Shown here: piece after piece, positions 1 to 64,000 of the stretch | How the letters are laid out: each line of letters opens with the position of its first letter | How positions within the stretch are numbered: the stretch's first letter is position 1 | From: Schmidtea polychroa | Lineage: Eukaryota | Direction: 5' to 3' | Assembly: GCA_044892525.1 (NCBI GenBank) | Contig: CM097886.1 | Coordinates: forward strand, 163,668,312 to 163,732,311 | Length of the DNA: 64,000 nucleotides | Notes under the pieces: model-generated | What the model was told of the DNA's origin: nothing | Databases searched by the model: none | What the model saw: the letters and a program-made list of their open reading frames with translations, nothing else | Program-made: the position numbers and the translations under genes

Positions 1-739
1 ATGGATTTTTAAAATTTGATAAATCATAATTTTTCTCAAGTATATACGTATTTTATGTTATATTAACCCTACATATGTAATAAAAAATTTGATAAATTCC
101 ATTTGTTACAAAAATGTGATGTAAGCGATGAAGCAGTAAATGTAATAGGAACGCATTTGAAAATATTAACTGATAACTTACAGGAACGATTTGGTGATTT
201 AATTTTAGTAGATCTTGTTGAAATAGATGATAATTATCCACAGGAGGAAATTATGCATATTAAAAATGACCACTCATTTAATCTTCTTTTTAAAATAAGG
301 GGGTTGATGACATGGTTATGTGAAGAGGTAGAAAGGAAATATCAATATACAACTACAGTCGCAAGAGAAAAAATCTTACCGTTCCCATCATCATATTTGG
401 TTGAATGTGGTTTTAGTGCAGTTAGTGATCAATTGCTAAAGAAAAAGAATAGTCTTCACATCACAAAAAGACGGGATTTGAGGCTAAAATTGGCTAAGCT
501 AGTTCCTGATATGAAGCAACTTTGTAGGAATCTTAATACAGAAAATTCATATAAATTTTAAAGTTGTTCTTTTCATTGTTTTTGTTCAATTTAATGATAA
601 GGTATTAACATATAAGCAAAATTGAAATTTTTAAATAAGGGCTTGTAAAAGAATTTGTTAACTAATTCAAAAACTGGAGCAATTTGACTTTTAAACTCTA
701 CCGTTGGGGACATACAGCATAACATGATGAGAAGCACTG
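1..739 (+). mobile_element. 3' remnant of a hAT (Buster/ZBED5-like) DNA transposon; ORF 103-561 is the decayed transposase C-terminus
   Basis: ORF contains FPSSYLVECGFSAV...RDLRLKL, typical of the hAT dimerisation region. Right end GAGAAGCACTG (to 739) is the reverse complement of a hAT-type CAGTGCTTCTC terminus. Confidence 0.75.
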
Positions 740-1433
740 TTTTAAAAGGTTCTGCTTGGAAACACGCAAATAAAAATGAAAAGAAATCAATAAAATATAA
801 TATTTAAATAAAATTCTTTAATTCCTTAATTATATTAATTAATCAAACTAATACACCATATTTAATTGTTAACTACTTTATTCACCAGATAGCAATTTAT
901 TTTACTTCAGTGATTATTATTACAAGAAAACCATCAAACCAATCGCTCATATTTTTCACTTCAATGCTGAATGCTTTCTTTAAAAGATCACTCATTTTGA
1001 TTCCAAAACTAATAACTTTATTTAATGATTCACGTAACAACATACTTAACTCAGACTATTTTATCCATCAAATAAAAATTTACTTTACTTCAGTGATTTT
1101 TATTACAAAAATTAATGTTTTACACTATTAAACCAAACACATGCTGAAAGTGAAGATTAAATATAAGTTATATGTATTTAATTTCCTATACCCTTCAGTA
1201 CCCAGATAGTAGTCCCCATTCTGTAATTATTATTGAGCATGTTAATAACTACAATCTGTATTATGAATTCCTGGCCGACACAATTCAGTTATCTTCATGA
1301 AAAAGTATATATCATACTAGAAATAATGAAAGAATTCAGAAATATCATATGCATCATCAAGAATACCGCAGTGGCTGGTTGATTGTAAGTTATTATTTTT
1401 GTTGGTTATTTAGCAAAGTTTAGTTGTTTGATA

Positions 1434-2070
1434 TGTTGGGTTACTGGGTTAGTGATAATATTTGAAAAGTTAAAATTCTTACTCTGACTCCAAGCGTGTC
1501 GTTGACTGACCCACAAATAACACCTGACAACAGATCTTTATTGATAATCACAAATAATTTTCACTTTACACTGAGAATCAATTCAACACTTTGCTTGGTG
1601 ACTATACAATGCTCATTACAACACTCAGTGAGGAATAGCACTCGTGTACAACACCGGATTGAAAGATCACTAACTGCTGATTGGTTGTTTTTACTGAGTT
1701 GGTTGTTTTCTTTGACCTTCTTCACAACTTTATTCAAATATTTAAATAACCTCTTCGTTTATTTCTCAACAAATTCTTTTCTGCAAATCTTCTCCAACAA
1801 TTATTTTTCACAATTATATTTTCTTTTTACAATTATTCTTCACAAATCGTTTCCCAATAAATTCTCGTCTGATTTCCCTGATTTGTTGTCTCAATTTGTG
1901 TCCACCAGTTTCTCTTTATATAGCTTGTTTTATTTGTGGCACTAGAGATAATCAAATGTTTCCCGCTTCTCTTTTCCCCGCATTTTCCGACTGTTCCCAC
2001 TTTATCTCTGACAGATGTCGAGATATGTTTTCCTTTTTTCTTTTTTGCTAGGCCGACTTCTCCCAACAAT
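1434..2070 (-). mobile_element. Partial LTR, inverted homolog of the solo LTR at 3471-4388
   Basis: 1434 TGTTGGGTTACTGGGTTAGTGATAATATTTG matches the reverse complement of about 4358-4388. Homology continues through ATCTCTGACAGATGTCGAGATA to about 2070. Confidence 0.75.
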
Positions 2071-3470
2071 TTCTAGCAATTTAAAATCAAAATACGAAAA
2101 CCTTAAAAAAGAATTCACAAAAACGATTTTAAAATAAGAATTAGATTAAATTTAGTATGGAACATTCTGGAAAATCACAAATCCATCATGGAGGCAAATG
2201 TAATAAAAAATAATTGAAAAATAAAGTTTCAAAAATAGAAACAAAAATTATTACGAAAAAATCTCCATAAAAATCGGTGAAAATAAAAAATAGAATGTTC
2301 CAGAATTAAAAAGAATTCGAGTTTGTTTTACTGCATCAATGCACACACACATGCTTGCACACCGAAAACCAGGTATATATACCGCCACATTTTGATCACA
2401 AGTTACACTTTTATACCAAAAAATTTCTATTCACCTTAATTAGACAAACTCTTGAGAATCAATAGTAAAAATGAATTATATTGTATTATTAATCATATTT
2501 TTTATTATGAACACATCTATGCTAATTTATGTTTTTACTTTGAATTGTTTTTTTAAAATTTCTTTTTCTTGTCAGTATGCAAGAGTGAGTGACTCTCGTA
2601 AAGTGACTCTCGACTTTAACCAGCTTTGCATCCAACTAATCAATTAACATCATCATTGTTGTGTCCACCACCCTCAATGACTGCAGGTCCATGACCTGAC
2701 ATTCACTCAAAATGAATTTTTCACTACCAGAGGGCGCCACAAACAAAATGGTGAAAACCACAGAGTAGTGGGGGAAATTTCTTTCTTGGTGGTTGGCATA
2801 GTCGTTACGACTTGCGGACAAGCAAAACGAAGATAATTAAAGAAGTCAACTGACAGTCATATAATAATAGATCCTATCGTATCTAACTCAGTGTAGTCGA
2901 GAAAGTAGGAAAATTTTAATTAATGTGACTTTTCTACATTAAAATTACATACCTAATTTTATACTTAAACTACTTTATCATATAAAACATTTCTAAACGG
3001 GGAATGTCCCCAGACTTAAAATTTGACAAAACAAGTTCTCTGGTAGCCGATTAATTCAACTAAATCTATTAAAATGGTAATTAGAATAAGAAAATAAATT
3101 CCACCAAAATTCCTATTAATCATATTATCGACTTCGTATTATTAACTCCCATTATTATATTACTCTCAAATTATACCAATCATATTAAATTACCTTATAT
3201 CGTTAACAACTTACAATGTTGATCTTATTAACCTTATGTCAGAATTGTAATTAGATTATAATCCTTATATTATGGTTTTACCAAATTACCATATTCATCT
3301 ATATCACTACCCTCACTCTATAGCCACCAGACTATCAGTTTAATTTGCCCTAATTATGTTCATCATTTTAATTGTTAGGGTTCTCATAATTTCTACGATT
3401 ATCCCAGTTCCAATTAGTTTATTTTGCTTATTATCATCCTTAATTCATTTATTTTATTACTTATTATCAT

Positions 3471-4388
3471 TGTTGAGGATACCTAAATAAAAAATTTATA
3501 AATAAATAAATAAAATTACCTGTGGGAAGATCGTCATGACAAACGGGACGATCTATGGGAACTCAGAAAAGAAAACGGAAGTAAAAAGAAATTAAAAATG
3601 AGAAAGATAAATGAAAAAAAGGAATCAAACATGAAAATAAAAGCCAAGGTCATTACTAATTAATTAGTACAAAAAGGAAAAAAAATTTTGAAATCAGGAA
3701 AAAAGGAAAACAACAATATTCTTATCTCGACAGCCTGCCAGTGATAACGTAATTGCTGGGAGAAGGCGGTCAAACAAAAAAGGAAAAATATCTCGACATC
3801 TGTCAGAGATAAGGCTGACATAGTGGGGAACGCAGAAGAAAATGGAAATAGGAAAACAAAATCTGTCGCTAGTGCCATAAACAAAACAACTATATAAAGA
3901 AAAACCGGTGGACGAGAAATCAGAACAAAATTAGAACAAAAGTAGAACGAAAACAGAACGAAATTGAGAACAGAACAGAATGAAATTAGAGACGAAAAGA
4001 GTTAAAAAGGAGAATCAAAACAGAGTGAAACGAGAAGTGACGAGAATCCTTGATAAAATTGAATATAAAGTAAAGGTGGAGTAAATAAATTGTGTGGTCA
4101 AAGCAAATACAACAATCGATCAACGTATCCTGTAATTGAGTAGTTAACGGCTAGTGATTATTGTTGTGGTTACAGAAAGGACTATTCTTCACGTAGTGTC
4201 GAAATAAGCTCTGTGTGATAAATTGGTTTATAGTTAATTAGTTGTAATTGAAATTTGTACAATTCCGTGTGGATATTGATAAAGCTTATTGTGTTCGAGA
4301 GTGTTGAATTGTGAATTAATAAACACTCTTTGGAGTCAGAGTAAAAGTTTGAATTTACAAATATTGTCACCAACTCAATAACCCAACA
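3471..4388 (+). mobile_element. 918-bp solo LTR with 4-bp TSD
   Basis: Begins TGTTGAGG and ends CCCAACA; flanked by TCAT at 3467-3470 and 4389-4392; TATA-like TATATAAA near 3891. Confidence 0.85.
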
Positions 4389-4444
4389 TCATCCTTAATT
4401 CATTTATTTTATCTTACTTATTATTATCCTTAATTCATTTATTT

Positions 4445-6893
4445 TACTTTAGTTCTAGAGACCTGGGGAACGCTTATTACCAAGTGAAATTGGACATAGA
4501 ATCGCCAGAAATGACAGAATTTTCTACTAAAGAAGGACAATTTTGTTTTAATAGAATGCCTTTTGGCATTGCGGCGGCACCGGGTACATTCCAAGAATTA
4601 ATGACAAAAATATTGAAAGATCTATGGAAAGAAGGAGTTATGGTGTATTTAGACGATATTTTAATTTTTACAAGAACAATTGAAGAACATTACAATGTGT
4701 TTGGAAAAGTTCTAGAGAAAATAATGGAAGCTAAAGTGAGAATCAACCCAGAAAAATGTCAGTTATTAAAGAGCGAAGTAAAGTTTTTAAGGCACATTAT
4801 TAACAGTCAGGGGATTCAAACAGATCAAAGTAAAATTGAGGCTATTAAATCATTTCAGAGGCCTAAGTGTATAAAATATAAGTGTAACTATTATCGGAGA
4901 TTTATTAAGGAATATGCAACAAAATCAAGAGCGCTAGAAAGCATGTGTGGAAGCAATAATGAAAAAATAATCTGGACTGAGGAATGTGAGAAAGCTTTCG
5001 AAGAAATAAAAATGGCGTGGACTACAGCACCAATTCTCGTATTTCCAGATTTCAAGTAAGAATTCATATTAGATACAGACGCAAGCTTTGATACAATTGG
5101 AGCTGTATTATCACAAAGAGATGAAATGGGTCATGAACACGTTATTGCATATGGATCCCATGCAATGAGTAGCCATGAAAGAGGATATTGTATAACACGA
5201 AAAGAGCTTATGGCTATATATTATTTCTGTCGCCATTTTAACCATTATTTATATGGTAAACGGTTTGTTTTGCGCACTGATCATAAAGCGATAACTTTTA
5301 TGTTAACGACAAAGAAGCCTATAACAGCACAGTTCCAAATTACTTGAGCAGTTTAGACATAAAATGCAGTTCAGAAAAAGTACGGCGCATACGAATGCAG
5401 ATATGCTGTCTAGAAATACATGTGGCAAATGTGTACAGTGTTTGATGGACCATGATAACCCCAAATCAGGGCGATTAAAAACTAGATTGTTAACATTGAT
5501 GACCGAAAATAATGGAAATGAATGGCAAAGAGATGATGCAGAAATACAAGAAATAAAAGATCAAATAAATGAAAGGAAAAATAATAAATATATGTTAAAA
5601 GGAAATATTATATTATACCAATCAAAACAAAATATGGATACCAGAAACAAAAAGACGAGAAATGATTAAGGAAACACATTTATTATTATGCCACGCAGGA
5701 GTAAAAAATGTTATGAAATATATTAGGAACAATTTTGATATGGAAGATTTGTTAAATGAAGTAAAAGAGACTATTTCAATATGTGAAGCATGTCAGAAAA
5801 ACAAAGTTTTAACTACAAAGTCAAAAAAACCCAAGTAATTCAAGCTTCAGAACCTATAGAGGAAATATATATGTATATTTGCGGTCCATTAAGAAAAACC
5901 TTCAGAGGAAAAAAATATATTTGTGCAATAATCGATCATTACAGCAAATACATATCTCTAACTCCTATTAGAAAGCAAGATGAAAATACAATAAAGGCAG
6001 TTTTGTCAAATAATTTGATATTGAAATTTAAAGCCCCTAAGGAACTACATGTTGATTGTGGAAAGAATTTCGAAGCAAATAGTATTAAAGAACTAGCAAA
6101 GGCAGCAGGAATTGAGTTGATATTTTCGAGTCCGTATCATCATAATACTAATGGTGTAATGGAAAGAAAATTTCGTACTATAAGAGACTATATTAACGCG
6201 TCACTCAGAGAAGGAGTTAAAAAAAGCTGGGCAGAATTAATACCTGATATAGAATACGTTTTAAATGCGATAGCTCAAAAAACTACTGGAGTGAGTCCAG
6301 CAGAAATTATATTTGGGAGAAAGATTAATAGATCGCAATGGCATAGTAATAATGAAGTGGATAGAAATGAAATCATGCGGAAATTAGAGGCTAAAAGACA
6401 GCAAGCGAAAGAAATTGGCACAACAAGGAACTTAGAAGTGGGGGACAAAGTATTGGTGAAACAAGAAATTAGAAACAAAGATCACGAGAGATATGAAGGA
6501 CCATACACAGTAACAAAACGAAATCATTAAAGAAGTTACTTATTAACAGACGAAAACGGGAGAAAAATAACGAGGAATATAGAAAAGTTAAAGCATTTTA
6601 AAGAAGGGGGAATGTAAGGAGTTAGTAAACACCTATATAAAATTATTATGGTTAAATGATAGAAGTGAGATCAGTTAGTAGAAATAATTATCTCTGTTAA
6701 ATTTTTATATTTAAATTATATCATATTATATTAAATTATATTAAATTAAATCAATTAAATGTATGACCGGTAATTACATCAATATTAAGAAATATCAAGC
6801 CTCGGTGTTTAAATACTCTAGTAAAAGACACAATTTGAAGTTTTTATAAAAAATAAATGCTTGAAGAAGATTTGAATTTAATTGCGTCTAACA
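4445..6893 (+). mobile_element. 5'-truncated Ty3/gypsy copy (RT-RNaseH-integrase pseudogene plus 3' LTR), same family as 19123-24125
   Basis: ORF fragments 4484-5059 (YLDD), 5126-5347, 5364-5669 and 5790-6530 are near-identical to the minus-strand element. Polypurine tract (PPT) AAGAAGGGGGAA at 6601-6612; LTR TGTAAGG...TCTAACA at 6613-6893. Confidence 0.93.
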
Positions 6894-7659
6894 GGTTACT
6901 TATTATTACCCTTAATTCATGTGTCAGCATCCCTAATTCATTTATGTTATTTTACTTAATTCATGTATTTTATTTTGCTCATTATTATCCGTAATTCATT
7001 TATTCTGGTTCTAATTTGATTATTATCATCTCCCTAATTTTATATTTAAATAATATCAATATTCCTGCTTCAATTAATTCATTAAAACTTAATACCAATA
7101 TGCAAATTATAATGTCTTTGATAATTAACCAAATTATTATTAATCTCATTTCAAAAAACAAGTTATTGATTTTTTTGAATTCCCACGAGCCGATTTCGAC
7201 CAATAAGCGCAGAATAAACCCTCGGTCTAATATTAGTAACATACCCCTTCCCAATATATCCATTGTTGAACTGGAGTAAGTTGAACGAACTACACACACA
7301 CACTCCGAAAACCAGCCAATCATCATGGAATGCAAGGAAACCTCTTTCGTCATGCTAGATAACTGTTGTGCACCCATTAATTTTAGTCATTTTTACTTTT
7401 GTAGTAGACGTTAATATAATGTGATTTTATTTTGATGATATGCTTTAAAGGGAACGGGCTGGTAAAGTGAACCCCCATGCGACCCAACACCTAGTTCAAC
7501 TGATGAAGGGTCGATACAAGTGCTATAATCCTACGACAACGGCGTGGGAAACCCGGAATTATTGACCTTCCCACCCCGATATGATAAATGAAATAAATTG
7601 AGTATCCAACCTCGTAGGATACCATGATGTTTTGTAATCTATTTTTAGTGATCAAACTA

Positions 7660-8073
7660 ATGGAAAATATGCGCCAAGATCGCGAGCAGGCGCGGCAATA
7701 AGTTGAGAAGCTACAAACGAGACTTACAAAGTTTAAGGGACGGTGCCGAGAACTTGAGGGCACATGATTCAGTCCCGTTGAAATGCAGAAACGCCTGAAA
7801 CTGATTCAACAACTACAACTTCAGAATTCCCAGAATCAAACGGAGATCCGAGCTCTCCGCCTTCAAATTCGATAGTTGGAGACATAGTTACATCAAAGGA
7901 CCCTCGACCAAGGAGTAGCTGCCTAAATCCGACCAATGGCGGAGGTATTAACAACCAAATATGCCTCTGAGACACTCACCAAGCCGAAGAAAAAGATCCG
8001 ACCCGACATGTCAGCTCGGACAAGATTAAGGCAAGCGCAGCAGTCGGACGCGCCATTTGCCAGGCCCATTTGA
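7660..8073 (+). pseudogene. Pseudogenised homolog of LTR-encoded ORF-A (28007-28465)
   Basis: Manual translation MENMRQDREQARQ*VEKLQTRLTKFKGRCRELEGT*FSP...EIRALRLQIR*LET*...IRPMA is colinear with MESLRKDREQAQ...KCRKLEGTWFSP...EIRALKLQVRALET...IRPLA; five premature stops. Confidence 0.85.
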
Positions 8074-9329
8074 ACGATTCATATTCGAATGCTCGTTGTG
8101 ACAATTACCATTGTTGTTGAATTAGATATACTTATAATACGAAATTGTTTTTATGCAGAGTATAGTTGCAAATTTGTTTGTTGAGTAGACATGAATTGAG
8201 ATATGGTAAGAAAATAAGATTCGGGAATGCAATCTAGAATAGCGGGACCAGGGAAATCGGACACAGGCCTTCTATCGGCAGTCGGTGGACCCAAGGGAGG
8301 ACTAGACAATTACAGTATATATAGTATGCTCACTTTTTGCTAGTACTCCAACCATTGATAATTTACCAACGTTGACCACTCAAAGAGTATCAAGTGGTCA
8401 AACTTCAATTGTATTCTGGGTTACGCTGGAAACAGCACGACGATGTAAAATGTCAGATTTCCTGTAACCCACCAAATTATTATTTTTGGGTTATTATTGT
8501 TAAAGTCGATACTGATTACGACATCTCGTGCTCTTAAGTCTCAGTTATCAAGATAAAACCCAACACAAAACACTTTATTATATGTCAACAAATTTTGATA
8601 CAAAGTTCTCAATTACATTCTTTGAATTCTACACTCTTTAATAAAAAACGAAGGGAGACCGCTTTATTCAGATTTAGCAATGATTTTATCTTCTTAAAAT
8701 TTGAATTGTATAATCTTCTTACTCTTTAATCACGATATAGTACTTCTCTCTCTTCGACAAACTGGAACTTGCCCAACATTGTGTTCAGATTCGTCTATAT
8801 CATCCAGAGTGCCTTCGTAGGTGTGTATTTTGAAAAATGTTAGTCCACAAAATGGGCTCTTGTCATTTTTTCAATTAGCAACAGAATTTTAAGAGCATTA
8901 CCACCTATTATAATAGCTGGAGATGAATACATAGTTAACAATCTCAACATGAATATTATAATTATTATAGTAGGCTGATTTGAATTCGGGTTTTAGAGGC
9001 GCCAGATATATGAACCGCACAGGGCGCAAAAATGCCTTGTTACGGCCCTGTTTGTAACACATTTATAAAATGTTCTGTTTAAAAGATTTTAAAGGTTTTA
9101 AAAAAGATTTTAAAAGGTTTTAAAGATTTCATGGCACACCTATAAATACTTATCAACACTGTGATGTGCTGCGTTGCATAGTTTGGGAAACGCTCGTTTA
9201 ATGCGCGCTACTGACTCTAAATAAGAGTTTATTGGTATCCTTCTTAAAAGTCCATTTTATTGATAGAATTCAAAAAAATTAATTTATTCTAATTTAATAT
9301 AATTATATATCAAACAAACTATTGTTACA

Positions 9330-11318
9330 ATGAGTAAAGATCATAAACACGAGACTCATTTCTTTAAGATTATGAAGTTTCCAACTAAATCCAAGTTTGA
9401 CAAATTAGTGAACGAGATTCTACACGGGAAAAAGATTAAAGAGATAACAGGACCAATTCGACCAATCATTCCAAAATATTTAACTGAATACCACGAAGGA
9501 GGAAACCCATTCAAAATGATCAAATACGAAAACACAAAGACATTAATAGCTTCGGATAAACGTAGGAAATTATACGATAAGGAAAAGAACTTGAAATTTC
9601 CAATTTGTGAAAACGTCAATCGAAATGTCCGAAACGTGTTTAACGCCAATTTTGCAGTCAAAGAACTTCAATACAAATTTAATAGAGAAGACTTTCTCGA
9701 ACTTCTCGAAAATCCCGAAATTCCAATAGTAAAACCGAAAAAATTCCAATCCGAACCGAAGAAATCCAATTACGATTTTGTCGTTGATAAGCGCCGAGTT
9801 TGTCTGTTAGATCTAGCCAAAAACCTCAAACAAGAACATTTTTCCCAACTGGATGTCAGCGTTAAAATCAAAGAAAACTCAATCAAACACCAATTGAAGT
9901 TATTAGAAAAAGAGAAAACCGAAAATGACAAATTGTTGAAAAGTGTTTGTGAAAACACTTCTGACACCGTCAAAGTCCTGGATGACGCCTCGTTTAAGAA
10001 GCATAAAATTATTCAAAAACTCAAAAGAGCTATATTTTTTAAGGATAAACTGAATGCGGACTGCATTAAGTTAGAAGATGAATTTAAAACATTAAAGTCT
10101 TATCGCTATTTTTTGTATTCGTGTTATAATAGACAACAAAAATCGTTAAGTTTAGTGCGGACTAGTTTTTTAAGCGACATTCAAATGTCTACGGTAATTA
10201 AAGAAATGGAAAGGAAAGGTCAACTTTCTTTGGAAGATTCCGAAGTTTCTTTAAATACAGAAATTCAGAGGGTTTTAGCTTTAAATGAAGTCGATTATTT
10301 AGAATCGAAGCGTGAAAGTTCACCAGAAAAAAACTCGAACAATGAGGTTTTCAAGAACTTTAATATAAATTCTCACGCAAGTGAGTTCTCCAATGAAGAC
10401 AACGGATCTTCATTGAAGCTCAAAGAAATGGTGATGGATAATTTTAGTAACACTTCCAAATCGACTCTGTTCAAATCTATGAAACCTTTTCCAATTCTTT
10501 TCAAAGAACCGTCTATCCCGTTGATCGATTCAAAAGACACCTTAAAAGATAATGAAATGTTTGAATTGGATTCCAATGATGATGACATTTTGTTTGAAGA
10601 CCCACAAGACCTAGTCAATATTTTACATGATTTGGAATTAAACAATTTAAACCTAATAGAGAATGTTCAAGAACAGGAAGAAATATGTGATAATTTGACC
10701 AATAGATTGAAGAAAATAAAAATCGAGATGGCCATTAAAGTTAAAACAATAGACGACATGATAAAAAGAGAAAACCAAAACATTGACGGACTCAAGGATT
10801 CTATCACCTTTATAATGAAAACTGAAGAATATATGCAATCTTTAAATAAACTTGACCGATACCGGGAATTTTTTTATTTGGAAGATTTGGATTTTCTGAC
10901 AGTAGACGAACTATTGGAATATATGCTCCAACATGTCCTTGATTTGTATCTCATCCTTTTCGACAGAGATGATTCAACTGTGAAAAATATTATTGAAATT
11001 CTCTGTCGAATCGAATCCTATGTCGACAAGTTATACATAAAAATGCAAGTATATAGCAAAAGTCAAATAGTAGCGGCGAAAAAATCGGTTGACGATAGAA
11101 AATTCAAGGCGAACCGATTAAGACAAAAACAATTGGAAAAAGAAATCCGTCTGAAAAGGTTTCACGATGTCACTGAAAAATCAAAATTACCACCGAAATA
11201 CCATTTTGGTAGAAAACTCGTTTATCGATCGCCACCATTTGATAAAAAAGTGAGTGAGGAAAAAGTAAATTTAGAAAGTGTCCGAAAACAAGAAGAAACC
11301 CAATTCTTTTTTGAATAA
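9330..11318 (+). CDS. CFAP100: CFAP100/CCDC38-family (DUF4200) ciliary coiled-coil protein, paralog 1, single ORF of 662 aa
   Basis: Motifs DKRRVCLLDLA, YRYFL, FEDPQDLVNILHDLELNNLNLIENVQE, GRKLVYRSPP and terminal QFFFE parallel CFAP100 (KRQMFLLQYA; FTEPQQLL...LEEQNLSLIQNSQE; GRTLVCRS; LFFFT), compared from memory. Confidence 0.8.
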   Translation: MSKDHKHETHFFKIMKFPTKSKFDKLVNEILHGKKIKEITGPIRPIIPKYLTEYHEGGNPFKMIKYENTKTLIASDKRRKLYDKEKNLKFPICENVNRNVRNVFNANFAVKELQYKFNREDFLELLENPEIPIVKPKKFQSEPKKSNYDFVVDKRRVCLLDLAKNLKQEHFSQLDVSVKIKENSIKHQLKLLEKEKTENDKLLKSVCENTSDTVKVLDDASFKKHKIIQKLKRAIFFKDKLNADCIKLEDEFKTLKSYRYFLYSCYNRQQKSLSLVRTSFLSDIQMSTVIKEMERKGQLSLEDSEVSLNTEIQRVLALNEVDYLESKRESSPEKNSNNEVFKNFNINSHASEFSNEDNGSSLKLKEMVMDNFSNTSKSTLFKSMKPFPILFKEPSIPLIDSKDTLKDNEMFELDSNDDDILFEDPQDLVNILHDLELNNLNLIENVQEQEEICDNLTNRLKKIKIEMAIKVKTIDDMIKRENQNIDGLKDSITFIMKTEEYMQSLNKLDRYREFFYLEDLDFLTVDELLEYMLQHVLDLYLILFDRDDSTVKNIIEILCRIESYVDKLYIKMQVYSKSQIVAAKKSVDDRKFKANRLRQKQLEKEIRLKRFHDVTEKSKLPPKYHFGRKLVYRSPPFDKKVSEEKVNLESVRKQEETQFFFE

Positions 11319-11699
11319 TATTTGAAAGGAATTTATGTTTTTATTTTCAAATTAATATAGGATGCCAACTTTGGATGAAGTTTCTAGGGACAAAATTTTG
11401 CTTAGCTTATGTTCTAACATTGGTAGCGTGCCGAAGCACCTTTGGAGATCATACGGGAACGCATAGAAAAATTAATAAAAATTAATTGAGAAAGTAGAAA
11501 ATCTGAAAATCAATATTTTTCTGGAATAAGTCCAAACTGGTAGCTAATACAAAGATAAGAACGAATATAATAATTCTTAAAATACAAACTAATTAATTAA
11601 AAAACGTTGTTTATCCCATTAATTATATGAAGTTTGAAAATAAAATTCACAGGTTGGTATTTACATGCAAAAGTGAGAAATTTAAAAATATTAATTTTG

Positions 11700-12800
11700 T
11701 AAAGAGAACAAATCTCAGAGATTGACAGCCAAGATGATTAATGATAGCCTGAGATGTAAAAGATTGTCTTATAAAGAAGTAAACCATATTAAAGTCGGTT
11801 GTGACTCTGACTCCTCGTGGAATTTCGACCTGGGAAACCACCAATGGGAAACCACCTATGTATTTTTGTTAGGTGCTTTGTAATTGATCGACTAGCTCAA
11901 CTTCTGTATCAATTTGTATCTATTAAGTCTTTATTTTTTACTTTTCTGTCTTCGACAAAACCGGAAACTTGTTACCAGTGTTACACCTTTTTATAGGTAT
12001 TTCCTACAAAATAATTCGGCAAACAACATCTCTTAAATCAACACAATTAAGTCAACAGCATTTATCCTAAAAACAAAACAATTAAGCGGGCCACCCTTCG
12101 CTTTTATGAGCCGATACTCTGTTCTGCTAATTTGATTTTGAGGAAAAAACTAATGTCACCTTTTTTATCAATTACTGCTCGTGATTTTCTCATAGTCCGG
12201 AGTTTCAATAAGATAATTAAATTTTTTTAAATTAATTTGTATTTTTTGAATATTTTTTCTTCTTTTTCTTGTATTCGTAAGTCTCATAAGTTTTCAACGG
12301 CCAAATACCTGTTTTTCTTACAATATGCTGATTTTTAATTCATTTAAAAAAATTTATAAGCTGCCTTAATGATTTTATCCTCAACTCTTTGTCTATTTAA
12401 ATTTCCTTTTGCGCCACTTTAAAAAAATCCAAACAATATAAATCAAATTTAAATTAAATTATTATATAATTAAATTTACATGAATTTTCATCTGGTCTTA
12501 ATGAGTTCCGGGTTTTCTTCATTGCTCGGGTTTCCCACTGCCTCGGGCTTCTCATTAGCTCGGGCTTTTCATTAGCGATTAATTAATTTTTAATTAGTTT
12601 GTTATTTTATTATAACTTTTTCTAGGGACCCTTAACTAAATTTTTCTTATTGTTTCTGAATTTGTCTCATGATTTTGCGTTCAACAATATCCATTTCCTC
12701 CGATTGATATTACAATTTACGTTTTATTAATTTTTCTAATTAATTTTTGCACTTTTGTTATTCCGGTGTTTTTATTGATTTTTATTTTACTTTCGTTTTA
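11700..12800 (-). repeat. Interspersed LTR-like repeat with an internal ~17-bp tandem; relatives at 39400-40215 (+) and about 8490-8800 (-)
   Basis: 12520-12590 (GCTCGGGTTTCCC/GCTCGGGCTTTTCATTAG) is the reverse complement of the AACCCGAGCTAATG array at 39635-39700. A TCTTCGACAAAAC(C/T)GGA motif is shared with 8750-8770. Boundaries approximate. Confidence 0.5.
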
Positions 12801-12917
12801 TTTTGTGCTTTTTTACACTACCCCACCAGCATGATATCAACTCCTTTTGTATATATTTCACGAATTGCACCATCTTCATTTTAGATTTCCATGACGGGCT
12901 GTATAAGTTCATGAAGG

Positions 12918-13357
12918 CTACTTAACCATGGGAGTGTACTTTCTGCTTGAATATATTCTCCATATATTCTCAATGGGTTTCAGATTTTGGGTATCGGCTG
13001 ACCAATTTAGTACCTGAACCCCATTATCATAACGATGTACCATAGTGTGACATGTAGCCCTGTGTTGTAACAAATACCAGTTGTTGTCAGGGAATGTTAC
13101 ATTGTTATATGGAAGAAGACAGTGGTCTAAAACCCGAATATATGCCTGAGCATTCATAGTTCCAGTGCAAACATATAGAAGCCCCAAAAACATCGGTTGA
13201 AACGATACCAAATCATAAACTTCTGAGGAAACCTACTTGTTTTCTGAATCTCTGATGATTTAGGAGACTTTCCACGCTTCAGACGAACATATTGTACACG
13301 ACGTACATGTTTCATCCATGAAGATAATCTGCAACATAAGTCATATAATGACTTCAT
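12918..13357 (-). pseudogene. Tc1/mariner transposase remnant (DDE domain)
   Basis: GTMNAQAYIRVL...LLQHRATCH...VLNWSADTQNLKPIENIW resembles the Tc1 MNA..Y..IL, QDNAPCH and WPxxSPDLNPIEN motifs; frameshifted. Confidence 0.8.
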
Positions 13358-13569
13358 AGTACAGTATCATACAAGGAATATTTTTAATATGATTAAAAAA
13401 TTTAAAAAAATTAAAAACTTTTATAGAACCTTTAAAAATTTAAAAATATTAGTAGGTAGTTAGTAGCCCACGGCAGCACGACCATCCGGTAACCCCCAGG
13501 GGGTTTGCTGCCATAATTTCATTTTGCTTTATGGTTATGTAACTGTTGCCGTGGGCCACACTTATTTTT

Positions 13570-13830
13570 TATGGGATTTTCAAAAGAAAAAAGGTCTTAT
13601 AGAAAAAAGCCAGAATTTCTCTGACTATAGTGAGGGGGTCTCAATGGAACCTGAAAATTTCAATAGAAAAAAGGTCCCATAGAAAAAAAGCCAGCATTAT
13701 TTTGGTTATAGTGAGGGGGTCTCGATGGAACCTGAAAATTTTAATACAAAAAGGGGTCTTCAATAAAAAAAACAAGGAATATTCTAACTATAGAGAAGGG
13801 GTTGGTCCTGGGATTTTCAATACAAAATCC
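13570..13830. repeat. About 3 copies of an ~83-bp tandem unit
   Basis: Recurrent AAAAAGGTC(T/C)...ATAGAAAAAAGCCAG...TATAGTGAGGGGGTCTC.ATGGAACCTGAAAATTT. Confidence 0.7.
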
Positions 13831-14059
13831 GATTCTCGTTAAAAAATCATGGATTTTTCCAAGTAAATTAAGGTGTGTCTCGTTGGTCCTAGGATTTTCA
13901 ATAACCAGCCAACCCTATTACAAAGGATATTGTGTTTAATAGCATTAAACAGTCTAACTGACCTAAAGGCCATAAGAAATTCTAAAGAAAGTGTATAAGA
14001 AGTCAAACCATTCATTATTGGAAAAATCGTAGTCTAAGGAAATCCAACAGCACAACCAA

Positions 14060-14422
14060 AAATAACTGTAAAAACGTTTCAACAAAGAAAACAGAAAGAG
14101 AGAGAACCAAAAAACTGGGATAAGAATTCAAATAAAAGCCAGAATAGACAATATAAAAATAACTAATATCGGGTACAAACCAATCGAACATATATGCATG
14201 AGAATGAAGAAAACGAGATGTAAATCAACGAGATTGAATGACAACCAGCAATACAGATGGAGACAATTCGAGGATGATTCAAATTACACAATATGTGCAA
14301 GATGTCAAGGAGTTGTAGTATGTAAATTAATCAGAACTAATAAGGGAAAAGATGAACTCAATAAAACGATAATATTAACAAGGCTGTTGATCAACTTTGC
14401 CAAGGAACCAAGGTTATGTTGA
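14060..14422 (+). pseudogene. Relic homolog of the second Cys-repeat domain of the giant element's ORF2
   Basis: KTGIRIQIKARIDNIKITNIGYKPIEHICMR...C...W...NYTICARCQGVVVCKLIRT aligns without gaps to ORF2 ETGVHLAIKATMEGIEIIDKGNLPTTQICFR...C...W...NMVVCAGTQAIVVCKAVKT. Confidence 0.75.
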
Positions 14423-14998
14423 ATTATCGTTGAAGTTTAAGTTCTTATTAATGCTATCAAATGCATTTCTAGAAATGTTATCAGCAATTACTGGAGTGCA
14501 ACTGGCATTCGCTCAGTGCATTCTGACATTGGAATTCTTGAGGCAGCTATTTACAATTAGAACCCCAACATATTGATGAATGTTATCTGAGTTTGTATAC
14601 CGACCACCTTGTTCTTGGATGTTGAATAAGTTTTTCTGAAAGGTAATATGATCGTTGATCTCAGAAGTAAACATCTTCTTGTCAGTGGTGTTTCACTTTG
14701 ATCGTGAAATTCTTCTGGTATAAAACCACAAATGTCTGTACATCATAATAAATGGGATGTTTCTACCACACATGCTCATAAGAAAGCAGATCCATGACAA
14801 TTGTCTGATCCACGGAAATTAGTTGATCCTCAGGAATTGGTTGATCCTTGACATATTCTGTATGTGTTATTGCCAGGATCATCTTCTTCATTTTCATCTA
14901 CATTGCTCAGGTTACTGACATCAAATTCCGTGACAATGTCTACATCATTCGCATATAGATTCTCCAAGGATCATGTTTTTGCTTTTCTTGGAAACATT
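14420..14998 (-). pseudogene. piggyBac (PGBD3-like) transposase N-terminal remnant
   Basis: Manual minus-strand translation includes FTSEINDHITFQKNLF...IHQYVGVLIV...VRMH*...PVIADNISRNAFDSINKNLNFNDN, matching the piggyBac YW...MSRNRF..I...LHFND region. Confidence 0.65.
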
Positions 14999-15939
14999 TT
15001 AAAATGAAAAAATGCAGTATATAATATATATACTATATATCATCATTACTGATATCTAATGACATATAATGCATACCCTACAGAAAAAAATATAAAAACC
15101 AGTTGCAGGTAAAATCTGGGATTTACTACTGCAAGTGCCCAATATTCCTCTAAAAAACCGATATATTTTTATAATGTTCAAAAGAAATAAACATGTGGAT
15201 ATTGTTTGATGTAGTTCCAAATGACAAATGATGTAACATACTCAATGATAAAAAATATTCTGCTAGTCAGATTGTCACCAAATATTAATAGCATAATGCA
15301 GCAGAAATATAACCTGTTCACTTTTTAAAAATCCGTAATTTCAACGGCAAATAATTGAAAGTTGATAAATGAATGTTTAGATTGTTGATAAATTACTAAC
15401 TTTTAATTCATATAAATTCTATTATCAAATTCACCGTATTATTTTCACAATTTATTTTTAATGTTGGGTTACATAAAAGCAAAAGAATGATGAATGACAA
15501 TATTGAATCATATTATTCCCGAAACATTAATTGAAAACTCATGATTGGGACGATTGCTACTGTGCAGATCGGGTCGTGGTCCTCCTTCCTTTGGTCGTGT
15601 CAGTTTGTGTATGTTATGCGAAAACTGTAAAAGATGATAAAATGTAGTAAATTTAATTCATTATTCTCACTTAAACAAATAAATAAAGAAACGTTATTGA
15701 ATTCCTGCAAATCGTTTGTAATAGACATTGTGCTTCCTCACCAACAGAATAACTCCACAAAAACAGAAAAATTAAAAGACAAAATAAAACGAACGCAACG
15801 CAGAATTGAAATATTTCTGTTAATTAAATATTTATTTGCAAATTTAATTTTTCCGCATTTAATAAAATAAGGAAATTGAATGAGATTTTCATATATAAGA
15901 TGAAATATTTCCAAATTCTTTCATTCGTATTTAACAATT

Positions 15940-17859
15940 ATGCAGAACATGAAAGGAAATCAACTGAACAATAAAACAACAAAAAGAACTGGTAATCCCA
16001 ACAATGGACCCCAACAAAACCAGAGTCAGACACAGCTCAATCTCAACTCCACAATGCAGAAAGCAAATAAAATTATTTACACAAGAGATGAAATCATGAG
16101 TTTCATCAAGTTCAATGATATCCCTAGATCGTTGACATTGAGAATAGAAAACGCATCAAGTTTCATCGTATCCCAACCGATCGAGTTGTCATTAGTGCTG
16201 ATTGATCAAAAAGTGCCGAATTTATCAACAAATGAAAAGGAGAGCAACATAAAATGGCAATTGGGATCAAGAATTGAGAAGATTAAACATCATGAAGACG
16301 GTTATTTACCTCCTCAGTTGAGGAAAAATGATTGTGAAGATGATTTATCAGCGATGGAGAAAAACATTAACAATATCCTCAATAAATTGAGCCCAGATAA
16401 TTTCAAAGAAACCATTCGGGAAATCAGGAAGTTGAATATTACAAATATTTCTCAATTGCAATTATTAGTCAATCAAATTTTCAACAAAGCCATCGAAGTG
16501 AAATGCTTTAGTAAACTTTATTCACAAATATCATGCCAACTGACAGATTTGGGATTTGGACAGTCGACATTCAAATCATTGATGTTAGACAAGTGCAAAT
16601 CAATGTTCACCAAGGATTTCAAAACTCAGGCTGCCGAACAAAAGCAATATTGGGATGAGAAAATCAAGAAAGAAACGAATGAAAGAATGAAAATCATTTA
16701 TCAAGAAAATGTAGAGGAGAAATTATTGCAAGTGAAAGACAAATATCTAGGAAACATAACATTTATTTCTGAATTATATTTACAACATTTTATTCAAGTG
16801 AAAGTGATTTGGTGTTGCATCACGGATTTAATGAGGAAGAGAACTGATGAAATCTCAGTTGAAGCTCTCTGTATAATGCTAGAAATCACTGGCAAGCTCT
16901 TGCAGTCAAACATTTCTTCTCAATTAGATCTGCTCATTGATCAAATTGAACATCATTTATCCACATCAAAAGATCTCAATACAAAGACGAAATTCAGATT
17001 GAAGGATGTAGTTGAAATGAGAAATAGAAATTGGGAAATGAGACCGAATCAACAGTTGAAACATGGAGCTTCAAAAACATTGAAAGAGCTTGAAGGGAAA
17101 AATCAAACTGATGAAGTTCTGTCAAAATCGAAACCATCAGCTGCAGTAGTCAACCATTTCACCAGAAATGTAACTAACAACCCCTCTAAATTTTCAGTCC
17201 CATCTAAACCAATCACAAACCATTATCAAGCGCCAGTAAAAAATAATGAGATACAACAGCAACCCTTGATATCTGCCACCATCAGTGGAATGAACAATGA
17301 TAATGAAACAGAAAAGAAACTATTTGACGATATCATGATAAACTCGGCAACGGTCGACCAATGGAAATTGATCAGGAAACCGGAAGAAGTCCTTGAGAAA
17401 TGGCTTGATAGAATGTTGGAAAAGAATTCGGATTGCAGAATGAAAATGGGAGATTATTTGAGTAAATTAGTTGAATGTGGAATTGTCGAGAGAAAGCTGT
17501 TCATTGAGCAATTCCATTATTTGATTGAAGCTGCTGATGATTTGATTGCAGATATACCAAGATTGTGGGATTTCCTATGTGAATTCCTCGAACGGTTTAT
17601 CAATTATAATGACAGTTTGAATGGCGAGCTATTCAATGAATTGTTCACACCCGTCAAATCGGATCCAAACGCAGTGAAATGTCTATCAAGGCTCCAATTG
17701 AAATCGAGTCACAATGAAAAAACTGTGAGCATTGCTGAGGATGGGACCGGATCAGAGTTCATCAACGTCCAATCAAAGAAAACCAAGAAAATTCCACAAA
17801 CTCAACAGAAAAAGTTAATTGGTAAAACATTCAACAGATTCGAAAAATTGGCTTTCTAA
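15940..17859 (+). CDS. eIF4G: Compact eIF4G-like translation factor, 639 aa, single ORF
   Basis: YTRDEIM resembles the 4E-binding YxxxxL-phi motif. MIF4G domain: NNILNKLSPDNF, IFNKA, YLGNITFISELY, EALCIMLEITGK, KFRLKDVVEMR. MA3-like region: DDLIADIPRLWDFLCEFL. No W2 domain visible. Confidence 0.85.
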   Translation: MQNMKGNQLNNKTTKRTGNPNNGPQQNQSQTQLNLNSTMQKANKIIYTRDEIMSFIKFNDIPRSLTLRIENASSFIVSQPIELSLVLIDQKVPNLSTNEKESNIKWQLGSRIEKIKHHEDGYLPPQLRKNDCEDDLSAMEKNINNILNKLSPDNFKETIREIRKLNITNISQLQLLVNQIFNKAIEVKCFSKLYSQISCQLTDLGFGQSTFKSLMLDKCKSMFTKDFKTQAAEQKQYWDEKIKKETNERMKIIYQENVEEKLLQVKDKYLGNITFISELYLQHFIQVKVIWCCITDLMRKRTDEISVEALCIMLEITGKLLQSNISSQLDLLIDQIEHHLSTSKDLNTKTKFRLKDVVEMRNRNWEMRPNQQLKHGASKTLKELEGKNQTDEVLSKSKPSAAVVNHFTRNVTNNPSKFSVPSKPITNHYQAPVKNNEIQQQPLISATISGMNNDNETEKKLFDDIMINSATVDQWKLIRKPEEVLEKWLDRMLEKNSDCRMKMGDYLSKLVECGIVERKLFIEQFHYLIEAADDLIADIPRLWDFLCEFLERFINYNDSLNGELFNELFTPVKSDPNAVKCLSRLQLKSSHNEKTVSIAEDGTGSEFINVQSKKTKKIPQTQQKKLIGKTFNRFEKLAF

Positions 17860-18140
17860 TAGGGAATTGAATGAAATATCCAGCAATGATTACCCAACCC
17901 TTTGAGGATTTGTGAATGTTAATTCTTCCCTAGAATATTGAATGACCTTCAGATGTTATTTGTTTGAATCTTATGATTAAAATATATTTTTGAAGATATT
18001 CATTTTTTGTTGATCTATAATATATTGGGAATACATCTTTATTTCCGCAGAATTGTTGTCATTTTCATCTAATTGGGCGTCTGAATAAAATATGTATTTA
18101 TGCAATTAACAATGATGATATAATCGTTTGGATAATATAA

Positions 18141-18987
18141 AGGGCCGTCCATAAAGTACGTCACGCTCCAGGGGGTGTAAAACAATGTGAAGGTTTGTGA
18201 CATGGGGAGGAGGGGAGTTCGGGCCATTATGTGGCGTCACAAATTTATTTTTTTAAATTTTATTTCTAATTATTTTTATTTTTTTAGTAGAATTTTAAAG
18301 CTTTAAAAATAATTTTCAAAACTTTTGTGAAACATTTGAATTAGTTTTATGTCAAAATAGCATGAAATGCATATCTAATAAATGTGTTGTTCACGATTCC
18401 TTTCGCTAGGAGTGCTTGTATGCTGTGGAAGTATTATTATTTCTATACTGTCCGCTGAATAATAATATCACTGAGCGAAAAATTCGCAATTATAATTTTA
18501 CATATTATAGGGACACACATCACTATCGGAGAGATTAGAAATAGTATCCTAGGGTTTAGAGGGTTAGCTAAATGGTTGTTTATTTCAGGTCGGCCGGATT
18601 TTTATGAATAAATAAAAAAACAATTTTATGACCAATCACCTGTTTAAGTCATCGAGGTGGTTAGTAAAATTTATGAAATATTATAATTCAAAAATAATAG
18701 TTTTGTTTTGTTTGGTCTGTATTTATATTCATTTTGAATTCAGAATTTGTTAAACATAGAAATTTTAATTTTTAATTTTAATATAAATTATTTAAAACGA
18801 GGGTTAAAATTTAAAAAATTTAATTTATTTTTGATTAAATTTTAATTCGGTGTTAATTAAAAAAGTTTTTCTTCGAAAGAGTGACGTACTTTAGGGGAGG
18901 CAGCGAGATTTGTGACAGTTGGTGACATGGGGAAGGAGGTGGTTCAAAATGGTCAAAATTAGTGTGACGTACATTATGGACGACCTC
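18141..18987. mobile_element. Non-autonomous PIF/Harbinger-like MITE
   Basis: Terminal inverted repeats (TIRs) AGGGCCGTCCATAAAGTACGTCAC and GTGACGTACATTATGGACGACCTC, with TAA on both flanks (18138-18140, 18988-18990); internal subterminal duplication. Confidence 0.75.
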
Positions 18988-19122
18988 TAAATCCAATAAA
19001 AATAAAAACCAAAACAACCAATCAAAAATCTCTAAAATACTCGAGATTAGAACATGAATTTTAATATCAAAAAAACAAAGATTATTATAAAAATGTTCTA
19101 CTCAAACATTCATTTTACTATT

Positions 19123-19415
19123 TGTTAGACGCAATTAAATTCAAGTCTTCTTCAATCATTTATTTTTATAACAACTTCAAAATCGTGCCGTTTACTAGAG
19201 TATTTAAACACCGAGGCGTGATAATTATTAATATTAATGTAATTACTGGTCATACATTTAATTGATTTAATTTAATATAATTTAATATAATATGATATAA
19301 TTTAATATAGAATTTAAATATAAAAATTTAACAGAAATAATTATTTCTACTAACTGATCTCACTTCTACCATTTAACCATAAAAATCTTATATAGAGATT
19401 TACTAACTCCTTACA
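19123..19415 (-). repeat. 3' LTR of the gypsy element; PPT (minus-strand AAAGAAGGGGGA) at 19416-19427
   Basis: 293-bp repeat of 23833-24125 with an adjacent purine tract. Confidence 0.95.
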
Positions 19416-20915
19416 TCCCCCTTCTTTAAAATGCTTTAACTTTTCTATATTCCTCGTTATTTTCCTCCCGTTTTCGTCTGTTAATAAGTAACTTCTTTCA
19501 TGATTTTGTTTTATTACTGTGTATGGTCCTTCATATCTCTTGTGATCTTTGTTCCTAATTTCTTGTTTCACCAATACTTTGTCCCCCACTTCTAAGTTCC
19601 TAGTTGTGCCAATTTCTTTCGCTTGCTGTCTTTTAGCCTCTAATTTCCGCATGATTTCATTTCTGTCCACTTCATTATTACTATGCCATTGCGATCTATT
19701 AATCTTTCTCCCAAATATAATTTCTGCTGGACTCACTCCAGTAGTTTTTTGAGCTATCGCATTTAAAATGTATTCTATATCAGGTATTAATTCTGCCCAG
19801 CTTTTTTTAACTCCTTCTCTGAGTGACGCGTTAATATAGTCTCTTATAGTACGAAATTGTCTTTCAATTACACCATTAGTATTATGATGATACGGATTCG
19901 AAAATATCAACTCAATTCCTGCTGCCTTTGCTAGTTCTTTAATACTATTTGCTTCGAAATTCTTTCCACAATCAACATGTAGTTCCTTAGGGGCTCCAAA
20001 TTTCAATATCAAATTATTTGACAAAACTGCCTTTATTGTATTTTCATCTTGCTTTCTAATAGGAGTTAGAGATATGTATTTACTGTAATGATCGATTATT
20101 GCACAAATATATTTTTCTCCTCTGAAGGTTTCTCTTAATGGACCGCAAATATCCATGTGTATTTTCTCCATAGGTTCTGAAGCTTGAATTACTTGGGTTT
20201 TTTCTTTTGACTTTGTAGTTAAAACTTTGTTTTTCTGGCATGTTTCACATATTGAAATAGTCTCTTTTACTTCATTTAGCAAATCTTCCATATCAAAATT
20301 GTTCCTAATATATTTCATAACTTTTTTTACTCCTGCGTGGCATAATAATAAATGTGTTTCCTTAATCATTTCTCGTCTTTTTGTTTCTGGTATCCATATT
20401 TTGTTTTGATTGGTATAGATAATATTTCCTTTTAATATATATTTATTATTTTTCCTTTCATCTATTTGATCTTTTATATCTTGTATTTCTGCATTATCTC
20501 TTTGCCATTCATTTCCATTATTTTCTGTCATCAATGTTAACAATCTAGTTTTTAATCGCCCTGATTTGGGGTTATCATGGTCCATCAAACACTGTACACA
20601 TTTGCCGCATGTATTTCTAGACACCATATCTGCATTCGTATGCGCCGTACCTTTTCTGAACTCCATTTTTATGTCTAAACTGCTCAAGTAATTTATCCAC
20701 GTTTGGAACTGTGCTGTTATAGGTTTCTTTGTCGTTAACATAAAAGTTATTGCTTTATGATCAGTGCGCAAAACAAACCGTTTACTATATAAATAATGGT
20801 TGAAATGGCGACAGAAATAATATATACCCAAAAGCTCTTTTCGTGTTATACAATATCCTCTTTCATGGCTACTCATTGCATGGGATCCATATGCAATAAC
20901 GTGTTCATGACCCAT
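19350..20915 (-). CDS. pol: pol C-terminal ORF: RNase H plus integrase
   Basis: RNase H (YCITRKELLGI, RTDHKAI), HHCC zinc finger (H...CHAG...CETC) and DDE core (HMDICGP, HVDCG, NGVIER). Confidence 0.93.
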   Translation of the reverse strand: MGHEHVIAYGSHAMSSHERGYCITRKELLGIYYFCRHFNHYLYSKRFVLRTDHKAITFMLTTKKPITAQFQTWINYLSSLDIKMEFRKGTAHTNADMVSRNTCGKCVQCLMDHDNPKSGRLKTRLLTLMTENNGNEWQRDNAEIQDIKDQIDERKNNKYILKGNIIYTNQNKIWIPETKRREMIKETHLLLCHAGVKKVMKYIRNNFDMEDLLNEVKETISICETCQKNKVLTTKSKEKTQVIQASEPMEKIHMDICGPLRETFRGEKYICAIIDHYSKYISLTPIRKQDENTIKAVLSNNLILKFGAPKELHVDCGKNFEANSIKELAKAAGIELIFSNPYHHNTNGVIERQFRTIRDYINASLREGVKKSWAELIPDIEYILNAIAQKTTGVSPAEIIFGRKINRSQWHSNNEVDRNEIMRKLEAKRQQAKEIGTTRNLEVGDKVLVKQEIRNKDHKRYEGPYTVIKQNHERSYLLTDENGRKITRNIEKLKHFKEGGCKELVNLYIRFLWLNGRSEIS

Positions 20916-21030
20916 TTCATCTCTTTGTGATAATACAGCTCCAATTGTATCAAAGCTTGCGTCTGTATCTAATATGAATTCTTCTTGAAATCTGGAAATA
21001 CGAGAATTGGCGCTGTAGTCAACGCCATTT

Positions 21031-21930
21031 TCATTTCTTCGAAAGCTTTCTCACATTCCAGATTAATTTTTCACTATTGCTTCCACATATGCTTTCTAGC
21101 GCTCTTGATTTTTTTGCATATTCCTTAATAAATCTCCGATAATAGTTACATATACCTAAAAAGCTTCTCAAATTCTTTATACACTTAGGCCTCTGAAATG
21201 ATTTAATAGCCTCAATTTTACTTTGATCTGTCCGAATCCCCTGACTGTTAATAATGTGCCCTAAAAACTTTACTTCGCTCTTTAATAACTGACATTTTTC
21301 TGGGTTGATTCTCAATTTAGCTTCCCGTATTTTCTCTAGAACTTTTTCAAACACATTGTAATGTTCTTCAATTGTTCTTGTAAAAATTAAAATATCGTCT
21401 AAATACACCATAACTCCTTCTTTCCATATATCTTTCAATATTTTTGTCAATAATTCTTGGAATGTACCCGGTGCCGCCGCAATGCCAAAAGGCATTCTAT
21501 TAAAACAAAATTGCCCTTCTTTAGTAGAAAATGCTGTCTTTTCTTGCGATTCTATGTCCAATTTCACTTGATAATAAGCGTTCCCAAGGTCTATAGAACT
21601 AAAGTACTTAGATCCATGTAATGTATCTAGAATTTCTTCTACATTCGGCATAGGAAAAGCTTGTCTTTCAGTAATCTTATTAAGCTGTCTAAAATCTAAA
21701 CAAAGTCTGATATTTTTTTTGTCTTTTTTCCACACGCATACTAACGGCGTATTCCAAGGTGAATTACATCTTCTTATGATATCATTATTTTCTAAATTTT
21801 TTATAACAGCATTTATTTTCTCCTCTAAATTGATGGGTTGCCTTCTGGGTTTTATCATAATTGGCCCTTCTTTTGTGATGATTTTATGTGCAATTAAATC
21901 AGTACATCCGATATCCCAGTTATTAGCCAT
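21031..21930 (-). CDS. pol: Reverse transcriptase fragment, frameshifted from both the protease and RNase H ORFs
   Basis: RLCLDFRQLN, DLGNAYYQV, RMPFGI, YLDDILI, FLGHII. Confidence 0.95.
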   Translation of the reverse strand: MANNWDIGCTDLIAHKIITKEGPIMIKPRRQPINLEEKINAVIKNLENNDIIRRCNSPWNTPLVCVWKKDKKNIRLCLDFRQLNKITERQAFPMPNVEEILDTLHGSKYFSSIDLGNAYYQVKLDIESQEKTAFSTKEGQFCFNRMPFGIAAAPGTFQELLTKILKDIWKEGVMVYLDDILIFTRTIEEHYNVFEKVLEKIREAKLRINPEKCQLLKSEVKFLGHIINSQGIRTDQSKIEAIKSFQRPKCIKNLRSFLGICNYYRRFIKEYAKKSRALESICGSNSEKLIWNVRKLSKK

Positions 21931-22421
21931 AAAACACTTTTATTGTTTTTAACAATCTCTAACAGTCTTTTATTTTCGTTTAATCTTAGAATTTCTATTG
22001 CTTTTTGACATCTCTCGTTATCTGTAATCTTTTCCCCAAATCTAGCTTCTATTTCACACACAAATTCATTATATCCTTCTTCATTCTGCTTGATGTAGTT
22101 TAATTCAATTCCAAACTCTTTCTGCAATTCCACTCCGCCTATTATATCTGGAACAATATTTTTAACTATTATTAATGTTATTTTTCTTTCCATATTACCA
22201 ATTCTAACATCAATATATATTTTTCCGATTGTCTCTAATTTACTATCATTTGCACATCTTAACATCTCATCTGTTTTTATGATTTTCACATTCACTAATT
22301 TGTCCACAACTGCTTCTGCCATTACATTTACTCTTGCTCCTGTATCTAGTAAGCATTCCATTCTATAGCCCTGAATTTCAAGAGTTGTACTCGGTCTACC
22401 TTGCATTTTGTCATAACTCAA
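21894..22421 (-). CDS. pol: Aspartic protease fragment of pol
   Basis: CLLDTGARVNVM active-site motif and IIGG. The frame stays open upstream to about 22630. Confidence 0.9.
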   Translation of the reverse strand: MSYDKMQGRPSTTLEIQGYRMECLLDTGARVNVMAEAVVDKLVNVKIIKTDEMLRCANDSKLETIGKIYIDVRIGNMERKITLIIVKNIVPDIIGGVELQKEFGIELNYIKQNEEGYNEFVCEIEARFGEKITDNERCQKAIEILRLNENKRLLEIVKNNKSVLWLITGISDVLI

Positions 22422-22792
22422 TTTCGGTCGTTTCCATTCATCTTTAGTGAAAATATTTTGCTCCTCTGATATTTCATTAATCCACCCAATTTCCTTTCTC
22501 TCTAATTTATCTTCTGCCTTTTTAATAAATTTATAAACTTTTTCATTTACTATTTTATTATTATATTCTGCTTCTTTAATTTCATTATACTCTTCTTGAT
22601 TCTTAGCATTATTATTATTATTTATTAAAGATCGATCAGCATTAAAATAACTATAACATTTAAAATTATTTAATGGAAACTTTTTAAAATTACAAATTTT
22701 ATTACATAAAGGTTCTACATTATTATATATATAAGGATTATTTACACTATTAAAATTATTATGACCAATATTTACATCAATATCAAAATTAC

Positions 22793-23869
22793 CTAGTATA
22801 TTGCTCCGATCATTGCCTCCCGTGTCGAAGCATGTACTTTTGGGTGCTGAATATCCTCATATTTGTCTTCTGTATCATCTGAATATTCAAGTGGCATCGT
22901 CTCATCATTAGCTTCAATTGCTGCAATTGTTCTTCCTGGATTGTGGATCTTTTGTTGATAGCTTGTGGTTCGATGGGCATAATAATTATTGTTTCTCATG
23001 TTTGAATTAGTTTGAAACTTCCTTCTTTCCAAATTTGTATAGCAGTCAATCTCCTTGTGTCCACGTAAGTGACATCTCTGGCATTGAATCGTTGAACATT
23101 CTCGCCGTACGTGACATTCAACTCCGCATGCAAAACACGTCATTTTCTTTTTCATTTGGCATTCTCGACTAACATGACCAGTTTTCTTGCATGTCCAGCC
23201 TTCCAATTGTCGGTTACTGACGTTTCGCTGCTTGAAATTATTATTTCCGTTTACCATTTCTCTTTGAGCAACATCTCTGTAGCTTCTGTAGTTTTGAACA
23301 ACCGGTGAAGTCTTCACAACATTAATATGGCCCATAATTTTGTTTACCTTTTCTAATTTCTTTATTGTCGCTTTTATTTCTTCTGAAGTTTTCAAATCTT
23401 TCATCTCGATCTCTTTTTTAACTTCTCGATCTCTTACACAGGTTATAAGCAGGCATTTTTCTATTTCTTCTTCATTCCATTTGTGCGCTATTAATTTCTT
23501 TGTCATCTTTTTAATTTTCTCTATAAAAGTTTCGGCTGAATCTGATCCTTGTTCATAAATCAAAGCTTCTTTTAGATCATCCATTAATGATGTCGGTTTC
23601 GAAAATGCATATCGAAGTTTCTCTTCCATAGTTTTTCCTTCGGCTGCTTCATAATCTTCCATTAGCGATCTGTCAAGTAATGTTGTAGTTAATATTACTT
23701 GCATCCTAATTGTTGTTTTTGTCGCGACAAAAAACCTTTGACAATCCTTGATAAAATTTTCTAAATCATCGCCTTTGTGACATTTCTCAGGTAATAGTCT
23801 GCTTATCAATAAATCCGTGGTCGTGGTCGCCATGTTAGACGCAATTAAATTCAAGTCTTCTTCAATCAT
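22793..23869 (-). CDS. gag: Gag with three CCHC knuckles (two degenerate); probable start is the Met at 23833
   Basis: GWTCKKTGHVSREC, CFACGVECHVRREC, CQRCHLRGHKEIDC. Confidence 0.88.
   Translation of the reverse strand: MIEEDLNLIASNMATTTTDLLISRLLPEKCHKGDDLENFIKDCQRFFVATKTTIRMQVILTTTLLDRSLMEDYEAAEGKTMEEKLRYAFSKPTSLMDDLKEALIYEQGSDSAETFIEKIKKMTKKLIAHKWNEEEIEKCLLITCVRDREVKKEIEMKDLKTSEEIKATIKKLEKVNKIMGHINVVKTSPVVQNYRSYRDVAQREMVNGNNNFKQRNVSNRQLEGWTCKKTGHVSRECQMKKKMTCFACGVECHVRRECSTIQCQRCHLRGHKEIDCYTNLERRKFQTNSNMRNNNYYAHRTTSYQQKIHNPGRTIAAIEANDETMPLEYSDDTEDKYEDIQHPKVHASTREAMIGAIY
23822..23832 (-). promoter_or_regulatory. Primer-binding site, probably tRNA-Arg(UCG)
   Basis: TGGCGACCACG directly abuts the 5' LTR end; complementary to tRNA-Arg 3' ends of the ...CGTGGTCGCCA type. 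tRNA identity is from memory. Confidence 0.65.
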
Positions 23870-24125
23870 TTATTTTTATAACAACTTCAAAATTGTGCCG
23901 TTTACTAGAGTATTTAAACACCGAGGCGTGATAATTATTAATATTAATGTAATTACTGGTCATAAATTTAATTGATTTAATTTAATATAATTTAATATAA
24001 TATGATATAATTTAATATAGAATTTAAATATAAAAATTTAACAGAAATAATTATTTCTACTAACTGATCTCACTTCTACCATTTAACCATAAAAATCTTA
24101 TATAGAGATTTACTAACTCCTTACA
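23833..24125 (-). repeat. 5' LTR of the gypsy element
   Basis: Minus strand reads TGTAAGGAG...GCGTCTAACA. Confidence 0.95.
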
Positions 24126-25505
24126 CTATATATTTCTATAGTTTTGGTTAAATTAGTTTCAAAAATATTAAAAACAGGACAGATTAAGAGAAAATATTTA
24201 GCTGGAAAATAATTTGAAAACTTTTGAAGTGAAACAAGAAGAATCGAATTAGATTAAGAGGAATTCAAAAAATGAACATAACTATTTTCCGTAGTCTATC
24301 AAACGGTGTTAGTTGTTTAATTTTATATGTGGAAAAATAATAGTTACAATTTCTTCACAAATCATAATAATAAATAACAATTAATAAATGAAGTATATTA
24401 ACGTGTCCTTTGTATTATTAAAACAAATATAAATAATAAACATTAATTATTGAACATCACTCTCCTCCTCTTCATTTTGTTTGCATCTTTTCAACCATTC
24501 AATTCTTCTTGATTTGATTGAGTTTGGAAATTGTAATTCAACTTCTCTTGGTAATAAGAATTTTAAAATTTTGTCCCTCATATTGAATTCCCTCCTTCTT
24601 TCGTCTATGTGGTTCCAAACAAACTAATACTTCCTCTCCCACCATGAATTATCGAGTACCTCGCTTGTCTATTTCTCTTTTTTTCATTGTTGTCGCTGCT
24701 TTCTCTTAATTTGTTTTTGTTTTATTTACAATTTCTTCTCTACTTCTTTGTATGTGTCCTAATCTAGAATATAAATTAATCTTCCGACCATATACAATTT
24801 CAAAAGGTGAAATGTTTGTCGAGTTTTGTACTGTAGCATTCAAACTAAATTCAATCTTTAATAACAATTTGCACCAATTATTTTCTGTTCTAATATCTGT
24901 CAATGATGTTGTCATCATGTCCCGAACTGTTCTTATTATTCGTTCAGCTAAACCATTTGATTGATGTTTGTACGGTGAACTAAATTCTTGTTTTATGCCA
25001 AATATTTTCATCCAATCACGAAACATTGATCCTTCAAAAATTCTTCCTCTATCTGTAAGAATGCTTTCTGTTCTACCAAACCGATATATCCAATTTTTCA
25101 GAATGACATTCAAAATCGTTGATTCATCCTGTGTACTTGTTGCTGATAAATTGACCAATTTACTAAATCGATCTATTGTCGCTATCATATATTTCTTGCT
25201 TGCTTTTGTTTCCATATATGCAATATCCACTACTTTATATTCTAAAATCCTTTCTCCTATTCTTGGCAATAGGATTTCCTTTGTTCTTCCTTGATCAATC
25301 TTTCTACTAGCACTGATCTTGCATTTATTAATACATTCCGTAATACTCTGATTCATGGATGGCCAAAAGAAAAAATCTTTTAAATAACATAAGGTCTTCT
25401 TAATGCCCAGATGGCATAATTCAATATGAAAATAATTTACCAATGTTTTTACGTACGTGTCAGGTACTACAACTGCAATTTTTCCATCTGTATTAATCAT
25501 CAATA
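24126..25505 (-). mobile_element. Remnant of a different gypsy family: integrase (ORF 24706-25584), PPT and partial 3' LTR
   Basis: HIELCHLG...FFWPSM...C zinc finger; VDIAY, LTDRG and SNGLAER core. Minus-strand GAAGAGGAGGAGAG near 24460-24473 is followed by TGATGTTC. Confidence 0.8.
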
Positions 25506-25509
25506 ATAT

Positions 25510-26604
25510 AAATATATTGTAAATATATTGTGAATGGATTTCCGTATTTGGGAAAAGATGAGACGAGGCCATCAGCAATACCACTTAGTGAATTGATTGT
25601 TCTCAAACTCACTGAACCATTTATAGGGTGCGGACGAAATATAACCACTGACAATTTCTTTACTAGCACATCCTTAGCAACAAAACTTTTATCAAAAAGA
25701 ACTACTACCTTAGGAACTATTCGGGCGAATAAGAGGGAATTACCAAAACCTGCAAAAGAAAAGAAAGACAAAATGGCACGTTTTCCAACGCAGCTTTACA
25801 AATCAAATAATTGTACTCTAACAATTTACAAAAGCAAACCGAACAAAAAAGTTCTCTTACTAAGTTCGAAGCATAAATATGTAAAAATTGTAGAAACAGG
25901 TGAATGTATACCTGCAACAATTGCTTTTTATAATAACACCAAATTTGACGTCGATATGACAGATCAAATGGCTAGAAAGTACAGCCCAAAATCTAAATCT
26001 AATAGATGGCCTGTCCAGGTATTTTTCAACATTCTGGATTTAGCTGATATAAATGCTTGGATTTTATATAAGCAAACAACTGGAGAAAGGATATCACGAC
26101 AAGATTTTTTATTTCAGTTGGCAGAGGAACTTGCCACCGAATACCTCGATATACATAAACAAGAAAAAAGGAAAGTATGGCGACAACTTCAGCAGATTCT
26201 ACTACAATTTCTGAAGGACGAAAAACGTGTCAAATTGGATATTGCAAAAAAAATAAAACCATAAACATTTGTTCTACATGTAAAAAATATGTTTGTGGAA
26301 AATGTTTACTGTAAAAAGTGTGACAACGAATAAATTTTATTTTAGTTTGAATAAGTTTATGTATGTAAATTACTGAAGTAACATATAATTTTTCAGTTTC
26401 GAGTCTTCTTTCTAAAAATGTACTCCTAAAGCCCGAAAAATAAATGTTTTTTAATTATTATATGATAATTATTTTGTGTTTATTGTTTATGCTAAATTCT
26501 GTATTAATTACAATCAACTGGAAAAGACTATGTTTATTTCAAAAGCGGTCATTTGACCGCCATCGGTAGAAATAGGTATATATAATATGTCGGTAGCTTT
26601 AGTG
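25510..26604 (+). mobile_element. 3' half of a piggyBac (PGBD4-like) element; ORF 25530-26264 plus frameshifted Cys-rich tail and right end
   Basis: GRNITTDNFFTS, GTIRANK, YNNTKFDVDMTDQM, RWP...NAWILY. CQIGYC...CSTC...CGKC occurs in an alternate frame; the end ...CTTTAGTG is followed by TTAA at 26605-26608. Confidence 0.88.
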
Positions 26605-26624
26605 TTAACGAACTCCGCTTAGTG

Positions 26625-26855
26625 TACTACGGAACAAGTTGAAAAGGATAGTAGGGCGAACGGAGTCGTTCCGAGTACGGTCGGTGAATTACAGCATTTT
26701 TGGATGACAAGTGGAAGGCAGACCTTTTACAATGCTTTGATCGGGAATTCAATACTCCAAAAAGCAGGCATTTGCGCCGAGACGAGACTCGTCGGAGTCG
26801 ATCCTGAAAAGGACCCACAGGAGATCCGACCGCTATCGATCGGTCGGAATCTATA
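26625..26855 (+). pseudogene. Possible non-LTR (R2/NeSL/CRE-like) RT fragment
   Basis: Open frame ...FYNALIG...ICAETRLVGVDPEKDPQEIRPLSIGRNL* resembles the ARL...K...IRP(I/L)AIG motif of these RTs; GC-rich island. Short and unverified. Confidence 0.4.
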
Positions 26856-28006
26856 GTATGATTTTATTGTGACAGTTTCGTGCATGGATTAAGTGATAAT
26901 CTACATATTAGTTCTTGACAACTGAATGCTCTACTCTTTTGTGTGATAAAGATAAAGAAGTAACTTTGAATGGTACTAACTTAAAATATCAGCCGTATCA
27001 AGATTGTTACAATAAAATCACCAATTATTCAAAATAAAAAATAATAAAACAGCATTAATTAATGCAGAATATAAAAGCGTTTGGGTGCGGAAAAATAAAG
27101 ATATAGCATGTGGGTATTATAGGGGAGTTGTTGTAGTTATAGGAATAGATTTCTCAGAACATATGTCGGAAGAAGATTAATATTATTAAATAAATTCTAT
27201 GTAAATTTCAATTCATCTTTTGAATTTTTATTACACATTTATTTATTGGTTAAAATTCATTTGTTTGATTCAACGTATGAAAAAGTTGTTTTTATCGGTG
27301 AAAATTTCTTGTGCGTTTTTTTGAAAAATTACTCTTAGTCTTTTTAGTGAGAAAAAATTCTTTGAGTTCTTTAGTAGGGAATTTATTTTTGTGATTACTT
27401 ATTGGAAAAAGTTCTTATGATTTTTTATTGAATGAAAATTTAATTATAAAATATTAAAAAATAAACAATAATTAATAACTTCATTTAAACAAAAAATTAA
27501 AATAAAATTTACTTTATTTAAACAAATAAATAAAAACAATTTATTGGGAGGAGTCACCCAGAATCGTGATTTTCAGGGATATTTAACTAGGATTATATTA
27601 TTTGGTGGGTTACTGGTGGTTGAATGTTTATTAGTTAGTGCTGTTGCCAGCGTAACCCAAAATACAACATTGTTTTTCCACTTGGTACCCGTTGAGTAAT
27701 CAACGTTGGTACTGTACCAAGGGTTGAGTACTCGCAAAAAGTGAGCGCATCGAGGCACTATAATTGTCGAGTACTCTATGGGTTCACGGACCACCTTTAG
27801 AAGGTTTGTGTCCGATTTCGTCAGGTCCCTCATCATAATTGTTTTCCCAACCTTATGCACAAACTCTCATTTTCCAGGCAATCATAAACTATACTAGTCA
27901 TTATTTTATCACTACAAAATGTGCATTATTTTAACAAGGAACATATTATTTGAAGACTACAACAATACATAAATATAATACAAAACACCTAAAACCGAAT
28001 ATAAGT

Positions 28007-28465
28007 TCAAACAGGCTTATTGGTAGGACTGGCCAATTCCGTCGTGGTTGCTGGTGACGAATTTGCTTGCCGCTCGTATTCGGCCAGCCTAGCTTTCTTC
28101 AATTTTTCCCGAATATTTCGGCCAAGCCGTTTCCTTTTGGGCTTATTTTCAGCGGCTGGGGGATATATAGTTGCGAGGTCCACAGCCAGTGGCCGTATTT
28201 GTCTTGCTATGGCCCTTTGTACCAACTGCTCATTTTTCTCAGTTTCGAGCGCCCGCACCTGTAGCTTCAGGGCGCGGATCTCCATTTGGTCCTGAGCGGC
28301 CTGCGTTTGCAGCTGGAGGATCTGGGCTGTTTTCTTCTTCATAGCTTCGGGACTAAACCAGGTCCCCTCGAGCTTGCGACATTTTACTTTCAATTTGTCC
28401 ACCCGGACCCGGAGTTCGTCGGCTTGGTGTTGGGCCTGCTCCCGATCCTTGCGTAGACTTTCCAT
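28007..28465 (-). CDS. LTR-encoded ORF-A: 152-aa coiled-coil protein with a basic tail (KPKRKR); function unknown
   Basis: Intact GC-rich ORF inside an AT-rich LTR; has a diverged homolog at 7660-8073. TTTTAG acceptor-like site about 12 nt upstream of the ATG. Confidence 0.7.
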   Translation of the reverse strand: MESLRKDREQAQHQADELRVRVDKLKVKCRKLEGTWFSPEAMKKKTAQILQLQTQAAQDQMEIRALKLQVRALETEKNEQLVQRAIARQIRPLAVDLATIYPPAAENKPKRKRLGRNIREKLKKARLAEYERQANSSPATTTELASPTNKPV

Positions 28466-28836
28466 TAATTTATACACTAAAATGTAAAGAATTTTATTTA
28501 TTTTATACAACAACAAAAAAAATTGGAGTAACAAATGGTAGATTGATTAATCGGTGCTGGTATTTTGCCACTGAGATGCTGTTGTACTTGCTATCTCTAC
28601 CGCGATTAAAAGGAAACGCTACATACGATAATACCCTAGCCTATTTCCATTGTTAATTAAGACCCACTCAAGGAATAGAAGTTTATTATTCAACAACAAA
28701 CGCTAATCATTAATTAAGACATATTCAATGAATAAAAGCTTATTATTTAACAACAAACATTAGTCAAGTTCGATTATCAAGTACGCTACCAACAATAAAT
28801 GAAAATTATTAGAGTAAGTCATATGTCAGCTTGCAA

Positions 28837-29202
28837 TCACGACTGGCGTTTGCGGGGTCTCCCTCTTTTCCGTGGGGATGCCTCGGCCTCTTCTAGCTCT
28901 TCCACGGGCACTCCTTCTCTTTCTGCCCGGATTTGCAACTCGATCTTCTTGAGTCGCATATGAGCGGCTTCCACATCCCAGGCCGCTTGATCTCGGGCCT
29001 CCTGCAACCGGTTATTCTTCGGCTCCACCTTCACCCACGCCGGGGCATCTGCTTCGGGGCCCACCCGGATTACTCGTTCTGCACAATCCAGGTCCCGCCC
29101 CTGACCCCACCGATGTATATGGTACCAGATGTACCGGGTCCGGAGCCGGGTGACCGTCTGCTGGTCAGTACCCTCGTCGTTGCTAACGCTGGATTGAGAC
29201 AT
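28837..29202 (-). CDS. LTR-encoded ORF-B: 121 aa ending in an AT-hook/NLS-like SPRKRGRPRKRQS
   Basis: GC-rich codon block starts at the ATG at 29202, preceded by TTACATTACAG|GC. RGRP is the AT-hook core. Confidence 0.62.
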   Translation of the reverse strand: MSQSSVSNDEGTDQQTVTRLRTRYIWYHIHRWGQGRDLDCAERVIRVGPEADAPAWVKVEPKNNRLQEARDQAAWDVEAAHMRLKKIELQIRAEREGVPVEELEEAEASPRKRGRPRKRQS

Positions 29203-30854
29203 GCCTGTAATGTAAATGTTACAATTTTTATACGGCCAAAGTAACTTATCGAACGGAGCTAAGATACCATGTACCAGGTTATTTAGACTTAATTTACATA
29301 TTAATTCATTTATCAGATTATTACAAGTAGGGGAAATAAGTAACTTAACATTTTGATTTAAATTTATCAATACACCCTTTTACTTTACAACTCATGATTT
29401 ATTAGAATTAACAAACATTCTTCAATCTTAATCTTCCTTGTTTTATCACAGCAATTATCATCAAGGTTAAATAATAATTTTTAAATTATGGTTTTTGTCA
29501 ATATTGATATAGTAAGGTAAATAAGGTAAATTCAAGTACGTAATTTTTATCTTATAAGCTTTTTAATACTAATTTAAGTAATATTAGTTTCTGGTCGAAT
29601 TTTCGAATTAATTACTATCGGTCAATAAACTATTATGGCCCCCAGATGAACAAGGATAGCTTGGCGATTCTAGTGAGGGAATCCAGAAATTCCCATGGTA
29701 AGTGAGACTTCTATAATTTAATACGGTACTAAGTTTTGCTTATTCTGAGGGCAGTTCTACCCACCAATTTCTCCTTATTGGACAAGGCTCACTCACTGAG
29801 CGATATAGGAAATGCAAGTGGCCTCCAAACGTCAGTATACAAAGCATTATGTAAAACATCGAACTAGGCGTGAAACGTGAAGGTCGAGGTCCGGAAAAAA
29901 TCCAAGGTTTCCAACTCTAGGAAATGCATCTCCTCAGGATGATTCTGAAGTCGAGCTCTAAAACTTTGGTATAATTGCGATGCAGAGTGGACTTATGTAA
30001 TTTATTTGATCCACAATCATATGTTTGGAATTTTGTATCTTGTTTTTGATTTGCATATGAATTTTTACCTTCCGGGTAAGTTGGTGAACTATGTTAAATT
30101 TAATGTGGATTTTCGCACTTGCCTTAATTTGAATATGAATTGAATCCTTAATAAGTTATTTTACGTTTAATTTGGAATTTGGTATTTTACTTTGACTCGA
30201 ATACGAGTTTAATCCTCCGGGTAGGTAAATCGAATCATTTTTAATTGGGAATTTTGTATTTTGCTTTGATGTGTATATGAATTTAATCCTTCTGGTGAAC
30301 TAATAAATTATTTTAGCGGGGTGCTTCAATTAATCATATTTATTTTGTCATTCCAACGGCTGTGACCAAGATACCCCAAGGGTGATTTATATTTATTATT
30401 CTTTGAATCTCTATGCCCACACATATACACGTATGTATAGATGTCTGCCTACACACCCACGCAATATCTGCATATATACATGCGCGTACCTATATATAAT
30501 TTAAACTAATACTCTGACGCCGTCTACCTGGGGGGGGGGGTGTTGCTAAAAATAGATTTTAGTGATTTTCCGGGATTTTATTGGTAGATAAGGTTGGGTA
30601 GTTAAATTTAGCAATAGGGGAATTCCAAAGTCAATAATTTGGCTTTAAATTTTATTTTCGGAAGAAATAAGGGAAATTATTTTAATGATATAGGATTACC
30701 AATGAGATCAACAATCATCATGATATTAATAGGTTTAGCAAGGATGACACTAGTAGATAAGACGATGGAAATGATAATAATAATATTAATAGTATTAATA
30801 ATAATAATAATCATGCCAGTATTACATATGGTAATAAGACTAATAATACTCACA

Positions 30855-31154
30855 NNNNNNNNNNNNNNNNNNNNNNNNNNNNNNNNNNNNNNNNNNNNNN
30901 NNNNNNNNNNNNNNNNNNNNNNNNNNNNNNNNNNNNNNNNNNNNNNNNNNNNNNNNNNNNNNNNNNNNNNNNNNNNNNNNNNNNNNNNNNNNNNNNNNNN
31001 NNNNNNNNNNNNNNNNNNNNNNNNNNNNNNNNNNNNNNNNNNNNNNNNNNNNNNNNNNNNNNNNNNNNNNNNNNNNNNNNNNNNNNNNNNNNNNNNNNNN
31101 NNNNNNNNNNNNNNNNNNNNNNNNNNNNNNNNNNNNNNNNNNNNNNNNNNNNNN
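30855..31154. other. Assembly gap (N run) within the microsatellite region of the solo LTR
   Basis: N run flanked by AAT-rich repeats. Confidence 0.99.
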
Positions 31155-34100
31155 GTATAATAGTAATAATGATAATAACAGTAGTAATAGTAAGAAGAAT
31201 AATAGGGTTAATAATAATAATACTAGTAGTATAAGTTTACATTCTATCATTCGAAGTTTGTATTTCCCATTTTAGAGAGTCTGTTTTATGGTTTGGAAAG
31301 TTACTTTTGGTAATTTATAAATTCCCATTTACAAATTTATACTTTGTGATTTCTAATTATATATATTATCGTTCATAATTTAATAATTTACGACTTGATA
31401 TTTTGTATTTTATATTTTATAACATATAAGTTTATGTTATATAATTTAGGGATTTAGAATTTATAATGTATAGTTATATTGTTGTAGTTTATAATTTTAT
31501 ATTTAATAATTCACGATTTCAGGTTTTATACTTTCGGATTTTATATTTTATAAATTGTAATTTTATACTTTATGATTTATGAATTTCTACACGATTTTTT
31601 ATAAGTCACTTTTGTGGGATCATCATAGTTTTCTAGAATGTTTTCAGGTTTGTTGGTAGCTATTCATTAACTATATTCCTGGAGTTCCACATTTATGTAT
31701 AATTAGTTCAAAGAAAATTTCCTATACCCAAAACCTATAATTCCTAATCGGGATTTTCCATTATTGATTTACATCGATATAATTATCTCTAAGATCTTAC
31801 AATATAAAATGGGAACTAAGTATTTACAAATAATTTAAAGTGGGAATTGGATCTAAAATCCCTACATTTACTTTGAATCAAGATATCTAGATTAATTTGT
31901 ACCTGTACATATGCCGAATGACTCTTTTACTTCCATTACTTTATCCACAATTCTATTACAAATACGAAATTTAGTTCGGCATACGTCTAGGTACAATTGA
32001 AATTACCAATTGGATCAACTAGCTACATTAATGTGAGTGCAGATTTGTGTCATTTTAGGTACGAGTTTTACTCAATTTAGAACCTTAGTGTAGATTCATT
32101 GTTCGTGATTTTGAATGTGGATTTTACATATGTATTAACTAAAAGTCGGGAAGAATATTGCTTCCATGGCCCCACTGTGACCACTTCCACAAACCTTAGT
32201 GTTGTGTGCTAAGTCAACCATGTACGGCTGACCTTAAATAGGTACGAAGAGTCAGACGGAGGGTTTCCTCGACCTAACTCCGTGGCAGAACCACGAAGTA
32301 GTTCGACCTCCGAAGGACCCGAACAAACGAAATCGTATAGTATCGATCAATATAGTACGAATAATGCATGTTGGTAGGTGGCATAAAAATTTTATTCGAT
32401 ATCCTCAAATGCAGGACGGAATAGCGACGCACAGTGACGCCGCTGATCAGTCATATTTTTCTAAATAACAACGAATTTAGTAAGAATAATTTAATTATAG
32501 AATGGTATTCATTAAAATAGTTACATACATGGTTAACATAAAAACAATGCAATCAAAAAAAAATACCTACTATCAGTTTCCTTCAAAATTTGGTCAACAA
32601 AAAATTTTGGCATAAATGACTAAATCATGTCCGAAACGTGTCGGTATATATACCTATTTTGTACACGTGTATGTATTGATACAGTAAAACAAACTCGAAT
32701 TCTTTTTATTCCAGAATTTTCTATTTTACGATTTTGCTATTTTTAATGGCGATTTTTGTGCCATAATTTTTGTTTTTATTTTTATATTTTTATTTTTTAA
32801 TTATTTTTCGTTAATTTGCCGTCCATGATGGATTTGGAACGGTTCCAGAACATTCTATTTTATTTTTAATACAATTTTTATTTTAACTGATGTTTTATGA
32901 ATTTCTTTTTAAGATTTTTTTTTATTTTTAATACTAATTTATTTATTTTCTCTAACTTTTATTGTTCTAAATGGGTTTTGTGATGGTCATCGCCATTTTT
33001 ATGGAATGTTCTGGGTTTTTCTGGAATTTTTTACTGTTTTTACTGTCTTTTAGGTTATTCGAGTCTGTTTTTGTTTATCTGTGTTTATTTGGTTATTTTC
33101 AAGTTCTATTTTGCATAACCTCTTGCTTTTGGTATAATTTTATTTAATTTCTGTGTTTAGGTTTTTGTTGTTTCTTCCTTTAACTACTATTGTTTATTTG
33201 GTGTAGTTTTAATATTTAGCTATACTTCTTGCTTTTGCATGTTGGTCATAATTAGAAGTTTGGGTCTAGAAATCAGTTCTAGCCCAACATATTCATGTTC
33301 CAATACTTATTTGTGTTTCTATTTTATTTTTTTTCATCAAAATTATTTTTCTTTCTCTTTATTGTATTTGCAAATAATTTATGATGGTTGTCCATAATTT
33401 TTGTCTTTATTTCAAACAGTTGTGTTTATTTTTCAATATATAAATTTATTATACATGATTCACTTACTGTCTATAATATGTAAAACATTTTTAACTTGAA
33501 TATCCAGAATTAAATAACCAAGAGGGGTAAGAAACATGTTATTTTACCTCTGACATGGCATCTCATTTAAATTGTTTAAACCTAAAATTACAGGGGCCAG
33601 GTTAAACAGTAAATATTATACTAGAATTAGTGCTTTCTTTCAAAAGACATTTGGAGTTATGTGCAACAGACATGAAAAATGGTAACCAAATTCATTTTGA
33701 AACATACAAAATTATAGAGAAGCAAAGGCAAACTTCAATTGATACAAAGTTCTTTGAAACAACTATAAAATAAATGGAAAATTCTTTAGAAATCGGTTTA
33801 ATTATTTCAAAACTGAAAAGACAACGTTTAAATTTAAAAATATGAAATAACAATTAATAAAAATTACAAATTTATTAACTAAAAAGTAATACTTTGTAAT
33901 ATTGTCAGTGGGCGGTGATTTGGAATAGATGTGATACTGATATTTGGAAGAACAATTGCCTGAGAAGAAACAAAGTAAACAATAGGTTTATCTATAACTG
34001 TAAAGGTTTTAGAATTGATTACGACACAACACGTTACTAATTGAGGTGCAGGATTCGATAAAGAATCTTGAGCTAAAAGTTTCTCCGATTAATCTTCGAA

Positions 34101-34699
34101 GGAATTTGCCTTGAGTAAAAATTGATCTTTTGTCTTAGGATCCTTTGACCTCCAAATTACTTTCTCGTGTTAGATTTCTTTTTCTTTAGCTTTGTAATTG
34201 TAATTTTTAATTCAATCACTTTCCCAGGTTATATTTCTTTTCCTTTAGCTTTGTATTTGTAATTTTTAATTCTTTTCTTATTGATTTTTTTATATTTGTA
34301 ATTTCTCTATAGTAAATTATTAGTATAGAGAATTATTTTATATAGTTCCTTTTATTGGTCTACTAAAAATACGTCCTAGATGAAAATTACGATTGCAAAT
34401 CGTAATTACAATTAAAAAATTAAAGTCAAAAACTCGTTGAATTGTGTTCTGATCTCGAATTCTTATGTTTTAAATGTTTTTAAATAATTTTTTGTATATT
34501 GTATGTATTGATTGTTGTGGTTAAATTAAATAATTAATAAATTATTAAATTAAATTCTAAATGTTAAAATTTTAAAAATAAAATATTATTTTAATTATAA
34601 TTTTTAAAAATAATGAAATGTTTTTATTAAAATTTTTTTTATATAATTAATAAAATTAATAAATTTGTTTAAAATCCTTAATTTATATAGTTATTTTAT

Positions 34700-34801
34700 C
34701 CTACCTTATGATGACAAAAAAACTGTCGAAATATATCGTGAAAAGAATGCTTGATTGGCGTTTTCTTACAATTAAATCATTGCCATGTATAACTATTTAT
34801 T

Positions 34802-34884
<83 letters not shown>

Positions 34885-35330
34885 CAATAGAATGATAATT
34901 TAAGACTTTTGCTGCAAATAATGTATTTAATGAAAGAATTTTCGACTGTAAGATAGTCCTTGTCAATCTCCAAATAATTTTTTTTGAGGAGATTGACAAG
35001 GACTATCTTATAGTCGAAAATTCTTTCATTAAATACATTATTTGCAGCTAAAGGCTTAATTTATCATTTTTTTGTTTTAAATAATAAATGCTGCNNNNNN
35101 NNNNNNNNNNNNNNNNNNNNNNNNNNNNNNNNNNNNNNNNNNNNNNNNNNNNNNNNNNNNNNNNNNNNNNNNNNNNNNNNNNNNNNNNNNNNNNNNNNNN
35201 NNNNNNNNNNNNNNNNNNNNNNNNNNNNNNNNNNNNAAACAAAGATGATAACAATTTAATTATAAAGTGCCACTTAAACATTTGCTTTACGATATATTTC
35301 AACTGTCTCCGTGTCATCGTCAAATAGAAT
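34700..35330. repeat. Fold-back (palindromic) element with an (AAT)n microsatellite; contains N gap 35095-35236
   Basis: Near-perfect stem about 34905-34971 / 34987-35052 with a 15-nt loop. Diverged outer arms at about 34705-34795 and 35240-35325. Confidence 0.7.
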
Positions 35331-35606
35331 AGGACAACAAAACAAAATTTACAAATTTTACCGATATATTTAATTAAATGGTTTCACATTTTGTCACTTA
35401 TCATTCTCAGTCAAATTAAAGTTAGCAAAAAAACTTTATTACGTTTATTCATGCGTATTTAATAACGTTACACGGTTACGTTCTTTAAGGCAGAATTTAT
35501 ACAATAGCTGTAATAAATACCTTTGGAATTAATTCAAAACTAAAGTTATACCTTAAGTGGAAGATTCGTCAGAGAATGCGAAAAAGTACATTAATCAGCG
35601 AACATT

Positions 35607-37496
35607 TTAGGTAAAGAAGTAGTCAATTTCTTCCTGTTGTCGAATTTCGTCCAAATTTACTTCTTCACGCTGTACTAATCGTTGTAATGGCTCAGAGCGA
35701 TAGACGACCTTTCTACCTTTCATGTATCTTGGTGGTAAATTAAATGATTCAATGGCTTTCTGTAATCTTTCTGCTCGTGTTTCCTTGTTTAGTTTATTCA
35801 AACGTGCACGATTAGCTTGTCTTTTGCGTTCATCGAGTCGTTTTTTAGTTTGAATAAGAGTCTTTTTGTCATATTTTTGAAGATCCACATACAAATAATC
35901 AACGAGACTTTCTATTCGTTTAAGCATGTCAATAGGTCCTCTTTCATCAGAATCTTGTTCGTCAAAAATACAAAAGTAAAGAACAATTATCTGTTCAATG
36001 ACATATTCAAATAATTCATCTAAATTCGATTTTTTGAAACCTTCCAAACAAAAGAAAGCTTTGTATCTTTCAATTGTATAAAATTTGTCCAGCGAAGAAA
36101 ATTTTTCTTCGAGATATTCAATGGAACTTTCTATTATGTCGATTTTGCTATTTTCCACCTGAATGATCTCATTAATATCATTTGTCTGTTTATTCATTTC
36201 CGTTTTGATGTCAAGCATTTTCTTTTTTATAAGATCACACATTTCTTCTTGTTCCTGTACGTTTTCAATTAGGCTCAGGTTTTTTATTTCCAAATTAGTA
36301 AAAATGGCCGCCAAATCCATCGGATCATGAAGCATTTCGTTTTGAGAGGATTTAAACGAATCTTCAGTAAACTCCAAATCATCTAAGGAACTTTTTGAAT
36401 CTCTGGGAGAATCCTTTTTTATATAGGAACATTCTTTTTTACTACTAAAATCTGATAGAATCAATAATTTTAGATCTTCTAATTTGTCTTTAGTAAAGGT
36501 GTAAAATTGTGGAAATGAGTTTGAAAAATTTTCGAAGGTATAATTATTGTTTTTTATAGTGATGGACGTTTTTACAATTTCTTCTGATTCTTCGTCTGAA
36601 CTATATACCATCTGAAACTCTTGTCTCTCAAATTCTTTTAATTGTGTAGAAAGAGTCTTTTCATTCGTCAAGCTAAATTTCGGACCAATATCATCAATAT
36701 CTCGGTTATGGAAGCTTTTTATTAAAAATAATTTTAGATTTCTTAAACTTTCCAACTCTTCTTCCAATTGGATACATTCAGAATTAAGTTTCGAAGAAAT
36801 AAATTTAGCCCTTTTCAACTTTTTGATCACCTTTTCCTTTCTAAACACCTGCGCGTCTGCCCGCCTTATGATTTTGTACGTTCTTTGACAAACAGATTTC
36901 AAATACACTTCATTTTCTTTTTTTTCCTTCTCCAGTAGTTCCTCTTCGTTTCTTAAGAACTTTTCTTCATTCTTAATTAATTCGTCAAGTCTAGCGATAT
37001 TTTTCTGTGTAATTTTTCCCGCCAAATCTAATAAACAGACTTCTCGCTTTGAGATAATAAAATCATAATTTGGAACAGTTTCAAATTTATGAGCCGGTTT
37101 TAAAGGAGGCGGGTCGTCATTATTTGCTTCAGCCAATTCTTTACGATTTAATATGTATTGAAAGTTTTTAAGAGAATATTTGGCGTTGAATTTTATTCTC
37201 GTATCTCGGTTAACGTTTTCAGTGACTGAATAATTTCGAATCTTGTTTCGATTGAAGATTTTTCGTTGCTGCTCTAAGTCTTTCAGTTCGTTAGTATGCT
37301 TATATTGAGTGGCCATAAACGGGTTTTCATTGCAGAATGGCTCGGTCAAATATCCAGGAACTATTGGTTTCTCTAAGGTTGAGGTTTTGTCGGCAGGTTT
37401 GATCCGACCAAATTCCAGAATATCATTCTCAAATTTTGAAATTGTAGGAAAATTGACATTTATTCCAAATGTTCCAATTTTTGGTTTTCTAAACAT
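35607..37496 (-). CDS. CFAP100: CFAP100/CCDC38-family paralog 2, single ORF of 629 aa
   Basis: KREVCLLDLA, DPMDLAAIFTNLEIKNLSLIENVQEQEEMC, GRKVVYRS and terminal YFFT; colinear with paralog 1. Confidence 0.8.
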   Translation of the reverse strand: MFRKPKIGTFGINVNFPTISKFENDILEFGRIKPADKTSTLEKPIVPGYLTEPFCNENPFMATQYKHTNELKDLEQQRKIFNRNKIRNYSVTENVNRDTRIKFNAKYSLKNFQYILNRKELAEANNDDPPPLKPAHKFETVPNYDFIISKREVCLLDLAGKITQKNIARLDELIKNEEKFLRNEEELLEKEKKENEVYLKSVCQRTYKIIRRADAQVFRKEKVIKKLKRAKFISSKLNSECIQLEEELESLRNLKLFLIKSFHNRDIDDIGPKFSLTNEKTLSTQLKEFERQEFQMVYSSDEESEEIVKTSITIKNNNYTFENFSNSFPQFYTFTKDKLEDLKLLILSDFSSKKECSYIKKDSPRDSKSSLDDLEFTEDSFKSSQNEMLHDPMDLAAIFTNLEIKNLSLIENVQEQEEMCDLIKKKMLDIKTEMNKQTNDINEIIQVENSKIDIIESSIEYLEEKFSSLDKFYTIERYKAFFCLEGFKKSNLDELFEYVIEQIIVLYFCIFDEQDSDERGPIDMLKRIESLVDYLYVDLQKYDKKTLIQTKKRLDERKRQANRARLNKLNKETRAERLQKAIESFNLPPRYMKGRKVVYRSEPLQRLVQREEVNLDEIRQQEEIDYFFT

Positions 37497-37572
37497 TACA
37501 CAAATAATGTTTATAATAATGATATAACTATTAAATATGGATTAATAATAATACTAATATTTAATACTACTA

Positions 37573-38329
37573 CCGTATTTCCCCGAAAATAAGACACTGT
37601 CTTACTTCAAATTTTCAGAAAAAAAGCTACCTAGGGCTTATTTTCGGGTAATTAGATTGTTGATCATATAAATGCAATTTTTGTTGAAACAAAGTATCCA
37701 CTGTGAAAAGTTTATCTATATCACATTATTTCATTTTAATGAAAAATAAATAACACACATTTCACATGCGTGACGCCTGTATACCATGCGAATCACGATT
37801 TATGGTCTAATATCTTTATGTTTCGTTTATAGTGACTTATGAATGTGACTAACTTTTTTCAGTCAAAAAAAATTATTTTTTTTCGGGCATAACAACCTTA
37901 TGACGTAAAATCGAAAGAAAGTGCCAGGGATAAATAAAAAAAATATAAATTTTATAACAATATGCTAAAATGCAATTGCCCGAGCAATTCAATATGTTCG
38001 AACCTAAACTACACGTGAAGGAGGTGTATGTAAGACATCTGAACAGAACATGTATTAAAATACCTAAAAACCCATGTAAAACCGACACATGTGATTTTAA
38101 AATTATGGTCATGATCATTGGATTGGGGATTGAATAACTAACAGATTTGCCAGTATTTGACACTTTAAAGCATATATTTATGGCTAATTTGAATTAAAAT
38201 TACTATTTTTTTCGTTATGTAAATAAGTAAACAGATCTTTCAAGGTAGGTCTTATTTTCAGGGTAGGTCTTATATTTTTTGTGTGCGAATAATTCATGCT
38301 AGGTCTTATTTTCGAGGTAGGTCTTATTA
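37573..38329. mobile_element. Non-autonomous Tc1/pogo-like element; right end lost in N gap 38330-38462
   Basis: TA followed by CCGTATTTCCCCGAAAATAAGAC at the left end; repeated GGTCTTATTTTC subterminal motifs before the gap. Confidence 0.6.
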
Positions 38330-38488
38330 NNNNNNNNNNNNNNNNNNNNNNNNNNNNNNNNNNNNNNNNNNNNNNNNNNNNNNNNNNNNNNNNNNNNNNN
38401 NNNNNNNNNNNNNNNNNNNNNNNNNNNNNNNNNNNNNNNNNNNNNNNNNNNNNNNNNNNNNNTTAATATTTATAAAATGTATATTCTG

Positions 38489-38734
38489 TAAGTTGACCAG
38501 ATTTTTAGATGGGCAAAGCGGGACAACTTTGAAGGAGGGGGTATCAACAAAAATTTTGATATAGAATAAAAATAATATGGTAATATTTTTTGATTTTTAA
38601 CATAAGTACAATTTATAAATTTAAAAAATTGCATAATACTTTATTCCTTGACATAATTTTTATTCATTTTGACGCGGGATAAATCGTGAAAAATCGGGAC
38701 TGTCCCGCCAAAAGCGGGACGTCTGGTCACCTTA
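38489..38734. mobile_element. 246-bp hAT-type MITE
   Basis: TIRs TAAGTTGACCAGA / TCTGGTCACCTTA; 8-bp flanks ATATTCTG / TTATTCTG; repeated CGGGAC subterminal motifs. Confidence 0.75.
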
Positions 38735-39399
38735 TTATTCTGTCACACTTTGTCGATAATACCTTACTTCGAATTAAATTGTCAGGTCATGATTTTAGCA
38801 ATGCTCGCCCACATAGTTCACTGAACATTAGTGAGACGAGCCCTCAGTGTCTTGTTCAAGAGTAAAGGTCTCAAATGTGGTATGTTAGCATGTGTGTGTG
38901 CATAGCTTATTAAAAAAATTCAAATTATTTTAATTTTAATTATTTTCTGATTTAGTTATTATCATTTTAACTAGCGATTTTGTGTAATAATTATTTATTT
39001 GATTTCTAAATTTTTATTTTTTATTTAATTTTTATTAACTTCGATGCCTTTTGTTTGATTTTATCATTTTTCAGGCAATTCGGTTTGAATTAATATTTAT
39101 TTTAATTCTAATTTTTCATATTTTATATAACTTTCATTGATTTTCAGCGCCATATTGGATTTTGACATTTCTTTCAATTTTGACTGATTTTTATCGTTTT
39201 TTCAATATGTAATTTTTAATTATTTGGATTTTATACTTATTTTCTAATGTTATTTTTTATAAATATTTTATTTCTAGCTCCTAATTTCCTTTATTTCCAT
39301 AAATTCGAATCGGTTTTAACTCTATTCCTGTTATTTTTATGTTTCTTTTGTGCTATACTTATTGTCTTCTATTTCAATTTACTTTCGTGTTTTGTGATT

Positions 39400-40215
39400 T
39401 TGAAGTTGTGTTTGTTACGTTTGACGTATTAATTTGGTGAATTCTCAACTTTTAAATTTTTAATCGACTTAATGCGATGTCTTCATGCTATGTACATCGC
39501 AATTTGGAAACTGGTATGGCGGATGCTGAATAATGAGACGAGTTCAACTATAATAAAATAAAATCAATGGGGGGTCCCAAAAAGGAATAAATTACAAAAA
39601 ACAAAAATTAATTAAAAATTAATTAACTAATGAAGAACCCGAGCTAATGAGAAACCCGAGCTAATGGAGAACCCGAGCTAATGGGAAATCCGAGACAATT
39701 GAGAAAACTTGAATTAGCAATCCAATTTTGGGAAGGCAATTAATTTAGCCGAATAAAATAAAAGTGACAAGAGCCGTCAAAGAAAAAGGGCCAATTCCCT
39801 TAAATTGAATCAGACCTACAAGAGGAAGCCCGGGGGAAGTAAGACCAAAACTAATTTGCAAAAATAAAGTCAATTACCAAGTGGGTATAAAAGCAACTGG
39901 CAAGAAAACAAAACTGCCAGTTGGTCGAAGAAAAGAAAGTAGAAGTTTGACGAGAGCGAAAAAGGAAACATTAAAGTTAGTAGAAAATAAACAATTTAAA
40001 AAATCGAACGTACCAGAATGGGACATCTCCCGTTGGAAGATCTACCCCTGCGTGAGATTTGTTGGCAAATTGAAAAGTACAGACAAAACCTGATTGTATC
40101 AAGTGTGAGTAAACTAATAAAAAGTGTAAAAGTGTAACTGCATCAGTGTTAATAAAGATTTTGTGTTGGGTCGTTCATTTATTTTGAAAAGAACACAAAG
40201 AAGTCAGACCCAACA
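39400..40215 (+). repeat. LTR-like repeat with 4-5 copies of a 17-bp unit (AACCCGAGCTAATG...), ending CCCAACA
   Basis: Inverted relative at 11.7-12.8 kb. Terminal hairpin TGTTGGGTC (40165) / GACCCAACA (40215). Start not defined. Confidence 0.5.
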
Positions 40216-40228
40216 ATTTTAATTAATA

Positions 40229-40464
40229 CTCCCTCTGTCCAAAAATGATAGTCCAGTTTGACTTTAAATCGTAACTTTAAATACGTAACAGTGACACTTA
40301 AAATGCAGTTTTGCTATTTGTTCAATCAATAAAATAAAATTATTTAATGTGTTTTTACTGTAAAAGGTTTTACAAAACCGTTCAATTTTTTATATTCTCT
40401 ATTGACAATCATTTTGGGAAAAAGGCTAAAATGCAACTAGACTATCATTTTTGAACAGAGGGAG
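40229..40464. mobile_element. 236-bp Stowaway-like (Tc1/mariner) MITE
   Basis: TIRs CTCCCTCTGT(C/T)CAAAAATGATAGTC(C/T)AGTT, with TA on both flanks (40227-40228, 40465-40466). Confidence 0.85.
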
Positions 40465-40816
40465 TAATAATTTAATTCTGAAAAAAAATCATAGAGTTAT
40501 TTGAAATATAATTCTTTTTAATTAGTAATTAAAATATTAAATTAACATAATCAAATAAAAATAAAATACAATTAAATGGGAAATTAATAAGTATCAAAAC
40601 CTGATAAAATCCTCCAGGCTTGGGCTACAGGTCAGACAGTGAATACAAAAGTGCAAGAAATTTAATCTGATAAGCAAGATTTGACCACTTTCAACTGACC
40701 GGATTCACCGGTCTAAAGCTAGGGTGTCACTTTCATGTGCAGCCACTGAAAAAATACAAATTAATTCTCTTCTATTATTTTTTACCTAATTTACAGGCTT
40801 CTTAAAGTGAACCCCT

Positions 40817-43800
40817 TGTTGGGCTAGAACTGATTTCTAAACCCAAAGTTAGGAATGGGACGAAATGTGTCAGTACACAACACGCATACCCAGCATTAAG
40901 TTTACTTAAATAAAAATATATAAAACACCAAGTAAACAATGATAATAGAGAGATAATATACCCAAAAATAAAACATCTGAATTAAAAATAAAATAAAACA
41001 CGAGCAAGAAGTATTACACGAAAACTTACTCAAATATAACCGAAAGACATAAAACAACAAAAAACAAATTCGAATAAAGGCAATTAGTAAAAATTAAAAA
41101 AAGAAAATTAAAGAAAATCTTCATAAAATCTTACGTAAAGAAAATTATATCGATATTTTGAATAAAAATCCAGAACAATTCATAAAAATGGCGAAATCCA
41201 TCATGACGGCCAAACGACCCAATAAAATTTATAAAAAATAAATATTTTAGTTTAAAAAATAAATATTTTAGAAAAGAAATCATAAAAAACAATTTAAAAA
41301 TAAGAAATAGATTAAATTTAGCATGGAATGTTCTGGAAATGCTGAAATCCATCATGGAGGCAAATTTAATAAAAAATAATTCGAAAATAAAATTTCAAAA
41401 ATAAAAACAAAAATTCTTACTGAAAAATCGCCATTAAAATCGATAAAAATTAAAAATCGAATGTTCGAGAATTAAAATAATTCGAATTTGTTTTACTGCA
41501 TCAATGCACGCATGTATACTTACACGTCAAACAGAGGCTATATAAACTAACACATTTCGTCACTTTGAAAGGAAGGAAAAAATGCAAATGAATATTTTTA
41601 CTCTTATGCCAAATTTTTGGTTTTGATTTTTCTGAGATTGTAGGTAAGGACGATTTCATTGTGAATTATAAATTATTATTATTGAAACCTTGTTTTCATT
41701 ATTTCTTTTTAACTATAGAAATGTAGGTTTGAGTGAGATCGTCGGTTATCATTGATTTTGAAGCGAGATCCCAGCCAACCCTGCACCTATGCACTTTATC
41801 ATCGATGAGTAAACAGCCTACAATGATTGCAGGCCACTGCCTGGCACGCACTTATCAATATTATTGGGTTTTTTTTTTGTTTGTTCAGGTCATTCGGAGG
41901 TCGCACCACTTCATGGTTCTGCCATGGAGTTAAGTCGATGAAATCCTCCGTCTGACTCTACCTATTTATTATAGGTCAGCCGTAAAGGGTTGACTTACCA
42001 CACAACAGTAAGGTTTGTCGTAGTGGTCACAGTGGGGCCGCGAAAGCAAACACTCTTCCCGACTTTCAATACATGAATAACTTACATAGTTAAAATCTAC
42101 ATCCAAAATCATCACAATACAATACACTAAGGTTAATAAACAGAGTAGATCTCAGACCTAAATTAATCACAACTCTACAATTCACAATTAATGTAGACGG
42201 TTAAATATCATCAAGAACCCACTCTACCTATACGTTTGTCGAATCTAGATTCATGAATGTCTTAAATAAATTTTTTTAGTAATAGTGTAAAGCAAAGATT
42301 TTTAAAGATGATTAATTTAGTAGTGATAGTATTCATAAAGGTGTTCGACATGCGCATCAGCAAGACTTGGATTTTAAATTGAATAGACTCTAAACTAACT
42401 ATAAAAATACCAATCGTAAACCCATAAAAGTATAAACTATCCTCTCAATTTCATAAAAATATGAATTATACTTATAGATTCAATTTCTTCAAAATATAAA
42501 TTATGATTAGTTATAAAAGTATAAATTATAAATTTAATTTCCTAAGAATATAAATTACAAATCTATATTGACGGTAAAATTATAAATTATAACTCTAAGT
42601 TAATTACAAAAGTATAAATTATAAAATTATATTAGCCTTAGAACATAAACTATAAATTTAACTTAACCTCATAAAAATATAAATTATAAACTTAAAAGTA
42701 TAAATTATAAAGTTATATTAGCTTTAAAAATATAAATTATAACCTTAACTTCATAAAAATATAAATTATAAAATTATATTGGCTTTAAAATATAAACCAT
42801 AAATTTAACTTCATAAAAATATAAATTATAAACTTAAAAATATAAATTATAAAATTATATTAGCTTTAGAAATATAAACTATGAATTGAACTTCACCAAA
42901 TATAAATTATAAACTTAAAAATATAAATTATAAAATTATATTAGCTTTAAAATATAAACCATAAAATTAGCTTCATAAAAATATAAATTATAAACTTAAA
43001 AATATAAATTATAAAATTATATTAGCTTTAGAAATATAAACTATAAATTGAACTTCACCAAATATAAATTATAAACTTAAAAGTATAAATTATAAAATTA
43101 TATTAGCTTTAAAATATAAACTATAAATTTAACTTAACTTAGATTGCCTTTAACATCATAGTTGAAAATTTTTCATCAAAGACCCCCCATAAACCATATA
43201 GTCATCAACTACCACCTAAATATACTAAATTAGCTTATCTTAATATACATTTAACTTATATTATATTTAAAACTATAAATTGTAAATTTTTATGAATGAC
43301 CCCCCTCAAAATCATACAGTCATTACCCATTACCTAAGCATACTAAATTGACTTATTTTTAATATATATTTAACTTACATTATAATAAAAAATATAAGTT
43401 GTAAAATTTCATGAATGACCCCCCTCAAAATCATACAGTCATTACCCATTATCTAAGCATACTAAATTGACTTATTTTTAATATATATTTAACTTACATT
43501 ATAATAAAAAATATAAGTTGTAAAATTTCATGAATGACCCCCTCAAAATTATACAGTCATTACCCATTACCTAAGTATTTTAAATTAACTTATCTTAATA
43601 TATATTTAACTTATATTATATTTTAAAATATAAATTGAAAATTTTCATAAATGACCCCCCTTCAAATCATGTAGCCATTAACTATTCCTTAGGTACACTA
43701 AATTATATCATCTTCGTATAGAGTTAAATTATATTTCAAATCAAACCAAAAAATAAATAATTCCATAATTTTCGCAAAAGATACTCCCATATGTGGGAAT

Positions 43801-45939
43801 CTTGTAAAAAAATAAACTTACATTTATTATTATTATTAACATTATTATTATTATCGTTATTAATATTATTATTATTATTATTACTATTATTATTATTATT
43901 AGTATTATTACCATTAACATTACCACTCTTATCATTATTATTACTATTATCATTACTATTATTATTATATTATTAAAATAATTATCTTTATTTCAAAAAA
44001 TAAAATTATAAAACCGATTATTGATTTTGGGATTCCCCTATCTCTAAATTTAGTCTCAATGGCCCTATCTTCCAATAAAGTTACGGAAAATCACTAAAAT
44101 CTATTTTTAGTAACACCCCCCCCGGAAAACGACATCAATATTATTAATTTAAATTATATCCATATATAGGTATGTGTGTATATGTATATGTATATATATA
44201 TGTGTGTGTATATATATGTGTGTGTGTGTATGTACATACAGATTTATAAAGCAACCTTATAAAAATACGATAACCTTCCCCCTCAAGACCCCTGTTATGT
44301 GATGGTCACAACCCCCTTAAGGTGATGGAGCGAGGTTAGAGTAGTTTACTGAAGTAATTTAGTAGAATCATTTATTGATTTATTAGAATTATTGGATTTA
44401 TTTTTAACTAAATCAAAAGAGACTAAATTTATTTTTAACTAGATCAAAAAAAAAGAAAAACAAAGACTAAGTTTATTGATTTCGATCATCAACTTTATTC
44501 ATATAATTGTTTCTTTGAATCATAGTTATACCAAGGTCCTTCGAGCACGGTTGATGGACCATCCCAATGAAATACATTTCCTGGAGTTGGAAGACTTCTG
44601 GATAATTCCTTATTTTCTGCTTCGTTCCTTTTGGTTCAATGACTTACATATTGATTTGACGTAATATTGTTGGATGGCCAACTATATTCCTTGCATCTCT
44701 TTTTGAGTAGTCATTGTCAGATAATTCCGCCAGGAAGATTAGTTGGTGGAACTGACCTTGGGGCAATCAAACCTTCGTACCTCACTGAATTATTATCAAC
44801 TCGATTGCTAAGGAAATTAATGAAGTTAATTAATTAAATTAAGGAAGTTAATTACAATTTTCTCATTGGTGTTGTCAAATGATCTTTGCTCATTCGAGAT
44901 GTCATAATACATTATTGATCAATAGTAATTGTTCGGAGATTCGGCCAAATGCTGATATTCCTGAAATATTATGAAATTTTAGGATATAAATGCTTAAAAT
45001 TTTAATTTATTTACATTATTATATCAAAGTTAACTAAAATCATATATTTATTCAAAATTTGTTATTTAACATTAATTATAATTACTATAATAAAACAACG
45101 AAAATTTAAATAATGTTAAATAACTTTAACAAAACAAAAAGTAATAATGAAATCAAAATTCCATTACTTTATTTAAATTATTAGTTACCAACTTGTTCTA
45201 GTATTTTAACCTAATGAATTCAAGTATATTACGGAGTTAGTTTGGTCGTTTGAGGAATATTATAAATTGAAAATTTAAGTAGATTAGAATTATTTACTCT
45301 TCATAAGAACTTTTATGATTGTAATGAATCTAAACTTCATATATTAATATTACCCATAATTTACAAGTGATATTTGGATTATGTTAAAATAGGTTGTAAG
45401 TTAACTTAACTAAATTGAAATTTTCTTTTGATCAGGTTATCGTGGGGAATGCATGTTATCTTTATCATTTCTATTGTTTCAGTTTATTAAGTTTTTTTTT
45501 TATTTTCTAATTAAATTCATTAGTCTCAAAAATTTCTTGAGGTTTGTTTAATAAACTATGGTTATGTTTCACTTAATTTATATTCAAACATTTTAGATGT
45601 GGTGTTGTATGAACAGGCTTTAATAGAGTAATGTATGATTCCTGATGACTTATGATCGTTTGAGGATAGAAAGTTTGTATAGGCATAGTTGAGGAAGTGA
45701 TTATAATAAGGGACCTGCGTAAATCGGACATACATCTTCTAACGATAGTCCGTGAACCCATTAGAGTGCTCGACAATTACAGTGCAAGTAGTGCGCTCAC
45801 TTTTTGCGAGTACTCACCGTCTTGATACAGTACCAACGTTGATCGTTCAACGGGTATCAAGCGGTAAACAATGTTGTATCTTGGGTTACGCTGGTAACAG
45901 CACTAAAGAGCAAAATATTTGATCATCAGTAACCCACCA
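40817..45939 (+). repeat. 5' LTR (5,123 bp)
   Basis: TGTTGGG...CCCACCA. Contains an AT minisatellite (about 42430-43130), about five 119-bp units (about 43140-43740), (ATT)n and (TA/TG)n tracts. Confidence 0.96.
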
Positions 45940-45947
45940 TACAAATT

Positions 45948-45965
45948 TGGGGGCTCAGCCGGGAT
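45948..45965 (+). promoter_or_regulatory. Primer-binding site for tRNA-Pro
   Basis: TGGGGGCTCAGCCGGGAT matches the classic tRNA-Pro PBS TGGGGGCTCGTCCGGGAT at 16 of 18 positions; 8 nt downstream of the LTR end. Confidence 0.85.
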
Positions 45966-46827
45966 ATTTAAACTTTCTTGGTAAAGAACCTGTAAGTAGA
46001 CGGGAATGCATAGCAGTTTTTTGATCAGGAAATGAAATGCTTTATGCAAGAGTAAGAAAGATTGTTTTCTCAAATAACTAGACATGATGTGTGAATATGC
46101 GTGTATGATCAAAATGAATGTTGAATGTTGTACATGATGAATAAAATGTTTTAAATTATGTAAATATAGAAAATCGATAAAACTGGGTATGAGAATAATG
46201 TATGAGCGTTCCGTGTTGATGGGACAGAATGTTGATGGGTAAGAAATGAAATAAAAATCAAAAATAATAAAAATTGTAAATATAAACAACTAATACTTTG
46301 GATATAAGAAAATAATAAAAAATTCAAAAATAGGGAAAAGGGGGGGAATAGAAAATAACGGTATAAAGAAAAAGGGGATAAAGCATAAAACAGTGAATTG
46401 CGAAATAGAAATAGATAGATGATGCAATTAATTAAAAATAGGGGGAAGATGTAAAACTACGTTAAAGATTAAAGGGGTATATTGAGTATTTGATAAAATG
46501 ACTAAAATTATGGACAAGCTGGGATCAAAAGGGTTATGTAGACTAAGATAATAAACTAGATGGAACGGATAAGAATGCGCGGAACATCATTTAATGGATT
46601 GGGAGCCTAAACTAACAGGGTAAAACAGCTATTGAACTTACATAATTTGAATAAGGAAATAAATGTGTAGAGGTAAGCTAATTAAAGGGGAATAAGAACA
46701 CTTAATAAAATGCTGAATTAATAAAGTATAACTTGATGGAATTAACCGGCTACATTATAAAGAAACTTGAAAATTCGTAAATTTAACTAACAACTCACTA
46801 CAAAGATTGAATTGAAAAGCAGAGCAG

Positions 46828-47206
46828 TTGGCAAACACTCAAGAAGGGCTGATCTTAAAACCAAGACCAGTAGATGATGAATTGTGTATAATGATGAGAA
46901 TTGCTACACCAAATGTGGAATTAACTACTCAAAGAGTATATCAGATTCAGAATTTACGTTTAGATAAGGCCAAATTTAACATCAAATGGCAAGAATTAAA
47001 GATAAAAATTTAAACGGTTGAAGATGCGATAAGAGAGGCGATCGATAATGAATTCAAAGGTTGTGTGTGTAGAAGCAATGAGATAAAAATAATGATGGTA
47101 CCTTGCGGACATCTATGTTATTGCCAAGATTGTGCATTGAAACTGAAGCGATTGTAATGTATGTGACGCAAACATGAGAGAAAGAGTAGTAGTGTACCTC
47201 CCTGAG
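46828..47206 (+). pseudogene. Decayed ORF ending in a C3HC4 RING finger (IAP/MGRN1-like C-terminal RING)
   Basis: After an in-frame TAA (47011-47013) the frame reads GCVCRSNEIKIMMVPCGHLCYCQDCALKLKR; a +1 shift then gives CNVCDANMRERVVVYLP. Confidence 0.8.
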
Positions 47207-48632
47207 GGAGATGTAGAAAAATTGAAGATGATGAAATGAATTGCAGCCGAGTGTGAGTTAGTAGAATGTTAGTAAAACTAATTCCATAATAGCAACCGAA
47301 AGGTATAAAACATACGTTGAACATAGACATATGAAATACACAAAAGCCGTTAAATAAATAGACAAGCAACACACAAATTAAATTGGCGAAAGCCGTGAAT
47401 TAAATACAGGACTGGCTGGGATCGCATCAAGTGTGAGCTGATCTATAAGATCAGTACGATTACCATTTTTTTTTTCCTGTTTTTTTTTTTATTTTTGGCA
47501 TAGAGAGACAGGACCATAAGGGGATGAGAAGCATATCGTCCCTACGATGCTTACCCGGATGGGGAAATCCTGATCACCTTGATGAGAAGAGTATAGTAGG
47601 GCCCATCGCAAATGTTGGGGAGTTTCTGTCGAGTGACTGATCACCACTTGTGGGAAATGAACCAACGCGATTATTATATTTTTTGAATTTGGGAGACAAG
47701 GACAAACTAGAAGGTAAATAAAAAGAAAAAGATAAAAAATAAAAATTGAAAAGGTGCACCAAAAGATAAAAATTTTAATTATCCGAGAGCAGCTGCGGAT
47801 TTGAAGAAACCGTTTTTGGACTTCAAATTGGATGATATGAATTTTTCCCTAGCGAGTGATGAGGCACCCGAGTACAGCGGCTAACCACCGGACTGTAGTG
47901 TCCAGGAGATTATCAGCCAAGGGACTGATGATGCTGGATCACCCAATACAAAAACCCGGATACCCACACCGAGTATTGGGTGCATTTTTTTTTGATTGGC
48001 TAGCGGGACTTGATACAAAAACCCGGAAGGGTAGCGAGCGAGAGAGACCCAGTTACCTACACCGAGTATTAAGGAGCCCAGTGAAACGGTTGTGAGATGC
48101 GGGTCAACCGGTAAAGGACTCGTACTCAACAGGCAACCAAGATTGGACCAGTTGTGAGGCGGGAGACCGAGAGTCAACTGCATATCCAATTTCCTTTTAT
48201 CTTCACTAGTCGGGAGATCTGGTTCATCACTTTTGAGAATCAAGATCGAGGCGATTAGGCATTTCCGTGTTTTTTAAATCCTGATAGATAGGATGTTTTT
48301 TTCTTCGTGATTATTGCTAGCAGGGGTCGGTACAAAACCCGGATGCCCACACCGAGTACCGATAGGCCCAGTGAAACGGCGATGAGATTAGGGTTACCGG
48401 TATTAAACTCTTTTCAATAGGCGGCCAAGAATTGAGCTAGTTGTGAGGCCTCAGCAGATTAATAATTTGAGTAGGAGGAACCTTAAATTTTTAATTGGTC
48501 CGAAAGTCAACTGTCAACTCAATTTAATCGCGGTAGGGACGATAGTAGGTGTAAAAACTGAAGGCGTCTGGGGGTTGAAGAAACCTCATTTAGGGCATTT
48601 GAAACCGATCAGGGACCGAAGACCGCGAATAC

Positions 48633-49120
48633 GGCGTAAAGGTGTAAAAGCCCAGGCGTCTAGGAGTCGTAAAAGACTTCAAAGATTAAAAGTATAATTA
48701 AACCGGCCGGAAGCCGATGCCGACGCGGAGGTCTAATAAACCGAAGCGTTGATGGTTGATAGTGAATTATATGGCGTAATGGTGTAAATACCCAGGCGTC
48801 TAGGAGTCGTAAAAGACTTCGGAGATTAAAAGTATAATTAAACCGGCCGGAAGCCGATGCCGACGCGGAGGTCGAATAAACCGAAGCGTTGATGGTTGAT
48901 AGTGAATTATATGGCGTAATGGTGTTAAAGCCCAGGCGTCTAGGAGTCGTAAAAGACTTCATGAGATTAAAATGAGTTGATTAAACCGGCCAGAGAGCCG
49001 ATGGTAATTGAATGAAAATAAATGATTTAAATGAAATAAGAGAGGTGATTAAACCAGCCAGGGAGCCGATGGTAAATAAATGTAGACGTAGAGGTCGCGC
49101 GAACCGAAGCGTCGATGATT
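48633..49120. repeat. 140-bp tandem repeat (2 full copies plus decaying copies) in the leader upstream of gag
   Basis: GGCGTAA.GGTGT...CCCAGGCGTCTAGGAGTCGTAAAAGACTTC starts at 48633, 48773 and 48913. Confidence 0.9.
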
Positions 49121-49830
49121 AACTATGAACGAAATAAAAGAGATAAACGATTAAGATGAAATCGATTAAATTGACATAGATTAAGTGCGACAAAGAGGTA
49201 ATGATTAAAGGAAAATTATGATAGAGCGCCGGCGCAAGAGAAAATGAAACCAAATTTTTGAATGGGGAAAAGCGAATGAGGAGATATTAATTAAGTTACT
49301 GATGAGTTTTATATGTATATGACTAATGATATATATTTTTGAATTATATAATTGATGTGGTGATTATACGATAGATAATTGATACGACGATATAGATAAT
49401 TGATACGAGTTATAGATAATTAAAAATGGACTTAAATTCAAAGGGGGGTGAGTAGCAAAAAGTAAAAGCGTACCATGAATTAGAAAAGGAACAGCGAGAG
49501 AAATAATGAGTAAAGAGTAGTATAAAATAAAGAAAATAGGGAAATAAATGAAGGGTAGGATAAAATGAATAAAATATTATGATATGTACTAGGAGTGTTA
49601 ATTATTTTAGAATAAGTCAATCAATAAGTCAGAAGGAAGTCAATACAAGCCAAGAATTCAAGAGAAATAAAGAGAAATCAAAAATTCAAAAGAAAACAAA
49701 TAAGGAATCAAGAGAATCAAACGAGGATAGAAGAAAGGTAAACAAAGTCAAATTAAATACCAAGAGGAAAATTAAAGCGTTGGCCAACGAAACACAGTGA
49801 AATTCAAAAGAGATTATTAAAGCGAGAAAG

Positions 49831-51393
49831 ATGGATAAAAAAGCCAATCGAACGAGATTGCAGAGTAAAGGAGGCTCTAGTTTATTAGGAAACGCAGAGA
49901 GACAAAGAGCCAAGAGAAACAGAAGAATCAATAAGAAACCAGCGCCAGTGAAAACATTATTTGAATCAGACAGCTTAACCAACGAAGGTGAAAACAGCGA
50001 CGATATTAAAAGAAACGAATTATATCCGGTAACTGATATCAAACCAACAGACAAGGAAGATAGTAGTTCAGGCATGACAAGTTCGTGTCGAGATATAATG
50101 TTAGACGGAAACCAAGTGAACAACCCGAATGGGTCAGAGTTGACATACACACCAGAGATAAACCATGTTAATGTCAATGTTGGAGAACTTAGAGAAAGAT
50201 TTCGAGGAGAACCATTCGATGGGAATATTAATGAACTAGAAACGTTTATAAAAGAATTCGAGGTATATATTACAATATGTCACTGGCCAGACATAGTCGT
50301 ACGAGAGCGAATACCATTATATTTAAGAGGAAGTGCACAAGATGTATATTTAGAGGCAAAGTGTGATGCAACAAAACTAAAAACATGGAAATCAATAAAG
50401 AATTTTTTAATAAAAACATTCGGTAGCAAAAGGGAAGTAAATCGCAAAATGTTGGATTTTCTGCATCGAAAGCAGAAATACAATAAGTCAAACGCTCTAT
50501 ATGCATGTGAATTAAGACGACTGGCAAAAGAAGCATTCGATTCAAATCAAACAGTTCCGGAAGACAAGATAATAGCCGTATTCGTAGAGGGTATGAAAAG
50601 AAAGGACATACGAGCAACAGTGGGGTGCCGAGCACCAGACACGCTCGAGGAAGCATTAAAAATCGCTAATAAATGTGAAAACTACTTGACTCCAGTACAA
50701 GTAGCAGCAATGGCAGCAGTACCAATAGCTACAACACCAACAACGACAACCGAAATTAATCAAACCAACAATGGAAATCTAGGAATGAATCAATTTATCT
50801 CAGAATCGCAACAGTTGTTCAAGGCGCCAAAAATGACAAATCCAGATAACAGAGGTAATATTCAATTTTATACTAATAATTTCAGGAACAACGAGAACAA
50901 TAATCGGAAGTGTAACATATGTCAACGACTAGGACATTGGAGCAACGAGTGTTATAAGACAAGGATGTGCCAAAATTGCGGTAAAAGGGGTCACACAGAA
51001 AATATATGCCGAGGACCAATGATGTCGATGAGAGGAGGAAGGACTAGAACCTGCTACAGTTGCAACCAACTTGGACATGTGGCGAGAGAATGCGCGATGA
51101 AGACAAAACATAATCAACCAAGAGCAAACGATCCAAGTCAAAATATACAAATCAACATCATGCAGAAAATTGAACAGTCGAAAAAGATGATCCAACGGAT
51201 ACCAGAGGATATCCGGAAACGACCAACAAGAGAACAACAAGACCAGCAACGAATCGAAGGGCAGAGACCACTAAACGAAAAAGCCAGAGAAATTCAAAAA
51301 AAGATGGAAAAAGCGAGAAACCAACACCGGAAGAATAAATATGATGAGATCAATGAACAAAGGGGAACCGCACACTGCGGAGCAGTGTGTTAA
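49831..51393 (+). CDS. gag: Ty3/gypsy-type Gag, 520 aa, with three CCHC zinc knuckles
   Basis: Capsid-like FIKEFE...IPLYLRGSAQDVY...TWKSIKNFL...FVEGM...TLEEALKIA; knuckles CNICQRLGHWSNEC, CQNCGKRGHTENIC and CYSCNQLGHVAREC. Confidence 0.92.
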   Translation: MDKKANRTRLQSKGGSSLLGNAERQRAKRNRRINKKPAPVKTLFESDSLTNEGENSDDIKRNELYPVTDIKPTDKEDSSSGMTSSCRDIMLDGNQVNNPNGSELTYTPEINHVNVNVGELRERFRGEPFDGNINELETFIKEFEVYITICHWPDIVVRERIPLYLRGSAQDVYLEAKCDATKLKTWKSIKNFLIKTFGSKREVNRKMLDFLHRKQKYNKSNALYACELRRLAKEAFDSNQTVPEDKIIAVFVEGMKRKDIRATVGCRAPDTLEEALKIANKCENYLTPVQVAAMAAVPIATTPTTTTEINQTNNGNLGMNQFISESQQLFKAPKMTNPDNRGNIQFYTNNFRNNENNNRKCNICQRLGHWSNECYKTRMCQNCGKRGHTENICRGPMMSMRGGRTRTCYSCNQLGHVARECAMKTKHNQPRANDPSQNIQINIMQKIEQSKKMIQRIPEDIRKRPTREQQDQQRIEGQRPLNEKAREIQKKMEKARNQHRKNKYDEINEQRGTAHCGAVC

Positions 51394-54300
51394 CAAGGAA
51401 GGGAGCGATATAACCGTAATCAACGAGACGAAAGCGATAAAAGAAAATGGGTCACATCAATTGACGGAGCAATTGACAGAACTGAGTAGCGAGGATAAAA
51501 TAAAAATAATACAAGAGTTCACCAAAGAGGAAAAAGAAAAAAAGAGACGAAGAAGTGATGAAACAGGGCACGAACCAAAAAGCAACGAGATTGTTACAAA
51601 GAATCGAATTCAGAGGGTATTACTACAAAAAATTGAAGATAGAATTAGAAGAGAAGAACCAAATTTAACGGATGAGCAAGTAAAAGAAAAAGTAAAAGAC
51701 AACTGGTTCAGGAAAAATGAGTGGTTCGAAAAGAAAGAACCAAGTAACAGAGCCAATATAAACATGCTGAGACAAATACAGAAGGATCAGACGGACCAGG
51801 AAGACGAGAAAAGTACGATGAGTAGTCTGAGAAGTGCATTATCTCAATCAAGTGATGAAAATAATGAACAAGGAACACCTCAAAATAACGAAGAGGGTGA
51901 GAGCGACGATATGAAATCACTGATAGAAAATGACGATGAGGAAATATTTGAGGAAATTTCCGACACGGTATCGGAAAGAGAACGAAATGAGAGCTATATC
52001 AACGAACCAACATACAGAAAATGTATAAAACTGATAACTCAAGCATACCAGTGGGAAGGAGATATATTAACGGCAACATGGAAAGATTTGGTGACGAAAT
52101 ATAAAGGAAAATTGAAAGAAGTTGATCCAGATCAATACCAAGTAAGTATTCAACACCCTGAAACTCAGATACAGATTATTGAATTAAAAGTAACAAATAC
52201 CGATAAACTGTATAATTGGGTACAACAAAAGATGGGAACAAGTCATAAAAATAAACAGCTATACGACAATGGTTATAAAGTTAAAACGAGCATACATTTA
52301 GTAGATGTGATGATATGGCCAAACGAAGTTAATATCTTAATCTTAAAGAAAAACAGAGACAACGAATCAGTAACGGAAATACTGAGAAAAATCCAACAGA
52401 TATTCAACAATGAAGTGGAACCAGAAATAGAAAAGATTGAACGAAAGATTATGAAGGAAAATCAAATAATCTTAGTAAAACAAGCAATCGATCAAACGAA
52501 GAAATATATTAACAGATTTAGGGAAAGATGGCCGCAGCTAATGAAACAGTTTGTCAAAGACGTACGGGGTACTGAGATTATGGGATTTGAATATAAACGA
52601 ACAACGGAGTTGATATCAAAATATGGTGAATACGAGAGAATCAGATGTGAACAAGAATTACCATGGCCATCCAATAGAAAAGTGACAATAGTAAAAGAAT
52701 CACTGAAGAATAGTCATTTAGATAAACACGAAGAAATGATCAAAACATCACATGTCGAAGACGACATTTTTGGAAAAGGCCGTAGTGGAAAAAATGACAA
52801 AGACCATAACGACAAAAATGAGGAAGACGACGGGAACCATGAAAGGAACAACATAAATGGGAATTCAGGCGAACGATATAATAAAGAAGACAAGGAGTCA
52901 GAAGATGACGACGAAGACTTGAAGGATACTGAGGACAACTCAGACCAAAGTGAAGACAACCAACATAATGAAACAGAGAACGACAAACGAAAATCCCCAC
53001 TGCATAACATAGTAATGCGGAAGAATCCAAATCAGTCACTCCTACTACAAATTATCCTAATAATACTAACGTCAATTTGCCTAACAGAAACGAAAAATAC
53101 GCGAATTACGAGAAGAAATCTGAAAGAAGGCGAACTATTCATGATAAAAGTCAGCGGTAACGACGGAAACGCGGTCGGGATATGCATCCAATTGATGGAA
53201 GGAACCGGAGTAAGTTGTGATTTTAGAACGATAACAAAAGGGAGGATTTTCAATAGTCAAAATGGAGAAACTGAATTATGCGGAGACTACAACATTTGCG
53301 AAGACATAACATCAGAAGAAAAAGAATTGGAAAGAGCTAACGAAACCGGAGTACACCTCGCAATTAAAGCTACAATGGAAGGTATCGAAATAATAGATAA
53401 AGGAAATTTGCCAACAACGCAAATATGTTTTAGAGATGACGAAGACATATGTATAACGGTGGACATGAAACGAGATCGCGAATTTTTTTGGACAAACGTA
53501 AAACCAAACACCAACATGGTGGTATGCGCAGGTACCCAGGCAATAGTGGTATGTAAAGCAGTTAAAACCGCGCAAATAAAAAGCAGGCCAAAAAGTATGG
53601 CTAGTAAACGATATCAACCAAGGATCAAACCGGCAATTAAGAAACCCCAGAAACAATCCCGTACGGGAATGATAAGAGGACAGCACCAAACCAAGAAAAA
53701 CACAACAGTAAAATGGATCAAAGATGAGAGACGAGAAGTACTAGTAAATGTCGAATTCAACAAGAAAAGAGAAGAAGTAATCACGGTCAGAAACCAAGGT
53801 GAAGAACCAATAGTAAGAGTATGTGTACTAAACAGGACAGGAATAGTCGACTGCATAGAAGCACTACTTGACAAAGGTGCAGAAGTTAAAATGACAATAG
53901 GAGAAAGAAAGGGACGATACCACATATGCGTTCTTAAAAACGGAAGCGATTTAAGTTCATGCCAAGCAATAACCAGACAACGACCACGGTTGATAAACAT
54001 ACCATTGGCAACCAGAAAACCAAAAGAAGTGGAAAAGCCAAAAGGAAACGAACATCTAACGGCAGAAGAAACGAAACAGTTATACCAGATGCTCAAGAAA
54101 AATAAAACACAGGAGGCAACTACAACAGAAACTAAAATGATGATGACGACAGGAAAATTCAACAACAAGACACTGATAACCGTTAAAATGATGTGGATCG
54201 CTAGCGCAATAATGAGTGCAGTGATAACATCAATAATAATCCAATGGATAAGAACCTCCAAAATATGTAAACAAAAACCTAAAGGCAGAAAAAAATGGCC

Positions 54301-54523
54301 ACAAGTGGAGAATTCCGAATATGGTATTCCAACAGAAAACCAGAATCCAGAAGAGTACGAAGCGATTGAAGATCCAAGGTCAAGCAGACTATGGACGCAA
54401 AAATTACTCAGAATACAAACCCTAGACGATTGGGTAAACGAATTTGACATATACCGGCTAACGGATGAAAGATATGGGGGAATGCGCACATTGCATTCAG
54501 GTCCCCTGGCAACAATGGTATAA
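51341..54523 (+). CDS. ORF2, 1,060 aa: charged N-half, internal signal-like segment, three 4-Cys repeats, C-terminal TM helix and tail (env-like position, unknown family)
   Basis: Uninterrupted 3.2-kb ORF. Hydrophobic LLLQIILIILTSICL follows the Met at 53015, then RITRR; TM-like MMWIASAIMSAVITSIIIQWI at about 54190-54250. Confidence 0.85.
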   Translation: MMRSMNKGEPHTAEQCVNKEGSDITVINETKAIKENGSHQLTEQLTELSSEDKIKIIQEFTKEEKEKKRRRSDETGHEPKSNEIVTKNRIQRVLLQKIEDRIRREEPNLTDEQVKEKVKDNWFRKNEWFEKKEPSNRANINMLRQIQKDQTDQEDEKSTMSSLRSALSQSSDENNEQGTPQNNEEGESDDMKSLIENDDEEIFEEISDTVSERERNESYINEPTYRKCIKLITQAYQWEGDILTATWKDLVTKYKGKLKEVDPDQYQVSIQHPETQIQIIELKVTNTDKLYNWVQQKMGTSHKNKQLYDNGYKVKTSIHLVDVMIWPNEVNILILKKNRDNESVTEILRKIQQIFNNEVEPEIEKIERKIMKENQIILVKQAIDQTKKYINRFRERWPQLMKQFVKDVRGTEIMGFEYKRTTELISKYGEYERIRCEQELPWPSNRKVTIVKESLKNSHLDKHEEMIKTSHVEDDIFGKGRSGKNDKDHNDKNEEDDGNHERNNINGNSGERYNKEDKESEDDDEDLKDTEDNSDQSEDNQHNETENDKRKSPLHNIVMRKNPNQSLLLQIILIILTSICLTETKNTRITRRNLKEGELFMIKVSGNDGNAVGICIQLMEGTGVSCDFRTITKGRIFNSQNGETELCGDYNICEDITSEEKELERANETGVHLAIKATMEGIEIIDKGNLPTTQICFRDDEDICITVDMKRDREFFWTNVKPNTNMVVCAGTQAIVVCKAVKTAQIKSRPKSMASKRYQPRIKPAIKKPQKQSRTGMIRGQHQTKKNTTVKWIKDERREVLVNVEFNKKREEVITVRNQGEEPIVRVCVLNRTGIVDCIEALLDKGAEVKMTIGERKGRYHICVLKNGSDLSSCQAITRQRPRLINIPLATRKPKEVEKPKGNEHLTAEETKQLYQMLKKNKTQEATTTETKMMMTTGKFNNKTLITVKMMWIASAIMSAVITSIIIQWIRTSKICKQKPKGRKKWPQVENSEYGIPTENQNPEEYEAIEDPRSSRLWTQKLLRIQTLDDWVNEFDIYRLTDERYGGMRTLHSGPLATMV

Positions 54524-54599
54524 GAAAGTGATGAGTCGATGTAAATAGTGTGTATATAAACGTGAGGGTAAAAGTAGTTTAGTAGATTAGTAATATGTT

Positions 54600-54600
<1 letters not shown>

Positions 54601-54633
<33 letters not shown>

Positions 54634-54647
54634 CAAAAAAAAAAAAA
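54601..54647 (+). repeat. Poly(A) tracts (A30, GTAC, A13) downstream of ORF2
   Basis: Seen directly, 77 nt after the ORF2 stop. Confidence 0.95.
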
Positions 54648-54669
54648 TGGGTATGATAACTACGTATTG

Positions 54670-55758
54670 TAAATAAGAAATGAATCAGAGAAACGAGGAT
54701 CAAGTATATCAAACGAGGATACCACATGTTGTTGAATTGGGAAATCAACCACTAGTAAACATTAATCAGACATAAATAGTAGAAATTGATACAAGTACAA
54801 CGATAAACCAACCAAGTTAGTCAGCAGGATCAATGTGAATAACACAATGTGAATTAATATCAAATGACAAACCATACCCATGAATATCGGTTACGTAATT
54901 AGAATGCGTTAATGGAGAGCATCAATAGAAACTCGATATATGTAACAAGAATAAAAGAGCAACAACAAATAATCGCACAATAAGAATACAATAACAAACA
55001 GTTGATAAGCCAAATAAAATGGTAGACAGGAGAAATCAGGAGATTACGCGAAGACCGTCAGCATGATGATATCACGAGTTAAGTTGAGTGGATAACCGAC
55101 CTACCAGGAACTGGGGAACCGGACTCAACAGGAGAGACATAAAAGAAGGGAAAGTAGCCCTGTAAACAAACAAAATTATAGCCAAAGTAGAAGCTCCGAG
55201 ATTAAACGCTATCATGGCAGAATGCCGAGAGAAAGTGGAGAGAAGTGGAGGAACAAAACTATTAACTATGAGCTGAAAAGAAAATATTAGGTCAAGTCAG
55301 ATGAATTCGAGGAGAGACTATTGTGTGCGGACAAAGATTATTAATAAGAGCACGTCAAACCCTATATGGATGTAGATTATGCCATGGAGGTACTACACGA
55401 CTTGTAACAAGAAAAGCAGAAGTTAAAGAGAGAACCACAGCAAGAATCAGCCACACCCCAGATGACAATAATAATAAAAATCTTAGAAGAAATAAAGCAG
55501 AAAATAATGATGACTGTCAACGAATGTCCGAGCAACTATGAAACAAAGACGCTCGAAGAAATAAAGGAAAGGGTAAATAACGCAGTCAAAGAAAAGCTAA
55601 TTACTCAAGATGAAAAAATAAAAACATTGAGAGAGATATAGATGGAAATAATAACAACTATGAACAAAATCCCGATGAACCATGAGACAATGACCAAAAC
55701 GTTAGAAGGAATAAAAATGAGAATATCAACTACCTTCAACGCAGACTTCGTATACTAA
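54670..55758 (+). pseudogene. Decayed third ORF region (coiled-coil-like)
   Basis: Codon-like stretch, e.g. VKPYMDVDYAMEVLHDL*QEKQKLKRE...LEEIKERVNNAVKEKL...FNADFVY*, with several stops and shifts. Confidence 0.4.
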
Positions 55759-55811
55759 AATGTCCTAATAAAGATGCTCATGGAAATCTAGAAAGGAGTA
55801 ATGACAACTGT

Positions 55812-55812
<1 letters not shown>

Positions 55813-55846
<34 letters not shown>
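55813..55846 (+). repeat. Poly(A)34 tract
   Basis: Seen directly; AATAAA at 55767-55772 upstream. Confidence 0.95.
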
Positions 55847-55849
<3 letters not shown>

Positions 55850-56269
55850 ACACACTAAATCAAATAACCTCGAAGAAGAACTCAACTCGACTGATACAAT
55901 CCAACTAATTAAAACAGTGAGCATGTGACGAGAGCTAAAGAAAGAAGTGACAATCAAAACAAGGGCAGCAGAAGAAGAAAAAAAATTTGAATGTAAAGAA
56001 AACCCCGAATCCATAACAGTACCGATCCTGTTAACAGCGAATCTCATGATAAATAACAATACTGAGCTTGATAGCCCTTAATCCCACTCAAATCCATGAA
56101 AGTACAAAAACTCAAGTTGAAAGAACAATTCCGAAGCATTCGCATTCTAATAGAAGAACCAATACCCAGAGACTAAATCTATCAAATCTATCTTCTACAA
56201 CCTTCAAATCTAGAGCCGTCATCGAGATGGGATCCCGAACAACCAAGTATTTAAATCCTGATATAAACC

Positions 56270-56480
56270 GACAATGATCCTGATATAATATGACAACAAT
56301 CTTGAGTTGATTGACAATGTTCTTATCATGTGTTGACAATGATCCTGATTCAATTGACAATGATCTGAAAATGATTTATGTGTTGAAAATGATCCCGATT
56401 CGATTGACAATGATCTGAAAATGATCTAGATGTGATTTAACAATGATCCTGACATGATTCGACAATGATATGATTTGACT
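56270..56480. repeat. Minisatellite of GACAATGATC-core units in the 3' UTR
   Basis: Repeated (T)TGACAATGATC(C/T) motif. Confidence 0.75.
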
Positions 56481-56781
56481 ATTATTGTGATTTGATGCCA
56501 ATATTATATATTACTTTGATATTATTTGAGCATAACAATTTAATTAAATTTTGTGTGGACCGACCGTGGTCTTCTTTCTCTTCATCTTTAAACCAATCTG
56601 TAGCATGTAGCGTATCAGTAGAAACTTTTTATGTATGTGGGTATTGAGGTCACGACCCTGTAGCTCGTGGACCCAATTACATGTAGGCACTTGTAATACA
56701 GTGCAACCAATTCTGTCTAATTATATCTTGAACTTTTGATTAAATTGCGGGTCGCAATTTTATGGGCCCCCGAGTGTTTTA

Positions 56782-59700
56782 TGTTGGGCTAGAACTGATT
56801 TCTAAACCCAAAGTTAGGAATGGGACGAAATGTGTCAGTACACAACACGCATACCCAGCATTAAGTTTACTTAAATAAAAATATATAAAACACCAAGTAA
56901 ACAATGATAATAGAGAGATAATATACCCAAAAATAAAACATCTGAATTAAAAATAAAATAAAACACGAGCAAGAAGTATTACACGAAAACTTACTCAAAT
57001 ATAACCGAAAGACATAAAACAACAAAAAACAAATTCGAATAAAGGCAATTAGTAAAAATTAAAAAAAGAAAATTAAAGAAAATCTTCATAAAATCTTACG
57101 TAAAGAAAATTATATCGATATTTTGAATAAAAATCCAGAACAATTCATAAAAATGGCGAAATCCATCATGACGGCCAAACGACCCAATAAAATTTATAAA
57201 AAATAAATATTTTAGTTTAAAAAATAAATATTTTAGAAAAGAAATCATAAAAAACAATTTAAAAATAAGAAATAGATTAAATTTAGCATGGAATGTTCTG
57301 GAAATGCTGAAATCCATCATGGAGGCAAATTTAATAAAAAATAATTCGAAAATAAAATTTCAAAAATAAAAACAAAAATTCTTACTGAAAAATCGCCATT
57401 AAAATCGATAAAAATTAAAAATCGAATGTTCGAGAATTAAAATAATTCGAATTTGTTTTACTGCATCAATGCACGCATGTATACTTACACGTCAAACAGA
57501 GGCTATATAAACTAACACATTTCGTCACTTTGAAAGGAAGGAAAAAATGCAAATGAATATTTTTACTCTTATGCCAAATTTTTGGTTTTGATTTTTCTGA
57601 GATTGTAGGTAAGGACGATTTCATTGTGAATTATAAATTATTATTATTGAAACCTTGTTTTCATTATTTCTTTTTAACTATAGAAATGTAGGTTTGAGTG
57701 AGATCGTCGGTTATCATTGATTTTGAAGCGAGATCCCAGCCAACCCTGCACCTATGCACTTTATCATCGATGAGTAAACAGCCTACAATGATTGCAGGCC
57801 ACTGCCTGGCACGCACTTATCAATATTATTGGGTTTTTTTTTTGTTTGTTCAGGTCATTCGGAGGTCGCACCACTTCATGGTTCTGCCATGGAGTTAAGT
57901 CGATGAAATCCTCCGTCTGACTCTACCTATTTATTATAGGTCAGCCGTAAAGGGTTGACTTACCACACAACAGTAAGGTTTGTCGTAGTGGTCACAGTGG
58001 GGCCGCGAAAGCAAACACTCTTCCCGACTTTCAATACATGAATAACTTACATAGTTAAAATCTACATCCAAAATCATCACAATACAATACACTAAGGTTA
58101 ATAAACAGAGTAGATCTCAGACCTAAATTAATCACAACTCTACAATTCACAATTAATGTAGACGGTTAAATATCATCAAGAACCCACTCTACCTATACGT
58201 TTGTCGAATCTAGATTCATGAATGTCTTAAATAAATTTTTTTAGTAATAGTGTAAAGCAAAGATTTTTAAAGATGATTAATTTAGTAGTGATAGTATTCA
58301 TAAAGGTGTTCGACATGCGCATCAGCAAGACTTGGATTTTAAATTGAATAGACTCTAAACTAACTATAAAAATACCAATCGTAAACCCATAAAAGTATAA
58401 ACTATCCTCTCAATTTCATAAAAATATGAATTATACTTATAGATTCAATTTCTTCAAAATATAAATTATGATTAGTTATAAAAGTATAAATTATAAATTT
58501 AATTTCCTAAGAATATAAATTACAAATCTATATTGACGGTAAAATTATAAATTATAACTCTAAGTTAATTACAAAAGTATAAATTATAAAATTATATTAG
58601 CCTTAGAACATAAACTATAAATTTAACTTAACCTCATAAAAATATAAATTATAAACTTAAAAGTATAAATTATAAAGTTATATTAGCTTTAAAAATATAA
58701 ATTATAACCTTAACTTCATAAAAATATAAATTATAAAATTATATTGGCTTTAAAATATAAACCATAAATTTAACTTCATAAAAATATAAATTATAAACTT
58801 AAAAATATAAATTATAAAATTATATTAGCTTTAGAAATATAAACTATGAATTGAACTTCACCAAATATAAATTATAAACTTAAAAATATAAATTATAAAA
58901 TTATATTAGCTTTAAAATATAAACCATAAAATTAGCTTCATAAAAATATAAATTATAAACTTAAAAATATAAATTATAAAATTATATTAGCTTTAGAAAT
59001 ATAAACTATAAATTGAACTTCACCAAATATAAATTATAAACTTAAAAGTATAAATTATAAAATTATATTAGCTTTAAAATATAAACTATAAATTTAACTT
59101 AACTTAGATTGCCTTTAACATCATAGTTGAAAATTTTTCATCAAAGACCCCCCATAAACCATATAGTCATCAACTACCACCTAAATATACTAAATTAGCT
59201 TATCTTAATATACATTTAACTTATATTATATTTAAAACTATAAATTGTAAATTTTTATGAATGACCCCCCTCAAAATCATACAGTCATTACCCATTACCT
59301 AAGCATACTAAATTGACTTATTTTTAATATATATTTAACTTACATTATAATAAAAAATATAAGTTGTAAAATTTCATGAATGACCCCCCTCAAAATCATA
59401 CAGTCATTACCCATTATCTAAGCATACTAAATTGACTTATTTTTAATATATATTTAACTTACATTATAATAAAAAATATAAGTTGTAAAATTTCATGAAT
59501 GACCCCCTCAAAATTATACAGTCATTACCCATTACCTAAGTATTTTAAATTAACTTATCTTAATATATATTTAACTTATATTATATTTTAAAATATAAAT
59601 TGAAAATTTTCATAAATGACCCCCCTTCAAATCATGTAGCCATTAACTATTCCTTAGGTACACTAAATTATATCATCTTCGTATAGAGTTAAATTATATT

Positions 59701-61904
59701 TCAAATCAAACCAAAAAATAAATAATTCCATAATTTTCGCAAAAGATACTCCCATATGTGGGAATCTTGTAAAAAAATAAACTTACATTTATTATTATTA
59801 TTAACATTATTATTATTATCGTTATTAATATTATTATTATTATTATTACTATTATTATTATTATTAGTATTATTACCATTAACATTACCACTCTTATCAT
59901 TATTATTACTATTATCATTACTATTATTATTATATTATTAAAATAATTATCTTTATTTCAAAAAATAAAATTATAAAACCGATTATTGATTTTGGGATTC
60001 CCCTATCTCTAAATTTAGTCTCAATGGCCCTATCTTCCAATAAAGTTACGGAAAATCACTAAAATCTATTTTTAGTAACACCCCCCCCGGAAAACGACAT
60101 CAATATTATTAATTTAAATTATATCCATATATAGGTATGTGTGTATATGTATATGTATATATATATGTGTGTGTATATATATGTGTGTGTGTGTATGTAC
60201 ATACAGATTTATAAAGCAACCTTATAAAAATACGATAACCTTCCCCCTCAAGACCCCTGTTATGTGATGGTCACAACCCCCTTAAGGTGATGGAGCGAGG
60301 TTAGAGTAGTTTACTGAAGTAATTTAGTAGAATCATTTATTGATTTATTAGAATTATTGGATTTATTTTTAACTAAATCAAAAGAGACTAAATTTATTTT
60401 TAACTAGATCAAAAAAAAAGAAAAACAAAGACTAAGTTTATTGATTTCGATCATCAACTTTATTCATATAATTGTTTCTTTGAATCATAGTTATACCAAG
60501 GTCCTTCGAGCACGGTTGATGGACCATCCCAATGAAATACATTTCCTGGAGTTGGAAGACTTCTGGATAATTCCTTATTTTCTGCTTCGTTCCTTTTGGT
60601 TCAATGACTTACATATTGATTTGACGTAATATTGTTGGATGGCCAACTATATTCCTTGCATCTCTTTTTGAGTAGTCATTGTCAGATAATTCCGCCAGGA
60701 AGATTAGTTGGTGGAACTGACCTTGGGGCAATCAAACCTTCGTACCTCACTGAATTATTATCAACTCGATTGCTAAGGAAATTAATGAAGTTAATTAATT
60801 AAATTAAGGAAGTTAATTACAATTTTCTCATTGGTGTTGTCAAATGATCTTTGCTCATTCGAGATGTCATAATACATTATTGATCAATAGTAATTGTTCG
60901 GAGATTCGGCCAAATGCTGATATTCCTGAAATATTATGAAATTTTAGGATATAAATGCTTAAAATTTTAATTTATTTACATTATTATATCAAAGTTAACT
61001 AAAATCATATATTTATTCAAAATTTGTTATTTAACATTAATTATAATTACTATAATAAAACAACGAAAATTTAAATAATGTTAAATAACTTTAACAAAAC
61101 AAAAAGTAATAATGAAATCAAAATTCCATTACTTTATTTAAATTATTAGTTACCAACTTGTTCTAGTATTTTAACCTAATGAATTCAAGTATATTACGGA
61201 GTTAGTTTGGTCGTTTGAGGAATATTATAAATTGAAAATTTAAGTAGATTAGAATTATTTACTCTTCATAAGAACTTTTATGATTGTAATGAATCTAAAC
61301 TTCATATATTAATATTACCCATAATTTACAAGTGATATTTGGATTATGTTAAAATAGGTTGTAAGTTAACTTAACTAAATTGAAATTTTCTTTTGATCAG
61401 GTTATCGTGGGGAATGCATGTTATCTTTATCATTTCTATTGTTTCAGTTTATTAAGTTTTTTTTTTATTTTCTAATTAAATTCATTAGTCTCAAAAATTT
61501 CTTGAGGTTTGTTTAATAAACTATGGTTATGTTTCACTTAATTTATATTCAAACATTTTAGATGTGGTGTTGTATGAACAGGCTTTAATAGAGTAATGTA
61601 TGATTCCTGATGACTTATGATCGTTTGAGGATAGAAAGTTTGTATAGGCATAGTTGAGGAAGTGATTATAATAAGGGACCTGCGTAAATCGGACATACAT
61701 CTTCTAACGATAGTCCGTGAACCCATTAGAGTGCTCGACAATTACAGTGCAAGTAGTGCGCTCACTTTTTGCGAGTACTCACCGTCTTGATACAGTACCA
61801 ACGTTGATCGTTCAACGGGTATCAAGCGGTAAACAATGTTGTATCTTGGGTTACGCTGGTAACAGCACTAAAGAGCAAAATATTTGATCATCAGTAACCC
61901 ACCA
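56782..61904 (+). repeat. 3' LTR (5,123 bp), no differences from the 5' LTR seen
   Basis: All five shared ORF-track landmarks sit at offset 15,965 with identical translations; both termini match. Confidence 0.96.
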
Positions 61905-62404
61905 CCCTGTTGACATTTTCAGAAGACAATTCTCTAACGGTAGCAAATACAAAGTCTTCAAATTTATCAGTTCCGACTGGCACTTTACGGTGTGCAAAAA
62001 TCATATTTAAAGTTTTAAGGAAATTATTCAGAGTATTTTCTTATGAATTTATTATTTGTATTTATAAAGAACACGAGGAGTCAGAACAAAGTTCTAATTT
62101 TACCAAGATTTCTTATAAATCAAACATCTCCAAAACATTTTTTATCGCTTACATAATAGCCATGGTACATCAAGAGTGAATAAATGATATTCATCAAGTG
62201 AAAGAAAGGGTCCTCTCTAAAAATATTACTTATCCTCAGTAATTATTGATAATTCATACAGGCCTAGACTTATTCCAGGAACAATGGAACTGGTCGGATT
62301 AAAACAAACGATTTCTTAAATTTATTAATAAAATTAATTAATTTCAAATTGCCTCGAATCATCACTGTTATCGTAATTATATATTAATTAATCATAAGTA
62401 AAAA

Positions 62405-64000
62405 TTAAGTAAAAAAGAATAAATGTTCTTCTTCCTCCCGCACCGCATCCCAATCTATTTCTTTTACATGACAAATAGGCTTAGGCGGATTAGAGCGATA
62501 AACGACCTTTCTACCAAATTTATATCGTGGGGGCATTCGAGCTTTAACCATTGCTTTTTCAATTTTTAAGGCTTCAGCTTCTTTTCTCATTTGTTTTTGT
62601 TTAATTCTAGCAGCTTCTCTTTTACGTTCATCAACTAATCGTTTGGACTTTTGAATAGTAGACCTGTCGTATGATTGGAGTTCAATATATAGAGAATTAA
62701 TTAGACTTTCAATTCTTCGCAACATTTCAACTGTGTTGCTTTTCGTCGAATCTACTTTTTCAAAAACCGAATGATAAAGAGTAATGATTTTCTCGTGCAG
62801 ATAGTCTATCATTTGGTCAATGGTCGTGAACTCCAAGTCTCCGAAATTGAAGATCTTCTTATATTTTTCTAACTCATCAAATTTTAATATGAAATGATCA
62901 ATCTCATCAATGCAAGCAATATTGTCAAGTAGATTTCCAAGTTTGGTTTCTTCCTTTCTGACGTGTCCATCAATTACAAAATTTTGACTCTCCATGTCTT
63001 GTTTGATTTTTCGGATTTTTACCCTCAAAAGCTCACACATTTCTTCCTGTTCTTGGACATTTTCTATCAAACTCAAATTATTGGACTCTAAATTGCTCAG
63101 TAAGTTCACCAAATCTTGTGGACTTTCTAAAAACAAATCGGTTTCATACAAATCATTTTCATCAAAGACCTTTTCTATAGATTCAGCGCTTTGAAACTGC
63201 TGAATGGAAGAAAACTCCGGCATTTCTAGGAGCTCCTCCAAATCCGATTCATTGCTGGCGTTTGTAAATCCAGACAAAATGAGAGATTTTATTTTCTCCA
63301 AGCGATTATGAGTCTTTTCAGAAAGACTATTATTATTTTGGTTTAATTCTTTCACTATGGCAAAGTTGGAATTTGTGTTTGTAATACTGGCCCTCATTTT
63401 ATTAAATACCCTCAATTCACTGTCAGATTTGGAATCTTGTGAGTTAAAGGAATGCAACTCATCTGATAAGGCGGTTTTAATCAACACATCAATTTTCAAT
63501 TCCTCCATAAAGCTCGTTCTTTCTAATACATGTTTCTTTTCCCGTTGCACATGGCACTGTCTTAGGAACTCTTTATATGTTTTTAATCTCAAATATTCCT
63601 CTTCCAGTTTGACACAATCGGCATTTAAATGTGCCATATTGTAACGGGCTCTTTTAACATTTTCAATGACTTCATTTTTCTTGGCCGTTTGTTTTTCAGC
63701 AAGTTTGATGGCGTCAGAAGTTTTCTGACAAATCGTTTTCATGTTCTGATTGTGAATTTCGAGCTGTTTCTGAAGTTCTTCGTTTTTCTCTTTAATGGTA
63801 TTTTCTTCCTGGATGATAATTTCATCAAGTTCTCGAAGTTGAACTTCTTTCATATTGATTGCTAGATCCAACAAACAAACTCGTCTTTTGTCAACGATAA
63901 AATGTATATTTGATTTGAATTTCTCTCTCAACTGTTGTGTCTTAGTTTTTGATGCTTCTGGCGAGTTCAATTCCTGCATTACATCAACCATATCCTGGCT
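62405..64000 (-). CDS. CFAP100: CFAP100/CCDC38-family paralog 3; 5' end probably beyond the window
   Basis: FIVDKRRVCLLDLA, YKEFL, SPQDLVNLLSNLESNNLSLIENVQEQEEMC, GRKVVYRS and terminal LFFFT. Lacks the N-terminal ~100 aa seen in the other two paralogs. Confidence 0.8.
   Translation of the reverse strand, partial: SQDMVDVMQELNSPEASKTKTQQLREKFKSNIHFIVDKRRVCLLDLAINMKEVQLRELDEIIIQEENTIKEKNEELQKQLEIHNQNMKTICQKTSDAIKLAEKQTAKKNEVIENVKRARYNMAHLNADCVKLEEEYLRLKTYKEFLRQCHVQREKKHVLERTSFMEELKIDVLIKTALSDELHSFNSQDSKSDSELRVFNKMRASITNTNSNFAIVKELNQNNNSLSEKTHNRLEKIKSLILSGFTNASNESDLEELLEMPEFSSIQQFQSAESIEKVFDENDLYETDLFLESPQDLVNLLSNLESNNLSLIENVQEQEEMCELLRVKIRKIKQDMESQNFVIDGHVRKEETKLGNLLDNIACIDEIDHFILKFDELEKYKKIFNFGDLEFTTIDQMIDYLHEKIITLYHSVFEKVDSTKSNTVEMLRRIESLINSLYIELQSYDRSTIQKSKRLVDERKREAARIKQKQMRKEAEALKIEKAMVKARMPPRYKFGRKVVYRSNPPKPICHVKEIDWDAVREEEEHLFFFT

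Follow-up and report, generated by a model that had tools for sequence, protein, structure and literature searches.

On the minus strand of the window (the whole 64,000-nucleotide stretch of Schmidtea polychroa DNA analysed here) lies the LTR of a giant Gypsy element, in the final 1.6 kb of which two frames, ORF-A and ORF-B, are read in the sense of the LTR (Table 1). The LTR begins TGTTGGG and ends CCCACCA, the same four letters, AATA, stand on both sides of it, and there is neither an internal region nor a PBS behind it, which bears out the first-pass annotation of a TSD-bounded solo LTR. That annotation had also described the two frames as intact, GC-rich and sense, and so they are: both are open, with a GC content of 53% in ORF-A (28465-28007, 152 aa from its ATG), 60% in ORF-B (29202-28837) and 29% in the spacer. 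The window LTR matches both LTRs of full or tandem copies at 78-95%. No tRNA genes were found within the window.

Table 1. Coordinates in the window of the solo LTR, its predicted signals and genes, and related sequences
Feature	Positions	Strand	Remarks
Decayed older LTR end	7647..8474	plus	acceptor TAG followed by TG; broken ORF-A homologue at 7660
TSD AATA, downstream copy	27599..27602	minus	
Solo LTR, Burro/GYPSM1-like Gypsy	27603..33289	minus	5,687 bp; TG..CA ends; colinear with the 40817 LTR
Conserved structured RNA block, LTR 3' end	27640..27830	minus	z -3.6
ORF-A exon	28007..28476	minus	TG + Y-K-L + 152 aa; two long helices, linker, basic helix
Predicted ORF-A acceptor ATTTTAG	28477..28483	minus	AG 28478-28477; ATTTTAG, then TG...ATG
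ORF-B	28837..29202	minus	121 aa; acidic/Ser N-terminus, RLR(T/S)R(Y/W)IW helix, coiled helix, C-terminal AT-hook/NLS-like motif
AT-hook-like motif PRKRGRPRKRQ	28843..28875	minus	aa 110-120 of ORF-B
Predicted ORF-B acceptor TTACATTACAG	29205..29215	minus	AG 29206-29205; TTACATTACAG, then GC-ATG
AT-rich tandem and AAT/ATT arrays in predicted intron	30770..31580	minus	30855-31154 reads N
Conserved structured RNA block in predicted intron	32141..32325	minus	candidate export/packaging element
Predicted splice donor GTAGGT	32565..32570	minus	GTRAG or GTAGG in relatives
Predicted leader exon	32571..32617	minus	start inferred from Inr-like TCATTT ~35 nt after TATA; ends in A
Conserved TATA box, predicted promoter	32644..32652	minus	~640-720 nt into LTR; both clades and the family lacking A and B
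TSD AATA, upstream copy	33290..33293	minus	
LTR of young pol-less family, without A and B	40817..45939	plus	5,123 bp; TATA and donor kept

The host element and its copies

The element is a Burro/GYPSM1-like giant Gypsy, as its match to the published description of Burro indicates (PMC6431247). According to the excerpted part of that source, Burro/GYPSM1 exceeds 30 kb and has an internal region of about 25 kb and a polyprotein of about 4,900 aa (PMC6431247). A full copy of the present element at G000:C1 84.75-84.79 Mb, with ORF-A and ORF-B in both LTRs, an internal region of 25.6 kb and a 3' LTR of 5,722 bp, encodes a single 4,709-aa polyprotein ORF in which Pfam finds zinc knuckle, MATH, fusion glycoprotein, protease, RT, RNase H, integrase and ankyrin domains. 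Gag and PR-RT-RH-IN stand in Gypsy order, the fusion glycoprotein (PF24664, E 5.5e-69) lies between MATH and protease, i.e. in the gag-pol gap, and side ORFs match RING, TRAF/MATH and BIR-RING. Shared with Burro/GYPSM1, as excerpted, are thus the length of over 30 kb, the ~25-kb interior, one polyprotein of ~4,700-4,900 aa and multi-kb LTRs, together with MATH, the in-frame fusion glycoprotein between gag and pol, ankyrin, and BIR and RING cargo (PMC6431247). BCL2-like, SUMO-like and dUTPase-like motifs were not among the Pfam matches at E ≤ 0.01 in the full element; some of these motifs of Burro were found only by HHpred (PMC6431247, in part). Five multi-LTR regions comprise this full copy with the 4,709-aa ORF, a second full copy with a broken polyprotein, and three tandem duplications surrounding solo or truncated copies.

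At least 150 genomic copies of each ORF are present (first-look candidates number 6,502 and 2,601 for the two ORFs), and among the best 150 copies 133 and 138, respectively, are stop-free. The genome also holds 242 exact matches to YAGTGTAYAARYTRATGGARAA, the acceptor-start pattern of ORF-A, versus 0 for the reversed control, an occurrence beyond chance.

The decayed copy at 7660, 47% identical to ORF-A over 112 aa, has the same acceptor upstream, as the first-pass annotation had noticed, and through it a second, distant LTR clade was reached. In 20 loci of that clade (one of which, L140, scored best on a near-clade copy) a homologue of B was found in all 20 and of A in 19, in unchanged order. 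Identity across the clades is 43% for ORF-A and 37% for ORF-B, with the same acceptors and the same C-terminal RGRP; ORF-B retains RLR(T/S)R(Y/W)IW, P-K-x-E-P and RKRGRP. Two elements are 93-97% identical in the polyprotein and 84-99% in other side ORFs, but only 43% in A and 37% in B. Such divergent A and B on near-identical polyproteins would mean LTR swapping, fast change, or both.

Two genes under selection

That ORF-A and ORF-B are coding genes is virtually certain. Comparing copies less than 93% identical to one another, and taking gap-free full-length copies only (60 for A and 42 for B, broken copies being left out), dN/dS is 0.09 for ORF-A (dN 0.065, dS 0.76; 20 representatives, 176 of 190 pairs unsaturated) and 0.16 for ORF-B (dN 0.156, dS 0.98; 12 representatives), third codon positions being the most variable in both. 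In the four off-register frames the ratio is 0.9-2.9 and each copy has 2-7 stops; the antisense frame in register gives values that follow the sense frame (0.16 and 0.27), yet contains stops. Bias from selection by protein score is removed where each ORF is measured at loci for which the other was the query: ORF-A is full-length in 14 of 20 loci chosen by ORF-B, with dN/dS 0.07, and ORF-B in eight of 20 loci chosen by ORF-A, with dN/dS 0.19. In ORF-B each of the four segments examined is under selection, right up to the stop of the ORF. The claim that these are protein-coding genes, for which the first-pass annotation had proposed a dN/dS comparison across copies, has hence been checked in that way, with values far below 1.

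That the frames are chance GC-rich sequence, or a small element in its own right that landed in the LTR, might be argued from the lack of an outside homologue and from one LTR family being without the block. This is refuted by codon-level conservation and can be given next to no credence: frame-specific dN/dS is 0.07-0.19, the genes have a fixed place in two distant LTR clades with absence as a derived loss, and their alleles assort between LTRs (L133). The distance from the ORF-A ATG to the LTR end is a constant 827-872 nt (in the 30 loci with a recognised end motif), and so the inserted element that the earlier annotation had allowed for is not borne out.

For whose benefit is the selection? 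Hundreds of open copies, the intactness of all predicted signals in the window solo LTR and a pN/pS of 0.41 for private changes in ORF-A might be taken to indicate that the host keeps solo-LTR copies as domesticated genes. The private changes come from one young subfamily of 22 copies with the A set chosen by A score, so the ORF-A value is biased by the choice of top-scoring copies; for ORF-B the value is 0.88 (28 non-synonymous or stop changes versus 9 synonymous), near neutral, and copies therefore appear to decay after insertion. In addition, dN/dS rises among the closest pairs (A 0.011/0.027, B 0.014/0.019) and older copies are broken. Domestication is accordingly given very little weight: selection appears to act on the replicating lineages, with no sign in the sequences that the host keeps solo-LTR copies.

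As to what the proteins are, the C-terminus of ORF-B had been read as RKRGRPRKR, which is right for the motif, the true end being RKRGRPRKRQS. The RGRP within it, taken earlier for an AT-hook core, is retained in 23 of the 26 aligned ORF-B proteins ([KR]RGRP[RK][KR] in 20 of 26), but with the Pfam AT_hook family (PF02178) the window ORF-B scores E 0.31 and 11.5 bits, under the curated cut-off of 17.4; among ORF-B members 16 of 26 give E ≤ 1, the best being 0.0041. With AT-hook proteins (PF02178), those of the HMGA type being familiar, ORF-B from both LTR clades has in common the RGRP core and basic flanks; unlike them it has a single hook, C-terminal, on a helical protein, and the motif could be just an NLS. 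In ORF-A, K[KR]x[KR] is present in 18 of 20 sequences and an NES-like pattern (one pattern class) in 10 of 20. The model of ORF-A (pLDDT 83, pTM 0.37) has helices at 2-39, 42-103 and 118-138, that of ORF-B (pLDDT 68, pTM 0.31) a helix followed by a coiled one and, at the end, a disordered tail with RGRP, and a predicted complex of the two scores 0.32 against a mark of 0.34, which speaks neither for nor against it.

Searches among proteins of near length gave no match at E ≤ 0.01 for either ORF, nor did the ORF-A alignment against longer proteins at the same threshold. With the ORF-B profile, 1.84 billion representatives yielded one match only, a multi-AT-hook protein in which the motif alone aligned. 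There was no match for either in a PDB sequence search and none in Pfam at E ≤ 0.1; in Atlas there was no usable match for ORF-B and none at 0.9 for ORF-A. Fold searches found no viral match for the ORF-A model and no PDB match for that of ORF-B, both models being mostly plain helices and little informative, and neither sequence nor fold searches showed homology of ORF-A to a known export factor. In being family-wide, conserved and without outside homologues the two resemble the extra ORFs of the plant LTR retrotransposons Ogre, Grande and Retand (PMC7264820, in part).

A predicted leader and its acceptors

The sole conserved TATA-donor unit stands 3.4-4.1 kb upstream of ORF-A and ORF-B, with TATA near LTR position 650 and the donor ~75-85 nt after it; neither a TATA nor a donor shared by every element turned up in the LTR 3' block or the region behind the PBS. 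The leader ATG motif and the donor are present in 43 of the 48 promoters found, and these yield 31 distinct leaders, counts that are not independent, the copies being related. The leader has a cap-proximal ATG (at 32613 in the window) in frame with both ORF-A and ORF-B, and the distance from it to the donor is 34, 37, 40 or 43 nt, phase 1, in 29 of the 31.

The acceptor-like sites which the first-pass annotation had pointed to at both ORFs are there as written, and they are conserved while the sequence upstream is not: similarity between subfamilies begins at YAG, the letters before it being AT-rich and indel-rich. At ORF-B, YAG is found in 34 of 36 distinct contexts, followed by two free bases and then ATG. 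At ORF-A, YAG is found in 47 of 48 distinct contexts and TG directly after it in all 48, and between the AG and the ATG there is, after the invariant TG, the codon-like variation Y/F/I-K-L; the distant clade has YAG and TG followed by L-K-L-L-E. The ATG of ORF-A is itself not conserved, six intact copies carrying TGY in its place, with pN 0.05 versus pS 0.24 ahead of the next Met. Since an invariant TG at codon places 2-3 fits only Met, the leader is predicted to end in A, and in 30 of the 31 distinct leaders it does, while -2 and -3 vary; the exception is the LTR without A and B, a control that is one family. The ATG from which ORF-A had been counted is thus likely not the start, the probable one being the TG after the acceptor, four codons earlier. 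For start codons made by splicing there is precedent in insect gypsy env. A splice-made start for ORF-A is a good deal more probable than its opposite, and splicing from leader to acceptor, judged as it is from conserved signals, is highly probable.

Acceptors seem not to be confined to A and B. In the full element YAG stands 0-3 nt ahead of the ATG in six of the seven accessory ORFs of the interior, versus 9-13% of all ATGs, so that A and B seem to head a series of at least nine ORFs fed by acceptors. The idea of a short intron directly upstream of ORF-B was set aside, the GTAAGT-like site ~45 nt upstream not being conserved. The earlier claim that the ORFs are spliced has therefore conserved acceptors and a matching donor in the same LTR on its side, and against it that no leader-acceptor junctions are listed in the contigs of four presumed-RNA runs from two studies. 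Those contigs contain parts of ORF-B and/or ORF-A from several subfamilies; their loose ends show 30 letters, ending short of the ORF-B acceptor. One X1 contig crosses the ORF-A acceptor unspliced, X6 contigs keep the acceptor, and X1 depth tracks the profile of the DNA run. A search for intron-less ORF-A retrocopies found none, the three pattern matches being AG-to-AA point mutants, with 0 in the distant clade. No conserved AATAAA was found at the LTR end; poly(A)-type hexamers after the ORF stops are common but unfixed.

Of the two structured blocks, that at 32141-32325 has a z of -2.6 in sense and -0.75 in antisense, with double-sided changes in 4 of 45 consensus pairs (17 representatives), and that at 27640-27830 has double-sided changes in 9 of 48 pairs (22 representatives). 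Rfam has no family for the former; two matches at chance level were all that the Rfam search gave.

A natural deletion is at hand in the element at 40817-61904, whose LTRs are colinear with the window solo LTR. Neither ORF-A nor ORF-B was found in its LTR by tblastn, and a profile search gave no match below E 0.3; the leader ORF has stops, and the donor is not preceded by an A. Measured from one shared anchor to the next, the interval is 562 nt there versus 1,561 nt in the solo LTR, so that the first-pass annotation was correct on the absence of both ORFs but the size difference is ~1.0 kb, not 0.9. The copy in the window has gag and no pol, and the family is young (98-100% identity and many 16-kb pairs among the 40 matches scored per query). 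It retains TATA, donor and both sense-strand structured RNA blocks, and in a tree of 33 LTR ends its own nests among A/B-bearing LTRs, from which it follows that the genes were lost and were not needed in cis. That a young pol-less family lost A and B yet spread points to action in trans.

Candidate roles and rival readings

The reading we favour, and hold to be somewhat more likely than not, is that these are selected LTR genes, alternatively spliced from the LTR promoter and serving as trans-acting nuclear regulators of the Burro-like element; that A and B are nuclear trans-regulators in general is held with the same measured preference. Transcription would start ~35 nt after TATA, near LTR position 670. 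A leader of ~47 nt ending in A would join the ORF-B acceptor, its A becoming the -3 base of the ORF-B ATG, or the ORF-A acceptor, the A building the start codon with the TG beyond; it would also join acceptors further downstream, those of the RING ORF and the 3' accessory ORFs, and unspliced genomic RNA would retain the intron with its structured RNA block. ORF-B, with a dimer-type helix and a terminal AT-hook/NLS, would bind AT-rich DNA or chromatin at the LTR and promote LTR transcription, and ORF-A, with an oligomerising coiled coil and a basic helix, would control export or splicing of genomic RNA in the manner of Rev, Rem or CERV. These exact roles, Rev/CERV-like for A and for B that of a chromatin factor of AT-hook type at the LTR, are the likeliest ones but are offered tentatively, at odds below even and lower than those of the general proposal.

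In the anatomy of Rev, Rem and CERV, ORF-A would fit by its predicted helices at 2-103 and basic helix at 118-138, an anatomy that is generic. CERV of Cer1, a Gypsy element of Caenorhabditis elegans, is spliced, has a leucine zipper and an NLS and is required for export of genomic RNA, which in Cer1 contains splice sites and needs an export factor (PMC10309623, in part). CERV and ORF-A are alike in being lineage-specific accessory proteins of a Gypsy element made from spliced mRNA (predicted for ORF-A), and the two elements in having a tRNA-Pro-type PBS and genomic RNA with splice sites (predicted ones in the present element; PMC10309623, as excerpted). Because intron-retaining genomic RNA needs help in leaving the nucleus, as in Cer1, a Rev/CERV-like factor is the favoured role for ORF-A.

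The first-pass annotation likened the genes to MMTV sag and HIV nef, and the likeness holds for coding inside an LTR but probably not for place, ORF-A and ORF-B lying downstream of the predicted promoter of the LTR (R/U5-like), unlike sag or nef. HIV nef is an LTR-embedded coding sequence reached by splicing, and overlaps U3. MMTV Sag, coding inside the LTR and reached by splicing (as is predicted here), is expressed from a large LTR by a separate promoter and donor that are internal, in env, whereas in the present element a single LTR contains the predicted promoter, donor and acceptors together with the ORFs (PMC9143442, in part). The solo LTR is for that reason predicted to be a complete cassette, and expression of ORF-A and ORF-B from solo LTRs is possible. 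It counts against the favoured layout that, with a 5-kb R/U5, the strong-stop DNA would have to be very long and poly(A) sites would have to be suppressed.

Should the LTR instead be considered to have a very long U3? With genes and splicing the same, the 5' TATA would then drive accessory mRNAs only and the genomic start would lie near the 3' block, a sag-like arrangement that avoids 5-kb strong-stop DNA and accords with the highly conserved, structured 3' block, the UGUA-rich and AU-rich tails after ORF-A and the separate promoter and donor by which MMTV Sag is expressed from its large LTR (PMC9143442, in part). It is rather improbable, the 3' block being without a conserved TATA, no all-element donor standing behind the PBS though the internal ORFs have acceptors, the family without A and B keeping the 5' TATA and donor, and a strand-specific structured block lying just after that TATA. 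We are similarly disinclined to have translation begin at the leader ATG, which would give A and B 11-14 extra shared codons, or to have another coding exon feed A, with the junction ATG internal in either case. The phase of the leader ATG with the donor in 29 of 31 leaders, the 3-nt length steps and the shared frame with both ORFs would suit a leader start, but in one subfamily the leader ORF is interrupted by a stop and A and B are nevertheless full-length (L055, L057, L059), the leader peptide is conserved only at M-P, and the ATG follows the inferred cap by ~4 nt and has T as its -3 base. ORF-B is, moreover, selected to its own stop in four segments, and no B-to-A joint at the ORF-A acceptor is listed in the presumed-RNA contigs.

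The main rival, on account of the divergence of A and B on near-identical polyproteins, is a host-directed role: the genes would be spliced as proposed but act on the host, by anti-silencing (piRNA/heterochromatin) or as cell-fate effectors, in keeping with the BIR/RING/TRAF cargo. Burro is a PIWI target in planarians (PMC8532177, in part), and the low identity of A (43%) and B (37%) beside 93-97% in the polyprotein and 84-99% in side ORFs is what conflict would lead one to expect, as would LTR swapping. It is that second source, recombination accounting for divergence without conflict, together with strong purifying selection on both ORFs within clades and the lack of similarity to a known antagonist in sequence or fold searches, that makes us think a host target a minority prospect, if a slightly better one than the two just discussed.

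How new is any of this? The family is already known, and there are precedents both for accessory ORFs and for genes that overlap an LTR (PMC7264820, PMC9143442, PMC10309623; each in part). In the literature searched, genes within the LTRs of Burro were not found described; the original account (Grohme 2018, supplement, Repbase) and the figure of the Burro review may show the ORFs. The excerpted part of the Burro review covers accessory ORFs and polyprotein domains, without LTR genes, a leader-plus-acceptor plan or a splice-made start (PMC6431247).

One may go further, at long odds, and envisage the Burro LTR as a swappable cassette of promoter, leader, acceptors, two regulator genes and a splice-made ATG. 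If that were true, hundreds of solo LTRs would go on making, in trans, a chromatin factor of AT-hook type and a Rev-like one, pol-less families would live on these solo LTRs as parasites, and the deep divergence of A/B alleles carried by near-identical bodies would mark out specificity groups of regulator and LTR, or else a way past PIWI silencing.

In the usual view LTRs are non-coding regulatory ends and solo LTRs are protein-dead, whereas here is a metazoan Gypsy LTR with two strongly selected genes, all predicted expression signals and hundreds of copies. It gives giant Burro elements a testable expression plan of one leader and many acceptors, like that of a complex retrovirus, and yields precise coordinates for the predicted junctions, two small candidate regulators open to RNAi knockdown in a tractable animal and, for control, a family in which the deletion arose naturally. 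How intron-containing retroelement RNA exits the nucleus, and how such elements remain active in the face of PIWI control, are questions on which it bears too.

Conserved RNA blocks and neighbouring features

Within the solo LTR that carries the two small genes ORF-A and ORF-B lie two conserved, structured RNA blocks, one inside the predicted LTR intron and the other at the LTR 3' end, and Rfam holds no family for either. Other features of the window are listed with them; DUF4200 was found in both of the two long coiled-coil ORFs scanned, among three of one kind.

Features located in the window
Feature	Position	Strand	Remarks
RNA block, intron	32141-32325	minus	Some compensatory changes
RNA block, LTR 3' end	27640-27830	minus	Some compensatory changes
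Young element, 21 kb	40817-61904		Two identical 5,123-bp LTRs; TSD CCCT
Small Gypsy element	19123-24125		Ordinary; 293-bp LTRs
Partial copy of 293-bp-LTR Gypsy	4445-6893		Inverted; occupies expected ORF-B place of the old, decayed 7660 LTR
Coiled-coil ORFs	9330-11318, 35607-37496, 62405-63991		Long, intronless
eIF4G-like ORF	15940-17859		Intronless
Inverted repeat, 92 nt	34880-35079		Spacer 16 nt; adjoins AAT microsatellite

A young element without ORF-A and ORF-B

The 21-kb element has a tRNA-Pro-like PBS and encodes gag, a 1,060-aa ORF and a decayed RING ORF, with pol being absent from it; it is one copy of a multi-copy, very young, non-autonomous family.

Arrays, frame opening and exchange of LTR modules

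LTRs bearing both genes recur in each unit of tandem arrays elsewhere in the genome, at G000:C2 133.0-133.12 Mb (unit 29 kb) and G000:C1 39.42-39.47 Mb (unit 15.8 kb). In the internal region of the related element L039-L043 the frame stays open for ~100 codons without Met upstream of the first gag-pol ATG, a pattern seen in three elements, and polyprotein initiation may involve a non-AUG start or another splice. Compared with L039-L043, the element L145-L150 (G000:C3 86.52-86.575 Mb) has a near-identical internal region, the polyprotein being 93-97% identical, while identity of the LTR genes is only 37-43%. Of the two divergent LTR groups, each with its own A and B homologues, locus L133 joins a near-clade A to a distant-clade B, and thus LTR modules recombine.

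Follow-up and report, generated by a model that had tools for sequence, protein, structure and literature searches.

A multi-copy, env- and pol-less family derived by deletion from a giant Ty3/gypsy element of Burro1 type in Schmidtea polychroa, probably copied in trans

Giant and gag-keeping LTR elements

The planarian element Burro1 (GYPSM1) has been described as a giant gypsy-like retrotransposon of more than 30 kb, with LTRs of about 5 kb and a single polyprotein of 4,873 aa; its layout runs from a three-knuckle Gag through MATH, an env lying between gag and the protease (PR), PR-RT-RNase H-IN and ankyrin to a BIR ORF (PMC6431247). Burro1 is reported to aid regeneration and planarian stem cells via an anti-apoptotic IAP (PMC13465017). 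A defective element that keeps part of its coding capacity is known from the mouse, where an in-frame deletion in the highly active IAP 1-delta-1 subfamily yields a Gag fusion that is reported to aid retrotransposition in cis, with enzymes supplied in trans by full-length copies (Saito et al. 2008, cited in PMC7411935). LTR swapping has been recorded in soybean (Du et al. 2010, via the references of PMC6894440). Gag-keeping non-autonomous LTR elements are already known, and the kind itself is not new.

The window analysed here is a 64,000-nucleotide stretch of the Schmidtea polychroa contig CM097886.1. The element within it very probably belongs to a multi-copy family that arose by deletion from a giant Ty3/gypsy element of Burro1 type, has no env, pol or IAP gene and is likely copied in trans. 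Neither a non-autonomous Burro family nor a C-terminal Ig-like membrane protein features in the part of PMC6431247 that describes Burro1.

Structure of the satellite and its helper

The element lies on the forward strand between two identical LTRs of 5,123 bp (40817-45939 and 56782-61904) with TG...CA ends, flanked by CCCT target-site duplications (TSDs) at 40813-40816 and 61905-61908. Its primer-binding site (PBS; 45948-45965), 8 nt past the LTR, is a perfect 18/18 complement of the 3' end plus CCA of a tRNA-Pro(TGG) taken from the same genome. Paired LTRs, TG...CA ends, TSD and PBS together place it among LTR retrotransposons, as a sequence-only reading of the window had it.

That reading suggested a search for a pol-intact autonomous element sharing its LTR termini and PBS, and such a helper was found. 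It is 35 kb long, with a 4,791-aa polyprotein in both copies read and LTRs of 4,755 and 5,047 bp. Pfam matches give the order Gag-MATH-fusion glycoprotein-PR-RT-RNase H-IN-ankyrin, plus TRAF-like and BIR-RING ORFs; the Gag piece was scored by zf-CCHC, and the helper capsid was assigned by its identity to the window Gag (88-89% between satellite and helper). The helper is assigned to the Burro1 (GYPSM1) type by the described layout; Burro, which the sequence-only reading had named among giant gypsy-lineage elements, proved the right comparison. BCL2-like, SUMO-like and dUTPase-like segments, which were published from HHpred (PMC6431247), lie outside the helper's Pfam matches at E 0.1. A 23-mer from the helper RT has 173 exact matches, giving at least 173 helper copies, and the 3' junction common to helper and satellite has 354.

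The two elements have in common their termini (the first 17 and last 13 nt of the LTR), the PBS, identical in helper copy A1, the 3' junction and primer site, and the 4-bp length of the TSD. Their LTR interiors are 45-79% alike, with the best interior blocks at 68-79%. Past the PBS, the satellite carries the 160-codon RING ORF of the helper leader as a pseudogene (46771-47203), with stops and a frameshift common to copies, and a non-coding leader island (47700-49200) with 90-98% identity to the helper. Compared with the helper, two in-frame deletion junctions flanking a 30-codon MATH scrap (52649-52735) have removed about 9.9 kb, comprising MATH, Env, PR, RT, RNase H, IN and ankyrin. Further downstream, the broken start of the TRAF-like ORF (55186-55421, with stops and frameshifts) is followed by the loss of about 5.5 kb that in the helper holds the rest of this ORF, the BIR-RING IAP and two coiled-coil ORFs. 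A remnant of the helper's last ORF of 341 codons (55411-56250) is likewise broken, and a conserved 3' block at the plus-strand primer position (56526-56781) shows 86% identity to the helper, its final 35 nt being identical, with no classic purine tract. The absence of RT, RNase H and integrase noted from the letters held under profile search, since neither Pfam on both frames nor tblastn with the helper polyprotein gave a match to Env, PR, RT, RNase H or IN in the interior. The window element is no autonomous Burro1, with env, PR, RT, RNase H, IN and BIR all absent.

Genome-wide mapping revealed a pol-less family. The first deletion junction has 111 exact genome matches against none for a reversed control, so that the family numbers at least 111 copies. 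Some 73 of about 110 copies were examined for env/pol and lesions; none carries env or pol, and 68 of the 73 show the junction motif within the stretch read. Among the best 150 of 2,745 Gag candidates there are 110 matches at 95-100% identity, none of them in a frame longer than 1,580 codons. Pol matches in two of 12 sibling stretches were set aside as they lie on the opposite strand outside the LTRs. Each of 13 full-length satellite copies has its own 4-bp TSD, and a contig from an independent sequencing run, only guessed to be RNA, spans both deletion junctions. The family is one of non-autonomous LTR retrotransposons with the same coding defect in many independent insertions. The RING and TRAF-like remnants (the latter the 'ORF3' of the sequence-only reading) carry stops and frameshifts which had been suspected to predate the last transposition, and this was confirmed by a TRAF stop in 47/47 copies and a RING frame break in 42/45. 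Both families contain recent insertions: among 12 satellites with two whole LTRs, seven have 0-1 mismatches and four have none, and the helper LTR pairs are 99.94-99.98% identical in both copies.

The Gag-tail frame and selection upon it

The window copy encodes a 520-aa Gag (49831-51393, Met at 49831) with a Ty3_capsid match (E 1.7e-7; about 50170-50690) and three CCHC knuckles (50911-51100), and downstream of it a 1,060-aa frame with a Met at 51341. Both had been recognised from the letters, the latter as a separate gene, 'ORF2'. In siblings the two form one frame of 1,562 aa, with 1,565-1,580 codons open in 55 of 110 copies; in the window copy they are split by a frameshift that lies within an A-run near 51,290 and is absent from the other copies examined. 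The downstream part (51275-54523) comprises the Gag linker, which reaches helper residue 967, the MATH scrap, an acidic stretch and a membrane tail corresponding to residues ~4197-4791. 'ORF2' is thus part of this single frame, neither a gene of its own nor an envelope protein, and the membrane protein retained in it aligns to the C-terminal tail of the helper polyprotein. The candidate identification of the retained membrane protein as Env was rejected, as in the helper the Monjiviricetes_fusion match falls at residues ~2175-2500, within the deletion. The suggestion that the element keeps its own capsid and surface protein survives for the Gag, which is under selection, and not for the surface protein, since the true Env is deleted and what is retained is polyprotein tail.

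The tail is a predicted Ig-like type I membrane protein. Hydropathy indicates an internal signal-peptide-like segment (53036-53092) and a transmembrane helix (54188-54244) followed by about 90 aa; between them are three 4-cysteine modules (53132-53299, 53348-53563 and 53735-53971). The third is predicted with pLDDT 90 to fold into seven strands and matches generic Ig-like sandwiches (best VIA, Z 9.4, 1.9 A, 71/79 residues), its top fold matches being tied and mutually unrelated, so that no named family or ligand stands out. Modules 1 and 2 are tied to it by alignment alone. A word-index protein search gave no homologues of the tail, the Atlas nothing usable, and a sequence search of solved structures no match. 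Six weak full-library matches (four to ankyrin repeats, one to Calx-beta and one unannotated) were rejected as spurious sums of weak stretches, and a single-sequence fold of the ectodomain (pLDDT 38) was discarded.

Selection was assessed in 68 of the 73 copies, five truncated or interrupted copies being excluded; the sample included 20 added broken copies, several chosen for apparent shared lesions. Single-copy variants are neutral in the Gag part (dN/dS 1.19, with 18 stops where 17.7 were expected). In the tail, the misalignment of one interrupted copy has probably raised the single-copy counts. Variants present in at least two copies show 5 stops vs 28.2 expected over the whole frame (P 1e-7) and 2 vs 12.8 in the linker; in codons 11-440 they show none, where 6.2 were expected (P 0.002). 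Their dN/dS is 0.75 in the Gag part and 0.44 in the capsid (P 0.03), and in codons 11-440 variants in six or more copies give 0.46 (P 0.02). These codon comparisons indicate that the Gag core is kept under selection in transmitted variants. Within the family, no constraint on the amino acids of the tail is seen (shared dN/dS 1.04; 3 stops vs 6.1 expected, P 0.15). The dN/dS comparison across copies proposed for both proteins thus supports selection in the pol-less phase for the capsid and not for the tail. Eight shared lesions were found, each in 2-5 copies and the earliest at codon 499, five of them after the signal segment (P 0.06; or 4/7, P 0.13). Gag-only copies of 529 aa are present at four loci. 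As broken copies transmit in small groups, the full frame appears to be favoured, not required.

Two lines of evidence were discarded. Satellite-helper dN/dS (0.05-0.3) is no proof of selection after pol loss, as the RING pseudogene is equally low (0.06-0.10). Uncorrected dN/dS and a first sample of 47 copies overstated selection, the latter because 30/47 of its copies were intact against 55/110 genome-wide.

The same counts bear on what the protein does. The family could be mobilised in trans with an idle protein, the frame staying open only because stop-free translated RNA is stabler or routed to the assembly site. The modest amino-acid constraint over the Gag part and tail, set against stops strongly purged even in the linker, would fit this, as would the spread of Gag-only copies. 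However, the constraint on the capsid and on codons 11-440 and the lack of any shared lesion before codon 499 argue for a working Gag, and tolerated late stops are not predicted by RNA decay alone; we regard the idle protein as unlikely. Somewhat less probable is that the host tolerates or favours the satellite as a defective-interfering brake, its Gag diluting helper particles and competing for Pol. Ty1 p22 and endogenous retroviral Gag restriction factors are models for such Gag-based interference. The copy numbers (at least 111 satellites against at least 173 helpers), the closeness of the capsids and the whole frame in half of the copies are all compatible with a brake. Against it, single-copy, post-insertion variants are neutral, so that selection acts when the element transposes and not on copies already resident, where selection at the level of the host would have to bear.

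Exchange with the helper and mode of copying

Satellite and helper have exchanged sequence. Across 21 helpers and 47 satellites, positions 48100-48899 of the leader island hold no fixed differences vs 11-66 per 200 bp in the covered flanks, and in three of these helpers the stretch is of the satellite-type haplotype. In the other direction of comparison, helper tracts occur in satellites, one of 22 sites at 47593-47766 in a single copy and one at ~48560-48880 in three. One further copy is an LTR chimera, with a helper 5' LTR, a satellite interior and 3' LTR and a single TSD; its switch falls inside the 38-nt U5-end/PBS stretch, the place of plus-strand transfer. The mosaic leaders and the PBS-switching chimera are genetic signs of Burro1-type particles that hold two RNAs.

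Several observations qualify this view. There is just one LTR chimera, and mosaics could also result from gene conversion at the DNA level. For the island, satellite-to-helper exchange and repeated transfer into satellites from a minor helper haplotype fit equally well. One old satellite copy is without about 1.27 kb of the leader island. The RNA fold of the island is no better than shuffles (z -0.56 over 801 nt); a single one of 53 sliding windows reached z -3.4 (47890) and was not counted as evidence.

Under copying in trans, satellite RNA would be packaged together with helper RNA and enzymes, probably with help in cis from the satellite Gag. PR-RT-IN would be delivered by the helper within its single polyprotein, and as the enzymes come only in this form, satellite Gag would have to co-assemble with helper Gag. 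The leader island may be a packaging or dimerisation signal kept matched through template switching. The origin of the family probably lies in a sister lineage of Burro1 whose separation from the current helper long preceded the loss of pol. More tentatively, the in-frame deletion may have replaced the Env signal segment, as the C-terminal membrane anchor of Gag, by the signal segment of the Ig-like tail, towards which the five of eight shared lesions placed after that segment lean slightly; the tail itself may be carried along largely unselected.

A wider reading would make it the satellite of an endogenous enveloped retroelement and a cheater on a host mutualism. It would have dropped the anti-apoptotic IAP, account for about 40% of the Burro1-type copies, tie its Gag to the membrane anew via a previously unannotated Ig-like second surface protein, co-assemble in helper particles, keep its packaging signal matched by repeated recombination and exert defective-interfering control of Burro1 load. 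As a whole this is doubtful.

That a pol-bearing parent of the family's own, lost or unassembled, spread it, the helper mosaics being DNA-level gene conversion and not a result of shared particles, seems improbable. The parent does appear to have been a distinct lineage, given its synonymous divergence from the current helper (gag ~0.9-1.1, tail 1.9-2.4), and the dissimilar LTR interiors agree; moreover, Gag scoring covered the best 150 of 2,745 candidates. Among the best 150 Gag or tail matches, however, nothing lies between the satellite and helper classes, the 38-nt switch is short for gene conversion and coincides with the strand-transfer site, and the insertions with identical LTRs imply that enzymes are available at present. 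Deletion after insertion in this copy alone, or a collapsed assembly with pol missing only there, has practically no chance against 111 junctions, 13/13 independent TSDs and the independent-run contig over both junctions, and nothing was found in its favour.

The satellite in effect maps the 35-kb Burro1-type element by natural deletion: the passenger keeps the termini, PBS, 1.5-kb leader island, Gag core and 3' block; these retained parts are a pointer to the packaging signal. A co-active family without IAP, at ~111:173, makes cheater invasion of the Burro1 mutualism testable. Gag- or LTR-based Burro1 probes would mix helper and satellite families, and a predicted Ig-like membrane protein may be added to the annotation of the Burro1-type polyprotein C-terminus.

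Compared with Burro1, the helper has the same layout and the window element the same Gag, termini, PBS and C-terminal tail as the helper, whereas MATH, Env, every enzyme, ankyrin and the IAP are gone from the window family. As described for mouse IAP 1-delta-1, the satellite has an in-frame internal deletion, a Gag fusion frame and, probably, enzymes from a full-length partner; the mouse element differs in being a retrovirus about one-third the size with a Gag-Pol, not a Gag-membrane tail, fusion, and help by Gag in cis was shown by experiment there and is indicated by population genetics in the satellite. Plant TR-GAG and other non-autonomous LTR elements, in the account of PMC13570524, resemble it in keeping LTRs, PBS and gag and losing pol, and in tandem three-LTR copies and template switching. 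The satellite gag frame is likewise kept (fully open in 55/110) and selected (no shared stop in codons 11-440, where 6.2 were expected). The plant elements as described are smaller, often with no traceable partner, and have no env-bearing helper and no lost host-benefit cargo (PMC13570524). In grass non-autonomous pararetroviruses a non-coding region is reported to be matched to the partner by region-specific recombination (PMC5491270), as in the satellite. Relative to such homogenisation between partners, the satellite differs in matching an internal leader island, its LTR interiors staying family-specific apart from one one-off LTR swap.

The window element and its family

The element at 40817-61904 (+) of the window (GC about 30%, in a 781-Mb genome with four large contigs) is a member of a non-autonomous LTR class, a Burro1-type derivative and not an autonomous Burro1. 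Its two LTRs (40817-45939 and 56782-61904, both +) are identical, measure 5,123 bp each, begin with TG and end with CA, and enclose an interior of 10,842 bp; CCCT flanks both outer ends of the pair. The primer was assigned by pattern search and ARAGORN with a tRNA-Pro(TGG) gene from the same genome, the 18 nt of the primer-binding site (PBS; 45948-45965, +) being complementary without mismatch to the 3' end of the gene plus CCA. Genes for this tRNA occur in tandem arrays of 475-bp period (G000 C1:130.90-130.95 Mb of the assembly searched; L107-L109), and the 3'-end pattern has 2,164 exact genome-wide matches. The 520-aa Gag matches Ty3_capsid (E 1.7e-7) and carries three CCHC knuckles; the 1,060-aa frame downstream of it found no meaningful match in Pfam.

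The LTRs, CCCT target-site duplication (TSD), PBS, Gag and 1,060-aa frame were all found as the sequence-only reading had described them. Both frames are present, but the separate gene that it named 'ORF2' is not, since capsid and tail searches, by their classes and frames, place both within one 1,562-aa family protein in siblings. Among the best 150 of 2,745 candidates, those scored in the capsid search, 110 matched at 95-100% identity and 40 at 88%; of the 110, 55 belong to a single frame that stays open for 1,565-1,580 codons, with no longer frame in the class, and for 24 of the 40 the frame extends over 4,672-4,812 codons. The same two classes emerged from the tail search (108 at 88-100%, 42 at 67-70%). 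In the window element the frame is split by a shift within an A-run near 51,290, either mutation or homopolymer error, which is private to this copy among those examined.

These copies constitute a pol-less family, here called the satellite, rather than a lone deletion. All 12 siblings read whole have their own 4-bp TSD, and 11 share the layout of the window element, the other having a further deletion. In the 12 copies with two whole LTRs, the window's included, the pairs differ by 0, 0, 0, 0, 1, 1, 1, 4, 11, 26 and 34 mismatches, the last copy being a chimera. None of 73 examined copies (53 across 10 kb, 20 across the 4.75-kb frame) had an env or pol match. The motif of the first, upstream deletion junction is present in 68 of the 73, two interrupted copies being uncovered as far as the junction. 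Genome-wide mapping of its 18-mer gave at least 111 matches (reversed control 0), a lower bound, as are the other exact-match counts of 173 and 354, and in the independent run X5 one contig, 1,380 nt long, crosses both junctions. Same-strand satellite Gag pairs lie about 16 kb apart at C1:85.87/85.89, C1:199.55/199.57, C2:16.29/16.31, C2:77.92/77.93 and C3:62.47/62.48 Mb, the spacing of tandem LTR-interior-LTR-interior-LTR copies. One copy (L106) retains the tail and the 3' portion of the interior alone, without gag or junction.

A Burro1-type partner and its exchange with the satellite

The autonomous partner proposed earlier was identified, with intact pol and shared LTR termini and PBS, in two 88%-class copies read whole. 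These helpers are 35 kb long with 4-bp TSDs and LTRs of 4,755 and 5,047 bp (pair identity 99.98 and 99.94%), and the two families have been co-active. The helper polyprotein (4,791 aa) comprises zinc knuckles, MATH, Monjiviricetes_fusion (E 2e-68), protease, RT, RNase H, integrase and ankyrin, and is followed by TRAF-like, BIR-RING (IAP), two coiled-coil and one 341-codon ORFs; an intact RING ORF of 160 codons lies in the leader. This is the layout of Burro1, whose polyprotein has 4,873 aa (PMC6431247, section 7), and whose IAP is reported to protect stem cells (PMC13465017). A partner of this type points to a planarian as the probable host. Several stretches are common to helper and satellite: 17 nt at the start and 13 nt at the end of the LTR, the PBS with its 8-nt spacer, and the 35 nt immediately ahead of the 3' LTR. 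An RT 23-mer has at least 173 exact matches genome-wide, and the shared 3' junction at least 354. Between the two helpers (L001-L010), 311 of 14,373 coding bases differ; their LTR ends are just 80-87% alike with unrelated middles, indicating at least two helper LTR types.

Other repeats were observed in the window. An older Burro1-type solo LTR (27603-33290, minus) has both termini recognisable and matches the helper LTR at 82-83% identity along two long blocks, and at about 1890-8770 plus-strand Burro-LTR-like fragments (2089-2420, 8214-8474) surround a gypsy pol fragment. By eye, a 2.5-kb inverted repeat of 94% identity (4445-6893 and 19123-21606) is the pol region of a small gypsy element, present twice, with the copy on the minus strand having Gag-PR-RT-IN-like frames (ORFs 19353-23869 and 24709-25584, minus) and a 293-bp direct repeat (19123-19415/23833-24125) resembling its LTRs. 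Two related ORFs of about 650-670 codons (9303-11315 plus, 35610-37541 minus), a 651-codon ORF (15904-17856 plus) and a 250-codon frame resembling a piggyBac transposase piece (25512-26261 plus) were also noted.

Helper and satellite have diverged at synonymous sites by about 0.9-1.1 in gag, by 1.9-2.4 in the tail and by more than 2 in the RING remnant; despite this, a leader island at about 47,700-49,200 retains 90-98% identity. No fixed difference was found over 48,100-48,899 among 21 helpers and 47 satellites, whereas the covered flanks have 11-66 per 200 bp. The island is non-coding, given its many shared frameshifting indels. Three of the 21 helpers have the satellite-type haplotype, a helper tract of 22 sites spans 47,593-47,766 in one satellite, and three satellites carry a helper tract at about 48,560-48,880; the island is thus a mosaic between the families, through transfer that may have run either way. 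Within it, a 140-bp repeat (48629-49003, 2.7 copies) bears in each unit a CCGGCC(GG) palindrome, a candidate dimer-initiation site. Of the satellites read, the most diverged (L041-L043, 26 LTR mismatches) differs at its U5 end and is missing about 1.27 kb of island sequence.

One copy with a single TSD (L014-L016) joins a helper-type 5' LTR, 97-100% identical to helper over its last 300 nt, to a satellite interior and 3' LTR, switching within a 38-nt U5-end/PBS stretch. This is the site of plus-strand transfer in the established retroviral mechanism, and the simplest reading is therefore that one particle held both helper and satellite RNA. Gene conversion or mis-assembly is the alternative for what is a single case among the best 40 of 2,110 candidates.

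The retained frame and selection upon it

The satellite protein fuses in frame helper residues 1-967, about 1250-1278 (a 30-codon MATH scrap) and about 4197-4791, with 5-nt microhomology at the first junction. Env, all enzymes and ankyrin fall in a gap of about 9.9 kb; a second, of about 5.5 kb, has taken the IAP, the coiled-coil ORFs and the greater part of the TRAF-like ORF. What remains of the accessory genes was inherited in pseudogene form: the stop in the TRAF-like remnant ('ORF3') is in 47 of 47 copies covering the site, and 42 of 45 have the break in the RING frame, so that these lesions predate the last transposition, as had been supposed. The satellite also keeps its own capsid; the retained membrane part is not Env, which was lost with the larger gap.

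The tail has a signal-like segment, three four-cysteine modules, six N-glycosylation sequons and one TM helix; the helper has all 12 of the cysteines, as do 46-47 of 47 copies. Sequence searches, solved structures included, found no homologues. Structure prediction of the third module from an 8-row alignment (pLDDT 90) gave seven strands, with tied scores against generic Ig-like sandwiches (best Z 9.4, 1.9 A, 71/79 residues). From hydropathy peaks at 1892, 2474, 4301 and 4688, the helper topology is predicted as signal-Env-TM, cytoplasmic Pol and signal-Ig-TM.

Between-family dN/dS is low throughout, including in the RING pseudogene (0.06-0.10), and was rejected as a sign of selection after pol loss because most divergence predates the end of the parent's coding. 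Single-copy variants, mostly post-insertion, were instead compared with those in two or more copies, using 68 of the 73 copies (28 intact; a set deliberately enriched for suspected shared lesions) and expectations from the mutation spectrum of the non-coding parts. Single-copy variants in the Gag part are neutral (dN/dS 1.19; 18 stops against 17.7 expected). Among shared variants, stops number 5 against 28.2 (P 1e-7), with 0 against 6.2 in codons 11-440 (P 0.002) and 2 against 12.8 in the linker, and none against 13.3 among variants in six or more copies. Shared dN/dS in the capsid is 0.44 (P 0.03); the tail, at 1.04 and with 3 stops against 6.1 (P 0.15), is not clearly protected. A copy's own Gag core therefore aids its own transposition; the remaining frame has less of this effect, and the Ig-like tail may simply be carried along. 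Eight lesion events are common to 2-5 copies, the earliest at codon 499; four of the copies concerned make Gag alone (529 aa), resembling the window copy. Five of the eight fall 3' of the signal segment (P 0.06; 0.13 without a doubly broken group), which hints, as a lead only, that Gag gains from reaching a membrane anchor.

Mobilisation and comparison with known systems

Mobilisation of the satellite probably depends on the helper. The satellite would be transcribed from its own LTR and its Gag translated from that RNA, to co-assemble with the helper polyprotein as the source of PR-RT-IN; tRNA-Pro would prime reverse transcription, and helper IN would integrate the product, leaving the 4-bp TSD. 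The data establish the pol-less family and its deletions, the helper with its common cis-acting ends, activity of both, exchange between them and selection against early stops; for the tail such selection is not clear. The leader island could quite plausibly be a packaging or dimer signal, a splice or initiation element being the alternative use of this non-coding stretch. That the deletion swapped Gag's membrane anchor is less likely.

Partners matched through region-specific recombination are reportedly treated by Du et al. 2010. No description of a pol-less Burro family was found in the accessible parts of the literature searched (including PMC11410931, PMC8532177 and PMC13465017); repeat libraries, Grohme 2018 and Lee 2026 may list one. 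The satellite resembles partners matched in that way (PMC5491270; PMC6894440) and works like plant TR-GAG elements (PMC13570524). It also works like mouse IAP 1-delta-1, in which the protein made after an in-frame deletion gives its help in cis (PMC7411935).

Follow-up and report, generated by a model that had tools for sequence, protein, structure and literature searches.

The window analysed here, a 64,000-nt stretch of the Schmidtea polychroa genome, contains an LTR element with a long open reading frame that ends in a predicted membrane-protein module, and sequence comparison makes it nearly certain that this module is a conserved C-terminal piece of a Burro-like gypsy polyprotein. The family of the window element arose by internal deletion from a Burro-like gypsy element of 30 kb; it is young and high-copy, and has neither pol nor env, but keeps Gag and the module. 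The module is an accessory piece of a known kind of element, carried by a helper-dependent derivative, and not a new class of envelope. By analogy with other systems, it may be an accessory type-I glycoprotein that acts in attachment or tropism beside a gB-type fusogen, a tentative prediction to which we assign a probability of about 0.45.

Structure of the host element

The element in the window is an LTR element of 21,088 nt, all features of which are given here on the forward strand. Its LTRs of 5,123 nt (5' LTR at 40817..45939, 3' LTR at 56782..61904) have TG...CA ends and are 100% identical, and the CCCT at both outer LTR flanks was taken as a 4-nt target-site duplication. A primer-binding-site-like motif (45946..45965) adjoins the end of the 5' LTR, as it does in all three other copies examined; it is near-identical to the motif of the parent family described below, and probably resembles the 3' end of tRNA-Pro. 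Gag, with a capsid and three CCHC knuckles (49831..51301; PF19259, PF03732 and three matches to PF00098), is followed by a charged post-nucleocapsid spacer (51302..52657), in which homology to the parent extends to about residue 967 and tblastn identity is 71% over residues 5-951. Two in-frame deletion junctions with a MATH scrap of about 29 aa between them come next (52658..52740; tblastn segments 5-951, 952-980 and 964-1572), and then an acidic linker (52741..53014), predicted to be cytosolic, that precedes the module in the parent too.

In the window copy, the single frame of the family is broken by a frameshift (51285..51302, placed near 51,290-51,300) in the overlap of ORFs 49801-51393 and 51275-54523; this frameshift may be either genuine or an artefact of assembly. 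Because of it, the preliminary description had the module fused behind about 558 charged residues, which turn out to be the middle of a Gag-led frame. Among the best 85 of 595 candidates scored in a search of the same genome with the module, all copies are 94-100% identical; 60 of the 85 lie in frames of at least 1,565 aa, and 53 of these are free of stops within the match. Because 53 of the 85 copies keep an open frame of at least 1,565 aa, the normal product of the family is a single Gag-spacer-module frame of about 1,572 aa. A programmed frameshift between gag and env was rejected in view of the single frame of most copies.

The rest of the internal region carries debris of genes that are intact in the parent. 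A broken remnant (46771..47203) of the parent's 160-aa IAP-type RING ORF, with 63% identity to that ORF, contains stops and a frameshift in the window copy, and an uninterrupted match was found in none of 60 copies (58 have stops and two have no match). At 54680..56250 lie the disrupted remains of accessory ORFs found downstream in the parent (a 153-aa ORF, a RING/TRAF-like ORF and a 341-aa ORF), and the parent's IAP and coiled-coil accessory ORFs have been deleted. An A-rich tract follows the stop codon of the module, but an origin as a retroposed host mRNA with poly(A) was rejected, since the tract is also present in the parent and lies within an LTR element.

Origin by deletion from a Burro-like parent

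Among the best 150 of 2,734 candidates scored in a search of the genome with the capsid, about 110 matched with at least 95% identity, and none of these lies in a frame longer than 1,580 aa. Below them identity drops to 85-86%, with many of the matches within frames of 4,791 aa, so that the autonomous element nearest in capsid, within the same 150, stands at 86%; the window capsid is 85% identical to the Gag of the 4,791-aa family. Three loci of this parent family were retrieved, each an element of about 30 kb (LTR starts 30,463 nt apart). The parent ORF encodes, in order, Gag, MATH, a Monjiviricetes fusion glycoprotein, PR, RT, RH, IN, ankyrin and the module; its accessory ORFs include RING (PF13920) and BIR+RING proteins by Pfam and a TRAF-like protein recognized by eye. 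The modules of the window family and the parent are 59% identical, with 14 of 14 cysteines aligned. The window family has lost env, PR, RT, RH, IN and ankyrin together with a Ubl-like region and the greater part of MATH, through two deletions that are both in frame and that join residue ~951 to the 29-aa MATH scrap and this scrap to the acidic linker that precedes the module. In a BIR search for more Burro families, the frames of the best 150 of 309 candidates were almost all of one size class.

The Env of the parent matches PF24664 (E 2e-68) and sits between Gag and protease. The fusogen of the system is thus known and distinct from the module: it is a separate parent protein of Monjiviricetes/gB type, which lies elsewhere in the polyprotein and is missing from the window element. 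The proposal that the module is a new envelope, in the sense of the fusogen, is not supported on these grounds, the module being encoded behind integrase and ankyrin. The Gag fusion, the deletion of pol and env, and the Burro-like parent had all escaped the preliminary description.

Post-integrase modules of other env-bearing lineages

A search with PF24664 revealed further env-bearing families in the genome, of which four loci were retrieved. In a family with a 3,334-aa product, integrase is followed by a signal-like segment and some 300 residues rich in beta structure, and then by a stalk, a TM segment and a tail with PPSY/YETRL motifs. The C2/C52 family possesses a post-integrase module that is 37% identical to that of the 3,334-aa family and likewise has a signal, a beta-rich ectodomain, a stalk, a TM segment and a tail with Tyr motifs; one C52 copy without the pol region retains Env and the post-integrase module in frame. 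Homology of the 3,334-aa and C2/C52 modules to the window-type module was not detected by hhalign (P 0.17 and 0.55), and because of this, a shared role across the lineages is argued from position and topology only.

Predicted topology of the module

The module comprises the last 502 residues of frame 51275-54523, with its stop at 54521-54523. A signal-like segment recognized by hydropathy (53015..53095) starts at Met 53015 and ends in SICLTET, and its predicted cleavage site resembles that of the internal signal of the parent Env (CIKGTES) in having small residues at -3 and -1. The ectodomain (53096..53989) consists of three 4-Cys repeats, D1 (~53096-53320), D2 (~53330-53572) and D3 (~53714-53989), of which D2 and D3 are separated by a basic linker. 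A partly Thr-rich stalk with N-glycosylation sequons (53990..54187) leads to a TM helix, identified by hydropathy and followed by the basic stop-transfer patch KICKQKPKGRKK (54188..54253), and to a cytoplasmic tail (54254..54523) with conserved Tyr motifs (YEAI/YEVV and YGGM) that is 69% identical to the parent tail, with a dN/dS of 0.20. The landmarks of the preliminary description were all recovered at their positions (Met 53015, RITRR 53102, GNAVG 53165, GNLPT 53402, GEEPI 53798, TM 54188, stop 54521-54523).

When hydrophobic segments were scored by Kyte-Doolittle 19-mers with a cut-off of 1.8, just two segments of the ~1,572-aa frame reached it (1.95 and 1.83), the maximum over residues 1-1060 being 1.23; when the module sequence was shuffled 2,000 times, two separated hydrophobic segments arose only 6 times. 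No further hydrophobic stretch was found within the ectodomain (19-mer maximum 1.39). Hydropathy, flanking charge, sequons and the cysteine pattern are consistent with a predicted type-I membrane glycoprotein, the topology that had been proposed. The twelve cysteines do fall in three groups of four, at spacings (C-x10-C-x20-C-x5-C, C-x7-C-x24-C-x8-C and C-x9-C-x24-C-x10-C) slightly wider than the ranges first given. As for the claim of tandem repetition, D3 appears related to D1 or D2 in five of eight pairings (shuffle P <=0.021; the others 0.071, 0.101 and 0.384), but similarity of D1 to D2 was not significant in any of four shuffle tests, and the sequence homology among the three repeats is modest. 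The basic RITRR site exists in the window copy but is replaced by RIVRE in the parent, leaving a minimal R-x-x-R in common, and was rejected as a conserved maturation site. The I-x-M-type border motif that recurs in the parent is present after Gag and after IN; directly before the module signal no convincing instance was found.

Fold and homolog searches

The ectodomain is predicted to be mostly beta. An AF2 model of the whole module, built from two sequences, had a pLDDT of 35.7, with D1 and D2 unfolded (pLDDT about 30). D3 was modelled with an alignment of the D3 and D2 sequences of the two families and came out as a seven-stranded Ig-like sandwich with a pLDDT of 78.4. The cysteines of the D3 model pair on neighbouring strands, off the canonical Ig position, and are probably joined in disulfides. 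Foldseek comparison of D3 with PDB and BFVD returned generic Ig-like sandwiches with TM-scores of at most 0.65, the best match being an archaeal pilin (E 7e-4); the numerous matches after it include CD147 and dengue domain III. VIA with the poor whole-module model gave a best Z of 9.0 (rmsd 2.5 over 77) with no standout, and placed IFNAR2 D2 at Z 7.1 (rmsd 2.5 over 73). The F-G strands of D3 may resemble those of FN3 domains of LRR proteins. The fold matches of the D3 model are non-specific and no family can be named from them.

Pfam yielded no match to fn3 in the module, no match to any domain above cut-off, and none to PF24664 at E values up to 1-10, which agrees with the initial impression that no known fusion signature or routine domain is present. 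Homologs of the module were found neither among 3,395 candidates in longer proteins nor among 4,997 candidates in an alignment search; two borderline matches among protein representatives (E 6e-4 and 1e-3) were judged spurious on inspection. There were no usable homologs among PDB sequences and no ESM Atlas matches at 0.9 or above, none of 186 module pattern matches in metagenome contigs was confirmed, and no homologs of the other lineage's module were found. A raw RNA run labelled as a different organism contributed 3 aligned reads, which is neutral as to expression, splicing and internal initiation. In the literature, at the level of titles and the starts of abstracts, the module is undescribed.

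These results bear on a rather unlikely alternative, that the module is a decoy or receptor mimic in host signalling: a captured three-domain Ig/FN3-like receptor that, exposed at the cell surface, would damp immune or death signalling together with the TRAF/MATH, IAP and ankyrin cargo of the element. The parent does bear MATH, BIR+RING and ankyrin, and interference of Burro with apoptosis and ubiquitination is proposed in section 7 of PMC6431247; the tail with its Tyr motifs is conserved as strongly as the ectodomain, and cytokine-receptor and FN3 domains, IFNAR2 D2 included, occur among the generic fold matches. However, these matches are non-specific, and neither a database homolog nor a host donor gene for the module was found, the latter in own-genome searches that scored best candidates only. 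Moreover, the derivative dropped all other anti-apoptotic cargo but retained the module, and the 3,334-aa env lineage, in which tblastn found no match to the MATH and ankyrin regions of the parent, still has an equivalent module.

Selection and frame retention

Between the two families, the dN/dS of the module is 0.25 (CI 0.19-0.35) with a dS of about 1.0, and that of the capsid is 0.06 (Nei-Gojobori, one copy each). Among 12 parent copies, with one extra copy left out for length, shared variants in the module number 40 synonymous and 12 nonsynonymous (pN/pS 0.09; 18:5 in the ectodomain), and the cysteines are invariant in all 12. Purifying selection on the module of the parent is strong.

For the derivative, 60 copies were retrieved, of which 58 span the frame and 56 are unique; they were picked among the top matches to the module, so that the sample is biased against damage in the module. 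Shared variants in the module of the 56 unique copies number 16 synonymous and 53 nonsynonymous (pN/pS 0.94), a ratio different from that of the parent (P 1e-8). In the ectodomain there are 5 and 30 (pN/pS 1.2-1.7), an apparent excess of replacements that is not significant (P 0.10-0.19). Two stops are shared in the module, one in the ectodomain and one in the tail; none is shared in Gag, spacer, junction or signal. The Gag part has shared variants in a ratio of 60:118 and no shared stops versus 15 found in single copies (Fisher P 2e-5); the module and Gag do not differ significantly in N/S (P 0.13). The module in the derivative now looks neutral. Nevertheless, stops or frameshifts common to multiple derivative copies disrupt the RING, 153-aa and TRAF-like remnants, whereas the module has no family-wide stop or frameshift versus about 13 expected from the decay of accessory remnants (Poisson P 3e-6; P 4e-5 if the decay of the RING remnant only is used). 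Decay of the accessory ORFs may already have taken place before the deletions, in an autonomous ancestor now extinct, and if so, the argument from frame retention is weaker. The pattern is most simply explained if the module matters to the parent and was long kept in the derivative lineage, and if constraint on it has been relaxed or altered during the present burst.

Two alternatives draw on this pattern. The module may, although this is unlikely, be a membrane tether of the precursor: once the signal is cleaved, its first hydrophobic segment would stay with the upstream chain and hold Gag, or Pol in the case of the parent, to the assembly membrane, as the sole anchor of the derivative since the loss of Env. 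This segment is the only one ahead of the TM helix in the derivative, and both the placement of the shared stops, downstream of it, and the elevated pN/pS of the ectodomain would be accommodated. A tether leaves unexplained, however, why the ectodomain and tail of the parent are under strong purifying selection and why none of the 475 codons downstream carries a family-wide disablement, and the numbers behind the contrast of module and Gag are small. It is more improbable still that the module is a passenger in the derivative, functional in the parent only, and kept owing either to the recent date of the deletions or to the protection of the RNA from NMD by an open frame. The neutral-looking shared variation and the frameshift upstream of the module in the window copy suit a passenger; against it, the best 150 of 2,734 capsid matches include no autonomous element above 86% identity and only frames of at most 1,580 aa at 95% identity or more, and synonymous divergence between derivative and parent is about 1.

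Proposed function

According to the attachment reading, the parent polyprotein would be threaded through the ER membrane at two places, first at Env, which has an internal signal and TM of its own, and later at the module, with Pol and ankyrin cytosolic in between. The internal hydrophobic segment of the module is predicted to re-open ER translocation, and signal peptidase would cleave after TET and release a type-I glycoprotein of about 475 aa. Three disulfide-stabilised Ig-like sandwiches are predicted to fold in the lumen, although only D3 modelled well, before the TM helix halts transfer and leaves the tail on the cytosolic side. The protein would then reach budding particles or the cell surface and bind a host receptor, which might confer tropism on the class III fusogen or trigger it. 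Herpesviruses pair gB with separate receptor-binding glycoproteins in this way. Gag and the module would come from the derivative itself, whereas protease, RT, integrase and Env would be borrowed from the parent.

An attachment role is supported because the parent keeps a separate fusion Env plus a post-integrase module under selection; because the module frame stayed open through in-frame deletions in the derivative while accessory ORFs decayed; because two other env-bearing lineages end in a similar membrane module; and because D3 is modelled as an Ig-like sandwich with cysteine pairs on neighbouring strands. The neutral-looking variants and two shared stops of the derivative module count against present-day selection on it there. 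That the module is itself a new fusogen or cell-to-cell spread factor, moving the derivative without Env, is highly improbable: it was retained despite the loss of Env, and env-independent spread through a TM protein has a precedent (PMC11952523), but the ectodomain is devoid of a further hydrophobic stretch, three small Ig-like units fit no fusion-class architecture, the parent has both proteins, and the derivative still requires Pol in trans.

If the attachment reading is extended, flatworm GAG-ENV-POL errantiviruses might be two-glycoprotein viruses whose satellites keep Gag and the attachment protein, steering their own tropism while borrowing fusogen and enzymes from a helper. On this rather unlikely view, such viruses would combine a gB-type fusogen before Pol with a swappable Ig-like attachment protein released after integrase. 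Burro-type elements are suspected to be integrated viruses, and the module bears on the question of how they choose target cells. Class III fusogens often need a receptor-binding part. A conserved Ig-like membrane protein that is under selection, and whose place after integrase is fixed in three env-bearing lineages, is a concrete candidate for that part or for an immune decoy at the surface, and can be tested in a tractable animal.

Comparison with known systems

The parent is Burro-like, as matched by published description to Burro1/GYPSM1, the giant gypsy-like LTR retrotransposons of planarians described in PMC6431247. As described there, Burro1/GYPSM1 agrees with the parent in a length of about 30 kb with multi-kb LTRs, a single ORF (4,873 aa as published, 4,791 aa in the parent), a three-CCHC Gag, MATH, an in-frame env that precedes PR, ankyrin, and an accessory ORF with BIR. 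The BCL2-like motif of Burro1, the detection of which rests on earlier annotation and HHpred (in the same part of PMC6431247), had no Pfam match in the parent region before env. Section 7 of PMC6431247 names neither a C-terminal membrane module nor a pol-less derivative. The window element shares the three-CCHC Gag with Burro/GYPSM1, but is 21 kb rather than about 30 kb, encodes Gag plus module only, and lacks the ORF of about 4,800 aa and the BIR accessory ORF, both of which the parent has.

GAG-ENV-POL errantiviruses with HSV/gB-type Env occur in Platyhelminthes, Nematoda and Bryozoa (PMC13524379), and the parent and the two other lineages share their gene order and type of Env. For these viruses, the portion of PMC13524379 covered describes just F-type and gB-type Env, beside which the post-integrase type-I protein would be a second membrane protein, and the words 'fibronectin', 'accessory' and 'non-autonomous' are absent from that portion. 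The module differs from the F-type Env of errantiviruses and baculoviruses in having no conserved furin site and no hydrophobic stretch after RITRR, and in an ectodomain that is predicted to be mostly beta instead of bearing heptad helices.

Gag-only non-autonomous LTR elements (TR-GAG-like) borrow Pol in trans. The window family resembles them in its LTRs, PBS and Gag under frame selection, but has kept a membrane module of 500 aa in frame after Gag; dropping Pol and Env yet keeping such a module is an unusual helper-dependent design. Another non-Env transmembrane protein of LTR elements is sORF2 of MDG1-group retrotransposons, which has been linked to intercellular spread (PMC11952523). Whereas sORF2 is encoded there by a short, separate ORF, and FAST-like fusogens are likewise small-ORF single-pass proteins, the module is a protein of about 500 aa within a polyprotein frame, with a multi-domain ectodomain that is probably disulfide-bonded.

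Leader and LTRs of the parent and derivative elements

The 5' leader of the derivative (window 46716-48859) is 84% identical to that of the parent family at the DNA level, versus 77% in the coding region. By sequence comparison, this higher identity may reflect a conserved packaging signal, which use of a helper would require. The LTRs of parent copies (L044 near 317-850; L051-L054) contain an ORF of approximately 160 aa (MENLRKDRE...) that had no match in Pfam, and one more is present in the window (28007-28546, minus strand).

Several copies of the derivative were found by own-genome search to lie approximately 16 kb from each other on the same strand: at 16295277 and 16311278 of contig C2, and at 85870672 and 85887082 and 199549081 and 199565097 of contig C1 (all of the source genome, G000). 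This spacing is the pattern that tandem elements with one common LTR would give. Inside the derivative LTR are AT-rich tandem arrays (window 42400-43960 and 58370-59930; periods of 81 nt and 118 nt), the length of which differs from copy to copy.

Other features of the window

Three intronless coiled-coil ORFs matching DUF4200 (9303-11318, plus strand; 35607-37541, minus; 62405-64000, minus, open-ended) look like a local paralog cluster. An intronless eIF4G-like ORF (15904-17859, plus) possesses MIF4G and MA3 domains. A small gypsy element of approximately 5 kb (19123-24125, minus) has a split pol and 293-nt LTRs that are 99% identical to each other, and a relative is found inverted at approximately 4400-6900.

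Other env-bearing gypsy lineages

One C52 copy of the C2/C52 family (L079-L082, G000:C52) has lost pol and retains Env and the post-integrase membrane module in frame; 3' of it is a 486-aa ORF in which an exonuclease-like motif was recognized by eye. The corresponding module of the 3,334-aa family (L068:8127-9191), for which homolog searches found none, has PPxY in its tail and, by eye, L-x-P-x-x-x-Y motifs, which we take to be an FN3-like pattern.
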